Assembly: GCA_963814565.1 (NCBI GenBank)
Contig: CAWFDO010000012.1
Location: forward strand, 437 to 64,436
Length of the DNA: 64,000 bases
Source of the DNA: an uncultured Actinomycetes bacterium
GTDB taxonomy: Bacteria; Actinomycetota; Thermoleophilia; Gaiellales; Gaiellaceae
Direction of reading: 5' to 3'
Part shown: positions 1 through 64,000 of the stretch, piece after piece
Layout of the letters: every line of letters starts with the position of its first letter
Numbering within the stretch: position 1 is the first letter of the stretch
Translations under genes and position numbers: made by a program
Notes under the pieces: model-generated
The model's input: the letters and a program-made list of their open reading frames with translations, nothing else
The model's database searches: none
What the model was told of the DNA's origin: nothing

Positions 1-308
1 ACGCGTCGCGGCCGCGTCCCTCGCGACCTGCGTGTTCTCGACGCGGCCACGCTCGAGCAGGAGACGGATGCGGCCGCGAGCGTCGTCCGGGCGAAGCGCC
101 GCGTCTGCCTCGTCGAGCGTCCGGTCGGCGTCGTCGAAGCGGCGCTGGAGCCCCTGCGCGCGGGCGAGCTGCGTCAGCATCTCCGCGAGGCGGGCGCCGT
201 CGTGCTCCGCACGGGCGCGGGGAGTAGCGCTTCGAAGCGCCGTTCGCTCTCCGCTGGGTCACCGAAGTCCCAGAGGTCGTCGAGCCGGTCGAGCGGAAGG
301 TCGTCCAC
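1..308 (-). CDS. N-terminal part of a TPR-like helical protein (runs off left edge; one frameshift)
   Basis: Manual translation from GTG 308: MDDLPLDRLDDLWDFGDPAESERRFEALL/..AEMLTQLARAQGLQRRFDDADRTLDEA..RGRIRLLLERGRV; sits just after the upstream gene's stop. Confidence 0.6.
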
Positions 309-314
309 GCGCTC

Positions 315-1133
315 TCAGCTCAGCGCTGAGATCGCCGCGTACGCCACGACGCGCCGCCTCGTCCACGCGGCAGCGCCCAGAACCCGTCGGGCGTCGAGAA
401 GATCTCGACGTCGAGCGTGCCGTCCCAGCCGGCGGATGCGCAGACGCGTCCACGAGCGCTCGTCGGACCGCCGTCGGGCTCGGGAAGTTCGCGGTCGCCC
501 GGGTCGGACTCCGTCGGCTCGTCGGCGACATGGAGCCCCGTGATCCGATCCGACACGCGCCGCGACGACGGCCTCTCGTCGGCCCGAGGTTGTACGTGTC
601 GGCCATGATCCCGACGTCGCCGAGCCCGGCCTCGTCGAGCAGGGCGAGGGCGTCTGCGATCGAGTTCACGAAGCCCGTCGACGTCGCGCTGCGGCGGGTG
701 GATCGGCTCGAAGCCCGAGTCGGACACGGCCTCGGCGCCGCACGTCCGCGACGCGCCGGAGGCCGTCGATCGACGAGTCGCGGCCCTCGTCGTCGGAGCG
801 CGCCGCCGAGCGGCCCGGTGAGGCAGAGGATCGCACTCCGGGTCGTACGCGGCCAGGCGCCGGACCGAGTCGCAGATCGCCTCGATCCGCTCCTCGGGGT
901 CGGCGGGGCCCTCCATGCCCGGGATCGCGAGCGGGAGGAATCGACGGGACCGTCGGGACGCAGTTCGAGACCGCCAGCCCGTGCTCGGCAGGAGCGCGCG
1001 GTTCGCGGCGTCGTCGTCGGGGAGCTTGAACTCCCAGATCCCGATCGCGTCGAAACCCGCTGCCGCGTACGCCAGCGACGTCCTCCTCGAACGACGCGTT
1101 CACCGTCGAGATCGCCGAGAGCGACCGCTTCAC
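315..1133 (-). CDS. Sugar-phosphate isomerase/epimerase (xylose isomerase-like TIM barrel), frameshifted in this sequence
   Basis: Stitched frames give MKRSLSAISTVNASFEEDV..AAAGFDAIGIWE..FEPIHP..GIMADTYNL..GLHVAD..LDVEIFS (E/D/H/E metal motifs); GTG overlaps upstream TGA. Confidence 0.75.
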
Positions 1134-2767
1134 GAGCGTCCTGGAAGCTTTGCAACAAGGCGGCGTGTCAGCGGCGGCTTCGTCAGCTCCTTCGCGACGA
1201 GGTAGCCGGAGCCCGCGCCCAGCCCCGGGCCCGGGTGGGTGCTCGCCCCGACGTGCCACAGGCCTTCGACGGTCGTGCGTGGCCCGGGCGCCGCGCGAAC
1301 GGCCGCCAGAGGAGGTTCTGGTCGAGCGCGCAGCTCCCGGCGTAGATGTCGCCGTCGACGAGGTTGCAGTTCAGGCCTCGAGGTCGACGGGGGAGAGGAC
1401 CGACGCGCTTCAGGGTCGCGGCCTCGAGGTTCTCGATCGAGTCGCCGAGCCGGCGCGACGATCCGGTCGGCGTACGCCTCGCGGAGCTCCTCGGTCCACG
1501 TGCCGTCGCCGACGTCGAGCTCGCCGGCGGCGTCGCCCTTGACCCGCCCGGCCGGCAGCTCCTGGAGCTGGATCCAGACGATCCACTTCCCGTCCGGCGC
1601 ACGCGACGGATCGACGGCGCACGGCTGGCCGACGACGATCGTCGCCTCGGCCGGGAGCAGGCCGCGCTCGGCCTCGTTGACCGCGCGCGAGACGCCGTCC
1701 AGGCCCGGCGTGACGTGCACGATCGCCGTGCGCGCCAGGCGGTCGGCCTCCGGCCCTTCCAGCGCGGCGGCTCGTCCATCGCGATGTGGATCTGCATCCC
1801 GGCGCGGCCGTAGCGGTAACGCTCGGCCGCGGAGCGGACGTCCGGCGGCGACGTCGCCCGGGCGGAGGAGCGAGCCGTAGAGCTGCGTCGGCGTGACGCC
1901 GGCGACGACGGCGCGCGTCGCGGTGACCGTCTCGCCGTCGGCGAGCGCGACGCCGATCGCGCGGCCGCCCGAGACGGTGATCCGCTCGACGTGCGCGTCC
2001 GTCCGCAGCTCTCCGCCGGCGTCCGTCACGATCCCCGCGAGTGCGTCGACGAGCTTGACTCCGCCGCCGACGGGGACGGGCATCCCGCCGAGTTGGATCG
2101 CGCACGCGATCACCTGGGTCATGAACCCCGAGACGGCGTTGTCGGGACCGAGCCCGGTGTGGAGAACCCACGGCGCGAGGAGCCCGTGCGCCTGCTCCGA
2201 GCGGAACGTCGCCGTCGTCCAGTCGCGGCACGTCGCAAGCGCGTGCCCTGCGAAGTCGAGGAGGCCGCGGCGGCCGAACCGGCGGAGCATCGCGCTGCCC
2301 GAGGCCGAGTCCGGCCGTCGACCAGAGCTCGGTCCCGAGGACGCCGAAGCTGACGTCCGCGTTCGCCATGAACTCCTCGAACTGGCGCTGCCACGCCGCG
2401 CCGTCGCCCTCGGCGAAGCGGTCGAACTCGGCGACGTTCGCCTCGAGCGACGTCTGGAGGAACATCGCGGAGCCGTCCGGGAACGCCGTCGCGGTCGGGA
2501 GCTCGGTGTTCAGGTACTCGAGGCCGCGCCGGTGGAGCTCGTCGCCGAGCTCGGCGTACGCCGCGGAGCCCTGGAACAGCGGATGCCAGGAGCTCAACAC
2601 CTCGTGCGTGAAGCCCGGAAGCGTGTAGTCCGGCACGGTGCGGATCGCGCCGCCGAGCCGGTCGGAGCGCTCGAGCACGCAGACGCTCCAGCCGTCCCGG
2701 GCGAGCAGCGCCGCGGCCGTCAGCGTGTTGATCCCCGAGCCGACGAGCACCGCGTCGAACGCGCCAT
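1130..2767 (-). CDS. Phytoene dehydrogenase (CrtI)-like NAD(P)/FAD-dependent oxidoreductase, frameshifted
   Basis: FDAVLVGSGINTLTAAALLARDGWSVCVLERSDRLGG FAD fold; PVGGGVKLVDAL; C-terminal LWHVGASTHPGPGLGAGSG. Confidence 0.85.
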
Positions 2768-2773
2768 GGGGCG

Positions 2774-2826
2774 ACGCTACCACGGCTCGAGCACCTTGAC
2801 ATGTCACCGGGTGCGGTGTGCAGAAT
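2774..2826. promoter_or_regulatory. Divergent leaderless promoters with palindrome TGACATGTCA (2797-2806)
   Basis: Plus-strand -10 CAGAAT 2821-2826 is 6 nt before ATG 2833; minus-strand TGgTAGCGT is 6 nt before ATG 2767; the palindrome overlaps TTGACA 2796-2801. Confidence 0.7.
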
Positions 2827-2832
2827 CGCCGC

Positions 2833-3685
2833 ATGCTGCTGCGTGAGGTCTCGTACGCGCGTCCGGCCACCGTCGACGAGGCGGTCTCCCTTCTCGCCGA
2901 GCACGACGGGGCGCGTGCGCTCGCAGGTGGCCAGACGCTGGTCAACGTGATGAAGCAGCGGGCCGCCTCGCCCGACGTGCTCGTCGACCTCGCGGGACTC
3001 GACGAGCTCCGCACGATCTCCGTCTCCGGGTCGACGCTCGAGATCGGCGCGATGGCGACGCTGACCGTCGCTGATCCGCTCCTCCGAGGTCGAGGTGACG
3101 CGGCCGATCCTCGCCGAGGTCGCGGCCACGGTGGCCGACGTCCAGGTGCGAAACCGCGGGACGCTCGGCGGCAACATCTGCGTCAACGACCCGACGAACC
3201 ACTTCCCGCCGCTCCTCGTCGCGCTCGGCGCCTCGATGACCATCCGCAGCGTCGGCCGGCGAGCGAACGGTCGGGGCCGACGACTTCTTCGTCGGCGTGT
3301 TCGAGACCGCGGTCCGCGAGGGCGACCTGCTGACCCGGATCAGCATCCCGGCCGGCGGCAAGGGCACCGGCGACGGGATGGCGGGCGTGACGCTCGGCGC
3401 GCACGGGACGTACATCGCGAACGCGGCGGCCTCGGTCGTCGACGGCGCGTGGCGGGTCGCGCTCGGGTGCGTCGCGGCGGTGCCGGTGCGGGCCACCGCG
3501 GTCGAGGAGCGGCTCGCGGGCAGCGAGGTCGACGAGGCGCTCGCTGCGCGAGGCCGTCGAGGGCCTCGGCGCGTCGCTCGACCCGCCGTCCGACGTCCAC
3601 GCGCTCGGCCGACTACCGGCGCAGCCTCGCCGAGACGTCCGTCGTCCGCGCAGTCCTCCAGGCATCCGAGCGAGCGAAGGGGTAG
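2833..3685 (+). CDS. Molybdenum hydroxylase FAD-binding medium subunit (CoxM/XdhB-like), frameshifted
   Basis: [49 protein letters not shown]. Confidence 0.9.
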
Positions 3686-3687
3686 CC

Positions 3688-4173
3688 GTGCCGACACCGA
3701 CAACGAGTCAGTTCGTCACCGTCACGGTGAACGGCCTCACGGTCGAGAAGGAGGTGCCCGCGCGCCGTCTCCTCGTCCACCTCCTCCGCGACGACCTCGA
3801 CCTGACCGGGACGCACGTCGGCTGCGACACGGGCAGCTGTGGGGCCTGCACCGTCCAGCTCGACGGCAGTTGCCTGTGAAGAGCTGTGCAGTGCTCGCCG
3901 TCCAGGCGGACGGCGCCCGCGTGACGACGGTCGAGGGGCTTGCCGGGCGACAGAGCGAGACGCCGCTCCAGCGGTCGTTCGCCGAGCACCACGCGCTGCA
4001 GTGCGGCTACTGCACGCCGGGGATGCTGATGAGCGCGACGCGCGTTGCTCGCCGACAACCCGAGCCCGAGCGAGGACGAGGTCAAGGTCGCGCTCCAGGG
4101 CAACATCTGCCGGTGCACGGGGTACTGGAACATCGTCGAGGCCGTGGTCGCGGCCGGGAAGGCGTCGGCATGA
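3688..4173 (+). CDS. Molybdenum hydroxylase 2Fe-2S small subunit (CoxS-like), frameshifted
   Basis: [19 protein letters not shown]; QCGYCTPGM; GNICRCTGY. Confidence 0.92.
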
Positions 4174-6630
4174 GCGTCACCACGAGCGAGGAGACCACGA
4201 CGCTCCAGAAGGGGTTCGTCGGGCAGAGCGTCCCGCGCAAGGAGGACCGCCGTCTCGTCGAGGGCCAGGGGGTCTTCTTCGACGACGTCAAGCGGCACGG
4301 GATGGGCTACCTCCACTTCGTGCGCTCGCCGTATGCGCACGCGCGGATCGAGTCCGTCGACGTCAGCGCCGCGCTCGCGCTGCCCGGCGTGTACGGGACG
4401 CTGACGGGCGACGAGGTCGCGATCCTGACCGACCCGTTCTTCCAGATCGCCGCCGAGCCCGGCGGCAGCGTCAAGGACTACGCGCTCGCCGTCGGCAAGG
4501 TGCGCTACCTCGGCGAGCCGGTCGTCGCGGTCGTCGCGGAGACGAGGCGAGCTCGCACGCGACGCCGCGGAGCTCGTCCTGGTCGACTACGAGCCGCTCG
4601 ACGTCATCGTCGACGCGCGGAAGGCGCTCGAGGACGGAGCACCGCGTCCTCCACGAGGAGTGCGGCGGGAACATGTCCTACAGCGGCGTCTGGGAGTGGG
4701 GTGACCTCGACGCGGCGTTCGCCGAGGCGGACCACGTCGTCAAGATCTCGGAGCTCCACTTCGACCGCTTCAACTCGACCCCGCTCGAGCTCGACGGCGC
4801 GCTCGTCGAGTTCAACCGCGGCACGGGGCAGTGGACGATCACGACCAACAACCAGTTCCCCGGGTTCGCCGTGATCATGATGGCGCCCGGCGATGCGGGT
4901 CGGCACCGACAAGCTGCGCATCGTCACGCAGGACATCGGCGGCGGCTTCGGCAACAAGATCACCTCGCACCCGCAGCTCGTCGCGTGCTGCCTGCTCGCC
5001 CGGAAGCTCAACCGGCCGATCCAGTGGACGGAGTGGCGGACGGACTTCCACCAGTCGATGTCGCACGGGAACGAGCGCTGGTTCCTGGACACCGAGGTCG
5101 CGGTCACGGCCGACGGCACGATGCTCGGCTTCCGCACGAAGGCGATCGACGACGCGGGCGCGTACCTCCGCTACGAGCCGCTCGGCGGCGTCATCTGGGC
5201 ACAGGTCTCGCCCGGCATGTACCGGTGGCGCAACATCCGCGTCGAGTTCACGCAGGCGATGACGAACAAGGCGCCGTGCTCGCCGAATCGCGGCTACTCG
5301 CGGATGCAGCACCTGTGGCTGACGGAGCGGATCATCGACATCGTCGCCGCCGAGCTCGGCATGGACCGCGTCGAGATCCGGCGGAAGAACTACGTCCAGC
5401 CCGAGGACATGCCGTACGAGACGCCGAACGGGTGCGTCTACGACTCCGGCGACTACCCGCGTGCGCTCGACATGGCGCTCGAGCTGATCGGCTACGACAC
5501 GATCGAGGAGCGCCGCGCGGAGGCGGCCTCGCGCGGCAAGCTGCTCGGCGTCGGGATCGGCTCGACGCTCGACTCGGGGACGAACAACTTCGGGCAGTCG
5601 CAGCTCCTGAACCCCGACCTCCAGTTCTCGGGCAACAACGAGGTCGCGACGGTCAAGCTCGACATCTTCGGCGAGATCGTCGTCACGCTCGGGACGACGC
5701 CGCAGGGGCAGGGTCACGAGACGACGGCCGCGCAGGTCGTCGCGGACATCCTCGGCTGCGACGTCGACATCGTCCACGTCCGGGCGGGGCACGACAGCTA
5801 CTGGAACTCGCACGCGGGCTTCTCCGGCACGTACGCGAGCCAGTTCGCCGTCACGGGCCTCGGCGCGGTGAAGGGCGCGACCGACATGCTCGCCGAGCAG
5901 ATGAAGACCCTCGCCTCGATGGTCTTCCAGTGCCCGATCGAGGCGATCGAGCTCGCCGACGGGTTCGCGCGGATCAAGGACAACCCGGAGGCGGCGCTGC
6001 CGTTCATGGCGCTCGGCGCGATCCCGAACGCGAACAACGCCGGGTTCCCGGTCGACCCGCCGCCGATGAACGCGCGCTTCGTCTACCGGCCGCCGTTCGA
6101 CGTGCCCGACAAGGAGCGGAAGTTCGGGAAGCTGACGCTGACGTACGCGATGCAGATCCACGCGTGCGTCGTCGAGGTCGACCCCGAGACGGGCGTCTAC
6201 GAGATCCTCGACTACGCGGCCGTCGACGACTGCGGCGTGCGGATCAACCCGCAGATCGTCGAGGGCCAGGTGATGGGCGCGACCGCCCACGCGATCGGCG
6301 CCGCGATGTTCGAGTCGTTCACGTACGACGAGGAGGGCAACCTCCTGACGCCCAACTTCTACGACTACCACGTGCCGCACACGCTCGACATGCCGCCGCT
6401 GCAGACGGCGGCGATCGAGTCGCCCTCGCCGTTCACGCCGCTCGGCACGAAGGGGATGGGCGAGGGCGGCGGCGGCGGGATCCACTGCATCGGGGCGGCG
6501 CTGCAGGATGCGCTCCGCGCAGTCCGGCGGCGCGCTCGTGACCGACAGCCACAACCCGTACCACCGCGTCTGGGAGATGCTGCGCGAGCCAGAGCGGTCA
6601 CGTTCGAAGGTGGAGGTGACGTCGAAGTGA
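4170..6630 (+). CDS. Molybdopterin-binding large subunit, xanthine dehydrogenase/CoxL family (not CO dehydrogenase), frameshifted
   Basis: [17 protein letters not shown]; DIGGGFGNK; active-site loop PNRGYSR; QGQGHET; GTKGMGEGG with catalytic Glu. Confidence 0.9.
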
Positions 6631-7084
6631 AGCTCGAGGGGACGAAGGAGTTCGACGCGCCGCGCGAGGTCGTCTGGAGCGTGATCAACGACCCGTCGAA
6701 GATGGCGAAGACGATGCCGGGCGTCGAGAGCTTCGAGATCGCGGACGACAGGCACTGGAGCGCCAAGGTGAAGGTTCCGCTCGGGCTCGGCGGGCTCAAG
6801 ATGTCGATCGCCTTCACGAAGCTCGAGGAGCGGCCGCTCGAGTTCGCGTCGCATGAACGCGAAGGGGCAGGGCGTCGGCGCGCATGATGAACATGACGAC
6901 CTCGTTCTCGCTCTCCGGCGAGGGGGACACGACGTCGATGGCCTGGGAGGCCGACGTCAAGATCGCCGGCCCCGTCGGCTCGATGGGGCAGCGCGTGCTG
7001 CAGCCGATCATCAACCAGCAGGTCGGGAACGTGCTCGCGGCGCTCGACGCCGAGGTGCAGGCGGCGAAGACCGCGGCCGGATAG
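6627..7084 (+). CDS. coxG: CoxG/SRPBCC-family accessory protein, frameshifted
   Basis: [47 protein letters not shown]; GTGA overlap with the large subunit. Confidence 0.8.
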
Positions 7085-7146
7085 AGCACGCGGGCGGAGA
7101 GACGAGGCCCGGCTCGGATCTGTCAACTTCAGGACCGCACGCTCTA
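7082..7146. repeat. Short palindromic element TAGAGC...GCTCTA beginning at the coxG stop codon
   Basis: TAGAGCACGCGG vs reverse complement of CCGCACGCTCTA, 10/12 match. Confidence 0.4.
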
Positions 7147-7159
7147 GGATGAGCGGACG

Positions 7160-9985
7160 GTGCCTCGGCGCCGGCGGCGTGTGCCTGATACCGGCGATCA
7201 CCTCGAGTTCAACGTCCTCGGCCCGCTCGAGGTCCGGCGGGACGGAACGGCGCTTCCGCTCGGCGGCCGGCGCCAGCGCACGTTGCTCGCATGTCTGCTG
7301 CTTCGTCGCAACGAGGTCGTCCCGCGCGAGCAGTTGATCGACGCAGTGTGGGGCGACACACCGCCGGCGAACGGGACGAACTCGCTCCAGGTCGCGGTGC
7401 ATGGGCTACGACGGCTTCTTGGCCATGATCGTGTGCGGGCGGAGCGGGATGGGTACGAGCTCGTGGTCGCCCCGGACGAGCTCGATCTCGACGAGTTCGA
7501 GCGCGCTGCAGGCCGCGCGCGCCGCGGAACCGCCACGGCTGCGGAGCTCCGGAAGGCGCTGTCGCTCTGGCGGGGTGTCGCCGCATCCGATACGTATCCG
7601 AGCCGCGTTCGCAACGAGCTCGCGCGCCTGGATGAGCTGCGGGTCTTCCTGATCGAGGAGCGGATCGACGCAGACCTCGCCTCGGGTCGCCATGCAGGGC
7701 TTGTCGAGGAGATCGAATCGCTTCTGGCGGAGAGCCCCTACCGGGAGCGTCTTCACGCTCAGCGACTCCTCGCGCTCTATCGCACCGGGCGGCAGGCGGA
7801 CGCGCTGGAGGCGTACGCGGCTGCGCGACGCATGTTTGTCGATGACCTCGGGCTCGAGCCGGGGCCGGAGCTTCGCAACCTCGAGGCGCGCATCCTCCGT
7901 CAGGATCCGGACCTCGACGCGCCACGCCCCGTTCCGGCGCTGATCGGCGCTCCGCTCCCGGTGCCGCCGACGCCGCTGGTCGGTCGCGGTATCGAGCGCG
8001 CGGCTGCTGCCGCACTCCTCCGGCTCCCCGAGGTGCGGCTTCTCACGCTGACCGGCGTCGGCGGTTCCGGCAAGACACGGGTGGCGTTGGCCGTGGCCGC
8101 GGATCTGGGCGGCGAGTACGCCGACGGCGCGCACTTCCTCGACCTCGCCCCGTTGCGCAAACCCGAGCTCGTGCTCGGCGCGATCGCCCGTCTCCTGCGC
8201 GTGCCCGAGACCGATGGGCGGGCGGCGCTCGAGGCGCTCGCCGAAGCTTTGGGCGACCGCGAGCTCTTGCTGGTTGCTGACAACTTCGAGCACCTGCTGG
8301 ACGCTGCGCCAGCCGTGGTCGCGCTCCTGGCCGCGCTGCCCGGCCTGGACATCCTCGCGACGAGTCGTGCGCCCCTCCGTCTCGCGGCGGAGCGCGAGTA
8401 TCCGATCCGTCCGCTCGAGCTGCCAACGGGAGGGAGCAGCGTCGACATCGGCACACTCGGTCGAAACGACGCAGTTGCGCTGTTCACGGCTCGGGCCAGC
8501 GCGGTGCAACCGTCGTTCGAGCTCACGAGCGAGAATGCGGCCGCGGTTGCGGAGATCTGCGTCGCGGTCGACGGCCTGCCGCTCGCGCTCGAGCTGGCCG
8601 CCGCCAAGATGAGGCTGCTCCCGCCCGCCGGGCTCCTCGAGCGACTTCACGGCCGCTTGGACACCTTGACGGCGCGCGCCCGGGACGTCCCCGAGCGGCA
8701 ACGCACCATCCGCGCGACGATCGACTGGAGCTACGACCTGATCGGCTCGTCGGAGCAGCACCTGTTCGCTCGGTTGTCGGTGTTTCCCGCCGACTTCTCG
8801 TTCGAGGCAGCCGAGAAGATCTGCGACGCCACGATGGACACGTTGGAGGCGCTCGTGGACAGCAGCCTTCTGCAGCCGGCGGGTGAGGGACGCTTCAGGA
8901 TGCTCGAGATCGTCCGTCAGCGCGCGGCCGAGTACCTGGTCGAAGCGGGCGAGACCGACGCGGTCGGACGGCGACATCTCGACTTCTTCCTCGAGCTCGG
9001 CGAGAAGCTTCGACCAAGCCTTCGAGGTGCAGGTTCCGAGGCAGGGTTTGCAACCGTCGAGCGCGAGCACGACAACTTCCGAAGCGCGATGGTCTTCGCC
9101 CGCACGAAAGGCCTGAACGAGGTCCAGCTTCGACTGGCGCGCGCGATCCACCGGCTCTGGTACCTGCGCGGCTACCTGAGCGAAGGACGTGCCTGGCTGG
9201 AGGAGGCACTGGCCGCCGACGGCCCGCACATGCCTCAGCTGAGAGCGCAGGCGCTTGCCGGGTTGGGCGCGATCACGTGGCGCCAGGGTGATCTTCCGGC
9301 GGCCGAGTCGTACGCTTCGGAGGCGCTCGAGCTCCTCCGTCAGCACGGTGAGGAGCAGGAGCTGGTTGGCCCGTTGAGCATCCTCGGCGTCGTGGCCGCG
9401 AGTCGCGACGACTACGCCCGCGCGTCGGAGCTCTACGAGGAGATGGAGTCGCTCGCCCGAGCGGTCGGCGACGGCTACGGGCTCGCGATGTCGTTCAACA
9501 ACCAGGCGTATGCGGCCTGGATGACCGACGACGTGTCCCGGGCGGAGCAACTCTGGAAGTCGTGTCGGGAAGCGGCCGGCAACGCCGAGACGACCGAAGT
9601 CATGGCGCTGGCGATCAGCGGCCTCGGCGACATCGCCCTTGCGCGTGGTGACCTCGGGCGCGCCGGACGCCAATTTCGCGAGGCGCTCGCGGTCTACTCA
9701 CAGCTCGGGTTTCCCGACCTCGAGGCCGACATGTGCGTCTGTCTGGCCGCGGTCGCCGCAAGGGAGAATCAGCTCGAGCGTGCTGCGCGTCTGCTCGGCG
9801 CTGCCGCCTCCTTGCGCCGAGTCGGCGGGACCATCGAGCCGGCGGTGCTCGGCTACCTCGACGAGGCGACGGCCGCCGGTCGGGCGGAGCTAGGCGATGC
9901 GACGTTCGCTGCTTCCTTCGGACGCGGTCGGGCGGCACCCGGTGACGTCCTCGACGAGGAGCGAGCGAGGGCCGAAGCACGATGA
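7160..9985 (+). CDS. AfsR/SARP-type regulator: winged HTH + BTAD + NB-ARC-like ATPase + TPR
   Basis: FNVLGPLEVRRDG..LGGRRQRTLLA; ESPYRERLHAQRLLALYRTGRQADAL; P-loop GVGGSGKT; LLVADNFEHL; DGLPLALELAA (alternative start GTG 7181). Confidence 0.92.
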   Translation: MPRRRRRVPDTGDHLEFNVLGPLEVRRDGTALPLGGRRQRTLLACLLLRRNEVVPREQLIDAVWGDTPPANGTNSLQVAVHGLRRLLGHDRVRAERDGYELVVAPDELDLDEFERAAGRARRGTATAAELRKALSLWRGVAASDTYPSRVRNELARLDELRVFLIEERIDADLASGRHAGLVEEIESLLAESPYRERLHAQRLLALYRTGRQADALEAYAAARRMFVDDLGLEPGPELRNLEARILRQDPDLDAPRPVPALIGAPLPVPPTPLVGRGIERAAAAALLRLPEVRLLTLTGVGGSGKTRVALAVAADLGGEYADGAHFLDLAPLRKPELVLGAIARLLRVPETDGRAALEALAEALGDRELLLVADNFEHLLDAAPAVVALLAALPGLDILATSRAPLRLAAEREYPIRPLELPTGGSSVDIGTLGRNDAVALFTARASAVQPSFELTSENAAAVAEICVAVDGLPLALELAAAKMRLLPPAGLLERLHGRLDTLTARARDVPERQRTIRATIDWSYDLIGSSEQHLFARLSVFPADFSFEAAEKICDATMDTLEALVDSSLLQPAGEGRFRMLEIVRQRAAEYLVEAGETDAVGRRHLDFFLELGEKLRPSLRGAGSEAGFATVEREHDNFRSAMVFARTKGLNEVQLRLARAIHRLWYLRGYLSEGRAWLEEALAADGPHMPQLRAQALAGLGAITWRQGDLPAAESYASEALELLRQHGEEQELVGPLSILGVVAASRDDYARASELYEEMESLARAVGDGYGLAMSFNNQAYAAWMTDDVSRAEQLWKSCREAAGNAETTEVMALAISGLGDIALARGDLGRAGRQFREALAVYSQLGFPDLEADMCVCLAAVAARENQLERAARLLGAAASLRRVGGTIEPAVLGYLDEATAAGRAELGDATFAASFGRGRAAPGDVLDEERARAEAR

Positions 9986-10002
9986 CACTCGCCGAAAGCA
10001 CG

Positions 10003-10025
10003 TGTTAGTGTCGGTGACATGTCAC
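10003..10025 (+). promoter_or_regulatory. Extended -10 promoter with palindrome GTGACATGTCAC (10014-10025)
   Basis: TGtTAGTGT 10003-10011 followed by a perfect 12-bp palindrome over the expected start site. Confidence 0.7.
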
Positions 10026-10047
10026 GGAACCGGCGGGGAGCGAGCGG

Positions 10048-11083
10048 ATGACAGCGCCGTTCCGGATCGGCGTCATGCAGCTCACGATGGAGCCGCTCGA
10101 CGAGATGCTCGCGTCGGCGCGCGTGATGGACGAGGCGGGGATGGACACCGTTTGGCTCGCGGAGGCGTACCCGTGGTGGCGGAAGCACGGGATGGAGGCG
10201 CGCTCGTCCACCGTCGTCTCGGCTCTCATGGCCCGGGAGACGACGAGGCTCACGATCGGCTGGGGCATCATCTCGCCGTTCACGCGTCACCCCGTCCAGG
10301 TGGCCATGGACGCGCGCGTCGTCCAGGAGGCGGCGGGCCCGGGGCGATTCCTGCTCGGGTTCGGGACCTCGAAGATCTTCCTCAACAACATCCGCTCCCA
10401 GACCAAGAAGACGCTCGGGCCGATGCGCGACGCGGTCGCGATCGTCAAGGGCGTCCTCGGCGGGGGGGCCTTCGCGTACGAGGGCGAGACGTGGAGCGCC
10501 GATGTCCCGGCGCTGCAGGACGCGGCCCATACCCCGCGCGACGTCCCGCCCGTGTACGTCGCCGCGACCGCGCCGAAGATGCAGGCCCTCGCGGGCGAGA
10601 TCGCAGACGGGTGCCTGACCCCGTCGATCACGACGCCCGCGTTCGTCCGCTATACGCGCGAGAACGTCGACGCGGACATCGACATCGGCTGCACGGTCGT
10701 CGCGTCCATAGACGCGACCGACCGCGACCGCGGCAGGGACGGCGCGCGCGAGATCGCCGGGATGTACCTCGCGAACAAGGTCCAGAACATCGCAGGGCTC
10801 CGCGGATGTGCTCCTCGACCTCGCCGGGATCGAGCAGGACGAGATCCGCCCTGTCGCCGACGCGATGGAAGCGGGTGGCCGGCTCGCTGCGAAGGCGAAG
10901 GTCACCGACGCTCTGCTCGACAAGTGCAAGCCGATCGCGGGCACGCCGGACGAGTGCATCGCGGCAATCGAGGAGTACCGCGACGCAGGCTGCACGCACG
11001 TGATGCTCGAGCTCTGGGGCGAGGACCGCCACGAGCAGATCCGCCTGTTCGGCGAGGCGGTGCTGCCACACTTCCGCTCGTGA
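10048..11083 (+). CDS. Luciferase-like (LLM/Mer-type) flavin- or F420-dependent oxidoreductase; frameshift near 10797
   Basis: DEAGMDTVWLAE..TIGWGIISPFTRHP..GRFLLGFG..PVYVAATAPKMQALAGEIADG; C-terminus IAGTPDECIAAIEEYRDAGCTH in ORF 10808-11083. Confidence 0.88.
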
Positions 11084-11907
11084 GCGACAAAGACCTCGAC
11101 GCGTTCACGGCCTTCGAGGTCGCCGGCTGGGAACGTCAGGCCGCCACGTACGAGGCGAGCGTCGGCCGTGTCACTTCCAGGGTGATCGATCCACTCCTCG
11201 ACGCCGCGGGCGTCGTTGCCGGGAGCAGGGTTCTCGACGTGGCCACGGGGCCGGGCGAGATCGCCGCGCGGGCCGCAGCGCGTGGGGCGAAGGCGACGGG
11301 GTGCGACGTCGCCGAGGCGATGCTCGAGCGCGCGCGCGCGAAGCACCCGGGGATCGATTTTCGACAGGCCAATGCCGAGGAGCTCCCGTTCGAGGACGGG
11401 CGCTTCGACGCTGCCGTGGCCGGGTTCCTCCTCCTCCACCTGGCCCGCCCCGAGCGTGTCGCCGCCGAGCTCGCGCGCGTCCTTGCGGTCGGCGGCAGGG
11501 TTGCGGCCACGGTCTGGGACGCTCCCGAGCGCAACCGATACCTGGGCGTGATGTTCGACGCCATCGGCGAGTCCGGGGCGACGCCTCCTCCGGACCTCCC
11601 TGCCGGGCCGCCGTTCTTCCGCTTCGCGGACGAGAGCCTTTTCGCCCAGCTGCTCGAGGGCGCAGGCTTCGCGGACGTGACGGTCGCGGCCGTCGCCTTC
11701 GAGGAGCGTCTCGCGAGCTCAGGCGAGCTCTGGGAGGCGATCATGGCCGGCGGGGTGCGCACGCCACCCATGGTCCTCGGCCAGCCCGAGCCCGTTCAGC
11801 GCGAGATCCGCGCTCGCTTCGACGAGCTGCTGGAGAAGCATCGGGTCGACGGCGGCTACGACGTGCCGGTGTCCGTCAAGCTCGCTTCCGGCACAAAGGC
11901 GGGCTGA
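11080..11907 (+). CDS. Class I SAM-dependent methyltransferase
   Basis: RVLDVATGPG; ANAEELPFEDGRFDA; GTGA overlap with the LLM gene. Confidence 0.88.
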   Translation: MSDKDLDAFTAFEVAGWERQAATYEASVGRVTSRVIDPLLDAAGVVAGSRVLDVATGPGEIAARAAARGAKATGCDVAEAMLERARAKHPGIDFRQANAEELPFEDGRFDAAVAGFLLLHLARPERVAAELARVLAVGGRVAATVWDAPERNRYLGVMFDAIGESGATPPPDLPAGPPFFRFADESLFAQLLEGAGFADVTVAAVAFEERLASSGELWEAIMAGGVRTPPMVLGQPEPVQREIRARFDELLEKHRVDGGYDVPVSVKLASGTKAG

Positions 11908-12530
11908 TGGCGACGATCACGGTTCGTGGGCACGGAACCTCGTCGGCGCAGCCGGACGAGGTCGCCGTCGGTCTCACCGTCGAGGCGGTTCGTCCACGGG
12001 CGGCCGAGGCGTTCGCGGAAGCGTCGCGGCTCGCGACGGACGCCGCCTCGCTCTGTGACGAGCTCGGGGTCCCGGCGGGACGACGCACGACGTCGCGCAT
12101 CTCGCTCGCCGAGCACGGCGAGCACACCTCGGCGGGCTGGCAGCATCGCGGGTATCGCGCCACGAGCCGGATCGGGGCTCGGCTGGAGGACGCCGAGCTC
12201 GCGAGCCGGGTCGTCTCCGAGGCGGCGGAGCGCCTCGAGGCGAGGATCGACGGGCCCACCTGGCGCGTCGCGCACGACAACCCCGCGCACTCGGAGGCGC
12301 GCCGCCGTGCCGCGGCGGACGCGCGGTCGAAGGCGGAGGAGTACGCCGCGGCGCTCGGTGGCAGGATCGGCGCGATCGCGTCGGTCGTCGAGCCCGGCAC
12401 CGCCCCGCCGGGGCCGCCGCAGCCCCGCGCCTACGCCGTGCAGCAGGAGGTCTCGGGGATGCCGCTCGACGGCGGCGAGCACGAGGTCGTGGCGGAGATC
12501 GAGGTCACCTTCCGGCTGGAGCAGGGGTGA
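11907..12530 (+). CDS. SIMPL (DUF541/BP26) domain protein
   Basis: MATITVRGHGTSSAQPD..ARRRAAADARSKAEEYAAALG..GEHEVVAEIEVTF. Confidence 0.8.
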   Translation: MATITVRGHGTSSAQPDEVAVGLTVEAVRPRAAEAFAEASRLATDAASLCDELGVPAGRRTTSRISLAEHGEHTSAGWQHRGYRATSRIGARLEDAELASRVVSEAAERLEARIDGPTWRVAHDNPAHSEARRRAAADARSKAEEYAAALGGRIGAIASVVEPGTAPPGPPQPRAYAVQQEVSGMPLDGGEHEVVAEIEVTFRLEQG

Positions 12531-13763
12531 GCGCCCCGTCGATCGCCGTCGACCGCGACCGGCTCGTCGACACGGCGAGCCGGATGATCGGCGTCCCGAG
12601 CTTCACGGGCGACGAGCAGGGAATGGCCGAGCTGATGGCCTCGCTGTACGAGGACATGGGCCTGCGGTGCCAGTGGCAGCAGGTCGAGGACGGCCGCGCC
12701 AACGCGCTCGGGATCCTCGAGGGCGACGGCGGCGGCAAGAGCCTGATGCTCAACGGGCACATGGACACGTCGTACTCCGGGCGCGAGCCCTGGCTCCGCG
12801 ACGTTCCCGGGTTCCAGCCCGAGGCGTTCGTCCGCGACGGGCGGCTCTACGGCCTCGGGATCTCGAACATGAAGGGGGCGCTCGCCTGCTACGTCGAGGC
12901 CGTGCGCGCGCTCCGCGACGCCGGTGTCCGCCTCCGCGGCGACGTGCTCATCGCCGCCGTGTGCGGGGAGATCGAGAAGACGCAGCAGGGCGACGCAGTC
13001 GGAGCCGAGTACCGGGGCTATGCCGCCGGGTCGCGCTACCTCGTCTCCCACGGCGGCGTCGCCGACATGTGCCTGCTCGGCGAGCCCACGGAGGGCAAGG
13101 TGGTGCTCGGCCACTACGGCACCCTCTGGCTCCGGATCCGCGTCCACGGCGACTTCATCCACACCGCCTTCAGCGAGGGGCGCCGCGATCGGAACGCGAT
13201 CCTCCGGCAGCATCAGGTGCTGGCTGCGGTGGAGGAGTGGATCCCGACGTGGGAGGACGACCCGGCGAACGGGTACCGCGGAGCAAAGGCAATCGTCAAC
13301 GTCGGCGCCGTCGAGGGTGGCTTCGGCTGGCGCGTCTCGCGGACGCCGCACCACGCCGACCTCTTCCTCGACGTCCGGGTCCCGCCGACGAAGCCGATGG
13401 CGGTGGCGCGGCGCGAGGTGCTCGACATGGTGCGCGGACTCGCGGAGCGGTTCCCCGACTTCGGCGTGGAGGGCGAGGTGTACGTCACGGCCCCCGGGGC
13501 CGAGATCGACGAGGGGCACGAGCTCGTCACGGCGATCGACGGCGCGCACGAGGAGGTCTTCGGCGACGCCGCCCGGCCGCGACGTGACGCGGTGGTTCTC
13601 GGATGCCTCGGTCCTGACGCGCTACGGCATCCCGACGGTGAACTATGGAACCTCGACGGGCCTGATGGACGTCGAGCAGGGGGAGAACCTCGAGATCGAA
13701 GGCCTCGTGCGGACCGCGGAGGTCTACGCGAAGGTCGCCGTGCGCGTCTGCGGCGTGGCGTGA
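12527..13763 (+). CDS. M20 (ArgE/DapE-like) amidohydrolase with an altered metal site; frameshift near 13570
   Basis: LMLNGHMDT; LYGLGISNMKG; VCGEIEK; LLGEPT; C-terminus WFSDASVLTRYGIPTVNYG. Confidence 0.85.
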
Positions 13764-13777
13764 GGCCGCAAGTTACA

Positions 13778-13787
13778 AGTTGCAACT
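13778..13787. promoter_or_regulatory. AT-rich palindrome AGTTGCAACT upstream of the FAH gene; candidate operator
   Basis: AGTTACAAGTTGCAACTAG in a short AT-rich intergenic gap. Confidence 0.45.
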
Positions 13788-13844
13788 AGCTCGCACACGA
13801 CCGGGATGCTGCTACCGCTCCGTCCCACTGGAGGCTGAGAACCC

Positions 13845-14735
13845 GTGAAGCTCGTGACGTTCGGAGAAGGCGAGGGGCGGGTCGGAGTGCTCGACGGCGA
13901 GGAGATCGCCGTCCTCGACGTGCCGACGATGCGGGAGTACTTCGAGCGCGGCGGGGCGGACGAGACCGGCGAGCGCGTCGCGCTCGGCGAGACGCGGCTC
14001 CGGGCGCCGATCGTCCCGAAGAAGTTCTTCCACACCGCGGGGAACTTCCGCGAGCACGACGAGGAGTCGAAGAACGTCAACTGGTCGCACGTGATCGCGC
14101 CGTGGATCAACTTCTTCCAGAACGTCGACGCGATCGTGGGGCCGGACGAGCCCGTGATCTACCCCGAGCACCTGACCGAGGAGCTCGACTACGAGCTCGA
14201 GCTGGCAGTCGTGCTGCGCAAGCCGGGAAAGTGGTTCTCGCCGGAGGAGGCGATGGACTACGTCGGCGGCTACGTGATCTTCAACGACATCACCGCCCGC
14301 GACATCCAGCGCGGCGAGATGCGCTCGGGCGTGTTCAGCTTCTGCAAGGCGATCGACACCTTCTGCCCGCTCGGGCCGTGGATCGTGACGCCCGACGAGA
14401 TCGCCGATCCGCACGACCTGGCCATGCAGCTGCGGGTCAACGGGGAGGTGCGGCAGGAATCTCACTCCGGCCGGATGGCGGTGACGATCCCGGAGATCCT
14501 CTCGAACTTCTCGGGGCTCACGTACTCCGCCGGCGACGTGCTCTCGACCGGGACCGTGTCGGGCGTCGCCGGGTTCAAGTCGCCGGAGGAGCGCGCGCGC
14601 CTCTACCTCAAGCCGGGGGACGTGATCGAGGCGGAGATCGAGAGCATCGGCGTCCTCCGGAACCCCGTGATCTCCTGGCAGGACGGTCACGGTGCGCCTC
14701 CGCCCCCGCGGATCCGCCCCTGGGGCGATGCCTGA
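13845..14735 (+). CDS. Fumarylacetoacetate hydrolase family protein
   Basis: LDYELELAVV; FNDITARDIQ; KAIDTFCPLGPWIVT; GDVLSTGT. Confidence 0.92.
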   Translation: MKLVTFGEGEGRVGVLDGEEIAVLDVPTMREYFERGGADETGERVALGETRLRAPIVPKKFFHTAGNFREHDEESKNVNWSHVIAPWINFFQNVDAIVGPDEPVIYPEHLTEELDYELELAVVLRKPGKWFSPEEAMDYVGGYVIFNDITARDIQRGEMRSGVFSFCKAIDTFCPLGPWIVTPDEIADPHDLAMQLRVNGEVRQESHSGRMAVTIPEILSNFSGLTYSAGDVLSTGTVSGVAGFKSPEERARLYLKPGDVIEAEIESIGVLRNPVISWQDGHGAPPPPRIRPWGDA

Positions 14736-14843
14736 CGCGGGGGTTGTCCCCGTCGGGGCCCGCATCGACCCCGACCGGAGCTCCGCCGCGCAGCGCCTGC
14801 TGAGGAAGGTTGGCATGGCCGCCCGCGCCATGATGGGATCCGG

Positions 14844-15790
14844 GTGACGATGCAGGAGGAGGGTCACCGGACGCCGAGCGAGCACGCACGCGCGCTCGTG
14901 CACGGCGCGGTCGACTATCACGTCCACATTGCGCCCGACTTCGTCGCCCGGCGTATCACCGACGTCGAGTTGGCGCACCGATGCCTCGAGACGGGTCAGG
15001 CGGGGTTCGGCCTCAAGTCCCACTACTCGTCGACGGCCGAGCGCGCGCAGGTCGTCGCGGCCACTGTTCCCGGCGTTGTCGTCCTGGGGACGATCACCCT
15101 CAACCGCTCGGTCGGCGGCCTCAATGCACTCGCGGTGGAGGTCGCAGCCCGGCAGGGTGCCCGCATCGTGTGGTTCCCCACCGTCTCGGCCGTCAACGAG
15201 CAGGACGAGGTGCTGAAGGCGGGCGTGCACGAGAAGGTTCCCGTCTGGGTCGCTTTCGAGCTCTCTCTCCGGGAGGCGGGCCTCGCGTGTGACCCCGTGC
15301 CGGTTGTCGACGACCGAGGGGCGTTGTTGCCCGAGGCCCAGGAGGTGCTCGACGTCGTCGCGCGCAACGGCCTCGTCCTCTGTACGGGTCACCTCGGGCG
15401 CGACGAGGTCTTCGCGCTCGTCGAGGCGGCGGCAGAACGGGGAGTCACCGACATGGTGGTGACGCATCCGGAGTTTCCCTCGCAGTCGATCTCCCCCGAC
15501 GACCAGGTGACGCTTGCGGGCATGGGCGCGCTGATGGAGCGGGCGTTCACGACGCCCCACACCGGCAAGGCGTCATGGGAGAGCGTCTTCGAGGCGACCC
15601 GCGCCGTCGGGGCGGAGAGAACGGTGTGGGCGACCGACCTCGGCCAGACCTCCAACCCGCCCGTCGAGGACGGTCTGGCGCTGATGGCCGACTCCTTTCT
15701 CGCCGCCGGCTTCACGGACGACGAGATCCGGACGATGGCCGTCGCGAACACGCGACGCGTCGCGGGCCTCGACGTCGCGCAGGCGGTGTC

Positions 15791-15794
<4 letters not shown>
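14844..15794 (+). CDS. DUF6282-like metal-dependent amidohydrolase-fold protein
   Basis: DYHVHIAPD; GFGLKSH; IVWFPT; LCTGH; VVTHP; ATDLGQ. Confidence 0.7.
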
Positions 15795-18191
<2,397 letters not shown>

Positions 18192-18223
18192 GCGACCATC
18201 ACGCCGCCGGACCGGCGGTCACC

Positions 18224-18998
18224 TCAGCGCCGCCGCGTGCGCTCTTCGACGACGAGGGTGTCAAGCCACGCGGCCGCCGCCCGCGAGATCCGGGGCTCGA
18301 TTCCGAGCTCCTCGAGGTACGCCGCCGCGGCCTCCATCTCGTCGAGCCGCCGCTCGGCGTGCGTCAGCGTCCCCGACACGAGGCGCTCGAGGAGCGGCTC
18401 CCCGAGGACACCCGCGATCTCCCGCCGGAGCCAGTCTTCCGCTCCGCGCGTCTTCGCGCCCTCGATGCTCTCGAGCACGGCCGCGGCGAGCCCCTTCATG
18501 AACACGCTCCGGAGGAGCTTCAATCCCGCCGCGTCGCCCGGCTCGTCACCGACCACCTCGACCGGCATTCCGAGCGGCCGGACGAGGTCGGCGAAGCGGC
18601 CCTGCTCCGTCACCGGACGCGAGGGCCGGCGTCGCGATACCACGCCCGGGTACGGGGCCGAGGAGCGCCACGTCTGCGAAGCCCGCACCCGTCCGGGCGA
18701 TCACGGCCGCGACCGCGCGCTTCAGCGCGGGCGCGGTCGTGTTCAGATCGGCGTAGAGCTGTCGTGCAGCCAGGGCCGGCGCGACGCTCTCCGCGGCGTC
18801 GACTGCGTGGGCCCCGGTCGTGAGGCTGAGCACGAGGACGGCATCGGCCACCGCGTCGGCGGGGGTCGCCGTGCGCTCGACACCGGGCGGCGCAGCGACC
18901 GGGTCCCAGCCGCGCACCGCGCACCCCGCTGCAGCGAGACCGGACGCGATGGTGCCGCCCGCCTCACCGAGGCCGAGGACCGCCACCTCGAGCGTCAC
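18224..18998 (-). CDS. NAD(P)-dependent oxidoreductase, 6-phosphogluconate DH-like NAD domain + DUF1932; frameshift near 18610
   Basis: VAVLGLGEAG; YADLNT; LKLLRSVFMKGL; HAERRLDEMEAA. Confidence 0.8.
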
Positions 18999-19624
18999 GC
19001 CCGGCGCTGCCCCTCCACGAGCCGACGGAGGTCGTAGACGTCGTAGGACCGCTCACCCGCCGCGAACCTGGCCCGGAGCTCGCTCTCGCGCGCCTCGCGC
19101 TCGCGCGCCGCATGAACGACGTCGTCGACGTCGTCCGACTTGACCACGACGGCGCCGTCGGCGTCGAGGACGACCACGTCGCCGAGGGCAATCCGGGCGC
19201 CGCCGACGAGCACGGGTATGTCCAGAGCTCCCACGTGCTCCTTCGTCCCTCCCTGCGCGCGCACGTGTCGTGCCCAGATCGGGAGCCCGAGCTCGCGCAG
19301 CTCCTCCACGTCACGTATGGCGCCGTCCACCAGCATCGCCGCGACGCCCTGGTCGAGCGCCTGGGTCGCGAGCAGGTCGCCGACGAGGGCGACCGGAGTC
19401 GGGTCGGGCATCGTCAGCACGAGCACGTCGCCGGGCTCTGCGTGTGCCACCGCCGCGTGCACCATCAGGTTGTCGCCGTCGCCGCAGAGCGCCGTTCGCG
19501 CCCGGCCGGCGACCCGCGAGCCGGGAACGACCTGCACCAGCGGGAGGTCGACCAGCCCCGTCTTGCCCTGGGCCTCGTGCACCGTCGCGACGCCGAGCCG
19601 TGCGAGCTCCTCGAGCGGGGTCAC
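18995..19624 (-). CDS. galC: 4-carboxy-4-hydroxy-2-oxoadipate/HMG aldolase (RraA-like, GalC/LigK)
   Basis: LARLGVATVHEAQG; GDNLMVHAA; GDLLATQA; DGAIRD; DADGAVVV. Confidence 0.85.
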   Translation of the reverse strand: MTPLEELARLGVATVHEAQGKTGLVDLPLVQVVPGSRVAGRARTALCGDGDNLMVHAAVAHAEPGDVLVLTMPDPTPVALVGDLLATQALDQGVAAMLVDGAIRDVEELRELGLPIWARHVRAQGGTKEHVGALDIPVLVGGARIALGDVVVLDADGAVVVKSDDVDDVVHAAREREARESELRARFAAGERSYDVYDLRRLVEGQRRA

Positions 19625-20349
19625 AGCCCCTCGACCACCTGCGGGACCTCGCGCTGGAACGCCTCGGCAAACCGGACCTCGGCGCGGCCGGAGATCCGCC
19701 GCGCGTGATTGGCCCGATGCCCTGCCCGCTCGGTGTAGTACTGCCGGAGGTACTCCTGCGCGCCCATCACCTCCATGGCGGCGAGCTTCCGCTCCCAGAC
19801 CGGCGTGATGTCGAGGAACGTGGTCGGGACGAAGCCGCAGAGCTCCGGCTGATGCGGCTCGAAGAGCAGGAGCGCAGGCGGTGCGATCGTCCTGAAGTCG
19901 CTCGCGACACCCGCGCCGCTCGCGAGCTGTCGCGCCCGGATCATGGCGTCGGAGGCCACGCCGTGGTCGGGGTTGAAGGGGTCCTGGCGAGCGTGTCCAA
20001 GCACCACGTCCGGCTCGGTGTCGAGCATCAGCTCCGTCAGCTCGGCGATCGCCGCGGTGTCGATCTCGAGCGGGTAGTCGCCGCGGTCGAGGAAGACGAT
20101 CTCGGCGCCGAGGATTCCGGCGGCTGCCTCGGCTTCGGCGCGGCGGACGGCTTTGACGTTCTCGAGCGTCTGTCCCTCCTGCTTCCACAGCTCGCCGGAC
20201 TCGCCGCGCTCGCCGAACGAGAGCGAGACGACGGTCGCAGCTCCGCCGCTCGCCGTCACCGTGGCGATCGCGCCGGCGGCGCGCCACACGAAGTCCGCGG
20301 AGTGCGCGCTCACGACGAGAAGCCTCCGGGGCGCGACGGGCCTCGCCAT
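19621..20349 (-). CDS. galB: 4-oxalomesaconate hydratase (PIG-L family)
   Basis: LVVSAHSADFVWRA; LSFGERGESGELWK; DPFNPDH; FEPHQPELCGF. Confidence 0.85.
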   Translation of the reverse strand: MARPVAPRRLLVVSAHSADFVWRAAGAIATVTASGGAATVVSLSFGERGESGELWKQEGQTLENVKAVRRAEAEAAAGILGAEIVFLDRGDYPLEIDTAAIAELTELMLDTEPDVVLGHARQDPFNPDHGVASDAMIRARQLASGAGVASDFRTIAPPALLLFEPHQPELCGFVPTTFLDITPVWERKLAAMEVMGAQEYLRQYYTERAGHRANHARRISGRAEVRFAEAFQREVPQVVEGL

Positions 20350-20407
20350 CAGCCGACTGTACAAGAGCGATGGGCTGGGCTCCGTTGCGAGGGCGCCTCA
20401 TGGAGGT

Positions 20408-20437
20408 ATCCCGCATTCTCGAACACCGTATCGACAA
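20408..20437. promoter_or_regulatory. IclR(PcaR/PobR)-like box + -35 in the galB/ABC divergent region
   Basis: ATCCCGCATTCTCGAACACCGTATCGACAA; last 17 nt match 35445-35461 at 16/17. Confidence 0.55.
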
Positions 20438-20585
20438 GTCGACTCTCATCGGGTTACTCTCATCGCGTGACAGACCGAGCGGCCGGGGGTCCGACGAGGG
20501 GCGAGCATCATGGTTGTCGGACACCATCGGCGCGCCGGTCGGTCGAGCACGGATTGCGGTTCATGGACGGCCAACGAGGAAGGAG

Positions 20586-21830
20586 ATGTCCGTGAAGCGG
20601 TTCTGGTTGGTTGCGGCTGTCGGTGCCCTGGCGGCGCTCACGGCTTCACTGGGCGGGTCGATCGCCTACGGCGGGTCGAGCTCCGCGAACGCCGCCGCCC
20701 CGATCAAGATCGGTGCGATCACGCCGTTGACGGCGAACTTCGCGCCATGGGGCATTCAGGTGCGCGCCGGGATGGCACTTGCAGTGAACGAGATCAACAG
20801 GACGGGTGGCGTGAAAGGACGAGGGCAGGGGCGGAAGCTCAACCTCGTCGTCGCCGACGACCAGTCCACGAACACGAACGCAGCGATCGACGGCTTCCGG
20901 CGGCTGACCCAGCAGGAGGGCGTCGTCGCTATCGGAGGCATCATCGGCAGCCCCATCGGGCTGGCGACCTCGCGACTGGCCGAGGAGGCGAAGGTGCCGC
21001 TGTTCCTGGTCAAGTCGGGGAACAACGAGATCCTGACGCAGTCGTCGCGCTACACGTTCCGCACCTGCCTGCCCTCTGCCGCGATGGTCGCCCAGTCGGT
21101 CGTGCAGTTCGCGCAGCGTCGCTCGATCCAGAGCGTGGGCGTGATGATCGCCGACTACGCGTGGGGCCAGTCGTTCAAGTCGTCGCTCGAGGATGCGGCC
21201 AAGGCCACCCCCAACGTGAAGTTCAACGTCCAGGTCGCGCCGGTTCCGACGACCAACTTCACGCCGTATCTGCGCGCGTTCGGCGACGTGTCGTTGATCG
21301 TGGCGACGGGCCATCCGCCGGGGGCGCCGCTCGTCCTGGCACAGGCGGCACAGCTGGGCCTGAAGGCGCCGGTGCTGGGTGCCGACGGGCCGTGGTCGCT
21401 CACTGCGAAGAACGCTGCGGCGACGGCGTTCGGCCGCTACAGCGACTTCAAGTGCATGAATACGACGACCAACGCATACAAGACGCTCGCGAAGCGCTAC
21501 CTGCGGACGTTCCCGCAGAACGAGTTCTTCGAGGACGACGCGCTCGCCGGCTATGCGTACGTGAAGATCATCGCGCAGGCGATCCAGAACGTCGGGGCGA
21601 GCCCGCAGGCGATCGCGGCCTACGTCCACCGGACGACGTTCAACATCCCCGGGTACGCGTTCCCGCTCAGATGGACGGCGTGGGGTGAGCTCGATCGGCC
21701 CACGATCCAGTTCTCCGTCCTGACCAGGGGCGCTCCGCCCGAGGCCGGGCTGAACACCGCGTCTACCACCTTCTGGCCGAGGGTGCTCTACAGGACGCGG
21801 CCGCTGACCCCTTACCGTCCGCCGTCGTAG
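20586..21830 (+). CDS. ABC transporter substrate-binding protein (LivJ/HAAT family)
   Basis: Signal peptide; IKIGAITPLT..GMALAVNEINRTGGVKG..VVADDQS; RBS AGGAAGGAG. Confidence 0.88.
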   Translation: MSVKRFWLVAAVGALAALTASLGGSIAYGGSSSANAAAPIKIGAITPLTANFAPWGIQVRAGMALAVNEINRTGGVKGRGQGRKLNLVVADDQSTNTNAAIDGFRRLTQQEGVVAIGGIIGSPIGLATSRLAEEAKVPLFLVKSGNNEILTQSSRYTFRTCLPSAAMVAQSVVQFAQRRSIQSVGVMIADYAWGQSFKSSLEDAAKATPNVKFNVQVAPVPTTNFTPYLRAFGDVSLIVATGHPPGAPLVLAQAAQLGLKAPVLGADGPWSLTAKNAAATAFGRYSDFKCMNTTTNAYKTLAKRYLRTFPQNEFFEDDALAGYAYVKIIAQAIQNVGASPQAIAAYVHRTTFNIPGYAFPLRWTAWGELDRPTIQFSVLTRGAPPEAGLNTASTTFWPRVLYRTRPLTPYRPPS

Positions 21831-21842
21831 CCGGAGGTCGAG

Positions 21843-22577
21843 CTGCTTCTCGAGGTCGACGGCATAACAAAGCGCTTCGGCGGTCTCCCGGCCGTCGACG
21901 GCGTGTCATTCGGGATCGACGACGGCGACATCGTCGCCGTCGTCGGTCCGAACGGGGCCGGCAAGAGCACCCTCCTCAAGGTGATCGTCGGGCTCGAGCG
22001 GCCGACACGCGGCAGCGTCCTGCTCGGCGGCTCGAGGATCGACGGTCTCGCCGCGCATCGCGTCCGGCGCAAGGGGATCGCCATGGCCGCACAGCGGCCG
22101 CTCCCGTTCGGCTCGATGACGGTCCTCGAGAACGTCGCGCTCGGCGCGATGTTCGGCGTCGACCGCGGCGTCGTCGGCGAGCGAGACGCCCGGCGACGGG
22201 CGGCGGATGCGCTCGCCTTCGTCCAGCTGGAGGAGCGGGCCGACCAGCCGGTATCGAGCCTGAACCTCCATCAGCTCCGGTTTCTCGAAATGGCGAAGGC
22301 GCTCGCAGGCAAGCCCCGCGTCCTCTTGCTCGACGAGGTGATGGCCGGGCTCAACGACTCCGAGGTCGCCACCTCCGTCCAGATCGTCCGCAACGTCCGC
22401 GACGAGCTCGGCGTCGCGATCCTCTGGGTCGAGCACGTGATGAGCGCCGTCATGCAGCTCGCCGAGCGCGCGATCGTCCTCAACTTCGGCCGACTGCTGG
22501 CGGAGGGCGTGCCCGAGGTCGTGATGCGGGACCCGCAGGTCGTCGACGCGTACCTCGGGCAGGCGCGCGTTGCTTGA
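21843..22577 (+). CDS. ABC ATP-binding protein (LivG-like); probable CTG start
   Basis: LLEVDGITKRFGGLPAVDGVSF; GPNGAGKST; LLDEVMAGL; GGAGG upstream of CTG 21843. Confidence 0.88.
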   Translation: MLLEVDGITKRFGGLPAVDGVSFGIDDGDIVAVVGPNGAGKSTLLKVIVGLERPTRGSVLLGGSRIDGLAAHRVRRKGIAMAAQRPLPFGSMTVLENVALGAMFGVDRGVVGERDARRRAADALAFVQLEERADQPVSSLNLHQLRFLEMAKALAGKPRVLLLDEVMAGLNDSEVATSVQIVRNVRDELGVAILWVEHVMSAVMQLAERAIVLNFGRLLAEGVPEVVMRDPQVVDAYLGQARVA

Positions 22578-23268
22578 GGTCGTCGGGCTGGCGGCCGGCT
22601 ACCTCGGCGAGCGTGTCATCGACGACATCGACGTCGAGGTTCGCACCGGTGAGGCGGTCGCGATCGTGGGCTCGAACGGTGCGGGGAAGACGACGCTCTT
22701 CCGGGCGATCGCCGGGCTGCTCCCGGCGATGGAGGGCCGGGTCCTGTTCGACGGGAAGGATCTGACCCGTCGTCCCGCCCATCGCATCTCGCGTGACGGA
22801 ATCGCCTACGTCCCGGCCGAGCGGCACCTGTTCCCGGCAATGACCCTGAAGAGCAATCTCGTCCTGGGCGCATACCCGAAGCGGCCCGATCGCGCGACGT
22901 TCGAGCTCGTGTACGACCTCTTCCCCCGCTTGAAGGAGCGTCAGCGACAGCAGGCGGGCACCCTGAGCGGCGGTGAGCAGCAGATGCTGGCCGTCGCCCG
23001 CGCGCTCATGGCGCGGCCGCGGCTCCTCATGCTCGACGAGCCGACCACCGGGCTCGCTCCGAAGATCGCGCAGATCGCGTTCGAGGCGCTCGAGGGGCTC
23101 AAGAGCGACGGCATGACGCTCTTGATCGCGGAGCAGCAGGTGCCGCTCGCCCTGTCCGTGGCCGACCGCGGCTACGTGCTCGAGAACGGTCGCATCCGCC
23201 TCAGCGGGACGTCGGAGGAGCTCGACCAGAACCCGGACGTCCGACGCGCGTACCTGGGTGTGGCGTGA
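22570..23268 (+). CDS. ABC ATP-binding protein (LivF-like)
   Basis: GSNGAGKTT; LSGGEQQMLA; LDEPTTGLAP. Confidence 0.92.
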   Translation: MLEVVGLAAGYLGERVIDDIDVEVRTGEAVAIVGSNGAGKTTLFRAIAGLLPAMEGRVLFDGKDLTRRPAHRISRDGIAYVPAERHLFPAMTLKSNLVLGAYPKRPDRATFELVYDLFPRLKERQRQQAGTLSGGEQQMLAVARALMARPRLLMLDEPTTGLAPKIAQIAFEALEGLKSDGMTLLIAEQQVPLALSVADRGYVLENGRIRLSGTSEELDQNPDVRRAYLGVA

Positions 23269-24116
23269 CTGCGGTCGTCCTCGACGGGATCGTGCTCGGG
23301 CTCGCGTTCGGCCTGCTCGGCGTCGGGATGACGCTGGTCTACGGCCTCGGCGGCGTCCTCAACCTCGCCTACGGCCAGATGGTCGTCCTCGCCGCGATCG
23401 TCGTCATGCTCGTCATGGACGACGGCGTTGCCACGGTCCTGGCGGCCGCCGTCGGCGTGCTCGCGGTGGCCGGCGTCGCCGTCCTGCTCGATCTGACCCT
23501 GATGCGCGCGGTCTACCGCGAGCACGGCGAGGAGCGAACCCTGCTGGGACTGCTGCTGACGCTCGGGGTCGCCTTCGTCATCGCGGGCGTGCTCACCTGG
23601 CGCTACCCGTCGGGCGCGCTGTACATCTACATCGACGGCGATCCGGTCTCGATCCTCGGCGTGCCCATGGCGGTGGGGAGCATCTGGGCCTCCGTGATCG
23701 CACTGCTCGTCGCGGCGGTGCTCCTGCTGTTCTTCGGGCTGACGACCTTCGGGCGCGGGGTCCGGTCGATCATCCAGGACGAGACCGGCGCACGGCTGGT
23801 CGGCATCAACCCCGCGTTCGTCCGGACGGTGATCTTCGCACTGAGCGGCGCGCTCGCTGGGATCGTCGCGATCACCCAGTCGATGAGCGGCCCGCTGACG
23901 GTCAACGCCGGATTCGAGCTCACGACCTTCGCGCTGATCGTCACCGTCGTCGGTGGTCTCGGCAGCGTCGCGGGAGCCTTTCTCGCGGGCATTCTCCTCG
24001 GCGTCGTGAACACGCTGAGCGCCCACTACATCGGGCAATACATCACGACGATCATCCTGCTCGGCGCCGCCGCCCTCACGATCCTCATCCGGCCACGCGG
24101 ATTGCTCGGGCGCTAG
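23265..24116 (+). CDS. ABC permease (LivH-like)
   Basis: GMTLVYGLGGVLNLAYG; multiple TM helices; ILIRPRGLLG. Confidence 0.9.
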   Translation: MTAVVLDGIVLGLAFGLLGVGMTLVYGLGGVLNLAYGQMVVLAAIVVMLVMDDGVATVLAAAVGVLAVAGVAVLLDLTLMRAVYREHGEERTLLGLLLTLGVAFVIAGVLTWRYPSGALYIYIDGDPVSILGVPMAVGSIWASVIALLVAAVLLLFFGLTTFGRGVRSIIQDETGARLVGINPAFVRTVIFALSGALAGIVAITQSMSGPLTVNAGFELTTFALIVTVVGGLGSVAGAFLAGILLGVVNTLSAHYIGQYITTIILLGAAALTILIRPRGLLGR

Positions 24117-24120
24117 GCGA

Positions 24121-25119
24121 ATGGCGAGGTCGAGGAACATCGGCTGGGCGCTCCTGCCGATCGTCGTGACGGCGGCGATCCTCGCGCTTCTCCCGTCGGT
24201 CTGGTTCGGCGACTCGCCCTACACGACGTCGCTGGCCGTCCAGGCACTCGTCTTCGCCGCGTACGGCGTCGGCTTCAACCTGATCTTCGGGAGCACGAAC
24301 CAGCTCTTCCTGTGCGTCGGCGCGCTGGCCGGGATCGGCGGCTACGGCGCCGTGATCCTCACGGACGAGACGTCGCTGCCGATGGCGGTGGGCGTGGTCG
24401 TGGGCACGGCGAGCGCGGCGATCGTCGGCGGGCTGCTGAGCTGGATCGCGGTGCGGCGCTCGCTCGGGATCATCTTCACCGGGATCGTGACGCTCGTCTT
24501 CTCACTCGGGTTCGCGAATCTCCTCCTCGGCCAGCGTGACCTGACGGGATCCGAGACCGGTCTCGTGGTGACGGCGGCCGCGGACAGGCTCGGCGACGAT
24601 CAGGTCGGCGGCTACTACCTCTTCGCCGGCCTGCTCGTCCTCTTCCTGATCGTCTTCCGTGCGCTCCAGCTCTCGCACGTCGGCTGGGCGTTCCGCGCCC
24701 TGCGCGACGACGAGGTCGCCGCCGAGCTCGCGGGCGTCGACGTCGCGCGGTACCGGATCTACGCGGCGACGCTCGGCTCGGCGATGATCGGCCTGACGGG
24801 CGCCCTCCTCGCCTACAGCGCCGGGTTCATCAGTCCCACGACCTACAGCTTCGACCGGGTGGATGTCCGCGTCCTCGTGCTCGTCGCGTTCGGCGGCCTC
24901 GGCACGCTTCTGGGCCCGGTGATCGGTGCGGGCGTGTTCGCGATCCTCGACGAGCAGCTGACGACGAGTCTCGAGCTCCGCGAGGTCCTCTACGGAGTGT
25001 TCGTGCTCGCGATCTTCCTCTTCTTCCGCCACGGCGTGGTCAGCGCCGTGCTGTCCGCGGTACGACCGGCTGGTTCGCAACCGCCGGGCAAGAGTGCGTT
25101 GCAGCCGTCCGGCGACTGA
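24121..25119 (+). CDS. ABC permease (LivM-like)
   Basis: GWAFRALRDDEVAAELAGVD; GGLGTLLGPVIGA. Confidence 0.9.
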   Translation: MARSRNIGWALLPIVVTAAILALLPSVWFGDSPYTTSLAVQALVFAAYGVGFNLIFGSTNQLFLCVGALAGIGGYGAVILTDETSLPMAVGVVVGTASAAIVGGLLSWIAVRRSLGIIFTGIVTLVFSLGFANLLLGQRDLTGSETGLVVTAAADRLGDDQVGGYYLFAGLLVLFLIVFRALQLSHVGWAFRALRDDEVAAELAGVDVARYRIYAATLGSAMIGLTGALLAYSAGFISPTTYSFDRVDVRVLVLVAFGGLGTLLGPVIGAGVFAILDEQLTTSLELREVLYGVFVLAIFLFFRHGVVSAVLSAVRPAGSQPPGKSALQPSGD

Positions 25120-25138
25120 CGCCCGACGGGAGCGCCGT

Positions 25139-25948
25139 TCAGGCCGGAGTCGAGCGATAGCCGAGCTGGGCGGAGATCGCCGCCGCGGTCCGCTGCATGA
25201 CCGGCCCGAGCCGCGCGACGAGGTCGTCGAGCGAGGCCATCGTCCGGTGGGCCGCGAGGTTGACCGCGGCGACCGCTTCGCCGCTCGCGGCGATCACGGG
25301 CACCGCGACAGAGCGAAGCCCGTAGGCGAGCTCCTCGTTGTTCACGGCGATGCCCGTGGCACGGACGTGCTGGAGCTCCGCGAGCAACGCCGTTCTCGAC
25401 GTGAGCGTGTTCGGGCCACGACGGGCGAACGTGATGCGGCCCAGGAGCTCGTCCCGCTCGGCGTCGGGGAGGAAGGCGAGCAGCACCTTGCCCATCGACG
25501 TGCAGTACGCCGGGAGCCGCGAGCCCACGTGAAGGTCGAGGTCGATCTCGTTCTGGTGGCGACGGGACGCGCGGAACCGCTCGACGTAGACGATGTCCAC
25601 GTCGTCGAGGATCGCCATGTTGACGGTGTGCCCCGTCTCGTCGCAGAGTCGGCGCAGGTGCGGCGCGGCGACGTCCCGGAGCTCCATCGAGTTGATCGCC
25701 GTGAAGCCGAGCTCGAGGACGCGCGGCCCGAGGACGTACTTGCGCGTCGACGAGTCCTGATGGAGGTAGCCGAGGCCGCGCGAGCGTCGCGATGTAGCGG
25801 TGGGCCGTGCTCCGGGTGAGACCGAGCTCTTGCGCGACCTCGCTGACGCCGATCAGCCGTCGCTTGGCCGAGAACGACGCCAGGATCGCAAGCCCGCGCT
25901 CGAGCGACTGCGAGGTCGCGGCCCGCACGTGGTGCACTTCTGCCGCAT
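25139..25948 (-). CDS. IclR-family regulator (PcaR/PobR-like), frameshifted; start uncertain
   Basis: SQSLERGLAILASF..GLTRSTAHRYIATL HTH; VGSRLPAYCTSMGKVLLA; NEELAYGLRSVAVP. Confidence 0.88.
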
Positions 25949-25953
25949 CCCGT

Positions 25954-25970
25954 GTTCTACATAGTCGAAC
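25954..25970. promoter_or_regulatory. IclR-type operator GTTC-N9-GAAC just upstream of the iclR gene (possible autoregulation)
   Basis: GTTCTACATAGTCGAAC. Confidence 0.6.
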
Positions 25971-26020
25971 AGCGTGCTGACAGGTCGACACCCCGACGTG
26001 TTGGGGCGGCGGACGCTCGA

Positions 26021-26886
26021 TCACCGCAGGCCGAGCAGGCGGGCCGCGTTCTCCTTGAGGATCAGCGGCCTGACCTCCTCTTTGAAGTCCGCCTGCGCGA
26101 AGTCCTCGAGCCATCGGTCGGGCGTGATCATCGGGTAGTCGGATCCGAAGAGGACACGATCGCGAAGCAGCGTGTTGGCGTAGCGGACGAGCTGCGGCGG
26201 GAAGTACTTCGGCGACCAGCCGGAGAGGTCGATGTAGACCTGCTGCTTGTGCAGCGCGACCGAGATCGCCTCGTCCTGCCACGGGAACGACGGATGCGCG
26301 AGAACGATCTTCAGGCTCGGAAAGTCGACCGCGACGTCGTCGACGTGCATCGGGTTCGAGTACTTGAGGCGGATGCCGCCGCCGCCGGGCAGGCCCGAGC
26401 CGATCCCGGAGTGCCCGGTGTGGAAGAGCGCCGGCAGCCCCGCCTCCTCGATCACCTCGTAGAACGGGTAGAACGCGCGGTCGTTCGGGAAGAAGGCCTG
26501 GATGTTCGGGTGGAACTTGAACCCGCGCACGCCGTGGTCGCGCGATCAGGCGACGGGCCTCGTCGACGGCGTTCGGCCGGTTCGGGTCGACGCTCGCGAA
26601 CGGGATGAGGACGTCGGCGTTCGCCGCCGCGACCTCGGCGATCTCCTCGTTGCGCACCGCCGGACGGCCGGTGACCGTCTCGGCGTCGACCGTGAACACG
26701 ACGGCCGCCATGTTGCGCTCACGGTAGTACGCCGCGACGTCCTCGACCGTCGGCGTGCCGCCTTCGCCGAAGTACGCTTGCGCGGCCTCGCGCCACTCGG
26801 GTCGGAGACCGTCCTCGCCCGTGCGCCCGACCTCGGCGTGCGTATGGACGTCGATCGCGACGATCCTTCTCCAGGTCGATCGTCAG
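26021..26886 (-). CDS. couO: Aryl-beta-ketoacyl-CoA hydrolase (amidohydrolase_2, CouO-like), frameshifted
   Basis: AIDVHTHAE; YYRERNMAAVVFTVD; FHTGHSGIGSGLPGGGGIRLKYSNPM; AHPSFPWQDEA; YIDLSGWSPKYFPPQLVRYANTLL. Confidence 0.8.
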
Positions 26887-27692
26887 CGGAGCTCCGACCC
26901 GCCCGTCCTTGAGGACGGGGGCGCCCTCGCCGTTCGTCGCCTCGAAGCCGTAGCTCCCGCCGAGGTCCCAGACGCGTGTCGTCACCGAGTCGCCGGGATG
27001 GAGCGGCGCGGAGAAGCGGACGGCGAGACGGCGCACGGCGCGCGGGTCGTCGACCCGGCCGCCTCGAGCACGGCGCGCCCGGCGAACGCGATCGTGCAGA
27101 GGCCGTGGACGATCCGGCCGGGGAGCCCGACGCGGCGCGCGAACTCGTCGTCGAGGTGGATCGCGAAGTCGTCGCCCGACGCCGCCGCGTACCGCTCCGT
27201 CTGGTCGAGCGCGACGGGGTAGGTGATCTCCGCCAGGCGGGCTCGCGCCGTCGACCTCGAGGCGATGGTCGGGCGCACGCTCGCCGACGCTCTCGTCCGG
27301 TCTCGATCCCGCGGAAGAACTCGGTCACGTACTGCTCGACGACGAGCTCGCCGTCCTCGTCGAGCGTTTCCGTCCTGATCACGAGGCTGCTCCCGTTCGG
27401 TCGCCGAGCAGCGCGACGGCGTCGCGCGCGACGTCAACGTCATCCCCGCCTCGATCGGCCGGTGGACGACGATGTCGTGCTCGTAGTGGACGACGCGCCG
27501 GCGTGCCTCGTCCGAGGCGACCGATCGCGAGGCGGGCGCGATCGTCTCCCATACCGGGACGATCGCGAAGACGAGCCCGCCCGGGACGTCGTCGGTCGCC
27601 GCCGCGTACGCGCTCGAGCGCATCGTCGGTGACGCGGTAGGCCGCTGCGGTCTCCCTGCGATGCCGATCCCGCCGAGGTCGAAGCTCGTCAT
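26883..27692 (-). CDS. Double hot-dog MaoC-type enoyl-CoA hydratase (CouM-like), frameshifted
   Basis: VVHYEHDIVVHRPI; YAAASGDDFAIHLDDEFARRVGLPGRIVHGLCT; VRFSAPLHPGD. Confidence 0.85.
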
Positions 27693-27713
27693 TCGACGTC
27701 CTTCGGAATCCGG

Positions 27714-28822
27714 CTACCTTCCTTGGCGCTCTGCCGGAGACTCGGTTACCGGAGAGTCGGCGCCGCGATCGCCTCGAACCCGCTCGCGAGCGCGGGCAGC
27801 AGGCCGTGCGGGAAGAAGAGCATGACGACGATCAGGAGCAGCGCCGAAGACGCCGAGCGAGAGGATCGACGGCCCCTGCGGCGGCAGGTCCCAGCCGAGC
27901 AGGCTCTCGCGCGTCCCGAGGTCGCGCAGCTCGTGCTCGACCCACACGATCGTCACCGCACCGACGACGGCGCCGTAGACGCTGCCGAGGCCACCGATCG
28001 ACACCATCACGACGAAGAGCAGGCTGAGGACGATCACGAAGTCCTCAGGCCCGAGGAACTGGGCGTAGAACGTGAACAAGCCCGCCCGCGAGCCCTGCGA
28101 GCGCCGCCGCGAAGACGAAGAGCTTCAGCTTGTACGCGCCACGTCGATCCCCGAGGCGGCCGCCGCGGGCTCGTGCGCGGCGATCGCCTGCAGCGCCCGC
28201 CCCGACCTCGATGCGACGAGGTTCGTCGAGAGCAGGAGCGCGAGCGCCGACGAGCCCCCAGACGACCGCGGCGTGCGTCGCGCCGGTGATCTCGTGGCCG
28301 CCGACGGTGAGCCGCTTCGTCACGGTCACGCCGTACTGCCCGCCGGTGAACCGGTCCTGTGCGTAGAGCAGCGACCAGGCGATCAGGGCGAAGGCGAGCG
28401 TCGCGAAGGCGAGGTAGTGGCCCGCGCAGGCGCATGAGCGGGATCCCGATCAGGAGGGCGACGGCGGCGCTCACGATCGGCGCGATCGCCACCGCGAGCA
28501 GCGGGTCGATCCCGGCCTCCGGGTCGACGAGGCGCGTGTCCGGGTCGAGTCCGACCGTCAGCAGGCCGGACGTGTACGCGCCGATGAGGAAGAACCCGCC
28601 CTGTCCGAGCGACACCTGGCCCGCGAACCCCATGAGCAGCGTCAGGCCGATCGCGACGAGCGCGTACAGCCCCATGCGGTCGTAGAGGCCCACGTCGCCG
28701 CGTCCGAGCTGGAACGGGCAGCCAGCAGGCGAAGGTCGTCGACGGCCGCCAGGACGCAAGGCGACGCGCCTCCGTCCACCGACGCGCGCGTGTCGTGCGG
28801 GTGGAGCCTGCGCGGTCGTCAT
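27714..28822 (-). CDS. ABC permease (LivM-like), frameshifted
   Basis: GLTLLMGFAGQVSLGQGGF; MVSIGGLGSVYGAVVG. Confidence 0.82.
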
Positions 28823-29669
28823 ACCGCGAGCTCGCCCCGCGAGCGCCAGCCGATCAGGACGAGCATCACGCCGAGCGCGATGATGAGGTTGTACTGCGGG
28901 TCGACGTAGCCGACGACGAGCTGCTCGACGACACCGAGCGCGTAGCCGCCGAGGAGCGCGAGCCGGATCGACGCGAACCCGCCGAACACGGCCGCGGCGA
29001 ACCCGTTGATCGTGATCGAGAGGTCGGCGTTGTACGTCACCGGCACCGTCGGCGCGAGCAGGATGCCGCCGATCGCGGTCAGCGCGCCGGCGATCGCGAA
29101 GGCGATCACGGCGACCGAGCGCAGGTTGAGCCCGATCAGCTCCGCGGCGCGCGGCGAGTCCGCGGAGGCGACGAGCGCCTGGCCGACGATCGTCCGCCGG
29201 AGGAAGAGCGTGAGCCCGAACGCCGCGCCGAGCGCGACGGCCGCGAGCACGGCGTACTGCGGCTGGACGAGCACGCCGCCGATGTCCCACGCGGTGTCCG
29301 ACACGGCGGAGTAGGAGCGCGGGATCTCCCCGAAGCTCGCCAGGAGCACGGCCTCGGCGAGCGAGCGCGATCCCGACCGTGACGATCAGGCTGGCGAGCG
29401 GTGTCGTGCGCCCGCGGATGCCCGACGGCGACGACCGCGACGAGCGTCGCCACGAACGCCGTGATCAGCGTCGCGAGCACGGCCGCGACGACCAGCGACA
29501 CGTGCTTGCCGAGCGAGTACGTGAGCAGGCCGGCGAGGACCGCGAAGACGCCCTGGGCGAAGTTGACGATCCCGGTGGCGCGGTACACGAGGACGAGCGA
29601 CATGCCCACGATCGCGAACACCGAGCCGGTCGAGATCCCCACCACGACGAGCTGGAAGAACGTCGTCAC
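28819..29669 (-). CDS. ABC permease (LivH-like), frameshifted
   Basis: GMSLVLVYRATGIVNFAQG; GFAAAVFGGF. Confidence 0.82.
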
Positions 29670-30445
29670 GCCTGCTCCCTCCGACGGCCCGCCGAGGTAC
29701 GCGCTGCGGACCTCGGTCGCGCCCCTCGAGGTCACTGCTCGTCCCCTCGAGGACGACATGCGGCCGGTCTCGAGCACGTACGCGCGCTCGCAGAGCGAGA
29801 ACGCGAGGGTCGCGCTCTGGTCGACGAGGAGGATCGCGACGCCGTCCTCCTCGTTCAGGCGGAGCAGGAACTCGGCGAGCTGCTGCACGAGGAGCGGCGC
29901 GAGGCCGAGCGAGAGCTCGTCGATCGCCAGCAGTCGTGGCGCGGCCATGAGCGCGCGACCGATCGCGACCATCTGCTGCTGGCCGCCGGACGTGCGCGCC
30001 GCCGGACGGTCGCGAAGCTCGCGGAGCTGCGGGAGCAGGGTGTAGACCCGCTCGAGCCGCTCCCGCACCTCGTCCTTGCTCCGGAGGTAGCGGAGCGTCG
30101 ACGAGACGATCTCGATGCTGAACACGCGACCGTACGCGCCGAGCAGGAGATTCGCCTCGACCGGCAGCGTCGCGAAGACGTGGCGTCCCTCGGGCACCTG
30201 GCTGATCGCCCCTCCGCACGATCGACCCCGGCGTCGCGCCGGTGACGTCCTCTCCCTCGATGCGGACGCGTCCCGACGGACGGTCGGACGACACCGCACG
30301 CGGCGTTGAGCACCGACGTCTTGCCCGCCCCGTTCGGCCCGATGAGGGCGACACGCTCGCGCGCGCCGACCTCGAGCGAGACGCCGTCGACGGCGACGGC
30401 CTGGCCGTAGCGGACGACGACGTCGTCGACATCGAGGAGCGTCAC
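29666..30445 (-). CDS. ABC ATP-binding protein (LivF-like), frameshifted
   Basis: GPNGAGKTS; VPEGRHVF; SGGQQQMVAIGRALM; DELSLGLAP. Confidence 0.85.
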
Positions 30446-31240
30446 AGCGTCGCCGACCCCAGGTAGGCCTCGACGACGCGCTCGTTCCGACGCGGACGTC
30501 GGCCGGCGTGCCGTCGGCGATCACGCGACCCCGATCGAGCACCACGACGCGATCGGCCAGAGAGCCGACGAACGCCATGTCGTGCTCGACGAGGATCTGC
30601 GTCAGGCCCCGCTGCTTCAGCGCGAGCAAGGTCTCGGCGAGCCTGCCCTTCTCGCCGCTGCGCAGGCCGGCTGCGGGCTCGTCGAGCAGCAGGAGGCGCG
30701 GCCGCTGCGCGAGCGCGCGCGCGACCGCGAGCAGCCGCAGCTGGCCGAGCGGCAGCGACCCGGCAGGGTCGGCCGAGCGGTCGTCGAGCCCCACGAGCGT
30801 GAGCGCGCCGTGCGCCTCCTCCTCGATCCGGCGCTCCTCGCCTCCGCTGCCAGGGCATGCGCAGCATCGCCTCGACGAACCCGGTCCGCGTCCACGAGTG
30901 GCACCCGACCATCGCGTTCCCGAGCACGTCGAGGTGCGCGAGCGGTGGAGTCGTCTGGAAGACGGTCGCGAGACCGGCGGACGTCCGGCGATGTGCCGTC
31001 CATCGCGTCACCTCGCGTCCCTCCACGACGATCTGGCCCGCGTCGACGCGGAGCAGGCCGGAGATGCAGCCGAGCAGCGTCGACTTGCCCGCGCCGTTCG
31101 GGACCGATCAGGCACGTCAGCGAGCCGCGCTCGATCGCCAGGTCGACGTCGTCGACGGCCGCGACGGCGCCGAACGTCTTCGTGACGCCGCGGACCTCGC
31201 AGGCGAGGTCCGCGGCGTCGGGTTGGCTGTCGACGGGTTC
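30442..31240 (-). CDS. ABC ATP-binding protein (LivG-like), frameshifted; start uncertain
   Basis: VRGVTKTFGAVAAVDDVD; PNGAGKST; LLLLDEPAAGL; VEHDM. Confidence 0.8.
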
Positions 31241-31243
31241 GGA

Positions 31244-32406
31244 CTATCGCGTGAACGCTGCGCCGAAGAGCGCCCGCGGCTTGCACGACGCGATGTTGCC
31301 GGCCCACATGCTGTCCATCTGGATCGCACTGTGGTTCCGCGGCCCGAGGTAGAGCCGGCCGCCCGGGGTGGGCAAGCGACGGAGCTTGGTCTCCAGTGCC
31401 GTGTTGATCGCCGCCCGCGTGAAGCCTCCGCGCTCGATCGCCGCCTTGAGCGCGAAGAGGGTCGTCGACGCGTCGACGTTGAAGACGGAGATGGGGTGCT
31501 GACGAGGCGCTCGACAAGCTGTGCGAGCGCCCGGCTTGGATGCGTGCGGGGGAGCTGCTGCCCAGACGCTCCCCAGGAAGCCGTTGACCAGCGCGCCGTT
31601 GACGTCCGGGCACGTCGCCTCGAGGAACTGCGGCGAGAGGTTCCCGCCCGTGAGGACGAGACGCTGCGAGAGCTGGAGCTGACGGAACTCCTTGACGATC
31701 GTGTTCGCCGCCGGCGTCACCGTCCACATCCACAGAGCCTGCGCGTTCGAGTTCTTCACCTTGGCGAGCTCGGCGGCGAAGCTCGTCGTCGTCGGCGAGA
31801 AGATGATCGACTCGGTGATCGTGAAGCCGTAGGCCTTGGCGAGCGCCTCGACCTGGCCGACGCCGTCGCGCCCGAAGCCGCCGTTGTCGCCCATCAGCGC
31901 GATCCGCTGGACACCCGAGGCGCTTCAGGTACTGCGCCATGCTGTACGCGTAGAGCCGTGACGTCGGAAGCGCGACGTAGACGTACGGACGCGGAGGTGC
32001 GACGAGCGTTGTCGGCGGCGAGAGCGCAAGGAACGGGATCTCGTGCCGCGGTCGCGAGTGGCGCGGTGGCGACCGCAGCGGCAGCGTTGCCCGAGCCGAG
32101 GATCGCGACGTACTTCGGGTCGGACGCGAAGCGCTGGACGTTCTGAACCCCCTGCGAGGGGTTGGACGCGTTGTCGAGGACGTCGACGACCAGCCGGCGG
32201 CCGTTGATCCCGCCGCGGGCGTTCCAGTAGTTGGCGAGCGCCAGGATCGCCTCGCGGTCGCCCTGGCCGACGATCGCCTGCGGGCCTGTCAGCGGCGTGT
32301 CCATGCCGATGTAGACCGTTCCGCGCGTGGCCTGCGGCCCGCTCGTGAAGCCTGTGAGCACCGCCACGCCGGCCAGCACCACGAGGAGTGCGAGCATTCT
32401 CTTCAT
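31244..32406 (-). CDS. ABC substrate-binding protein (HAAT family), frameshifted
   Basis: Signal peptide; IGMDTPLTGP..NARGGINGRRL..DNASNP. Confidence 0.82.
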
Positions 32407-32554
32407 CGCTTCGCTCCTTGTCGGATCAGGACCCGTGCAGCGAGCAGCGTGGGGGTGCCCCTCCGCGTCGCGTCGTCGGGGGACGCTCCACCGGCCGTGC
32501 AGGCAGCTTCCGTCGAACCGGTGCGGCGTCGCATCTCGACGATGCCCCGTATAT

Positions 32555-32569
32555 ATCAGGAAACCTGAT
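32555..32569. promoter_or_regulatory. MarR-type operator ATCAGG-N3-CCTGAT, copy 1 (ABC/couM/couO operon)
   Basis: ATCAGGAAACCTGAT, perfect dyad. Confidence 0.7.
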
Positions 32570-32604
32570 TGTCTTCAACGACGCGGCGCGTGGCCGCGGT
32601 CTCC

Positions 32605-33432
32605 CTACGTCATGCCGGTCGTCTGCCCGCCGCTCGCGGTGATCACCTGGCCGTGGACGAAGTCCGACCAGGGCGAGCAGAGGAAGAAGATCGGGCCGGC
32701 CGCGTCCTCGGGCGTCGCGGGCCGTCCGAGCGGGATGATCGTCGGCGCCAGCTGCCGCATCTTCTCGGGGATGCCCAGCGCGATCTCGACGCCGTCGGAG
32801 ACGAAGTGCTCCCCGCCGTCGTCCGAGGCGGCGGTGAGGCGCGTCTCGACGAACCCGAACGCCACGGCGTTCACGTTCACCTTGAACGGGCCCCACTCGC
32901 GGGCGAGCGTCTTCGTCAGGCCGACCAGGCCCGACTTCGCCGCGGAGTAGTTGACCTGGCCGAGGTTGCCCTGTGTCCCGGAGATCGAGGTGACGTTGAC
33001 GACCTTGCGGAAGACCTCCCGTCCCGCCTCCCGGTCCGCCTTGCCGGCGTCGCGCAGGTACGGGGCGGCGGCGCGAAGGAGCCTGAACGGGACGACGGTA
33101 TGGATCTCGAGCATTGCCCGGAACTGCTCGTCGCTCATCTTGTGCGCCATTCCGTCCCAGGTGTAGCCGGCGTTGTTGACGACGATGTCGAGCTGTCCAA
33201 ATGCATCTACCGCCGTCCGAACGACCTCCTCCGGCACGCCGTCCTTGGTGAGATCCCCGCCGACGACCGCGGTCTCGCCGTCGATCGCGGCCGCCGCCTC
33301 CGCCGCGAGCTCGCCGTCCAGGTCGGTGATCACCACGCGCGCGCCGTGCGCGGCCAGCAGCTCGGCCGTTGCGCGGCCGATGCCGCGCGCCGACCCCGTG
33401 ACGACTGCGGCCTTCCCTTGCAGGACTCCCAT
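32605..33432 (-). CDS. SDR 3-hydroxyacyl-CoA dehydrogenase (CouN/FabG-like)
   Basis: VTGSARGIG; NNAG; YSAAK. Confidence 0.9.
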   Translation of the reverse strand: MGVLQGKAAVVTGSARGIGRATAELLAAHGARVVITDLDGELAAEAAAAIDGETAVVGGDLTKDGVPEEVVRTAVDAFGQLDIVVNNAGYTWDGMAHKMSDEQFRAMLEIHTVVPFRLLRAAAPYLRDAGKADREAGREVFRKVVNVTSISGTQGNLGQVNYSAAKSGLVGLTKTLAREWGPFKVNVNAVAFGFVETRLTAASDDGGEHFVSDGVEIALGIPEKMRQLAPTIIPLGRPATPEDAAGPIFFLCSPWSDFVHGQVITASGGQTTGMT

Positions 33433-33459
33433 AGCGCCTCCTCGATCCCGTGACCGAGA

Positions 33460-33474
33460 ATCAGGCTACCTGAT
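33460..33474. promoter_or_regulatory. MarR-type operator, copy 2 (SDR promoter)
   Basis: ATCAGGCTACCTGAT, perfect dyad. Confidence 0.7.
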
Positions 33475-33476
33475 AT

Positions 33477-33947
33477 TCACCGGCCAGGAAAACCGGCATG
33501 CAGCGCGCGCACGGCACTGATGAGCCCGTTGCGCAGGCTCTTGACCTGGTGCGGCGTCAGGTCGGCGAGCATCTCGCGTTCGAGCTCGTCGACGGCCGCG
33601 TTGCACGTCGCAAGCACCTTGCGGCCCTTGGCCGTGAGCGCAGCCGGGAACACGCGCCGATGGTTCGGGTGCGGCGTCCGCTCGACGAGCCCCTTCTTCT
33701 CGAGCGCGTCGAGGACCTCGCTCATCGACTGCGGGGTCATGTACGCGCGCCGCGCGAGCTGCGCGTTGGAGAGCTCGCCGCCACGCTCGAGGATGCTCAA
33801 CGTCGTGTACAGGAGCGTCGTCAGCCCGTGCGGCTTGACGCGCTCGTTGATCTCGGCCCGTAGCGCTCGCTCGAGCCGCGCGACGACGTAGCTGACGCGC
33901 GGCTCGGGCTGATGAGCGGGCTCGTGCAGAAGGGCGGGCTCCGTCAT
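33477..33947 (-). CDS. MarR-family transcriptional regulator
   Basis: LSNAQLARRAYMTPQSMSEVLDALEKKGLVER..LTAKGRKVL. Confidence 0.92.
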   Translation of the reverse strand: MTEPALLHEPAHQPEPRVSYVVARLERALRAEINERVKPHGLTTLLYTTLSILERGGELSNAQLARRAYMTPQSMSEVLDALEKKGLVERTPHPNHRRVFPAALTAKGRKVLATCNAAVDELEREMLADLTPHQVKSLRNGLISAVRALHAGFPGR

Positions 33948-33965
33948 TGCCGTTCCCACCATACT

Positions 33966-33980
33966 GTCAGGAAACCTGTG
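33966..33980. promoter_or_regulatory. MarR-type operator, copy 3 (marR/CoA-ligase divergent region)
   Basis: GTCAGGAAACCTGTG. Confidence 0.6.
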
Positions 33981-33994
33981 ATTCTTCCTCCCCG

Positions 33995-35411
33995 ATGAAC
34001 CTCGCCCGCATCCTGACAGACGGTGCGGCCGCACACGGCGACCGCCCCGCGTTGTGGTTCGAGGGACACGCGATCTCGTACACGGAGCTCGAGCGCCGAG
34101 CAGCCGTCGCGGCGGCCGTGTTGCGCGAGCGGGGTGTCGGCGCGGGCGACCGCGTGGCGATCAGCCTTCCGAATTCGCCCGCATTCGTCGCCGCATGCTT
34201 CGGAGCCCTTCGCGTCGGTGCGATCGTCGTCCCCTTCAACATCCTCCTCGCCGCGCCCGAGGTCGAGGAGCGAGTCGCCGCCGCGAGCCCGGTCGCCTTC
34301 ATCGAGGAGGCGCTTCCGACGGAGGGAGCGGAGGAGAGCGAGAGCGAGATCGTGGAGCGTGATCCCGCCGACCCGGCGGTCGTGCTCTTCACGTCCGGGA
34401 CGTCGGGACGCCCGAAGGGCGCGATCCTCACCCACGGCGGCATCCTCGCCGCCGCGCGCAACGCCGCGGATGCGCTCGCGCTCGGCCCGGAGGACGTCGT
34501 GCTCGGCGCGGCGCCGTTCTCCCACGTGCTCGGCCTGTCGACGGGCATCGTCTCCACGCTTGCTCGCCGGCGGGGCGGTCTCGATCGTCGGGCGGTTCGA
34601 GCCGGAGCAGACGCTCGCGACGATGACGCACACGCGTACGACAGTCCTGCTCGGCGTGCCGACGATGTGCCTGGCGCTGTGCCAGGCCGCCCGGGCCGCC
34701 GGCGAGCTGCCGCCGGTGCGCATCGCCCACGTCGGCGGCGCCGCCGTGCCGGACGGCGTCGCGCGCGATTTCGAGGAGACGTTCGGCGGTCGGGTGGTCG
34801 AGGGGTACGGGCTGACCGAGCTGAGCGGGATCGCGACGACGTCCCCCCTCGGGCGGCTGCGGAAGCCCGGTTCTGTCGGCATTCCGCTTGGCGGCACGGA
34901 GCTTCGCGTCCGCGACGCCGACGCCGAGGGCGTCGGCGAGGTCATGTTCCGGGGCCCTTCGGTGATCCCCGGGTACTGGAACGATCCGGAGGCGACGGCG
35001 GCCGCGATCGCCGCGGACGGCTGGCTCGCCACCGGCGACATGGGCCGTCTGGACGAGGACGGCGACCTTCACCTCGTCGACCGCAAGAAGGAGCTGATCA
35101 TCCGCGGCGGCTACAACGTCTACCCGCGGGAGGTCGAGGAGGCGCTGTACGCCCATCCCGACGTCCTGGAGGCGGCGGTCGTCGGCGTCCCGGACGCGAC
35201 GCTGGGCGAGGAGGTCGCCGCCGTCGTCGTGCGCCGTCCCGACACGGCCGTCACGGCCGACGAGCTCGAAGCCTGGGCGAGGGAGCGGGTTGCGCGCTAC
35301 AAGGTTCCGCGGAGGATCGCCTTCGTCGAGGAGCTCCCGAAAGGACCGACCGGGAAGATCCTGAAGCGGGCGATCGATCGCCGCGTGCTGACGGTGCTGA
35401 CGGACGAGTGA
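33995..35411 (+). CDS. AMP-forming acyl/aryl-CoA ligase (CouL-like by context); frameshift near 34560
   Basis: FTSGTSGRPKG; EGYGLTE; WLATGD; DRKKELIIRGG; LPKGPTGKILK. Confidence 0.9.
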
Positions 35412-35431
35412 CGGAAAGAACTCGCCGATGC

Positions 35432-35461
35432 TTCCCGTTATATGGAACACCGTATTGACAA
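35432..35461 (+). promoter_or_regulatory. IclR-like box + consensus -35 (TTGACA) of the pca operon
   Basis: TTCCCGTTATATGGAACACCGTATTGACAA. Confidence 0.6.
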
Positions 35462-35494
35462 ACGGACACCTGCCTGCGAGGGTCGAGCGAATAG

Positions 35495-36155
35495 ATGACG
35501 GCGGCGTTGTCCATCTCGGCCGATGAGGCCGTGAGCGTCGTCCGCTCGGGCGACATCGTCATGGTGGGCGGCTTCGGGCTCGTCGGCGCACCGTTGACGC
35601 TGATCGATGCGCTCGTCGACCACTCGGACGCGACCGACCTGACGATCGTCTCGAACAACATCGGCGAGCCGGGGCGCGGGCTCGGCAAGCTCCTGCGCCA
35701 GGGACGGATCCGCCGCGGCATCTCGTCGTACTTCACGTCGAACCCCGAGGCGGTCGCGGCGGTGAACGCCGGCGAGATCGAGGCGACGCTCGTGCCCACA
35801 GGGGACGTTCGCGGAGGCGATCCGCGCCGGTGGCGCGGGCATCGGCGGCTTCTACACGCCGGTCGGTGCCGGCACGCTGCTCGCCGAGGGCAAGGAGGAG
35901 CGCGTCATCGACGGTGTCCGTCACGTCCTCGAAAAGCCGATCCGGGCCGATGTCGCCCTCGTCTATGCGGCTCGCGCCGACGAGCTCGGGAACCTCTGGT
36001 ACCGGCGAACGGCGCGAAACTTCAATCCGCTGATGGCGACCGCGGCGACGGTCACGATCGCGGAGGCCGGCGAGATCGTCCCCGTCGGCGGGCTCGAGCC
36101 GGAGTCGGTCGTGACGCCACACCTGTACGTCGACCGCCTGGTGGCCGCGGCGTGA
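35495..36155 (+). CDS. pcaI: 3-oxoadipate CoA-transferase subunit A; one frameshift
   Basis: MVGGFGLVGAP; SNNIG; AEAIRAGGAGIGGFYTPVG; TARNFNPLMA. Confidence 0.82.
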
Positions 36156-36811
36156 CCAACGACGTGAAGGCGCGGATCGCCGAGCGCGCGGCCCGGGAGC
36201 TCTGCCCGGGTGAGGTGGTGAACCTCGGGATCGGCATCCCGAACCTCATCCCGGAGTTCCTCGGGCCCGAATCGGGTGTGGTGCTCCACACGGAGAACGG
36301 GCTGCTCGGCGTCGGGCCACGACCGGAGGGCGCCGAGATCGACCCGGACCTGATCGATGCGGCGAAGCTGCCGATCACGGCGCTACCGGGCGCGGCGTAC
36401 TTCGACAGCGCCCAGAGCTTCGCCATGATCCGAGGCGGCCACATCGACGTCGCGGTGCTCGGGGCGCTCGAGGTGAGCGCCGCCGGCGACATCGCGAACT
36501 GGGCCGTCCCCGGAAGGGATGTTCTCGGCGTGGGCGGCGCAATGGACCTCGTCGTCGGCGCGCGACGCGTCATCGTGACGATGACAGCCGTTTCTTCGCG
36601 CGGCGAGCCGAAGGTCGTCGCCGAGTGCAGCTACCCGCTGACGGCGGCGGGCGCAGCGGACGTGATCGTCACGGAGCTCTCCGTGTTCCGGCGCGCGGAC
36701 GGCGAGCTCCGCCTGACCGAGCTCCTGGGCGAGGCGACCGTCGACGACGTGACCGAAGTGACCGGGGCGCCGTTCGTCGTCGCCCTCGAGGAGAGCCGTG
36801 CAGCTCGATGA
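36152..36811 (+). CDS. pcaJ: 3-oxoadipate CoA-transferase subunit B
   Basis: VNLGIGIP; HTENG catalytic Glu; GGHIDVAVLGA; GVGGAMDLV. Confidence 0.85.
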   Translation: MTNDVKARIAERAARELCPGEVVNLGIGIPNLIPEFLGPESGVVLHTENGLLGVGPRPEGAEIDPDLIDAAKLPITALPGAAYFDSAQSFAMIRGGHIDVAVLGALEVSAAGDIANWAVPGRDVLGVGGAMDLVVGARRVIVTMTAVSSRGEPKVVAECSYPLTAAGAADVIVTELSVFRRADGELRLTELLGEATVDDVTEVTGAPFVVALEESRAAR

Positions 36812-37526
36812 GAGGCACTTCGCCGAGGTCGACGACTCCACACGCGCCGGCGACGACCCACCGAACGATCAACCGGACTACGTCGGCACCCGGCTCCGAG
36901 CGCCAAAGCAGCCACTGGTGATCCTCCCGTCGACCGAGACGGAGCTCACCGGCCCGGCGTACGGCGAGTCCGCCGTCGAGCCGTTCGACGCCGACCTCAC
37001 GCGCCAGCACGCCGGCGAGCCGCTCGGGCAGCGGATCGTCGTCGAGGGACGCGTCCTCGGTAGCGACGGGAAGCCTCTCCCCGGCCAGCTCGTCGAGATC
37101 TGGCAGGCGAACGCAGCGGGCCGCTACCTCCATACGGTCGACACCCATGACGCGCCGCTCGACCCGAACTTCTCGGGCGCGGGGCGATGCCTGACGGACG
37201 ACGATGGCAGGTACCGGTTCGTCACGATCAAGCCGGGGATCTACCCGTGGGGGAACCACCCGAACGCGTGGCGACCCGCGCACATCCACTTCTCGCTCTT
37301 CGGCCGTGCCTTCACCGAGCGCCTGATCACGCAGATGTACTTCCCGGACGATCCGCTCTTCCCGTTCGACCCGATCTTCAACTCGGTGCGGGACGAGGCG
37401 GCGCGCAAACGCCTCGTGAGCAGCTTCGACCTGGAGCTGACCCAGCCCGACCAGGCACTCGGGTTCCGCTGGGACATCGTCCTCGGCGGACGGGAGGCGA
37501 CGCCGCTCGAGGAGCCGCATACATGA
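36798..37526 (+). CDS. pcaH: Protocatechuate 3,4-dioxygenase beta subunit
   Basis: EIWQANAAGRY; KPGIYPWGNHPNAWRPAHIHFS; TQMYFPDDPL. Confidence 0.96.
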   Translation: MQLDERHFAEVDDSTRAGDDPPNDQPDYVGTRLRAPKQPLVILPSTETELTGPAYGESAVEPFDADLTRQHAGEPLGQRIVVEGRVLGSDGKPLPGQLVEIWQANAAGRYLHTVDTHDAPLDPNFSGAGRCLTDDDGRYRFVTIKPGIYPWGNHPNAWRPAHIHFSLFGRAFTERLITQMYFPDDPLFPFDPIFNSVRDEAARKRLVSSFDLELTQPDQALGFRWDIVLGGREATPLEEPHT

Positions 37527-38062
37527 CTGACGCACTCGGCCTGACCCCCTCCCAGACCGCGGGGCCGTACCTCTCGATCGGGCTTCTGCGAGAGCTCGTG
37601 CCGACACACCTCGTCGAGCCGGACGCCCCCCGGGCGATTCGCATCCGCGGGCGCCTCCTCGACGGCGCGGGCGAGCCGGTCCCGGACGGGCTGGTCGAGA
37701 TCTGGCAGGCGGATGAGGCAGGCCTCTACGGGACCGCGGGATTCCCGGGATTCGGCCGCTCGGGGACGGCCGACGCGGGCCGGTTCGAGTTCGTCACGGT
37801 GAAGCCCGGGCGCGTCGCCTGGCCGCAGGGCGGCGCCCAGGCGCCGCACATCGCCGTCGGGATCTTCGCGCGCGGCCTGTTGAAGCGCGTCGTCACGCGC
37901 CTCTACTTCCCCGACGAGGCCGAGGCGAACGACGGCGATCCGGTGCTCGCGCGCCTGACCCCTGCCCAGCGCAAGACGCTCATCGCGGTGCCGGACGGCG
38001 ACGACCTCGTGTTCGACATCCATTTGCAGGGCGCCGTACAAACGACATTCTTCGCGGTGTGA
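37523..38062 (+). CDS. pcaG: Protocatechuate 3,4-dioxygenase alpha subunit
   Basis: TPSQTAGPYL; APHIAVGIFARGLLK; FDIHLQG. Confidence 0.95.
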   Translation: MTDALGLTPSQTAGPYLSIGLLRELVPTHLVEPDAPRAIRIRGRLLDGAGEPVPDGLVEIWQADEAGLYGTAGFPGFGRSGTADAGRFEFVTVKPGRVAWPQGGAQAPHIAVGIFARGLLKRVVTRLYFPDEAEANDGDPVLARLTPAQRKTLIAVPDGDDLVFDIHLQGAVQTTFFAV

Positions 38063-39393
38063 CCGCCTTCGCAGCGCTGTACGTCCCCGCGGAGCTCGCG
38101 GATGCCGTCTCCGGCCGAGCGTGGCTCGCTGCCATGCTGGAGGCCGAGCGCGCGCTTGCCGCGGCGGGGGCCGCCGCGGGTGCGGTGCCGGCCGACGCCG
38201 CGGTGAGGATCACCGACGCTTGCTCGGCAGACGGGTTCGACTGGGAGCGGCTCCTCGCGGAGGGGCGCGCAGCCGGAACCCCGGCGGAGCCGCTCGTGCG
38301 CGCGCTCGTCGAGCGGGTCGGCGAGGACGCGGGACGCTACGTCCATCTCGGGGCGACCAGTCAGGACATCGTGGACACGGCGGCCATGCTCGTGGCGCGC
38401 CGTGGGCTGGAGCTCGTGCTGCGCGACCTCGACCGCGTCGCCGCTGCGTGCGCGGGGCTCGCGCGGGAGCATCGCGACACGCCGATGGCCGGGAGGACGA
38501 TGCTGCAGCACGCGGTCCCGACGACGTTCGGGCTCAAGACCGCCGGCTGGCTCGAGGCCGTCCTCGACGCGCGCGCGCGGCTGGCGGACGTTCGCGCCAA
38601 CAGGCTCGCCGCACAGCTGGGCGGCGCCGCCGGCACGCTCGCGGCCCTGGGCGAGCACGGCCTCGAGGTAGCGGCTCTCTACGCCCGGGAGCTCGGCCTC
38701 GTCGAGCCAATCCTGCCCTGGCACACGAACCGCACGCGGATCGCCGAGCTCGGCGCGGCCCTCGCGCTCGTCTGCGGGGTCGTCTCCAAGGTCGGCCTCG
38801 ATCTGCAGCTTCTCGCCCAGACCGAGGTCGCCGAGGTGCGGGTCGGAGGAGAACGGGGCGGGTCTTCCGCGATGCCCCACAAGCAGAACCCCGTGGAGGC
38901 GATGTGGGCGCGGGCGGCCGCCGAGCTCGGCCGCGCCCAGGCAGCCGTCCTCACCGGTGCGCTCGTCGCGGAGCACGAGCGTCCCGGAGGGGCGTGGCAG
39001 GCGGAGTGGGATGCGCTGTCCGGCTCGCTCGCCGCCACGGGCGGCGCCGCGTCGGCGCTCGCGAGCGCCCTCGAAGGTCTCGAGGTCGACGCCGAGCGCA
39101 TGCGCGCCAACCTCGACCTCACGGGCGGCCGGATCGCGTCCGAGCGGCTCGCCGTCCTCCTTACCGAGCGCCTGGGCCGTGACGAGGCCCGCGCCCTGGT
39201 CCGAGATGCGTCGCTGCGCGCCGCCGTGAAGGGCGACACGCTCGAGGACGCGCTCTCCGACACGGAGACGGGCCTCGACGAGTCCGAGCTCGCCGCTGCG
39301 CTCGATCCCACGACGTACCTGGGCTCGGCCGGGCCCCTCGTCGACCGTGCGCTCGACCGTTATGCGAGCGAGAGAGGGAAGGAGCCCGAGTGA
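38059..39393 (+). CDS. pcaB: 3-carboxy-cis,cis-muconate cycloisomerase
   Basis: [14 protein letters not shown]; [11 protein letters not shown]; [13 protein letters not shown]. Confidence 0.92.
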
Positions 39394-39776
39394 GCGAGAG
39401 CCGCGAGGAGTCGCACGCGCGAGGGATGGAGGTACGGCGCGAGGTGCTCGGCGATGCGCACGTCGATCGCGCCGTCGAGCGGACGACGCCGTTCACCGAG
39501 GACTTCCAGGACCTGATCACGCGGTACGCCTGGGGGGAGATCTGGTCACGGCCGGGGCTCGACCGCCGGACGAGGAGCGCGATCACGTTGACGGCGCTCG
39601 TCGCGCTCGGTCGCGAGCACGAGCTCGAGATGCATGTCCGCGCGGCTCTCCGGAACGGGCTGACCCCGGACGAGATCGCAGAGGTGCTCCTCCAGTGCGC
39701 CGTCTACTGCGGGGTGCCTGCGGCCAACGGCGCGTTCGCGATCGCGCAGCGGGTGATCGACGAGTCGGGCACATGA
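39390..39776 (+). CDS. pcaC: 4-carboxymuconolactone decarboxylase (stand-alone)
   Basis: [14 protein letters not shown]; [12 protein letters not shown]; [10 protein letters not shown]. Confidence 0.95.
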
Positions 39777-40954
39777 CGCGCGCCGTCGTGCTCTCGGCCG
39801 TCCGGACGCCCGTCGGACGCTACGGGGGCGGCCTCGCGGAGGTGCGCCCGGACGATCTCGCAGCCGTCGCCGTCGCCGCCGCGGTCGAACGCGCCGGCGT
39901 CCCGGCCACGGAGATCGAGGACGTGTGGCTCGGGTGCGCGAACCAGGCCGGGGAGGACAACCGGAACGTCGCCCGGTTCGCGGCGCTGCTCGCGGGTCTT
40001 CCCGATTCCGTCGCCGGGGTGACCGTCAACCGCCTGTGTGCCTCCGGGCTCTCCGCGGTGGTCGGCGCGTGCCACGCGGTGATCGCGGGCGACGGCGACC
40101 TGTTCGTCGCGGGCGGCGTGGAGTCGATGACGCGCGCGCCGCTCGTCACGGCGAAGCCCGACGTCGCTTTCGGCCGCGGGAACCGCACCCTGTTCGACAC
40201 GACGCTCGGCTGGCGGTTCACGAACCCGCGATACGAGGAGCGCCACTCGAGCGAGTCGATGGGGGAGACGGGCGAGAACGTCGCCGACCGCTGGCGGGTG
40301 AGTCGTGACGACCAGGACGCGTTCGCGCTGCGCTCGCAGGAGCGCTGGGCCGCCGCGCATGCCGAGGGACGCTTCGCGGACGAGCTCGTTCCCGCCGGCG
40401 AGCTCACGTCGGACGAGCATCCGCGTCCCGAGACGACCGCCGAGAAGCTCGCCTCCCTGAAGCCCGCGTTCCGGCGCGACGGGACCGTGACCGCGGGCAA
40501 CGCCAGCGGCATCAACGACGGCGCGGCCGCGCTGGTGATCGCCAGCGAGGACCGTGCCCGCTCGCTCGGCGTCGAGCCGCTCGGCACGTTCGTGGGCTCC
40601 GCGGTCGCCGGCGTCGATCCCGCGGTCATGGGGATCGGCCCGGTCCCGGCCGTCCGCAAGCTGCTCGAGCGGACAGGGATCGCGGTCGGCGACGTCGACC
40701 TCGTCGAGCTGAACGAGGCGTTCGCCTCGCAGTCGCTCGCCGTCGTGCGAGAGCTCGGGATCGACGAGGACCGCGTCAACGTCAACGGCGGCGCGATCGC
40801 AATCGGCCACCCACTCGGGATGAGCGGCGCGCGGCTCGTCGTCACGCTCCTCCACGAGCTGCGGCGGCGGGAAGGCCGGTACGGCCTGGCCACGATGTGC
40901 GTCGGCGTGGGGCAAGGGCAGGCGGCGCTCTTCGAGCGCAGCGGTCCGGCGTGA
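39773..40954 (+). CDS. pcaF: 3-oxoadipyl-CoA thiolase
   Basis: [15 protein letters not shown]; NRLCASG; NEAF; GHPLGMSG; CVGVGQG. Confidence 0.88.
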
Positions 40955-42123
40955 CGCGGACGCAGGTCGGGATCGTCGGCGCCGGTCCCGCGGGGCTCAC
41001 GCTGGGGCACCTCCTCCATCGCGAGGGAATCGACTCGGTGATCCTCGAGCGCCGGAGCCGAGAGTACGTCGAGGCGCGGATCCGCGCCGGGGTGCTCGAG
41101 CACGACGTCGCCGAGCTCTTCGACCGGGCGGGCGTCGGGGAGCGGATGCGACGAGAGGGCCTCGTCCACACGGGGGTCGAGCTCCAGTCGGGGCGTGAGC
41201 GGCACCGGATCGCCTTCGACGAGCTGACCGGGAGGTCGATCGTCGTCTACGGGCAGACCGAGGTGGTCAAGGATCTGATCGCGGCACGGCTGGAGAGCGG
41301 CCGCCCGCTCCACTTCGAGGTGGCCGGTGTCTCGCTGCACGACCTGGACGGCGGCCCAGCGAAGATCCGCTACGAGGAGGCAGGGGAGGACCACGAGCTC
41401 GAGTGCGACGTCGTCGCGGGCTGTGACGGGTTCCACGGCGTCTCCCGCTCGAGCGTTCCAGCCGGCGTCCTCCGCGAGCACACGCGGGAGTACCCCTACG
41501 GCTGGCTCGGGATCCTCGCCGGCGTCCGCCCGTCTCACGATGAGCTGATCTACGCGCACACCGAGCGCGGCTTTGCGCTCCTCAGCATGCGCTCGCCGGA
41601 GATCTCGCGCCTGTACCTCCAGTGCGCCCCGGACGAGGACCTCGAGGAGTGGCCCGACGAGCGAATCTGGGAGGAGCTTCAGGCCCGGCTCGGCGTCGAC
41701 GGGTGGACGCTCCACGAGGGGCCGATGCTCGAGAAGGCGGTCACGCCGATGCGCAGCTTCGTCGTCGAGCCGATGCAGTGGGGGCGCCTGTTTCTCGCCG
41801 GCGATGCCGCGCACATCGTGCCGCCGACGGGGGCGAAGGGCCTGAACCTCGCGATCCGTGACGTGAACGTGCTCGCCGAGGCGATCGTCGCGTGGTACCG
41901 GGACGGAACCCGGGAGCTGCTCGATGCGTACTCCCAGACCTGCCTGCGGCGCGTCTGGCGGGCCGAGCACTTCTCCTGGTGGATGACGACGATGCTCCAC
42001 CGCGCCCCGAGCGACGACGACTTCGCGCTGCGGTTGCAGCAGGCGCAGATCCGATACCTCGCCACGTCCCGGGCTGCCGCGACGAGCCTCGCCGAGAACT
42101 ACGTCGGCATCGAGCGGGTCTGA
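40951..42123 (+). CDS. pobA: 4-hydroxybenzoate 3-monooxygenase
   Basis: [10 protein letters not shown]; RIRAGVLE; VYGQTEV; [18 protein letters not shown]; LAENYVG. Confidence 0.96.
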
Positions 42124-42158
42124 GCGACGCAGCCGAGCGCGCCCCACGCGCCCGGCGC

Positions 42159-42175
42159 TGACACGACAGTAGGAT
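42159..42175 (+). promoter_or_regulatory. Leaderless promoter (TAGGAT) preceded by degenerate operator TGACACGACA
   Basis: 8/10 match to TGACATGTCA at 42159-42168; -10 at 42170-42175, 6 nt before GTG 42182. Confidence 0.5.
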
Positions 42176-42181
42176 CGACGC

Positions 42182-43349
42182 GTGGCCTGGGCTCGCGACG
42201 ACGCCAAGCTCGATCGTGTTCGCGCGCTCATGGGAGAGCAGGGGATGGATGCGATCGTCGCCCGTGCTCCCGACAACGTCCTCTATCTGACGAACTTCTG
42301 GGGCATGAAGGGATTCGACGCCGTCCTCTTCCCGCGCGAGGGCGAGCCGACCCTCTTCTGCCTCGAGGCGTCGGCGGAGGACGCCGGCCGGACTGCCTGG
42401 ACCTCCGACGTGCGCCTGGTCGAGGGGTATCGCGCGGACGATCCGCGGCCACCGGCGCTGCGGACGCTCGAGCGCGCCGCCGAGGCGGCGCGCGAGCACG
42501 CCGTCGTCGGGGTCGAGCTCTCGCTCGGCACGCAGGCGTCGGACCGGATGGTCGGCGAGCCGACGACGTACACAAAGGGCTGGTTCGACGCGTTCCCGGA
42601 GGCGGTCGACGCGACGCCGCTGCTCGCGGCGGCCCGCGCGCTCAAGACCCCGCAGGAGGTGGAGCGGATGCGGCTCGCGAACGACATCGCGGCCGCGGCG
42701 ATGGACCACGTCGTCGGCGTCATCCGCCCCGGCACGACCGAGGCGCAGATCGCGTCCGAGTGGCTGGGCTTCGTCCACGGCGAGGGGACGGGCTGGGCCG
42801 GGAAGGTCGATCTCGCGCTCGGGTTCTCGCTCGTCTGGGCCGGGCCGGGGATCAAGACGTTCACCGCGACGAGCAACCGGCCGGTCGTCGAAGGGGAGCC
42901 GACGCTCTTCGAGATCTGGGTCTGCGCCGACGGCTACTGGTGCGACCACACGAAGAACGTCGTCGTCGGTGAGCTGACGAGCGCCGTACCGCGAGCTCGA
43001 GGCCGGCCTGACCGAGGTCTACGACGCCGCGGTCGCCCACTGCACAGCCGGGCGCGAGCCTCGCCGAGCTCGACCGGCTCGTCCGTGACGGGGTCGCAGG
43101 GAATCGGCTACCCGGGCCAGCCGTCGCACCCGATCTGCCACGGCGTCGGTGCGCAGGGCGCACGAGCCGCCGTACGCGCACCAGGCCGGCGGCGGCACGG
43201 TCGAGGCGGGCATGGTGCTTGCAATCGAGCCAGGATGCTACTGGGACGGGGGAGGCGGCCTCCGGCTCGAGGACAACTGGCTGATCACCGACGAGGCGCC
43301 GGAGAAGCTCTGCTCGTTCGCGGACGGCATCGTTCAGGCGGGAGCATGA
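42182..43349 (+). CDS. M24 (Xaa-Pro peptidase/creatinase-fold) hydrolase, frameshifted
   Basis: DNVLYLTNF; [13 protein letters not shown]; GYWCDHTK; CHGVG..HEPP; AIEPG; RLEDN. Confidence 0.85.
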
Positions 43350-44536
43350 TCGACCGCTCGAAGATCTGGACCGGGGACATCAACCGGCTGGCGCTCGACC
43401 CGCAGCCGCCCGTCACGGTGGGCCTGTACGACACGACGCTCCGCGACGGCGAGCAGACGATCGGCGTCGTCCTGACACCCGAGGAGAAGCTCGAGATCGC
43501 CCGGGCGCTCGACGCGGCCGGCGTCGACCGCATCGAGGCAGGCTTCCCACGCGTCTCCGAGGACGACTTCCGTGCCGTCGAGCTGATCGCCGGCGCCGGC
43601 CTCGAGGCAGAGGTCTGGGGGTTCTCGCGCGCCGTGCAGGCGGACGTCGACGCGCTCGTCGAGCTCGGCGTCCGCGCGTCGGTGATCGAGAGCCCCATCT
43701 CCGACGGCAAGCTCGCGGCGCTCGGCGTCTCGCGGGAGACGATGCTCGAGCGCATCCGGAGCGCCGTCTCCTTCGCGTCCGAGAACGGGATCCACGTCGC
43801 CTTCTTCGGCGTCGACTCTTCCCGCGCCGACCTCGTGTTCTTCGACCGCGCGTACGCCGCCGCGGTCGAGGCCGGGGCGGCGGAGATCGTCGTCGTCGAC
43901 ACGCTCGGCATCGCGACGCCGGAGGCGGCGGCGCTTCTCGTCTCCCGGGCGCTCGATCGCCTCGACGTCCCCGTCCACTGGCACGGGCACGACGACTTCG
44001 GCCTCGGCACGGCGGCCGCGATCGCGGCCGTCCAGGCCGGCGCAACATGGGTCCAGGGCACGGTGAACGGTATGGGCGAGCGGGCCGGGAACGCCGACCT
44101 CGTCGAGGTCGCGCTGGCCCTGGAGGCGCTGTACGGGATCCCGACGCGCCTCGACCTGACGCACGCGCGCGTGCTGTCCCGCCTCGTCGCCGAGAAGGCC
44201 GGAACACCGCTGCCGCCGTGGAAGGCGGTGACCGGCGAGGCGCTCTTCACCCGCGAGTCGGGTGCGGTCGCAGCACAGTTCCACGACCCGCCGGCGATCG
44301 AGCCCTACGCGTCGGAGCTCGTCGGGGCCGAGCGCGGCATCGTGCTCGGCAAGAAGAGCGGTATCGACTCGATCCGGATCGCGGTCGAGCGGCTCGGCCT
44401 GGACGTCCCGGCCGACAAGCACGCGGAGCTCCTCGCGGCGGTCAAGGCGCTTGGCACGAGGCACCAGCGCCTCATCACGGACGCGGAGTTACGACGGCTC
44501 GCGAAGAAGACGAGAGGAGGCACCAATGGCACGTGA
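43346..44536 (+). CDS. DRE-TIM metallolyase (homocitrate/isopropylmalate synthase-like, no regulatory domain)
   Basis: YDTTLRDGEQ; HWHGHDDFGLG; VNGMGERAGNAD; VLGKKSG. Confidence 0.88.
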   Translation: MIDRSKIWTGDINRLALDPQPPVTVGLYDTTLRDGEQTIGVVLTPEEKLEIARALDAAGVDRIEAGFPRVSEDDFRAVELIAGAGLEAEVWGFSRAVQADVDALVELGVRASVIESPISDGKLAALGVSRETMLERIRSAVSFASENGIHVAFFGVDSSRADLVFFDRAYAAAVEAGAAEIVVVDTLGIATPEAAALLVSRALDRLDVPVHWHGHDDFGLGTAAAIAAVQAGATWVQGTVNGMGERAGNADLVEVALALEALYGIPTRLDLTHARVLSRLVAEKAGTPLPPWKAVTGEALFTRESGAVAAQFHDPPAIEPYASELVGAERGIVLGKKSGIDSIRIAVERLGLDVPADKHAELLAAVKALGTRHQRLITDAELRRLAKKTRGGTNGT

Positions 44537-44915
44537 GCTCTCGAACCCGACCGATCTCCATCCCGCGCCCGGGTTCAGTCACATCGCGATCGCGGAAGGG
44601 ACGCGCGTCGTCCACTTCGCCGGGCAGCTCGGCCTCGAGACGGACTTCTCGCTCGCCGCCGAGGATCTCCGCGGGCAGACGGTGAAGGCGATGCGGAACG
44701 TCGAGATCGCGACCCGCGCCGCCGGCGTCGGCTGGGACGACATCGTGCGCCGGACGATCTACACGCTCCACCCGACCGAGTACGAGGTGATCACGAGCGC
44801 GATCGACGAGGTGACGGGAGGCGCCGACCATCCCGCGCAGACGATCGTCGGCGTGACGGGGCTGGCGGTGCCCGGCTGCCTGATCGAGATCGAGTGCACG
44901 GCCGTCGTCGGCTGA
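44526..44915 (+). CDS. RidA/YjgF family protein
   Basis: GFSHIA; HFAGQL; GVTGLAVPGCLIEIE. Confidence 0.88.
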   Translation: MARELSNPTDLHPAPGFSHIAIAEGTRVVHFAGQLGLETDFSLAAEDLRGQTVKAMRNVEIATRAAGVGWDDIVRRTIYTLHPTEYEVITSAIDEVTGGADHPAQTIVGVTGLAVPGCLIEIECTAVVG

Positions 44916-44926
44916 CGCCGCCCGCA

Positions 44927-45502
44927 ATGCAGACGATCGACCGGCAGTCCTTCTTCGACGTGATGGCCTCGTTCCCGTCCGGCGTGGCCATCGTCACCAC
45001 GGTCACCGCGGACGGAGCGCCCCGCGGGCTGACGACGACGGCCGTCTGCAGCGTCTCGGCCGAGCCGCCGACGATCCTCGTCTGCGTCGACCTCGCGTCA
45101 CGCACGCTCGCGGCGCTGCGGGCCAGCGGCCGGTTCGCGGTCAACTTCATGGGCGAGGGCCGCAGTGAGCTCTGCCTCCTCTTCGCGTCGAAGGCCGAGG
45201 ACAAGTTCGCCCACGTCACGTGGCGGCCGACCCCGTCCGGCATGCCGCTTCTCGCGAACGACGTGCTCGCCTGGGCCGACTGCGCGACGATGCAGGAGCT
45301 GCAGGTGGGAGACCACGTGGTGCTCGTCGCGCGCGTCGAAGCGGGAGGGGTGCAGCCCGAGCTCGAGCCGCCGCTCATGTACTACCGGCGGTCGTGGGGC
45401 GTCTGGTCGCCGGCGCACGACGCGAGCGAGGCCGACCCGGTCTCGATCCCCGCGATCGAGGTCAGCGGGCGCGACGTCCAGTGGCAGGGGGCGGAGTACT
45501 AG
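44927..45502 (+). CDS. Flavin reductase (HpaC/DIM6/NTAB family)
   Basis: MASFPSGVAIVTT; SVSAEPPTILVC; GDHVVLV; PLMYYRR. Confidence 0.92.
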   Translation: MQTIDRQSFFDVMASFPSGVAIVTTVTADGAPRGLTTTAVCSVSAEPPTILVCVDLASRTLAALRASGRFAVNFMGEGRSELCLLFASKAEDKFAHVTWRPTPSGMPLLANDVLAWADCATMQELQVGDHVVLVARVEAGGVQPELEPPLMYYRRSWGVWSPAHDASEADPVSIPAIEVSGRDVQWQGAEY

Positions 45503-45556
45503 CGCAGATCCCCGAGGGCGCCCGCTGCGCGGTCGCAACTCCACCTCGACGCCCGA

Positions 45557-45606
45557 TTGACTGTCATGTCAGAGGGGTGGGATACTTCACCACGTTGACA
45601 TGTCAC
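45557..45606 (+). promoter_or_regulatory. Sigma70-type promoter with two operator copies
   Basis: -35 TTGACT 45557-62; TGgGATACT -10 ending 45586; TGTCATGTCA 45562-71 (9/10) and TGACATGTCA 45596-605. Confidence 0.75.
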
Positions 45607-45623
45607 GAGAGGGAGGGCGGTCG

Positions 45624-46709
45624 ATGAGGTTCAGCCTCTACACGGAGATGCAGCTCCACGACGGGAAGACCCCGCAGCAGCTCTATCGCGAGGTCCTCGA
45701 GCAGATCGAGAACGCCGACCGGCTGGGCTACGACTGCTACGCGTCGATCGAGCACTTCTTCTTCCCGAAGTTCTCCATCTCGGCGCATCCGACGGCGCTC
45801 TTCGCCGCCGCGGCGCAGCGGACGAGGACCATCCGCTTCCGGACGATGCTCCACGCGCTCCCCTACTGGAACCCGATGGTGCTGGCGTCGGCGATCGCGG
45901 TGACCGACATCCTCACCGACGGCCGCTACGAGTGGGGGGTGGGTCGCGGGCACGGCTGGATCCCCGAGAAGGCCGGCATCCCGCTGGACGAGCACGCGCG
46001 GCCGCGATACGAGGAGGCGGTCGACCTTCTGTTCACCGCCCTCGGCAACGAGCGCTTCTCCCACAAGGGCGAGTACTTCGAGGTCGCCGACTCGCACGTC
46101 GTGCCGTTCCCTACGCGGAGCTTCCGTGTGTTCCTCGGGGGCACGTCGGACAGGACGTACGAGCTCGCTGCGGAGCACGGCTGGGGCGTCGCCGTGCCGC
46201 CGCTCCTGCCCTACAAGGTGCTCGAGGAGCAGCTCGACCTCTACCGGGCGAAGTGTGTCGAGCACGGCACGACGCCGGACATCGTCTGGATCCACGCGTG
46301 CCACCTCGACGAGGATCGCGAGACGGCGATGCGCGAGGCGCGCGACTGGGTCACCGGCTTCATCTACGGCAACAGCTCGCCGCTGCTCGAGTACGACAAG
46401 CCGGATGCGGAGGCGCTCGGGAAGGCCGGCTACGGCTTCTACGCCGCCGGGATCATGGAGCAGCTCGCCGAGGTGCCGTTCGAGCAGCTCGTCGAGGAGG
46501 ATTACGTCTGGGTCGGGACGCCCGACGACATCGTCGCGCGGATCGCCGAGACTCGCGAGATCTGCCCGGGCATCACCGAGATCGGGATCACGGTCAACGC
46601 CGGCGGCGCGCCGCACTGGATGGCGATCAAGAACCAGGAGCTGTTCGCCTCGTCCGTGAGACCGCGCGTCCAGGCGGCCGAGCCGGTCGAGGCCGCCCAG
46701 GTTGCGTAG
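45624..46709 (+). CDS. Luciferase-like (LuxA-type) flavin-dependent monooxygenase
   Basis: ADRLGYDCYASIEHFF; AAAAQRTRTIRF; DILTDGRYEWGVGRG; VGTPDDI. Confidence 0.9.
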   Translation: MRFSLYTEMQLHDGKTPQQLYREVLEQIENADRLGYDCYASIEHFFFPKFSISAHPTALFAAAAQRTRTIRFRTMLHALPYWNPMVLASAIAVTDILTDGRYEWGVGRGHGWIPEKAGIPLDEHARPRYEEAVDLLFTALGNERFSHKGEYFEVADSHVVPFPTRSFRVFLGGTSDRTYELAAEHGWGVAVPPLLPYKVLEEQLDLYRAKCVEHGTTPDIVWIHACHLDEDRETAMREARDWVTGFIYGNSSPLLEYDKPDAEALGKAGYGFYAAGIMEQLAEVPFEQLVEEDYVWVGTPDDIVARIAETREICPGITEIGITVNAGGAPHWMAIKNQELFASSVRPRVQAAEPVEAAQVA

Positions 46710-46869
46710 AGCTCGTTTCACCACGAAGCCTTGTGCCGCCGGAACGCGCTGGGCGGCGCGATGCGGCGTCCTCGGTCGCGCACATATGCCCCATATGGGC
46801 GCTCCCTGCGTCCTTGCCTCGCGCCGCCCAGCGCGCCCCGTCGACGAAGCGTCATGGTGAAACGAGCTC
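46709..46869. repeat. 161-bp palindromic (MITE/REPIN-like) element
   Basis: Perfect 15-bp terminal IR GAGCTCGTTTCACCA/TGGTGAAACGAGCTC; inner IR CGCGCTGGGCGGCGCGA/TCGCGCCGCCCAGCGCG; apex CATATG/CATATG. Confidence 0.8.
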
Positions 46870-47796
46870 CCAGGCCGATCGAGCGTGTCTGCGTGATCGG
46901 TGCCGGTGCCATCGGAAGCCTCTTTGCCGGGCACCTTGCCCAGGTCGCGGACGTCTCGGTGCTGACGCGCCGTCGCGACCACGCCGAGGCGCTCGAGCGG
47001 GACGGCCTCCGCGTCACCGGCCGCAGCGACCTGCATGCCCGCGTCCGGGCGACGCCCGACCCGGACGGGCTCGAGCCGTTCGACCTCGGAATCGTCGCAA
47101 CGAAGGCGAACGGTCTCGAGGACGCGGCGGCAAGCCTCGAGGGGCGGTTCCCCGGGGCGATGCTGATGACGACGCTCAACGGGCTCGGTGCCGAGGAGGT
47201 CGTGCGGGCGCACGGCGACTGGCCGCTCGTCTCGGCGGTGACCTTCATGTCCGGGACGAAGCACTCCGACACCGAGGTCGAGTACATCCTCGACACGGCC
47301 GACGTGGATGGGGCCGTACGAGGACACGCCGCTCGAGCATGTCGAGGAGATCGGCGAGCTCATCCGGCGGGCCGGCCTCGTGGCGGAGGTCTTCGCCGAC
47401 CTGCGTCCGGCGCAGTGGTCGAAGCTCATCTTCAACGCGACGGTCAACTCGGTCGCAGCCCTCACGGGCCTTCCCCACGACGCGCATTTCGCGGCGGAGG
47501 AGAGTCCGGACGACCTCGGTCATCTCGTCCACGACCTCGTCGACGAGGGGAAGGCGGTCGCCGAGGCGGCAGGGATCGAGCTCCACGAGGACCCGTGGGA
47601 GATGAACGTGCTCGCCACCCGCCGCGGGTCGGCTCACTATCCGTCGATGCTGGAAGACGTCGAAGCACACAGGGCGACGGAGATCGACCTCATTACCGGC
47701 TCACTCGTCCGCGAGGCGGAGCGTCATGGCGTCCCGGTGCCACTGCACACGGCGCTGCTCCGGCTCGTCAAGGCGAGGGAGGAATCGTGGACTTGA
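46854..47796 (+). CDS. Ketopantoate reductase (PanE/ApbA)-like 2-oxoacid reductase, copy 1; frameshift near 47300
   Basis: VIGAGAIG; LNGLG; WSKLIFNATVN; PSMLEDVEAHRATEID. Confidence 0.88.
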
Positions 47797-47827
47797 GAAC
47801 GTCCACACCCACGTACCAGGAGGCGTG

Positions 47828-49015
47828 ATGACGAGAAGGAAGACAGGAGCGCTCGCGGCGGCGCTCGCAACGCTCACCGCGATCGTCGCGATCACCGCCG
47901 CGTCCGCACCGGCGGCGTCGAGCGACCCGATCGTGATCGGCTGGGCGTTCGACGGCAACGGCGCCATGGCGCCGTTCGACGGGCCTGCGCTCGCGGCCGC
48001 CCAGATCCGCGTCAAGCAGGTGAACGCCCGGGGCGGCGCCAACGGTCGCAGGCTGCAGATCGTGACCTGCAACACGCAGGGCAACAAGCCGGCGATCGCG
48101 CGGGCGTGCGCGGCGCGGTTGCTCTCGCGGGGAGCGGACGTCATCTTCACGACGTGCGACGTCGACTTCGCGGCGCCGGTCGTCCAGGAGACGATCAACC
48201 GCGGCGTCCTCGCGGTCGCGCCGTGCATCGGCACCGACCAGATGGGGCCGAAGCGCTTCGGCGCCAAGGGACGGCTCGCGTTCTCGTTCGGGAACGTGGC
48301 GCAGGACGAGGGATCGGCGATGGCCGAGTTCGCGTGGAGCAAGGGGTGGCGGAACGCAAGCCTCGCGACCGACACGGTGATCGTCTACTTCCGTGATGTC
48401 GTCAAGGCGTTCAAGGCGCGGTTCACGCAGCTCGGCGGCAAGATCGTCGCGGAGGAGAGCTACCAGTCGCTCGGCTCGACGAACATCACGAACGCCGTCA
48501 CGCGGTTGAACGGGCGTCAGGCGGACGTGATCGTGACATCGACGGCGGGCGCGTTCGGCGCCCTCCCGCAGATGATCTCGGGGCTGCGCACGCTCGGGAA
48601 CAACACGCCGGTGCTGAACTCCTGGGCCGGTGACGGGGTCTACTGGGTCACGAAGGAGCCGCAGGTGACGAACTACTACTTCGTCACCTACGCGTCGATC
48701 TTCGGCGACGACCCGGTCGGCGCGGTCAACGCGCTCGCCAAGGCCCTCAAGGCCGGGACGGGCGGGTTCGTGACGGGCTCCGCCGCCGTCGACGGCGTGG
48801 TGACCGCGATCAAGCGGTCACGCGGGTCGACGAACGGCGTCGTGCTCGCCGCGACGATGGAGAAGTTCAGGAAGGTCCCGACGCTCTCGGGCCTCGTGAG
48901 CTTCTCGCCGTCACTGCACTCGGTGTTCGGCCGGCAGTACCGCGTGATCCAGATCCAGAACAACCAGGGCAAGCGCGTCGGCTCGGTCGTCGCGAAGGTC
49001 GTCCCGAAGATCTAG
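47828..49015 (+). CDS. ABC substrate-binding protein (HAAT family)
   Basis: Signal peptide; NARGGANGRRLQIV; TCDVDFAAP. Confidence 0.88.
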   Translation: MTRRKTGALAAALATLTAIVAITAASAPAASSDPIVIGWAFDGNGAMAPFDGPALAAAQIRVKQVNARGGANGRRLQIVTCNTQGNKPAIARACAARLLSRGADVIFTTCDVDFAAPVVQETINRGVLAVAPCIGTDQMGPKRFGAKGRLAFSFGNVAQDEGSAMAEFAWSKGWRNASLATDTVIVYFRDVVKAFKARFTQLGGKIVAEESYQSLGSTNITNAVTRLNGRQADVIVTSTAGAFGALPQMISGLRTLGNNTPVLNSWAGDGVYWVTKEPQVTNYYFVTYASIFGDDPVGAVNALAKALKAGTGGFVTGSAAVDGVVTAIKRSRGSTNGVVLAATMEKFRKVPTLSGLVSFSPSLHSVFGRQYRVIQIQNNQGKRVGSVVAKVVPKI

Positions 49016-49181
49016 ATGGTCGACCGGCGATTCCCGCGAACCGGATGGCGCCCCAGACGCGTCGCCGGATCACCCCGTCCGGGCACGGCCCGTAGTGCCA
49101 GCTACGAGCCGCGCCCGGCCGGTGCGCCCGGCTTGGTCTGGGACGCCCCCGGACGTCACGCCAATCACCGGTCGACCATCT
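49014..49181. repeat. 168-bp imperfect palindrome between the SBP and ATPase genes
   Basis: AGATGGTCGACCGGCGATT vs reverse complement of AATCACCGGTCGACCATCT (18/19); nested inner stems. Confidence 0.75.
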
Positions 49182-49199
49182 CGGGACGGCTCGGATCGG

Positions 49200-49971
49200 C
49201 ACCGACGTAGCGCCGCAGGACGATCGGCGGCCCGGAGGAGCGCTCCGGGCCGCCGATCTCGCGCGCTCGTTCGACGGTGTCCAGGCGGTTCAGGGCGTCT
49301 CGCTCGCGCTCCACCGCCACGAGGTCGTCGGGCTGATCGGCCCGAACGGCGCCGGCAAGTCGACCCTCGTCAACCTTCTGACCGGCTTCGACCTGCCGAC
49401 CGCGGGGTCGGTCGAGCTCGACGGCCGCGACATCACACGCTGGAGCGCGAGCCGGCGCGGGAGGCACGGTCTCGCACGGACGTTCCAACACAGCCACCCG
49501 TTCCGGTCGCTCTCCGTGCGGGAGAACGTCGAGGTGTCGTCTCTCGGCGTGGGTGCGTCGCCGGCGACGGCACGGCGCACCGCCGACGAGCTGCTCGGGC
49601 TGCTCGGGCTCGACGACTACGCAGACGGGCCCGCGGGTGCGCTCGCGCACGGCGACGAACGGCGCCTCGGGGTCGCGCGGGCGCTCGCGACGCGGCCGAG
49701 CTTCGTCCTCATGGACGAGCCGGCGGCGGGGCTGCCCGAGGCGGAGGTGCCGGAGTTCGCCTCTGTGGTGCGGTCCGTTCGCGACGAGCACGGTGCCGGC
49801 GTCCTCCTGATCGACCACAACATGGCGCTGATCATGGAGGTCTGCGACCGGATCCAGGTCCTCGACCACGGACGGACGCTCGCGGAGGGCACGCCGACCG
49901 AGATTCGCGCGAACCTCGACGTGGCCGCCGCCTACCTCGGCGAGAGCGCCGTCCACGAAGGGCCGTCGTGA
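49200..49971 (+). CDS. ABC ATP-binding protein (LivG-like); start codon not evident
   Basis: Open frame from about 49100: LARSFDGVQAVQGVSL..GPNGAGKST; MDEPAAGL; IDHNM. Confidence 0.82.
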
Positions 49972-50681
49972 CGGGGCCCGGGCTGACCGTCACGGACCTC
50001 GAGGTGCGCTACGGCCCGGTGGCCGCCGTCCGCGGGGTGTCGTTCGAGGTGGCGCCCGGCGAGATCGTCGGGCTGATCGGGCCGAACGGCGCCGGGAAGT
50101 CCTCGACCCTGCACGCGATCATGGGGCTCGTCCGGGTATCCGCCGGCGACGTCCGCCTCGGCGATCGCTCCCTCCGTGGACGACCACCCGAGGCCGTCGC
50201 GCGGAGCGGGATCGCGCTCGTCCCCGAGGGGCGCCGGATCTTCGGCGAGCTCACCGTCGACGAGAACCTCCGCCTCGGGCTCTCCGGACGACGCTCGCCG
50301 GACGGTGCGGCCGAGGACGTCGACCAGGTCCTCGAGATGTTTCCGGTCGTGGCCGAGTTCCGCGGGCGGCACGCCGGAGCGCTGTCGGGCGGCCAGCAGC
50401 AGCAGCTGGCGATCGCACGTGCCCTCGTCGCGGCTCCCGACGTCCTGCTCCTCGACGAGCCGTCGCTCGGGCTCTCCCCGACGGTCACCGACGCGGTCTT
50501 CGAGGTGCTCGCCGCGATCCGCGACCGCGGCATCGCCGTGCTCCTCGTCGAGCAGCGCGCGCAGCGGACCGTGGCGCTCGCGAACCGCTCCCTCGTCCTC
50601 GCGAACGGGGAGATCCGCCTGACGCTCACCCCCGACGACGCCGGAGACACCGAGCGCATGATCCACGCCTACCTGTCATGA
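49968..50681 (+). CDS. ABC ATP-binding protein (LivF-like)
   Basis: GPNGAGKSS; VPEGRRIF; LSGGQQQQLA; DEPSLGL. Confidence 0.9.
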   Translation: MTGPGLTVTDLEVRYGPVAAVRGVSFEVAPGEIVGLIGPNGAGKSSTLHAIMGLVRVSAGDVRLGDRSLRGRPPEAVARSGIALVPEGRRIFGELTVDENLRLGLSGRRSPDGAAEDVDQVLEMFPVVAEFRGRHAGALSGGQQQQLAIARALVAAPDVLLLDEPSLGLSPTVTDAVFEVLAAIRDRGIAVLLVEQRAQRTVALANRSLVLANGEIRLTLTPDDAGDTERMIHAYLS

Positions 50682-51619
50682 GCGTGGTCGCAAGCGGGCT
50701 CACCGACTTCCTGCGCGCGGCGATCGAGCCGCAGGTGCAGGTCGACGCGATCGGCATCGGCGCGGTCTACGCTCTGATGGCCGTCGGCATCGGCCTCGTC
50801 TTCGGCGTGCTGCGTCTCGTCAACTTCGCCTACGGCCAGCTCGTGATGGCCGGGGCGTTTGCCCTCGCCTTCGCGTCAGACCAGGACTGGCCGGTCTGGC
50901 TGGGCATCGTCCTCTGCTTCGCCGTCGTGCTCGCGCTGTCCGCGGCGATGGACCGCATCGTCTTCCGGCCGTTGCGGACCCAGTCGGCGGCCACGATGCT
51001 CGTCGCCACGTTCGCGGTCGCGTTCCTCCTGCAGGCGATAGCGCTCCTCATCGACCAACGTGACGACACGCTCGGGGAGCCCGCGGCCTCGCTCGCGAAG
51101 CTCAACCTCCCGTGGACGATTTTCGGGACCGACGTGCGCAAGATCACCGTCGTCGCCATCGTCACCGCGGCCGTGTGCCTGATCGCGCTCGTGCTCTTCC
51201 TCGGCCGGACGAAGGTCGGCCTGCAGATGCGCGCGGCGGCGATGGACTTCCAGACCGCCCGGCTCCTCGGCGTCCGCGCGAACCGGGTGATCGGCTCGGC
51301 GGTCCTGCTCTCGGGGATCCTCGCCGCGATCGTCGCGGTGATGCTTACGGTGCAGCAGCCCCTCGTCACGTCGACCTTCGCCCTGCGGGAGACGATCGTC
51401 GTCCTCGCCGGGGTCGTCGTCGGCGGCATGAACCGGTTGCTCTCGGCGACGCTCGGCGGCTTCGCGATCGGATACGCGTCCGGGCTGCTCGGCGGCGCGC
51501 TCCCGACCGCGCAGAGCCAGTACCTGCCGTCGTTCCTCTTCGGCCTCGTGATCCTGACCCTGCTTGTACGGCCCGGCGGGCTCTTCACGCGTGGTCGCGG
51601 GCCGGTGGAGCGCGTATGA
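50678..51619 (+). CDS. ABC permease (LivH-like)
   Basis: GIGLVFGVLRLVNFAYG; LVRPGGLF. Confidence 0.9.
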   Translation: MSVVASGLTDFLRAAIEPQVQVDAIGIGAVYALMAVGIGLVFGVLRLVNFAYGQLVMAGAFALAFASDQDWPVWLGIVLCFAVVLALSAAMDRIVFRPLRTQSAATMLVATFAVAFLLQAIALLIDQRDDTLGEPAASLAKLNLPWTIFGTDVRKITVVAIVTAAVCLIALVLFLGRTKVGLQMRAAAMDFQTARLLGVRANRVIGSAVLLSGILAAIVAVMLTVQQPLVTSTFALRETIVVLAGVVVGGMNRLLSATLGGFAIGYASGLLGGALPTAQSQYLPSFLFGLVILTLLVRPGGLFTRGRGPVERV

Positions 51620-52635
51620 GGCAACTGCGCACGTTCCTGCCCGTGCTCGCGCCCGTGGCGCTCGTCGTCGCGACGGGCGTCGTCGGGACCTTTTTCGAGC
51701 GCTCGACCGAGATCTACTTCATCAACGCGCTCGTCTCGGTGTCGATCGTGGTCGCCATCTACCTCTTCGTCGGCAACTCGGGCGTCCTCTCGTTCGGGCA
51801 CATCAGCTTCGTCGCCGTCGGTGCATGGACGGCGGGCGTCCTCTCGGTGGCGGTGGAGGAGAAGCCGGCGACGATGCCCAACCTCTTCGGGTTCCTTTCG
51901 GACACGACCGTCGGCAACGTTCCGTCGCTCCTGCTCGCGGCGCTCGTCGGCGGCGTCTTCGCGCTCGTCGCAGGCCTCCCGCTGATGCGGCTCTCCGGCC
52001 TCGCCGCCGGCATCGCCACGTTCGCCGTGCTCGAGATCACGAGCAACATCCTTCGCTACCAAGAGCGGATCGGCCCGGGGCTCAACGTCTTCTCGTCGGT
52101 GCCGGAGACCACCGACATGCAACAGGCCGCGATCGGCGCCGTCGTCGCGATCGCCGTCGCATTCGCATACCAGGTGAGCCGCTTCGGACGGCAGCTGCGC
52201 GCCGCGCGCGACGACGCACCGGCGGCCCGCGCCGTCGGCATCTCGGTGTACCGTCAGCGGCTGATCGCCTTCGGGCTCTCCGGTGCGCTCGCGGGCTTTG
52301 CCGGCGGGCTGTACGTCCACTTCCTCCCGATCAACGTCGACGCCGTCTACCTCGACCTCACGTTCATCACGCTCGCGATGCTCGTGATCGGCGGCATGAC
52401 CAGCCTGTGGGGCGCCGTCGTCGGCGCGCTCGCCGTCTCGGGGCTCGACTCGCTGCTCGCGGAGGCCGAGAACGGCGCCTTCCGCATCGACCTCCCCTCG
52501 GGGAGCCGGATCGTCGTCGTCGGCGCGCTGATGGCGCTCGTGCTGATCCTGCGGCCCGAGGGCATCACGGGCGGGAGAGAGGTGCCGTTGGGCCGCCTCG
52601 CACGCGCGCGGACGGTGAAGGAGGGAGCGACATGA
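51616..52635 (+). CDS. ABC permease (LivM-like)
   Basis: SGVLSFGH; GRQLRAARDDAPAARAVGI; ILRPEGITG. Confidence 0.9.
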   Translation: MRQLRTFLPVLAPVALVVATGVVGTFFERSTEIYFINALVSVSIVVAIYLFVGNSGVLSFGHISFVAVGAWTAGVLSVAVEEKPATMPNLFGFLSDTTVGNVPSLLLAALVGGVFALVAGLPLMRLSGLAAGIATFAVLEITSNILRYQERIGPGLNVFSSVPETTDMQQAAIGAVVAIAVAFAYQVSRFGRQLRAARDDAPAARAVGISVYRQRLIAFGLSGALAGFAGGLYVHFLPINVDAVYLDLTFITLAMLVIGGMTSLWGAVVGALAVSGLDSLLAEAENGAFRIDLPSGSRIVVVGALMALVLILRPEGITGGREVPLGRLARARTVKEGAT

Positions 52636-53552
52636 GGATCTGCGTCGTCGGCTGCGGAGCGGTGGGGTCGCTGTTCGCCGCAAATCTCGCGACCCTCGAC
52701 GACGTCGACGTGTGGGCGTTCGACCTGAACAGAGCGCATGTCGATGCGATCAAAAAGAACGGATTGCAATTGACCGGCGCGGGCGAGGTCGTCGGCCGAC
52801 CGAATGCCACCTCGGACGCCGGCGAGCTGCCGCCGTGCGAGTACGGGATCGTTGCGACGAAAGCGATGCACGCCGACGGCGCGATCGCCGCGACGGCGCA
52901 CGCGTTCGCCGACGGTGCGGTCGCGTCGGTGATGAACGGCGTCGGCAACGAGGAGACGCTCGCGGAGCACGTGGAGCGCGTGATCCGCGGGACGACCTTC
53001 CCGGCGGGGAAGCTGCTCGAGCCCGGCGTCGTGCAGTGGGACGTCAAGGGCGACACGACGTTCGGGCCGTTCGAGCCACGGCCGATCGACGTCGCGGCGA
53101 TCGAGCCGCTCGCCGACGCGTGCACCCGCGCGGGAATGCCGGCCGCAGCGGTCGGCGACGCGCGCCCGGGCCAGTGGCGCAAGGTGATCTTCAACGCGGC
53201 GACGAATCCAATCGGCGCGCTGACCGGGCTCACGCACGGCCGCGTCTGCGAGCGGCCCGACCTGCGCGCCCTCGTCTCCGGGCTCGTCGACGAGGGCACG
53301 GCGGTCGCCACGGCGCAGGGAATCGTGCTCGACGCCGACCCGGAGGAGCTCATCGACCACGCCGCCCGTCCCGACGTCGCGTACGGGCACAGGGCTTCGA
53401 TGCTGCAGGACGTCGAGGCCCGGCGGGCGACGGAGATCGACTACCTGAACGGCGGCATCGCACGCTTCGGGCGCGAGCTCGGCGTGCCGACGCCGCTCCA
53501 CGACGCGGTCACCGCACTGATCAAGGGGGTAGAGGCTTCATGGCAACAGTGA
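52632..53552 (+). CDS. Ketopantoate reductase-like 2-oxoacid reductase, copy 2
   Basis: VVGCGAVG; MNGVG; WRKVIFNAATN; ASMLQDVEARRATEIDYLNG. Confidence 0.9.
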   Translation: MRICVVGCGAVGSLFAANLATLDDVDVWAFDLNRAHVDAIKKNGLQLTGAGEVVGRPNATSDAGELPPCEYGIVATKAMHADGAIAATAHAFADGAVASVMNGVGNEETLAEHVERVIRGTTFPAGKLLEPGVVQWDVKGDTTFGPFEPRPIDVAAIEPLADACTRAGMPAAAVGDARPGQWRKVIFNAATNPIGALTGLTHGRVCERPDLRALVSGLVDEGTAVATAQGIVLDADPEELIDHAARPDVAYGHRASMLQDVEARRATEIDYLNGGIARFGRELGVPTPLHDAVTALIKGVEASWQQ

Positions 53553-54667
53553 CTGACGTGAGATCCGACCTCGACCGCCGGTACGCGAACGTCCGTGCTG
53601 CGATGGCGGAGCACTCGCTCGACGCGCTCGTCGTCGCGGGGAGCGAGTACTCGGGCTTCGAGGGCGCCGTGACGTATCTGACCGGCTTCCAGATCGTGCA
53701 CCGGTACGCGTACGCGATCGTCCCCGCCGACGGCGACCCGTTCGTCGTCTTCCCGTCCGAGGCGCGCTACGTCGGAGAGCACGGTACGGCGCTCGTCGAG
53801 CAGCGCTTCGATCCGCACCCGGGCACGGCGATCGCCGCGCACGCGAGGGACGCGGGCTGGCGGCGCGTCGGCGTGTACGGGCTCGACTACGTGATGACCG
53901 TGCGGGACTACCGGCCGCTCGAGGGGCTCGACCTCGTCCCGTTCGACGTCGAGTTCGATCTTGCGCGCGCGGTGAAGAGCGACCTCGAGCTGGAGAGCGT
54001 GCGCGACTCGGTGCGAATCAACCGGCGCGGCTTCGAGGTCTGGGCCGAGGCCTACGCGCCCGGCCGGACCGCGGCCGAGGTGATGGCGGTCGCCGAGGAG
54101 TACTTCATCGCCGAGGGCTGCGGCCGGCTCACGATGAACATGGTCCTGACCGCGCCGGGACGCTCGGGCATCGCGCTGCCGGAGTTCAAGATCGCGCGCA
54201 AGGAGGAGATCCTCGGCGACTTCGTCCTCCCGTCGCTCGAGGTGGCCGGCCCCGGGATGCACTGGGTCGAGGTGTCGCGCGCCGTCGCGGCCGAGGGGAC
54301 GGAGCTCTCGGACGACACGAGGGCGATGGAGGATGCCTACGTCGAGTACTTCGAGGCGGCCCGGGGCGCCATGCGGGCCGGTGCGACGTGCCACGACGTG
54401 CACACGGCCGTCTCGAAGGGCTTCCACGACCGCGGGTACCACCTGGGGCACGTCACCGGCCACTCGATCGGGATGACGATGATCGAGTTCCCGAAGGTGG
54501 GGGAGGGCGTCGAGACCGAGCTCGCGGAGAACATGGTGCTGTCGATGCATCCGCACGCGATCGCCGCCAACGGCGAGGACTGCCTTTACATGCAGGACAC
54601 GTGGCTGGTGACGGCCGAGGGCGGCGTTCCCCTGGCAGATCTGCCGATGGAGATCGTCGTCCGGTGA
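53540..54667 (+). CDS. M24/creatinase-fold hydrolase lacking canonical metal ligands
   Basis: VTYLTGF; RAVKSDLELESVR; GHSIG; LSMHPH; YMQDT. Confidence 0.82.
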   Translation: MATVTDVRSDLDRRYANVRAAMAEHSLDALVVAGSEYSGFEGAVTYLTGFQIVHRYAYAIVPADGDPFVVFPSEARYVGEHGTALVEQRFDPHPGTAIAAHARDAGWRRVGVYGLDYVMTVRDYRPLEGLDLVPFDVEFDLARAVKSDLELESVRDSVRINRRGFEVWAEAYAPGRTAAEVMAVAEEYFIAEGCGRLTMNMVLTAPGRSGIALPEFKIARKEEILGDFVLPSLEVAGPGMHWVEVSRAVAAEGTELSDDTRAMEDAYVEYFEAARGAMRAGATCHDVHTAVSKGFHDRGYHLGHVTGHSIGMTMIEFPKVGEGVETELAENMVLSMHPHAIAANGEDCLYMQDTWLVTAEGGVPLADLPMEIVVR

Positions 54668-55302
54668 CCCTCGCGGACGGGCTCGTCCGGAACGAGGACG
54701 GCGTCACCCGCTGCTGGTGGGGCGGCGGCGACCACCCCGAGTACCGCTCGTACCACGACGACGAGTGGGGGACGCCCGTCACGGACGACGTCCGGCTCTT
54801 CGAGAAGCTCTCGCTCGAGGGCTTCCAGTCCGGGCTCTCGTGGCTGACGATCCTGCGCAAGCGCGAGGCTTTCCGTCGTGCGTTCGCCGGCTTCGACTTC
54901 CAGAGGGTCGCGCGGTACGGCGCCCGGGACGTGGAGCGCCTGCTCGACGACGCCTCGATCGTGCGTCACCGCGGCAAGATCGAGTCCACGATCAACAATG
55001 CGCGTCGGGCGCTCGAGCTCGTCGAGGCCGAGGGGTCGATCGCGGCGTTCGCCTGGCGCTTCGAGCCGGCGGCCGCGGAGCGGCCGCGGAAGATGACCCG
55101 CGAGTCGCTCCTGGAGCTCTCCCAGACGGATGCCTCGCGGGCGCTCGCCAAGGAGCTCAAGCGGCGCGGCTGGACGTTCGTCGGCCCGACGACGGCGTAC
55201 GCGTTCATGCAGGCGATGGGCCTCGTGAACGATCACCTGGAGGGCTGCCACGCCCGTCCCCGCGTCGAGGCGGCACGTGCCGCGTTGACCCGGCCGAGCT
55301 AG
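54664..55302 (+). CDS. tag: DNA-3-methyladenine glycosylase I
   Basis: RCWW..YHDDEWG; LEGFQSGLSWLTILRKR; FVGPTTAYAFMQAMGLVNDH..C. Confidence 0.95.
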   Translation: MTLADGLVRNEDGVTRCWWGGGDHPEYRSYHDDEWGTPVTDDVRLFEKLSLEGFQSGLSWLTILRKREAFRRAFAGFDFQRVARYGARDVERLLDDASIVRHRGKIESTINNARRALELVEAEGSIAAFAWRFEPAAAERPRKMTRESLLELSQTDASRALAKELKRRGWTFVGPTTAYAFMQAMGLVNDHLEGCHARPRVEAARAALTRPS

Positions 55303-55312
55303 TATCAGCAAG

Positions 55313-55543
55313 GTGAGCTGGCCGTGGATCGTCCTGCTCGCCCTCGGCGTCATCGTGATCGTCGCTGCGGAATGGCCGAGGGTGTCCGAAGTCGTCGGGG
55401 CCGACGCACGGCGTCGTCGTGAGCGCGAGCGCCGCAAGGCGAAGCTGCGTGTCGTGAAGACGGACGACGACGACTTCGTGGAGAGCGTCCAGCGGGATCT
55501 CGACGCGCTTCCGACGATCGAAGAGCCGCGAACGAAGCGCTAG
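55313..55543 (+). CDS. Small single-pass membrane protein
   Basis: N-terminal TM helix, charged tail; leaderless -10 TAGTAT 55300-55305. Confidence 0.6.
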   Translation: MSWPWIVLLALGVIVIVAAEWPRVSEVVGADARRRRERERRKAKLRVVKTDDDDFVESVQRDLDALPTIEEPRTKR

Positions 55544-55549
55544 ACGGGG

Positions 55550-57931
55550 TTAACGCCGCACGACGGTCACGCGCGCAGACACGACGCGCGAGTTCGGCAG
55601 GATCCGCGCGACGTTCTCCATGTTTCGCGTCTCCTGGTAGTCGGCGAGCTCGACGCGCAGCCGGTGCTGCCCGACCGCCAGGCCCGCGGTCGAGACGGCG
55701 ACGATCCCCTTGCGCAGGCTCACGCGCGTCGGGCGGCCGTCGACGGTCGCCTCGAGCGAGCGCGGGTCGACGCCTGCGCCGGCGTCGCGGACGCGGATCC
55801 GGACGGCCGACCCGACGCGGACGCTCCGGCTGACGATCGTGGCCGCCGGCGGTGTCACGTCGTTGATCCAGAAGCGGAAGCGGAACGCCCCGGCGCCGGC
55901 GGGGCTCGGGCTGTCGAAGACGACGTGGTACGTGCCGGGCTTCGGGTGGATCGCTCCGGCGACGAGCGTCGGGCCGCCGAACTCGTCGACGTACGGGTTG
56001 AGGTTGACGGGCAGGGCCGGGTACCCGGTCAGCCGGTTCTCGTTCCCGTCCGCGACGACCCGGGGCTCGACGCGGGACCCGGCGCCGCGCTGGGTGATGA
56101 CGACGCCGAAGTTCGCGACCCGGCCGGTGACGCGGACGCGGAAGACCTGCTCGGGGCCGTCGAGGCGGGACGAGACGGGCCCGGCGGCGGGGACCTCCGG
56201 ATAGCGATAGACGGCGACGCGTGCCGGGCGGCCGCGCGTGTCGCCCGCGTAGGCGCCGGGCCGCGCCAGCGCCTGGGCGGTCGTCCGGAGCTGCGGTACG
56301 GCGACCCGGCCCCAGAACGGTATGCGCCGCACGGCCGTGTCCCGTCGGAGCACGACAACCCCGGACACGTCCCCCTCCTGGGTACCGGACGTCAGGCCGA
56401 GCGTCAGCGGCCCGGGAACGACGGCCGCCGGTGCGACGGTCGCGGTCGTTCCCGCCGGCGCCGCGAGCGACTCGACCGTCGCGGTCCATGGTCCGGCCCC
56501 GCCGCCTGCGTCGGCGAGCGACACGGTGCTGCTGCGCGTCGCGCTCGCCCCGACCAGCCCGAACGAGACGGCGGTCGGGGTGGGTCGCACGAGCGGCGTG
56601 TCGGCGGCCGCGACGTCGACGAGCCCCGCTCCCGCCCGCGTCGTCGCGGAGGCGATGCCGCCGACCGTGACGGGTCGTGCCGTGACGCTGAGCGCCGCCT
56701 TCAGCTGCTCCGGGGTCCATTCCGGATGCCGCTGGAGGAGGAGTGCGACGGCGCCCGAGACGTGGGGCGCGGCCATGCTCGTCCCCGACGAGGTCGCCCA
56801 CCCATCGGGCTCGGCAGACAGGATCGAGGCCCCGGGGGCGACGATGTCGGGCTTGAGCCGGAGGGAGACCGGTGTGGGGCCCGAGGACGAGAAGCCCGCG
56901 ATCCCCGGTGCGGTGCCCGACGTGCTCGCCCCCACCGTGATCGCGCGCGTCGAGGTCCCCGGCGACGTCAACGAGCCCTGCCCGTAGTCGTCGAAGTCGT
57001 TCCCCGCCGCGACGACGGAGACGACTCCTGCCGCGGCCGCGGCGTCGAGCGCGAGCGCGACGATGTCCCGCGACGGCTCGATCTCGGGCTCGCCGATCGA
57101 GAGGTTGATCACGTCCATGCCGTCGGAGACGGCGGCCTCGATCGCGGCGACGAGCTCGGGTGCGTTGCCGTCGAGCCCGACGTCCGCGTCGGTGGGGATG
57201 GTGAGCGCCTTGTAGTTCCCGATGTACGCGCGCGGGGCGATCCCGCTGACCCGCGTGCCCTCTGCAAGCGTGTCGCGGTTCCCGGCGGCGATCCCGGCCA
57301 CGTGCGTCCCGTGGCTCGACTGTTCGGGGTCGAAGGGCTTCGAGGCGTGACGCCACGTCGCGCCCGGAGGCGGAAAAGCGCGGGCGACGATGACCTTCGC
57401 CGTCGTGTACTCGGCCTGGCCACGCGGATACCCGGGCGGCATCGCGTATCCCGCCGGATCGAAGAAACGGTGCCGCTGGTCGACGCCGTCGTCGATGATC
57501 CCGATCTTGATCCCGGCACCGGCGTTCGGGAAATCGGCGGCGGGCAGCTCGCGCGCGCGGATCGTCACCGCGTCGGGACCTGCCAGCACGTGGTACGTCG
57601 TCGGCGCGAACACCTCGCGCACGCCGGGCAGCCCGGAAAGACGCCGCAGGTCGCGCGTGAGGAGTACGACGGAGACGCCGTTGGCGACGAGCCGGTAGCG
57701 CCAGTGCACCGTCGCGCTCGGAATCCGGGCGCTCAACGCCTTCTCGAAGCGCCGCTGCTCCTCGTCGATCCGACGCGCGTCACCCGCGCCGGCGAGCCCC
57801 AGGGGCGGCGAGCGGAGGAGGACGACCACCTGGCTCCGGTCTCCCGCGACCGCGGTCGGGGCACGGTCGGACGCGCCGCCCACGAGCGCGAGGGCTACGA
57901 CGAGGAGTGAGAGTGCCAGCGCGCGCGTCAC
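55550..57931 (-). CDS. Secreted S8 (subtilisin/Vpr-like) serine peptidase
   Basis: Signal peptide; IGIIDDG; HGTHVAG; AAGN; SGTSMAAPHVSG. Confidence 0.93.
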   Translation of the reverse strand: MTRALALSLLVVALALVGGASDRAPTAVAGDRSQVVVLLRSPPLGLAGAGDARRIDEEQRRFEKALSARIPSATVHWRYRLVANGVSVVLLTRDLRRLSGLPGVREVFAPTTYHVLAGPDAVTIRARELPAADFPNAGAGIKIGIIDDGVDQRHRFFDPAGYAMPPGYPRGQAEYTTAKVIVARAFPPPGATWRHASKPFDPEQSSHGTHVAGIAAGNRDTLAEGTRVSGIAPRAYIGNYKALTIPTDADVGLDGNAPELVAAIEAAVSDGMDVINLSIGEPEIEPSRDIVALALDAAAAAGVVSVVAAGNDFDDYGQGSLTSPGTSTRAITVGASTSGTAPGIAGFSSSGPTPVSLRLKPDIVAPGASILSAEPDGWATSSGTSMAAPHVSGAVALLLQRHPEWTPEQLKAALSVTARPVTVGGIASATTRAGAGLVDVAAADTPLVRPTPTAVSFGLVGASATRSSTVSLADAGGGAGPWTATVESLAAPAGTTATVAPAAVVPGPLTLGLTSGTQEGDVSGVVVLRRDTAVRRIPFWGRVAVPQLRTTAQALARPGAYAGDTRGRPARVAVYRYPEVPAAGPVSSRLDGPEQVFRVRVTGRVANFGVVITQRGAGSRVEPRVVADGNENRLTGYPALPVNLNPYVDEFGGPTLVAGAIHPKPGTYHVVFDSPSPAGAGAFRFRFWINDVTPPAATIVSRSVRVGSAVRIRVRDAGAGVDPRSLEATVDGRPTRVSLRKGIVAVSTAGLAVGQHRLRVELADYQETRNMENVARILPNSRVVSARVTVVRR

Positions 57932-57942
57932 GGGGATTGAGA

Positions 57943-57967
57943 CGCCGACGACCGCCGCTTGTCGGCG
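57943..57967 (-). terminator. GC hairpin just outside the att repeat; probable original tRNA-Leu downstream terminator
   Basis: CGCCGAC-N11-GTCGGCG. Confidence 0.4.
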
Positions 57968-58035
57968 GGGTCCGCGCTATGCGGATGGTAGATACGAACC
58001 CCTGCAAATCGCCGGGACGTGTCTCAGAGCGTGTC

Positions 58036-58307
58036 TCACGACGCCTCAGCGACCGCTTCGAGACGCAGCGGCTTCGGCGGCGTCGGGCGATTCGCCTCGT
58101 CGCTGAACCTGCCGCCCGTCGTCTGCTCAGGCTCGTCAGGCACCGAGCGCAGGTGCCTGCGCACGACGGCACCGTCGCGGAGCCAGCCGCTCACCGTTCG
58201 CGGCGAGACGCCCGCTGCAGCCGCAGCCATCGGGATCGTCGCCCCGCGCGCGAGCGCCGTCTCGACCGCTCTATGGCCTGCGCTGTCGCCTTACTCGGGC
58301 GTGCCAC
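58036..58307 (-). CDS. Small phage/IS-type HTH protein (one frameshift; possibly a remnant)
   Basis: MARPSKATAQAIER/ETALARGATIPMAAAAAGVSPRTVSGWLRDG. Confidence 0.5.
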
Positions 58308-58316
58308 GATGCGGCC

Positions 58317-58751
58317 TCAGCGATACTCGGTCGCTCTGTCGATTGACCTGAAACCGCGTGTCGGAACGAGGGTCAGTTGGTTCAATCCAGGCCCTCTCGG
58401 GATCAGATCGACAACGAGCCATCCCTGCCACCGGCCCGATTTCGGAAACCGCGCTACGCACCTGAAACGGCTGTACTTCGGCACCTGCGTCGTAATCGCT
58501 GCGAGGTTCGACCCATACCCGAGCGTCCCGTTGGGACTCACGCTCATTGCCGCCTTCAGCCTGAACCTGGCCACCCCGACTCCCGCGCAGGCCGCGCTCG
58601 TAGCGAGCCTCGGTGCCTGCCGTAACGCGAAGGTCGCGTACTCAGGTGTCCACCACCACGCCGGACGCGCTGACGCAGTTGACCGAGCATCTGTCGCGGT
58701 GGGCGTGACGAGCAGCGCCACGAACACAAGAGCCAATGACAACCCGCGCAT
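58317..58751 (-). CDS. Secreted basic hypothetical protein (144 aa, 2 Cys)
   Basis: Signal peptide MRGLSLALVFVALLVTPTATDA; -10 CAGAAT 7 nt before ATG. Confidence 0.6.
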   Translation of the reverse strand: MRGLSLALVFVALLVTPTATDARSTASARPAWWWTPEYATFALRQAPRLATSAACAGVGVARFRLKAAMSVSPNGTLGYGSNLAAITTQVPKYSRFRCVARFPKSGRWQGWLVVDLIPRGPGLNQLTLVPTRGFRSIDRATEYR

Positions 58752-58920
58752 GGTGGTGATTCTGCACCCCTAGCGCAGAAGGAGTCGCCCGCGCGCGGCG
58801 CGAGCAGAGCACTGATCGTTGCTTTTCTGCACTCCACAGAGCACGAAGTCTTCTTCGCAGCGAGTGTCCCCGCCGAGGCAGGGCGGTGCCGGGTTGGTGG
58901 GCTCCCCGCGCCCGGTTCGG

Positions 58921-59061
58921 TCAGAGTGCTCGTCGCGTCAGCGACGCGCACGAGGGGCAGCGCCTCGGAGGAGGCTGCGTCCAGATCACCTTCCCAGCAC
59001 CCGTTCGCTGGATGTGCGCGAGGACGTAGTGGCCGCAGAGCGCCCTGACCGGTCGCTTCAT
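58921..59061 (-). CDS. 46-aa putative zinc-ribbon microprotein
   Basis: MKRPVRALCGHYVLAHIQRTGAGKVIWTQPPPRRCPSCASLTRRAL (manual translation, below ORF-track cutoff). Confidence 0.4.
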   Translation of the reverse strand: MKRPVRALCGHYVLAHIQRTGAGKVIWTQPPPRRCPSCASLTRRAL

Positions 59062-59445
59062 GCAGGGAACGGTAACGGTCGGTCCGGTCGTTCCCTCAGT
59101 CGCTCGTCGAGCTCCGTCTGTCGTGGGCGCTCGTCAAGCTCGCAGGGCGCGCCCTGTGAAGTCGCCCCCCGCGGCTCGCGCAACGAGTCCGGGGGCATGG
59201 CGACGAAGGGGAGTAGCCCACGTCACCCCCGTATCGTCGCGACGTCCGCGAGCGGCTGCGTCAGTCGTGAGACACGGACGATTCGTGTCTCAGATTCGTG
59301 CTCAGAGGCCCGGAATCGAGCCTCCCGACGCGCCGCGTGAGCGCTTGCGCCCAGACGCGTCGAGCGGCTGCAATGCAGCATCAGCGCTGAGGGCGTGGCT
59401 CGTTCTGTCGTCGTCTCTCGCGACGTGGCGAGAACGGGCCTGCTA

Positions 59446-59529
59446 TGCGGATGAGAGGACTTGAACCTCCACGCCCTTACGGGCACACGGACCTGAACCG
59501 TGCGCGTCTACCAATTCCGCCACATCCGC
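59446..59529 (-). tRNA. tRNA-Leu(CAG), long variable arm, CCA not encoded
   Basis: GCGGATGTGGCGGAATTGGTAGACGCG CACGG-TTCAGGT-CCGTG ..GGTTCAAGTCC TCTCATCCGCA. Confidence 0.97.
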
Positions 59530-59555
59530 GGGACGACCAGTGTAGCCAGGAGGGG

Positions 59556-60014
59556 TCAGGCGGACAGCGCGGCGAGCACCTGGTCCGCGTGCTCCGCCGG
59601 CTTCACCTTGCGAAACGCCTTCGCGATGTTCCCCTCGGCGTCGATGACGAACGTCGAGCGCTCGACGCCCATGTACGTCTTGCCGGCGAACGACTTCTCG
59701 CCCCACACGCCGTACGCGTCCGCGACCGCATGATCGGTGTCGGCAAGGAGGGTGAACGGCAGGTCATACTTCGCCTTGAACCTCTGGTGCGATGCCTCGC
59801 CGTCGGGGCTGACGCCGAGCACGACCGCACCCGCCTGCTCGAAGTCGCCCCACGCGTCCCGGATCGCACACGCCTGCGCGGTACAGCCGGGCGTGTCGTC
59901 CTTTGGGTAGAAATAGAGGACGACCGGCTTCCCGCGCAGCGATTCGAGGGATATGGCCTCGCCGGTGTCGCTCCGCAGGGCGAAGGACGGGGCGGGCTGG
60001 CCTTCCTCGATCAT
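59556..60014 (-). CDS. bcp: Thioredoxin-dependent peroxiredoxin Bcp/PrxQ
   Basis: VVLYFYPKDDTPGCTAQAC; GVSPD; ERSTFVID. Confidence 0.96.
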   Translation of the reverse strand: MIEEGQPAPSFALRSDTGEAISLESLRGKPVVLYFYPKDDTPGCTAQACAIRDAWGDFEQAGAVVLGVSPDGEASHQRFKAKYDLPFTLLADTDHAVADAYGVWGEKSFAGKTYMGVERSTFVIDAEGNIAKAFRKVKPAEHADQVLAALSA

Positions 60015-60108
60015 GTGCGTTCGGTCTCCTCGTTAGGGTGCGCGCGATGGTATCCGCACACGTGGTCGCGGGCTACGGCTGGAGTGGCGCATCATTCCTG
60101 CTCTTAGG

Positions 60109-60552
60109 ATGACCGAGCAGGCACCCCGGTGGACGCTGCATCTGGAGAAGACCCTGGCTGCGCCTCCCGAGCGTGTGTTCGCGGCCTGCGTCGAAGCCGA
60201 GAAGCTCGCCGAGTGGTGGGGTCCCACGGGATTCACCTCCCCGGGCATGCAACTCGACGTGCGCGAAGGAGGGCGGTACCGAATCACGATGCAGCCACCG
60301 GAAGGAGAAGCGTTCCATCTCCGTGGCGAGTTTCGCGAGATCGAAGTGCCACGTCGCCTCGTCTACACGTTCGTGTGGGAAGAGCCCGATCCTGACGATC
60401 AGGAGACGGTGGTCACGCTGACGTTCGAGCGGGCCGGCGAGCAGACCCGTCTCGTGCTCGACCAGGGGCCATTCACGACCGAGGCTCGACACGAACTGCA
60501 CCGGGCGGGGTGGACGGAAACGCTCAAACGGCTCGAACGAGCTGTTGCGTAG
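60109..60552 (+). CDS. SRPBCC/AHSA1 domain protein
   Basis: APPERVFAA..WWGPTGF..DVREGGRYRITM..PRRLVYTF..HRAGW. Confidence 0.9.
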   Translation: MTEQAPRWTLHLEKTLAAPPERVFAACVEAEKLAEWWGPTGFTSPGMQLDVREGGRYRITMQPPEGEAFHLRGEFREIEVPRRLVYTFVWEEPDPDDQETVVTLTFERAGEQTRLVLDQGPFTTEARHELHRAGWTETLKRLERAVA

Positions 60553-60599
60553 GGACCGGCAAGCGTCTAGACAGGCCGCGCCGTGACGCGTTTACTGTT

Positions 60600-60734
60600 T
60601 CAACGAGACAGCGAGTCGTCCTTCGGGTAGAAGTAGAGGACGACGGGCGTTCCTCTCAGATCCGCCAGGGAGACCGTCTCGCCCGAGTCGGACGGCAGCG
60701 AGAACTCGGGCGCGGGCAGTCCTTCCGTGACCAT
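60600..60734 (-). pseudogene. bcp: Truncated second bcp 5' end (44 aa)
   Basis: MVTEGLPAPEFSLPSDSGETVSLADLRGTPVVLYFYPKDD then SLSR-stop; homology ends before TPGC. Confidence 0.85.
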
Positions 60735-60848
60735 GCGGTCGGATGCTAACCCGGACTGCCGGGCGCTGCGAGCGAGAACTCCGAGCGGTCCAACCCGAGA
60801 GCCGAGGAACCGGGCTATTGCCTCGACCTGCTCGGGGCGCAGTGCAGG

Positions 60849-61070
60849 TCAGTGGTGTGCTTTGAGTCTCTCGTGGTCGGTTGAGAGCCTTTGCAGCTCA
60901 ACCGCGATCTCGCGGATGGCTTGCTCGAGGCGCTGGTCCCGGGCGATGAGATGTTCGATCACCTCGTGTATCGCCGTCGTGTGCAGGGGCGGCCAGGAAT
61001 CGTCGCGAGAGCCGAGTAACCTTTCGACTCTCTCGACAACGGTTTCGCAAGGGGATTCGAGGGCTGCCAT
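60849..61070 (-). CDS. 73-aa coiled-coil hypothetical protein
   Basis: RBS AAAGGGAGGG; MAALESPCETVVERVERLLG..RLEQAIREIAVELQRL. Confidence 0.55.
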   Translation of the reverse strand: MAALESPCETVVERVERLLGSRDDSWPPLHTTAIHEVIEHLIARDQRLEQAIREIAVELQRLSTDHERLKAHH

Positions 61071-61258
61071 CGTCCCTCCCTTTGTTGGACTCCACCATGA
61101 TCCGCCCTCCGACACGCAGGCGCAATCCGGGACAACCCCGATCTCGTCGGGACAAACCCTGAACCTGAGCGTCAACGCCGGGGTCCGTGCTCGACGTCAG
61201 CGACTTCTCAGCGGCTACGAGGTCGGCAAGTCACCCAGCGAGGACGACCCGACGAGCG

Positions 61259-61486
61259 TTACGGAGTTGCCTTCCGCCGTATCGTCGTGTCCGAGCCTGG
61301 GTAATGGATCGACTCGTGCTCCTCGTCCCAGAGGACTCGGTAGCGCACGTGTTCCGGCGTGCCGAGCACCTCGACGATGAGGCCGGTGCGCTCGTGCTCA
61401 CCGACGGCATGGGCGTGCACGACGACCCAGTCGCCCGCTCGTGCGGGGCGGCCGCTCTCGGGTGGTGTGGTCGCTTTTCTTGGCAT
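61259..61486 (-). CDS. DUF1918-like small protein
   Basis: ARAGDWVVV..RTGLIVEVLG..YRVLWDEEHESIHYPGSD. Confidence 0.75.
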   Translation of the reverse strand: MPRKATTPPESGRPARAGDWVVVHAHAVGEHERTGLIVEVLGTPEHVRYRVLWDEEHESIHYPGSDTTIRRKATP

Positions 61487-61493
61487 CGCTCCG

Positions 61494-61878
61494 ATGGTCA
61501 CTCCGGTCGCGTTCGACGACATCCGGGAACCGCCTGATCGCCGCTCGTGGCCACGTCGCCAACGTCGGCGTCCACGGCAAGCCGGCAACCCTGCACCTCG
61601 AGCGGCTGTGGATCAAGGACGTGACGATCACTACCGATCTGGTGGACAGCTGCACGACGCCACGCCTGATGCAGCTCATCGAGGCCGGGAAGCTGGATCC
61701 GGCGGTCTTCACGACGCATCGGTTCTCGCTCGACGACGCGATGGCCGCATACGATGCCTTCGCGGACGCAGCGACGTCGGGAGCGTTCAAGGTCGTGCTC
61801 GAAGGAGAGAAGCATTTGCAGCTCGTGCCCGCCGAGGCGGCGCTCGTAGGCGCACGGGATGTCGACGACGTCCACTGA
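61494..61878 (+). pseudogene. C-terminal fragment of a zinc-dependent alcohol dehydrogenase
   Basis: GHVANVGVHGKPATLHLERLWIKDVTITTDLVD..THRFSLDDAMAAYDAF..FKVVL; no N-terminal Zn/NAD domain upstream. Confidence 0.7.
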
Positions 61879-64000
61879 CGCCGTCGACGTCATCCTCCGG
61901 GACGGTCGCACGCTTCGGCTGCGACCGCCCCGGCGGGAGGACGCCGAGGCGCTGCTCGAGTTCTTCCGGTCCCTCTCCGAGCAGAGCCTTTACCTCCGGT
62001 TTCACGGCTTCCCCTCGCTGGAGCCGAGACTCGTCGAGCCGCTCCTCTGTCCTGACTGGATCGAGCGGGGCGCACTTCTCGGGACACTCGCCGACGACGG
62101 GGGCGAGCAGGTCGTCGCCGTTGCCAACTACGTCCGGCTTCGCGACCCGGTCGCAGCCGAAGCGGCGTTCGCGGTCGCCGACGAGCATCAGCGGCGCGGC
62201 ATCGGCACGCGCCTGCTCGAGCGGCTCGCGGAGCGCGCCGCCGAGGTCGGAATCGAGCGATTCGTCGCGGAGGTGATGGCCGACAACCGAAGCATGCTGG
62301 GCGTCTTCGGGGCGGTCGGCTTCGAGCTGACGCGCGAGCTCGAGGGGGGCGAGGTCGAGGTGCAGTTCCCGATCGCGCCCACCGAGCGCTATCGCGTTCG
62401 GGTGGAGGAGCGCGACCACGCCGCGGTGACGGCGTCGCTGCGACCGTTCTTCGAGCCGCGCGCCGTGGCCGTGATCGGGGCATCGCGGCGACGCGGCACG
62501 ATCGGCGGCGAGCTGTTCCGGAACGTCCTCGCGGGTGACTTCGTCGGCGCCGCGTACCCCGTCAACAAGAACGGCGAGCCCGTCGCCGGCGTCCGCGGCT
62601 ATGCGTCGGTCCGTGAGATCCCCGAGCCGGTCGACCTGGCGGTGATCGCGCTGCCGGGGGCTGCAGTGCACGCCGCCGCCGACGAGGCGCTCCAGGCCGG
62701 CGTTCGTGCCCTGCTCGTCATCTCGGCCGGGTTTGCGGAGGTCGGGCGGGAGGGCGCCGAGCGTCAGGAGCGGCTGCTCGAGCTGGTCCGGTCACACGGT
62801 GCGCGGCTGATCGGGCCCAATTGCCTCGGGATCGCCGTCGCGGGCGCGTCGCTCGATGCGACCTTCGCGGCGCGGTCGGCGGCGCGCGGGAACATCGGCT
62901 TCTCCTCCCAGAGCGGCGCCCTCGGTGTGGCTTTCCTCGAGGCGGCGGAGGCACGGGGTCTCGGTCTCTCCGCGTTCGTCTCGATCGGCAACAAGGCGGA
63001 TGTCTCCTCGAACGACCTGCTCGAGTGGTGGGAGGACGACGTCGCGACCGACGTCATCCTTCTCTACCTCGAATCGTTCGGCAACCCCCGCCGGTTCGGA
63101 GGGCTGGCGCGCCGCGTCTCGCGCCGCAAGCCGATCCTCGCGCTGAAGGGCGGCACGACCCTTTCGGGCCAGCGTGCCGCGAGCTCGCACACCGCCGCGC
63201 TCGCCGGCTCCGACGCGGCCGTGGACGCGCTCTTCCGTCAGGCCGGCGTCATCCGAGCGACCTCGCTGGAGGAGCTCATCGACGTCGCCGCGCTGCTCTC
63301 CAGCCAGCCGGAGACGAAGGGGCGCCGGGTCGGCATCCTCACCAATGCCGGAGGGCTCGGGATCCTCTGCGCCGACGTCTGCGACGCCGTCGGGCTCGAA
63401 CTGCCGGAGCTGACCGACGGAACGCGCGAGCGGCTCGCTGCGCTGCTCTCGACGGAGTCGAGCCTCGGAAACCCCGTCGACATGCTCGGCGGCGCGACGG
63501 CGGGCACGTACGCAGAGGCTCTACCGCTCGTGCTCGCCGATGCCCAGGTCGACGCGCTCATCGTCCTGTTCGTGCCCACCGTCGCCGCGTCGGCGGACGA
63601 CGTGGCGCAGGCGATCGACCGCGCGGTTGTGGAGACCGCGGCAGGCAAGCCGGTACTGGCGGTCGTGATGACAGCGGCCGGGATTCCGGACGCGCTCCGT
63701 CACGGTCGAGGGCGTGTCGCGGCTTTCGCGTACCCGGAGGCGGCCGCGCGGGCGCTCGGCCGCGCAGCAGCGCGGGCCGAGTGGCTGCGCCGCCCTCACG
63801 GGACGGTGCCCGAGGTCGACGGGATCGACCGCCGGGCTGCCGAGCGCGTCGTCAGCGCCGCGTTGTCGCGGGGGGACGACGTCTGGCTCGAGGCCCCCGA
63901 GGCACGAGAGCTTCTTCTCGCGTACGGCCTGCCGCTCGTCCCCGAGCGGGTCGCGAGGACCGTCGACGATGCCGTGGCGGCCGCTCGCGAGCTCGGCTTC
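61859..64000 (+). CDS. Pat-type protein lysine acetyltransferase (N-terminal GNAT + NDP-forming acyl-CoA synthetase-like domains); runs off window
   Basis: DVILRDGRTLRLRP..SLYLRF..AFAVADEHQRRGIG; VAVIGAS; LIGPNCLG; SQSGALG; SIGNKADVS; SHTAALAG; TNAGGLG. Confidence 0.92.
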   Translation, partial: MSTTSTDAVDVILRDGRTLRLRPPRREDAEALLEFFRSLSEQSLYLRFHGFPSLEPRLVEPLLCPDWIERGALLGTLADDGGEQVVAVANYVRLRDPVAAEAAFAVADEHQRRGIGTRLLERLAERAAEVGIERFVAEVMADNRSMLGVFGAVGFELTRELEGGEVEVQFPIAPTERYRVRVEERDHAAVTASLRPFFEPRAVAVIGASRRRGTIGGELFRNVLAGDFVGAAYPVNKNGEPVAGVRGYASVREIPEPVDLAVIALPGAAVHAAADEALQAGVRALLVISAGFAEVGREGAERQERLLELVRSHGARLIGPNCLGIAVAGASLDATFAARSAARGNIGFSSQSGALGVAFLEAAEARGLGLSAFVSIGNKADVSSNDLLEWWEDDVATDVILLYLESFGNPRRFGGLARRVSRRKPILALKGGTTLSGQRAASSHTAALAGSDAAVDALFRQAGVIRATSLEELIDVAALLSSQPETKGRRVGILTNAGGLGILCADVCDAVGLELPELTDGTRERLAALLSTESSLGNPVDMLGGATAGTYAEALPLVLADAQVDALIVLFVPTVAASADDVAQAIDRAVVETAAGKPVLAVVMTAAGIPDALRHGRGRVAAFAYPEAAARALGRAAARAEWLRRPHGTVPEVDGIDRRAAERVVSAALSRGDDVWLEAPEARELLLAYGLPLVPERVARTVDDAVAAARELGF

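Follow-up and report, generated by a model that had tools for sequence, protein, structure and literature searches.

The anaerobic iaa locus of Aromatoleum presumably combines Mo-dependent hydroxylation to oxindole, lactam opening by a hydantoinase, and GntR control. The locus, for the route from indoleacetate to 2-aminobenzoyl-CoA, is named in PMC9613470. Other indole loci are of the iif type (IifBCD, IifA; PMC6221969) or the iad/IorAB auxin type (PMC9613470, PMC12633357), and for pyridines, an hpdA-like cluster has been listed in Gaiella occulta (10.1101/2020.01.08.898148). On the regulatory side, FadR-subfamily (FCD) regulators recognize the consensus GTM-N0-1-KAC, to which Suvorova et al. 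(2015) describe exceptions, e.g., BioR and NanR (PMC4494728).

We analyzed a 64,000-nucleotide stretch of DNA (the window) from a Gaiellaceae genome, in which an initial annotation had proposed a motif-defined catabolic regulon in two halves. Gaiellaceae are common, mostly uncultured soil actinobacteria, and little is known about the carbon and nitrogen sources they use.

A probable catabolic cluster in two halves

The left half begins on the minus strand with a frameshifted xylose-isomerase-like TIM-barrel gene (AP_endonuc_2; 368..1133), a variable member recognized by tblastn and by Pfam on an intact orthologue, and a CrtI-like FAD oxidoreductase gene with one frameshift (1130..2767), 47-49% identical to genes of iif/iad-type indole loci. 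On the plus strand follow the FAD (CoxM-like, 2833..3685, frameshifted), 2Fe-2S (CoxS-like, 3690..4172, frameshifted, ends approximate) and large (CoxL-like, 4170..6630, frameshifted in its first third) subunits of a Mo-hydroxylase, and a CoxG/SRPBCC subunit of ~150 aa (6627..7084) that is a separate gene in relatives. The rest of this half, also on the plus strand, comprises a SARP/AfsR-type BTAD-NTPase-TPR gene (7181..9985), a passenger not conserved at this position; the core gene LLM1 (10048..11080, frameshift near 10790), with a luciferase-like fold closest to F420-dependent Mer reductases; SAM methyltransferase and SIMPL/DUF541 passengers (11080..12530, start approximate); and core genes for an M20 (ArgE/DapE-like) amidohydrolase (12527..13770, frameshift near the end) and a fumarylacetoacetate-hydrolase-family (FAH) protein (13845..14735).

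The right half lies entirely on the plus strand. It starts with the core gene M24a, a creatinase/prolidase-fold hydrolase (42182..43343) that a frameshift fuses to the next gene in this assembly, a DRE-TIM homocitrate/isopropylmalate-synthase-like enzyme (43340..44536) whose DTTLRDGEQ and HxH are retained in an orthologue. Then come the variable members RidA (44526-44915) and flavin reductase (44927-45502); LLM2, a variable entry module with the luciferase-type flavin monooxygenase fold (45624..46709); a first PanE-like 2-hydroxyacid dehydrogenase (46880..47796, one frameshift, start approximate); a LivKGFHM-type ABC importer (47828..52635); a second PanE-like dehydrogenase (52632..53552); and M24b, of prolidase fold with a degenerate metal site and a conserved His (53549..54667, start approximate). 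Both PanE-like genes and M24b are core genes. The gene families named by the initial annotation hold, except that it omitted the FAH gene at 13845, a core member, and that some of the genes (SARP/STAND regulator, methyltransferase, SIMPL, RidA and glycosylase) proved to be variable passengers. The LLM-methyltransferase, M24-HMGL and CoxL-CoxG fusions apparent in this assembly are frameshift artefacts.

The halves are 27.4 kb apart (14735-42182), separated by an aromatic-degradation block (14844..42123) that contains catechol 2,3-dioxygenase, LigM, LigK-like, two ABC sets, IclR, MarR, pcaIJHGBCF and pobA and carries no site with one mismatch or fewer. Judged by gene order, both halves belong to a single cluster, which many relatives keep unbroken and which these aromatic-degradation genes divide here: in 27 of 80 relatives' loci a left-half gene lies within 10 kb of LLM2, so that the view of one regulon in two halves withstood a co-occurrence test set beforehand. 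A marker gene of the cluster was found in 66/85 sampled genomes of the family, which makes it nearly a family trait. The same enzyme core, LLM1 included, is also found in a Gram-negative soil lineage, there without the motif; its presence in so unrelated-looking a lineage suggests that the substrate is widespread.

The operator and its candidate repressor

The motif TGACATGTCA is a ten-base palindrome that reads TGAC-AT-GTCA, and a literature search for it returned no relevant match. Perfect copies at 2797, 10015 and 45596 are the only ones in the genome (3.26-Mb assembly, 73.75% complete). The initial annotation had expected ~0.01 perfect copies per 64 kb, and the shuffled-window control gave just this mean (0.01), with 0/100 shuffles reaching three. 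The degenerate copies that it listed are likewise present, at 45562 (9/10, one mismatch) and 42159 (8/10, two mismatches), and all five sites are, as described, intergenic and adjoin promoter-like hexamers. Every same-genus genome (24/24) has the motif, in 1-7 copies, while the reversed control has 0 copies in 41/41 genomes. Taken alone, matches with two mismatches or fewer are at chance level (6 observed vs 9.8 expected), and for this reason the 42159 site needed footprinting.

We examined each site at orthologous promoters. The operator at 2797..2806, from which the CrtI-like and coxM genes diverge, is perfect in 26/40 distinct coxM promoters, that upstream of LLM1 (10015..10024) is perfect in 31/62 distinct LLM1 promoters, and that downstream of a -10-like GATACT (45596..45605) is present at 57/77 orthologous LLM2 loci; related genomes are not independent cases in these counts, and some of the promoter pools contain loci retrieved via the motif itself. 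The 9/10 operator at 45562..45571, found by mismatch scan and in orthologues, overlaps a -35-like TTGACT, and the 45562/45596 pair recurs together with a GGGATACT hexamer in 17 of the 20 orthologous loci having a perfect proximal site. At the position equivalent to the 8/10 operator (42159..42168, immediately upstream of TAGGAT), footprinting found a perfect or one-mismatch site in 24/80 distinct orthologous promoters. Such sites occur in 23/30 split loci vs 0/14 unsplit ones and are almost confined to loci with the aromatic block between FAH and M24a. Before internal genes the site is nearly absent (perfect motif before M20, 0/55; M24b, 0/76; livK, 0/80). The preset test of conservation at orthologous promoters held. 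Together, these comparative data indicate that TGACATGTCA is almost certainly a real operator.

The initial annotation considered the repressor to be probably encoded outside the window. A GntR/FCD gene at 25545-26201 of contig C24 in the same genome, unlinked to the cluster, fits this placement. This gene was chosen by scanning 68 intergenic near-matches of the motif. All 10 of its PDB matches are GntR-type regulators, matching over most of the length, with relatives 3fms and 3sxy, and it matches NCBIfam TIGR03338 with an E of 6e-28, below the family cut-off; the Pfam FCD scan covered the in-cluster GntR of genome G214 only. An orthologue is present in 23/24 genus genomes vs 0/16 others, in 10/10 further motif-positive genomes and in 2/15 motif-poor ones. 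A motif variant lies 19-28 nt before the GntR start in 37/37 distinct promoters (1 perfect, 9 one-mismatch, 27 two-mismatch), against a background of 33/3112 genes in its own genome, and a GntR paralogue in another gene context also carries the site. Many motif-poor genomes instead have a different, in-cluster GntR whose promoter bears TTGACAT(C/G)TGATCAA. We therefore predict that the C24 GntR probably binds TGACATGTCA, although its promoter site might partly be retained as an extended -10 element.

Might the operator be read by a more global factor, the GntR site being kept for another reason and the genes forming a broad nutrient-scavenging set? Copies of the motif are also found at another Liv-type ABC set and at a secreted glyoxalase-fold protein and, in one or a few genomes, before 2-oxoacid:ferredoxin oxidoreductase, PPDK-like, PadR and MarR genes; the site departs from the FadR consensus; and the GntR/motif table has one mismatch in each direction (G048 with GntR and no perfect site; G050, where a perfect copy precedes a 2-oxoacid:ferredoxin oxidoreductase gene, with no GntR found). 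This reading nevertheless appears very unlikely given the site in all GntR promoters and at the paralogue, and PadR and MarR candidates each occur in just 5/24 genus genomes. Moreover, other genera have this additional ABC set next to the cluster, and an M. loti plasmid locus contains a gene 56% identical to the glyoxalase.

Substrate and proposed chemistry

The gene content suggests that the cluster very probably imports and degrades an N-heteroaromatic substrate. In a search of solved structures, no characterized relative of the core enzymes exceeded ~35% identity. For the CoxL-like subunit the best PDB score was 8uem, a form I CODH, but a form I CODH identity was rejected: the AYxCSFR loop is replaced by the aligned SPNRGYSR, without the CODH cysteine (the catalytic Glu is retained), and its NCBIfam form I CODH score is 420 vs a cut-off of 991. 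Many CoxL relatives are labeled 2-furoyl-CoA dehydrogenase by JGI, and this assignment (hmfABCDE) was rejected as well, since neither a CoA ligase nor a crotonase-fold gene accompanies the Mo subunits in the cluster. On contig C15, a separate L-M-S-ligase set fitting the furoyl-CoA type was recognized from sequence. The initial annotation counted two LLM oxidoreductases; only LLM2 looks like a luciferase-type monooxygenase, whereas the best family matches of LLM1, all below cut-off, are to Mer-type hydride-transfer enzymes.

Several of these likenesses would suit the same regulon acting on another ring. Candidates are quinoline acids (such as kynurenate or quinaldate, also tryptophan derived), pyrroles, pyrimidines and heteroaromatics without nitrogen. 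Among solved structures, quinoline 2-oxidoreductase is one of the top two relatives of CoxL (E 4e-114), the 2-furoyl-CoA dehydrogenase likeness points the same way, M24a resembles the ectoine hydrolase DoeA (E 5e-21), and the G026 cluster contains a RutA/SfnG-like LLM, a type that in G008 and G017 also stands under the motif. We consider such a ring unlikely, as these likenesses are all at family level (~35% identity or less), the cluster holds no CoA ligase, and the furoyl-CoA-type set sits elsewhere, on C15.

The comparative evidence points to indole/tryptophan-derived rings over the panel of pyridines, pyrazines, pyrimidines, purines and vitamins first suggested, with pyridine carboxylates as the main rival. 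In G214, the cluster is flanked by an IifC/IifB pair (59-63% identical to iif genes on plasmids), with a second monooxygenase/SDR pair opposite. Of the family loci, 5/20 have tryptophan dioxygenase (TDO)-family genes in or beside the cluster, as do L145, L146 and G030, and these genes occupy three different positions; 2/80 metagenome loci have them as well. G026 has a PrnB-family gene, and kynureninase-like neighbors point the same way. Four of five plasmid loci with relatives of the CrtI-like gene are iif-type or IorAB-containing indole loci. The fifth, that of M. loti, contains two CoxL relatives (46-48%) and an ABC binding protein 64% identical to its Alloyangia counterpart, and it adjoins a nicotinate/maleamate-type cluster too. 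These markers are accessory: there are none in the window, CrtI or IifC was found in 0/80 metagenome loci, a kynureninase-like neighbor gene scores far below its family cut-off, and a search of the genome (74% complete) gave no match to IifC, IorAB (IorA, IorB), cyclase or anthraniloyl-CoA monooxygenase. The host TDO gene sits on a different contig, and the 120 upstream bases that were read contain no site. We regard an indole/tryptophan-derived substrate as roughly an even call.

Tentatively, then, we propose that an unlinked GntR/FCD repressor, which also regulates itself, has TGACATGTCA as its operator and that the cluster degrades an N-heteroaromatic of the indole/tryptophan pool. A GntR dimer would occupy the core promoters until the substrate or an intermediate releases it. 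With its four parts, the Mo-hydroxylase would insert an oxygen from water beside the ring nitrogen to give an oxindole-type lactam, whose redox state LLM1 would alter, as would LLM2 with flavin reductase or the CrtI-like enzyme where present. The two M24-fold enzymes and M20 could then open the lactam and strip acyl or amino groups, and the two PanE-like, FAH and homocitrate-synthase-like enzymes could act on the 2-hydroxy/2-oxo acids so formed; this order of reactions is itself a proposal.

The reductive fermentation of nicotinate supplies the step logic for the pyridine rival. Under the same regulon and regulator, a single-ring pyridine (picolinate, nicotinate, hydroxypyridine or similar) would be converted by the Mo enzyme to a pyridone, reduced by the Mer-like LLM1 and opened by M24/M20 to a C5-C6 oxo-acid. 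A single ring would suit a core that lacks a ring-cleaving dioxygenase; the four-part enzyme with its separate SRPBCC subunit has the HpdA architecture; the closest plasmid CoxL adjoins nicX/F/E/D/C-type genes; NudC lies within the G007 cluster; the host has the F420 synthesis genes cofD and cofE, both passing cut-off; and the motif occurs at 2-oxoacid:ferredoxin oxidoreductase promoters in G020, G006 and G050. Yet NicX, NicD, NicE and NicC have no match in the genome, where only NicF-like isochorismatases occur elsewhere, and NicX is absent from the 80 metagenome loci. The PEP-utilising and PPDK-like partners required by HpdA are absent from the clusters read, and the repeated recruitment of IifBC, TDO and PrnB-type genes would go unexplained. 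A pyridine thus seems somewhat unlikely.

A broader version of the indole/tryptophan reading is doubtful but has wider reach: the Mo-hydroxylase, LLM1, M20, two M24, two PanE-like, FAH and homocitrate-synthase-like enzymes may constitute an undescribed dioxygenase-free, CoA-ligase-free indole/tryptophan-ring route in most Gaiellaceae and a Gram-negative soil lineage. LLM2, CrtI-like, IifBCD, TDO and PrnB-type enzymes would be interchangeable entry modules, and control would have moved from an in-cluster to an unlinked GntR reading a non-canonical operator, with a new site gained at the cluster split.

Relation to described systems

As a scheme of control the regulon is ordinary, and the substrate proposal is drawn from sequence comparison. 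The data show regulon rewiring, in which one GntR replaces another and an operator arises at a new promoter after insertion. The operator and candidate repressor also make the substrate question testable; were the substrate auxin or a close indole acid, the cluster would represent a large unrecognized soil sink.

As in FadR-subfamily regulons, which are governed by ligand-released repressors, a protein with a GntR wHTH and an all-helical FCD-type domain is paired with palindromes at core promoters, either one or two per promoter, with a weaker site for autoregulation and with carboxylate-type catabolic targets. Unlike the subfamily consensus, the site has AC before GT, and the regulator is unlinked from its targets, unlike in the regulons compared (PMC4494728).

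The route matches no described pathway found, in agreement with the initial annotation, and the closest known systems each differ in gene set. Form I aerobic CO dehydrogenase (CoxMSL, CoxG) shares the subunit set, but its Cu-binding cysteine loop is absent here. The HpdA 3-hydroxypyridine dehydrogenase and pic/nic clusters, likened by architecture, share a four-part Mo-hydroxylase, separate SRPBCC, ABC importer and GntR gene; their maleamate-pathway genes and PEP-utilising/PPDK partners are absent from the cluster, and HpdA3 is longer than the CoxG here and has a membrane tail (10.1101/2020.01.08.898148). The iif clusters and the iad/IorAB-type loci share CrtI-like relatives (45-49%) and ABC import, whereas entry here is via the Mo-hydroxylase. 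The window has no IifC/IifD, IifB or IifA, and IifC/IifB flank only the G214 cluster; Rieske IadCDE, CoA ligase IadF, thiolase IadG, cyclase IadI and IorAB are absent from both halves; conversely, iif and iad loci lack the LLM1-M20-M24a-M24b-PanE pair core. Finally, the proposed logic of oxindole formation, lactam opening and GntR control resembles that of Aromatoleum iaa, compared by description only. Unlike iaa, the core lacks hydantoinase, B12 mutase, CoA ligase and acyl-CoA dehydrogenase, and in their place stand M24-fold hydrolases, LLMs and PanE-like enzymes.

A probable palindromic operator at the cluster promoters

We found the ten-base palindrome TGACATGTCA in perfect form at window positions 2797, 10015 and 45596, against a mean of 0.01 copies in 100 dinucleotide shuffles of the window, confirming both the copies and the expectation of roughly 0.01 given in the initial annotation. 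The source genome's assembly (3.26 Mb, 28 contigs, 73.75% complete) contained no further perfect copy and 11 copies with one mismatch, the one at 45562 among them. Window matches at up to two mismatches were at chance level (6 seen versus 9.8 expected), so the copy at 42159 carries no meaning by itself. As had been claimed, all five sites are intergenic. By our reading of the sequence, site 2797 overlaps the -35 positions of the two divergent promoters, 45562 shares bases with TTGACT, 45596 comes after GATACT, 42159 abuts TAGGAT and 10015 comes after TAGTGT, and this placement at promoter elements suggests that the motif would serve as an operator for repression.

The motif was present in all 24 same-genus genomes (1 to 7 copies each), and 10 of 16 genomes from elsewhere in the order had it too; a control with the motif reversed had no copy in any of 41 genomes. 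Several out-of-genus copies lay in unrelated places, often over an ATG. Orthologues of LLM2, one of two luciferase-like genes, had a perfect site upstream in 17 of 20 loci, as did 57 of the 77 GTDB LLM2 loci with enough flank (80 fetched). Among distinct promoters in pooled loci, a perfect site was kept before coxM (26/40), LLM1 (31/62) and LLM2 (62/91), positive counts that are inflated because the pool takes in loci fetched through the motif. It was almost absent before internal genes: 1/71 for the synthase-like gene and none for M20 (0/55), M24b (0/76), livK (0/80) and FAH (0/54). Named loci were Gaiella, Gaiellaceae, Gaiellales, Thermoleophilia or uncultured Actinomycetota records at 74-96% identity. 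Comparative evidence supports the proposed regulon well.

Other genes also carried the motif. A second Liv-type ABC importer, located elsewhere in the genome, had a perfect copy in many genus members (L025, L035, L036, L040, L068, L195, L196, L205, L209, L217, L229, L230); it adjoins the cluster in other genera and was not found in the source assembly. A two-domain protein of the glyoxalase fold, its start resembling a signal peptide, had a perfect motif upstream in six loci (L027, L028, L070, L183, L197, L222) and is 56% identical to a gene of a Mesorhizobium loti plasmid locus. Upstream motifs were likewise seen at a 2-oxoacid:ferredoxin oxidoreductase in three genomes (L067, L193, L280; not kept at the source-genome promoter), a PPDK-like gene in one (L032) and, with one mismatch, a PEP-carboxykinase-like gene of the source genome (contig C14, 127211). 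A RutA/SfnG-like LLM gene with a flavin reductase stood under the motif in G008 and G017 and within the cluster in G026 (L023, L214, L231); the LLM shares about 70% identity with genes from Nocardioides, Pseudonocardia and Kribbella.

A candidate GntR regulator

Scanning the source genome at up to two mismatches gave 68 intergenic sites, one of them 20 nt ahead of a GntR gene on contig C24 (25545-26201) that is divergent from what we take, by its motifs, to be a MoaD-MoaE fusion. This GntR gene was found in 23 of 24 genus genomes, the sole absence being a 54%-complete genome, and in none of 16 others. Its promoter carried TGTCATGTTA or TGACATGTTA at -19 to -21 in all of the first 25 loci, and a variant of the motif in 37/37 across all loci (one perfect), compared with such a match at 33 of 3112 source-genome genes; the deviations in both variants were also seen at cluster sites. 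This site may also act as an extended -10 element. Among genomes that are all kin, the gene was found in 10/10 further motif-positive genomes and an orthologue in 2/15 motif-poor ones, plus one weak 39% match; in G048 the gene occurred with no perfect site, and in G050 a perfect site occurred with no such gene. These comparisons make the C24 GntR a likely candidate for the regulator of the motif-marked genes, in agreement with the earlier proposal of a repressor encoded outside the window. The motif departs from the FadR consensus (consensus sites of the subfamily are treated in PMC4494728).

A different GntR gene lies within the cluster in other genomes. Of 20 family loci, six had perfect sites but lacked an in-cluster GntR, eight showed the reverse pattern, and six had neither. 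The two proteins are 32% identical over 130 aa, and the in-cluster GntR promoter carries TTGACAT(C/G)TGATCAA, whose TGACAT half is common to the motif.

Other regulators were considered and set aside. The in-cluster GntR of L145, L146, G026 and G030 has no orthologue in the genus (best match 35%); a PadR gene with the motif upstream occurred in 5/24 genus genomes at the cut-off (3 close) and not in the source genome; a MarR gene with the motif upstream occurred in 5/24; and the SARP/STAND gene at 7181 is not kept at that place in relatives. The PadR-family gene has its own ATGTCA-N4-TGACAT-type site, which includes the motif (L189, L038, L225, L279), probably by overlap.

One cluster, split in this genome

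The usual gene order in relatives is coxM-S-L-G, LLM1, M20, FAH, M24a, synthase-like, (RidA, flavin reductase), LLM2, PanE1, livKGFHM, PanE2, M24b, often with CrtI-like and TIM-barrel genes divergent from coxM. The two halves, described initially as about 28 kb apart, are close together in part of the relatives: in 27/80 loci, a gene of the left half lies no more than 10 kb from LLM2. In the window, FAH and M24a are separated by 27.4 kb of aromatic-degradation genes (14844-42123): DUF6282, catechol 2,3-dioxygenase, LigM (a vanillate/3-O-methylgallate demethylase scoring above cut-off), LigK-like, PIG-L, two Liv-type ABC sets, IclR, MarR, a CoA ligase, pcaIJHGBCF and pobA. The right part of this block lay upstream of M24a in 30/80 relatives' loci. 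A site with at most one mismatch preceded M24a in 23 of 30 loci with the block upstream, in 0/14 with FAH directly upstream and in 1/10 others. The simplest reading would be that a new promoter and operator arose at M24a after the insertion, probably as a single event, given the kinship of the split loci. CoA-transferase genes like pcaI/pcaJ still adjoin M24a where most pca genes are lost (L084, L126, L130), and might supply CoA activation to the cluster.

Many window genes are frameshifted, giving false fusions, and annotation was therefore based on intact orthologues. Assembly errors are the likely cause. Contigs from four sequencing runs derived from relatives, mostly at 85-95% identity, and did not share several of the window's single-base indels; no run contained half of the query words. 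Downstream, a methyladenine glycosylase, a 76-aa membrane protein and a subtilase (54664-57931) are conserved neighbours, probably kept by position only. In several genera (L327, L335, L323), aldo-keto reductase, ornithine-cyclodeaminase-like and threonine-dehydratase-like genes follow a TDO-like (tryptophan dioxygenase) gene or the cluster end. Contig C25 (424 kb, 69% GC) has stretches of alphaproteobacterial-looking genes (CarD-like, ArgJ, SecA starts), a possible contamination of the bin.

Of 85 sampled family genomes, 66 had M24a (67/86 with one unpublished genome), as did 1/314 other genomes of the class. The same core, accompanied by CrtI-like, LLM2 and liv genes, occurs in G214, a genome from another actinobacterial class, with no synthase-like gene near the cluster; M24a occurred in only 1/143 genomes of that class. 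A metagenome scan with the G214 M24a as query gave 80 loci (mean 58.5% GC). All 28 loci of at least 17 kb had coxM, S and L, both PanE, both M24, M20 and LLM1, arranged in another order, with FAH in 20, the synthase-like gene in 14 and LLM2 in 8. A TonB-dependent receptor lies upstream in 27/80, which marks the carriers as Gram-negative; our guess is Acidobacteriota. The motif was absent from all 80 loci, so the range of the core exceeds that of the operator. Between the receptor and coxM, 32/80 loci have a membrane-protein-like gene of about 350 aa without a Pfam match (L391 2000-3136, L427 2251-3288).

Enzymes, substrate class and known systems

In CoxL the catalytic Glu is retained and the cysteine loop of CODH is missing; the solved structures that match it best are CODH and quinoline 2-oxidoreductase. 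LLM1 most resembles Mer-type reductases, and a profile search with it returned neither names nor context. The source genome has cofD and cofE, and by gene content probably makes coenzyme F420; a cofC-cofD-npdG-cofE-type cluster lies on contig C6 (182404-186219, L283). LLM2 models as a luciferase-type monooxygenase fold (pLDDT 83; matches at up to 26% identity). M24b, whose metal site is degenerate, retains a His as creatinase-type hydrolases do, and in the ESM Atlas it matched M24 clusters only. By our own reading, M24a keeps a metal-binding set, and it resembles prolidases and ectoine hydrolase. The DRE-TIM enzyme is, by sequence, homocitrate/isopropylmalate-synthase-like, not an HMG-CoA lyase or aldolase. 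PDB sequence searches gave matches at family level only, names given in JGI were generic, and plasmid searches found no close LLM1, LLM2, M24a or M24b. A second Mo-hydroxylase set (L, M, S) on contig C15 (670605-676315), is frameshifted; with the ligase-like and crotonase-like genes that come after it, it resembles hmfABCDE.

Several lines from neighbouring genes point to indoles as a candidate substrate class. In G214, the cluster is flanked by an IifC/IifB pair, with 59-63% identity to iif genes from plasmids, and at its opposite end by a second monooxygenase/SDR pair; this link rests on one genome, given the rarity of M24a in that class. According to PMC6221969, IifCD with IifB converts indole to 3-hydroxyindolin-2-one, and oxygen-independent attack on indole gives oxindole first. 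TDO-family genes occur within the cluster or next to it in 5/20 family loci, in L145, L146 and G030, and in 2/80 metagenome loci. Downstream of its TIM gene, G026 carries a member of the PrnB family, and a gene with weak resemblance to kynureninase comes after a second ABC set marked by the motif. CrtI-like relatives were found in 36 plasmid records, and four of the five examined were iif-type or IorAB-containing loci; three of these include a cyclase, and two a gene that bears the annotation salicylyl-CoA 5-hydroxylase. The fifth, from M. loti, combines two CoxL relatives (46-48%) with a CrtI-like pair and an ABC set matching the Alloyangia locus (51-69%); it has no annotated indole oxygenase, as if Mo enzymes stood in place of one. 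These indole markers are accessory genes, and none lies near the cluster in the source genome. The core gene set has neither a ring-cleaving dioxygenase nor a CoA ligase. A core free of dioxygenase would suit a pyridine substrate well, and the HpdA preprint (10.1101/2020.01.08.898148) names a related four-part enzyme in Gaiella occulta. The substrate class is thus narrowed, at candidate level.

The initial annotation could match the pathway to no described route, and we reached the same result. Literature searches, with most subscription journals outside their coverage, turned up no account of the motif, the regulon or the cluster; 'phytoene' and 'COG1233' were absent from 13 supplementary files of PMC9613470, and PMC11630574 and PMC7225977 gave no match to the terms sought. 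The cluster departs from the defining gene sets of iif, of iad (as far as set out in the accessible parts of PMC12633357 and PMC9613470), of 3hpd, of hmf and of form I CODH. We infer that it works like Mo-initiated heteroaromatic routes under GntR control.
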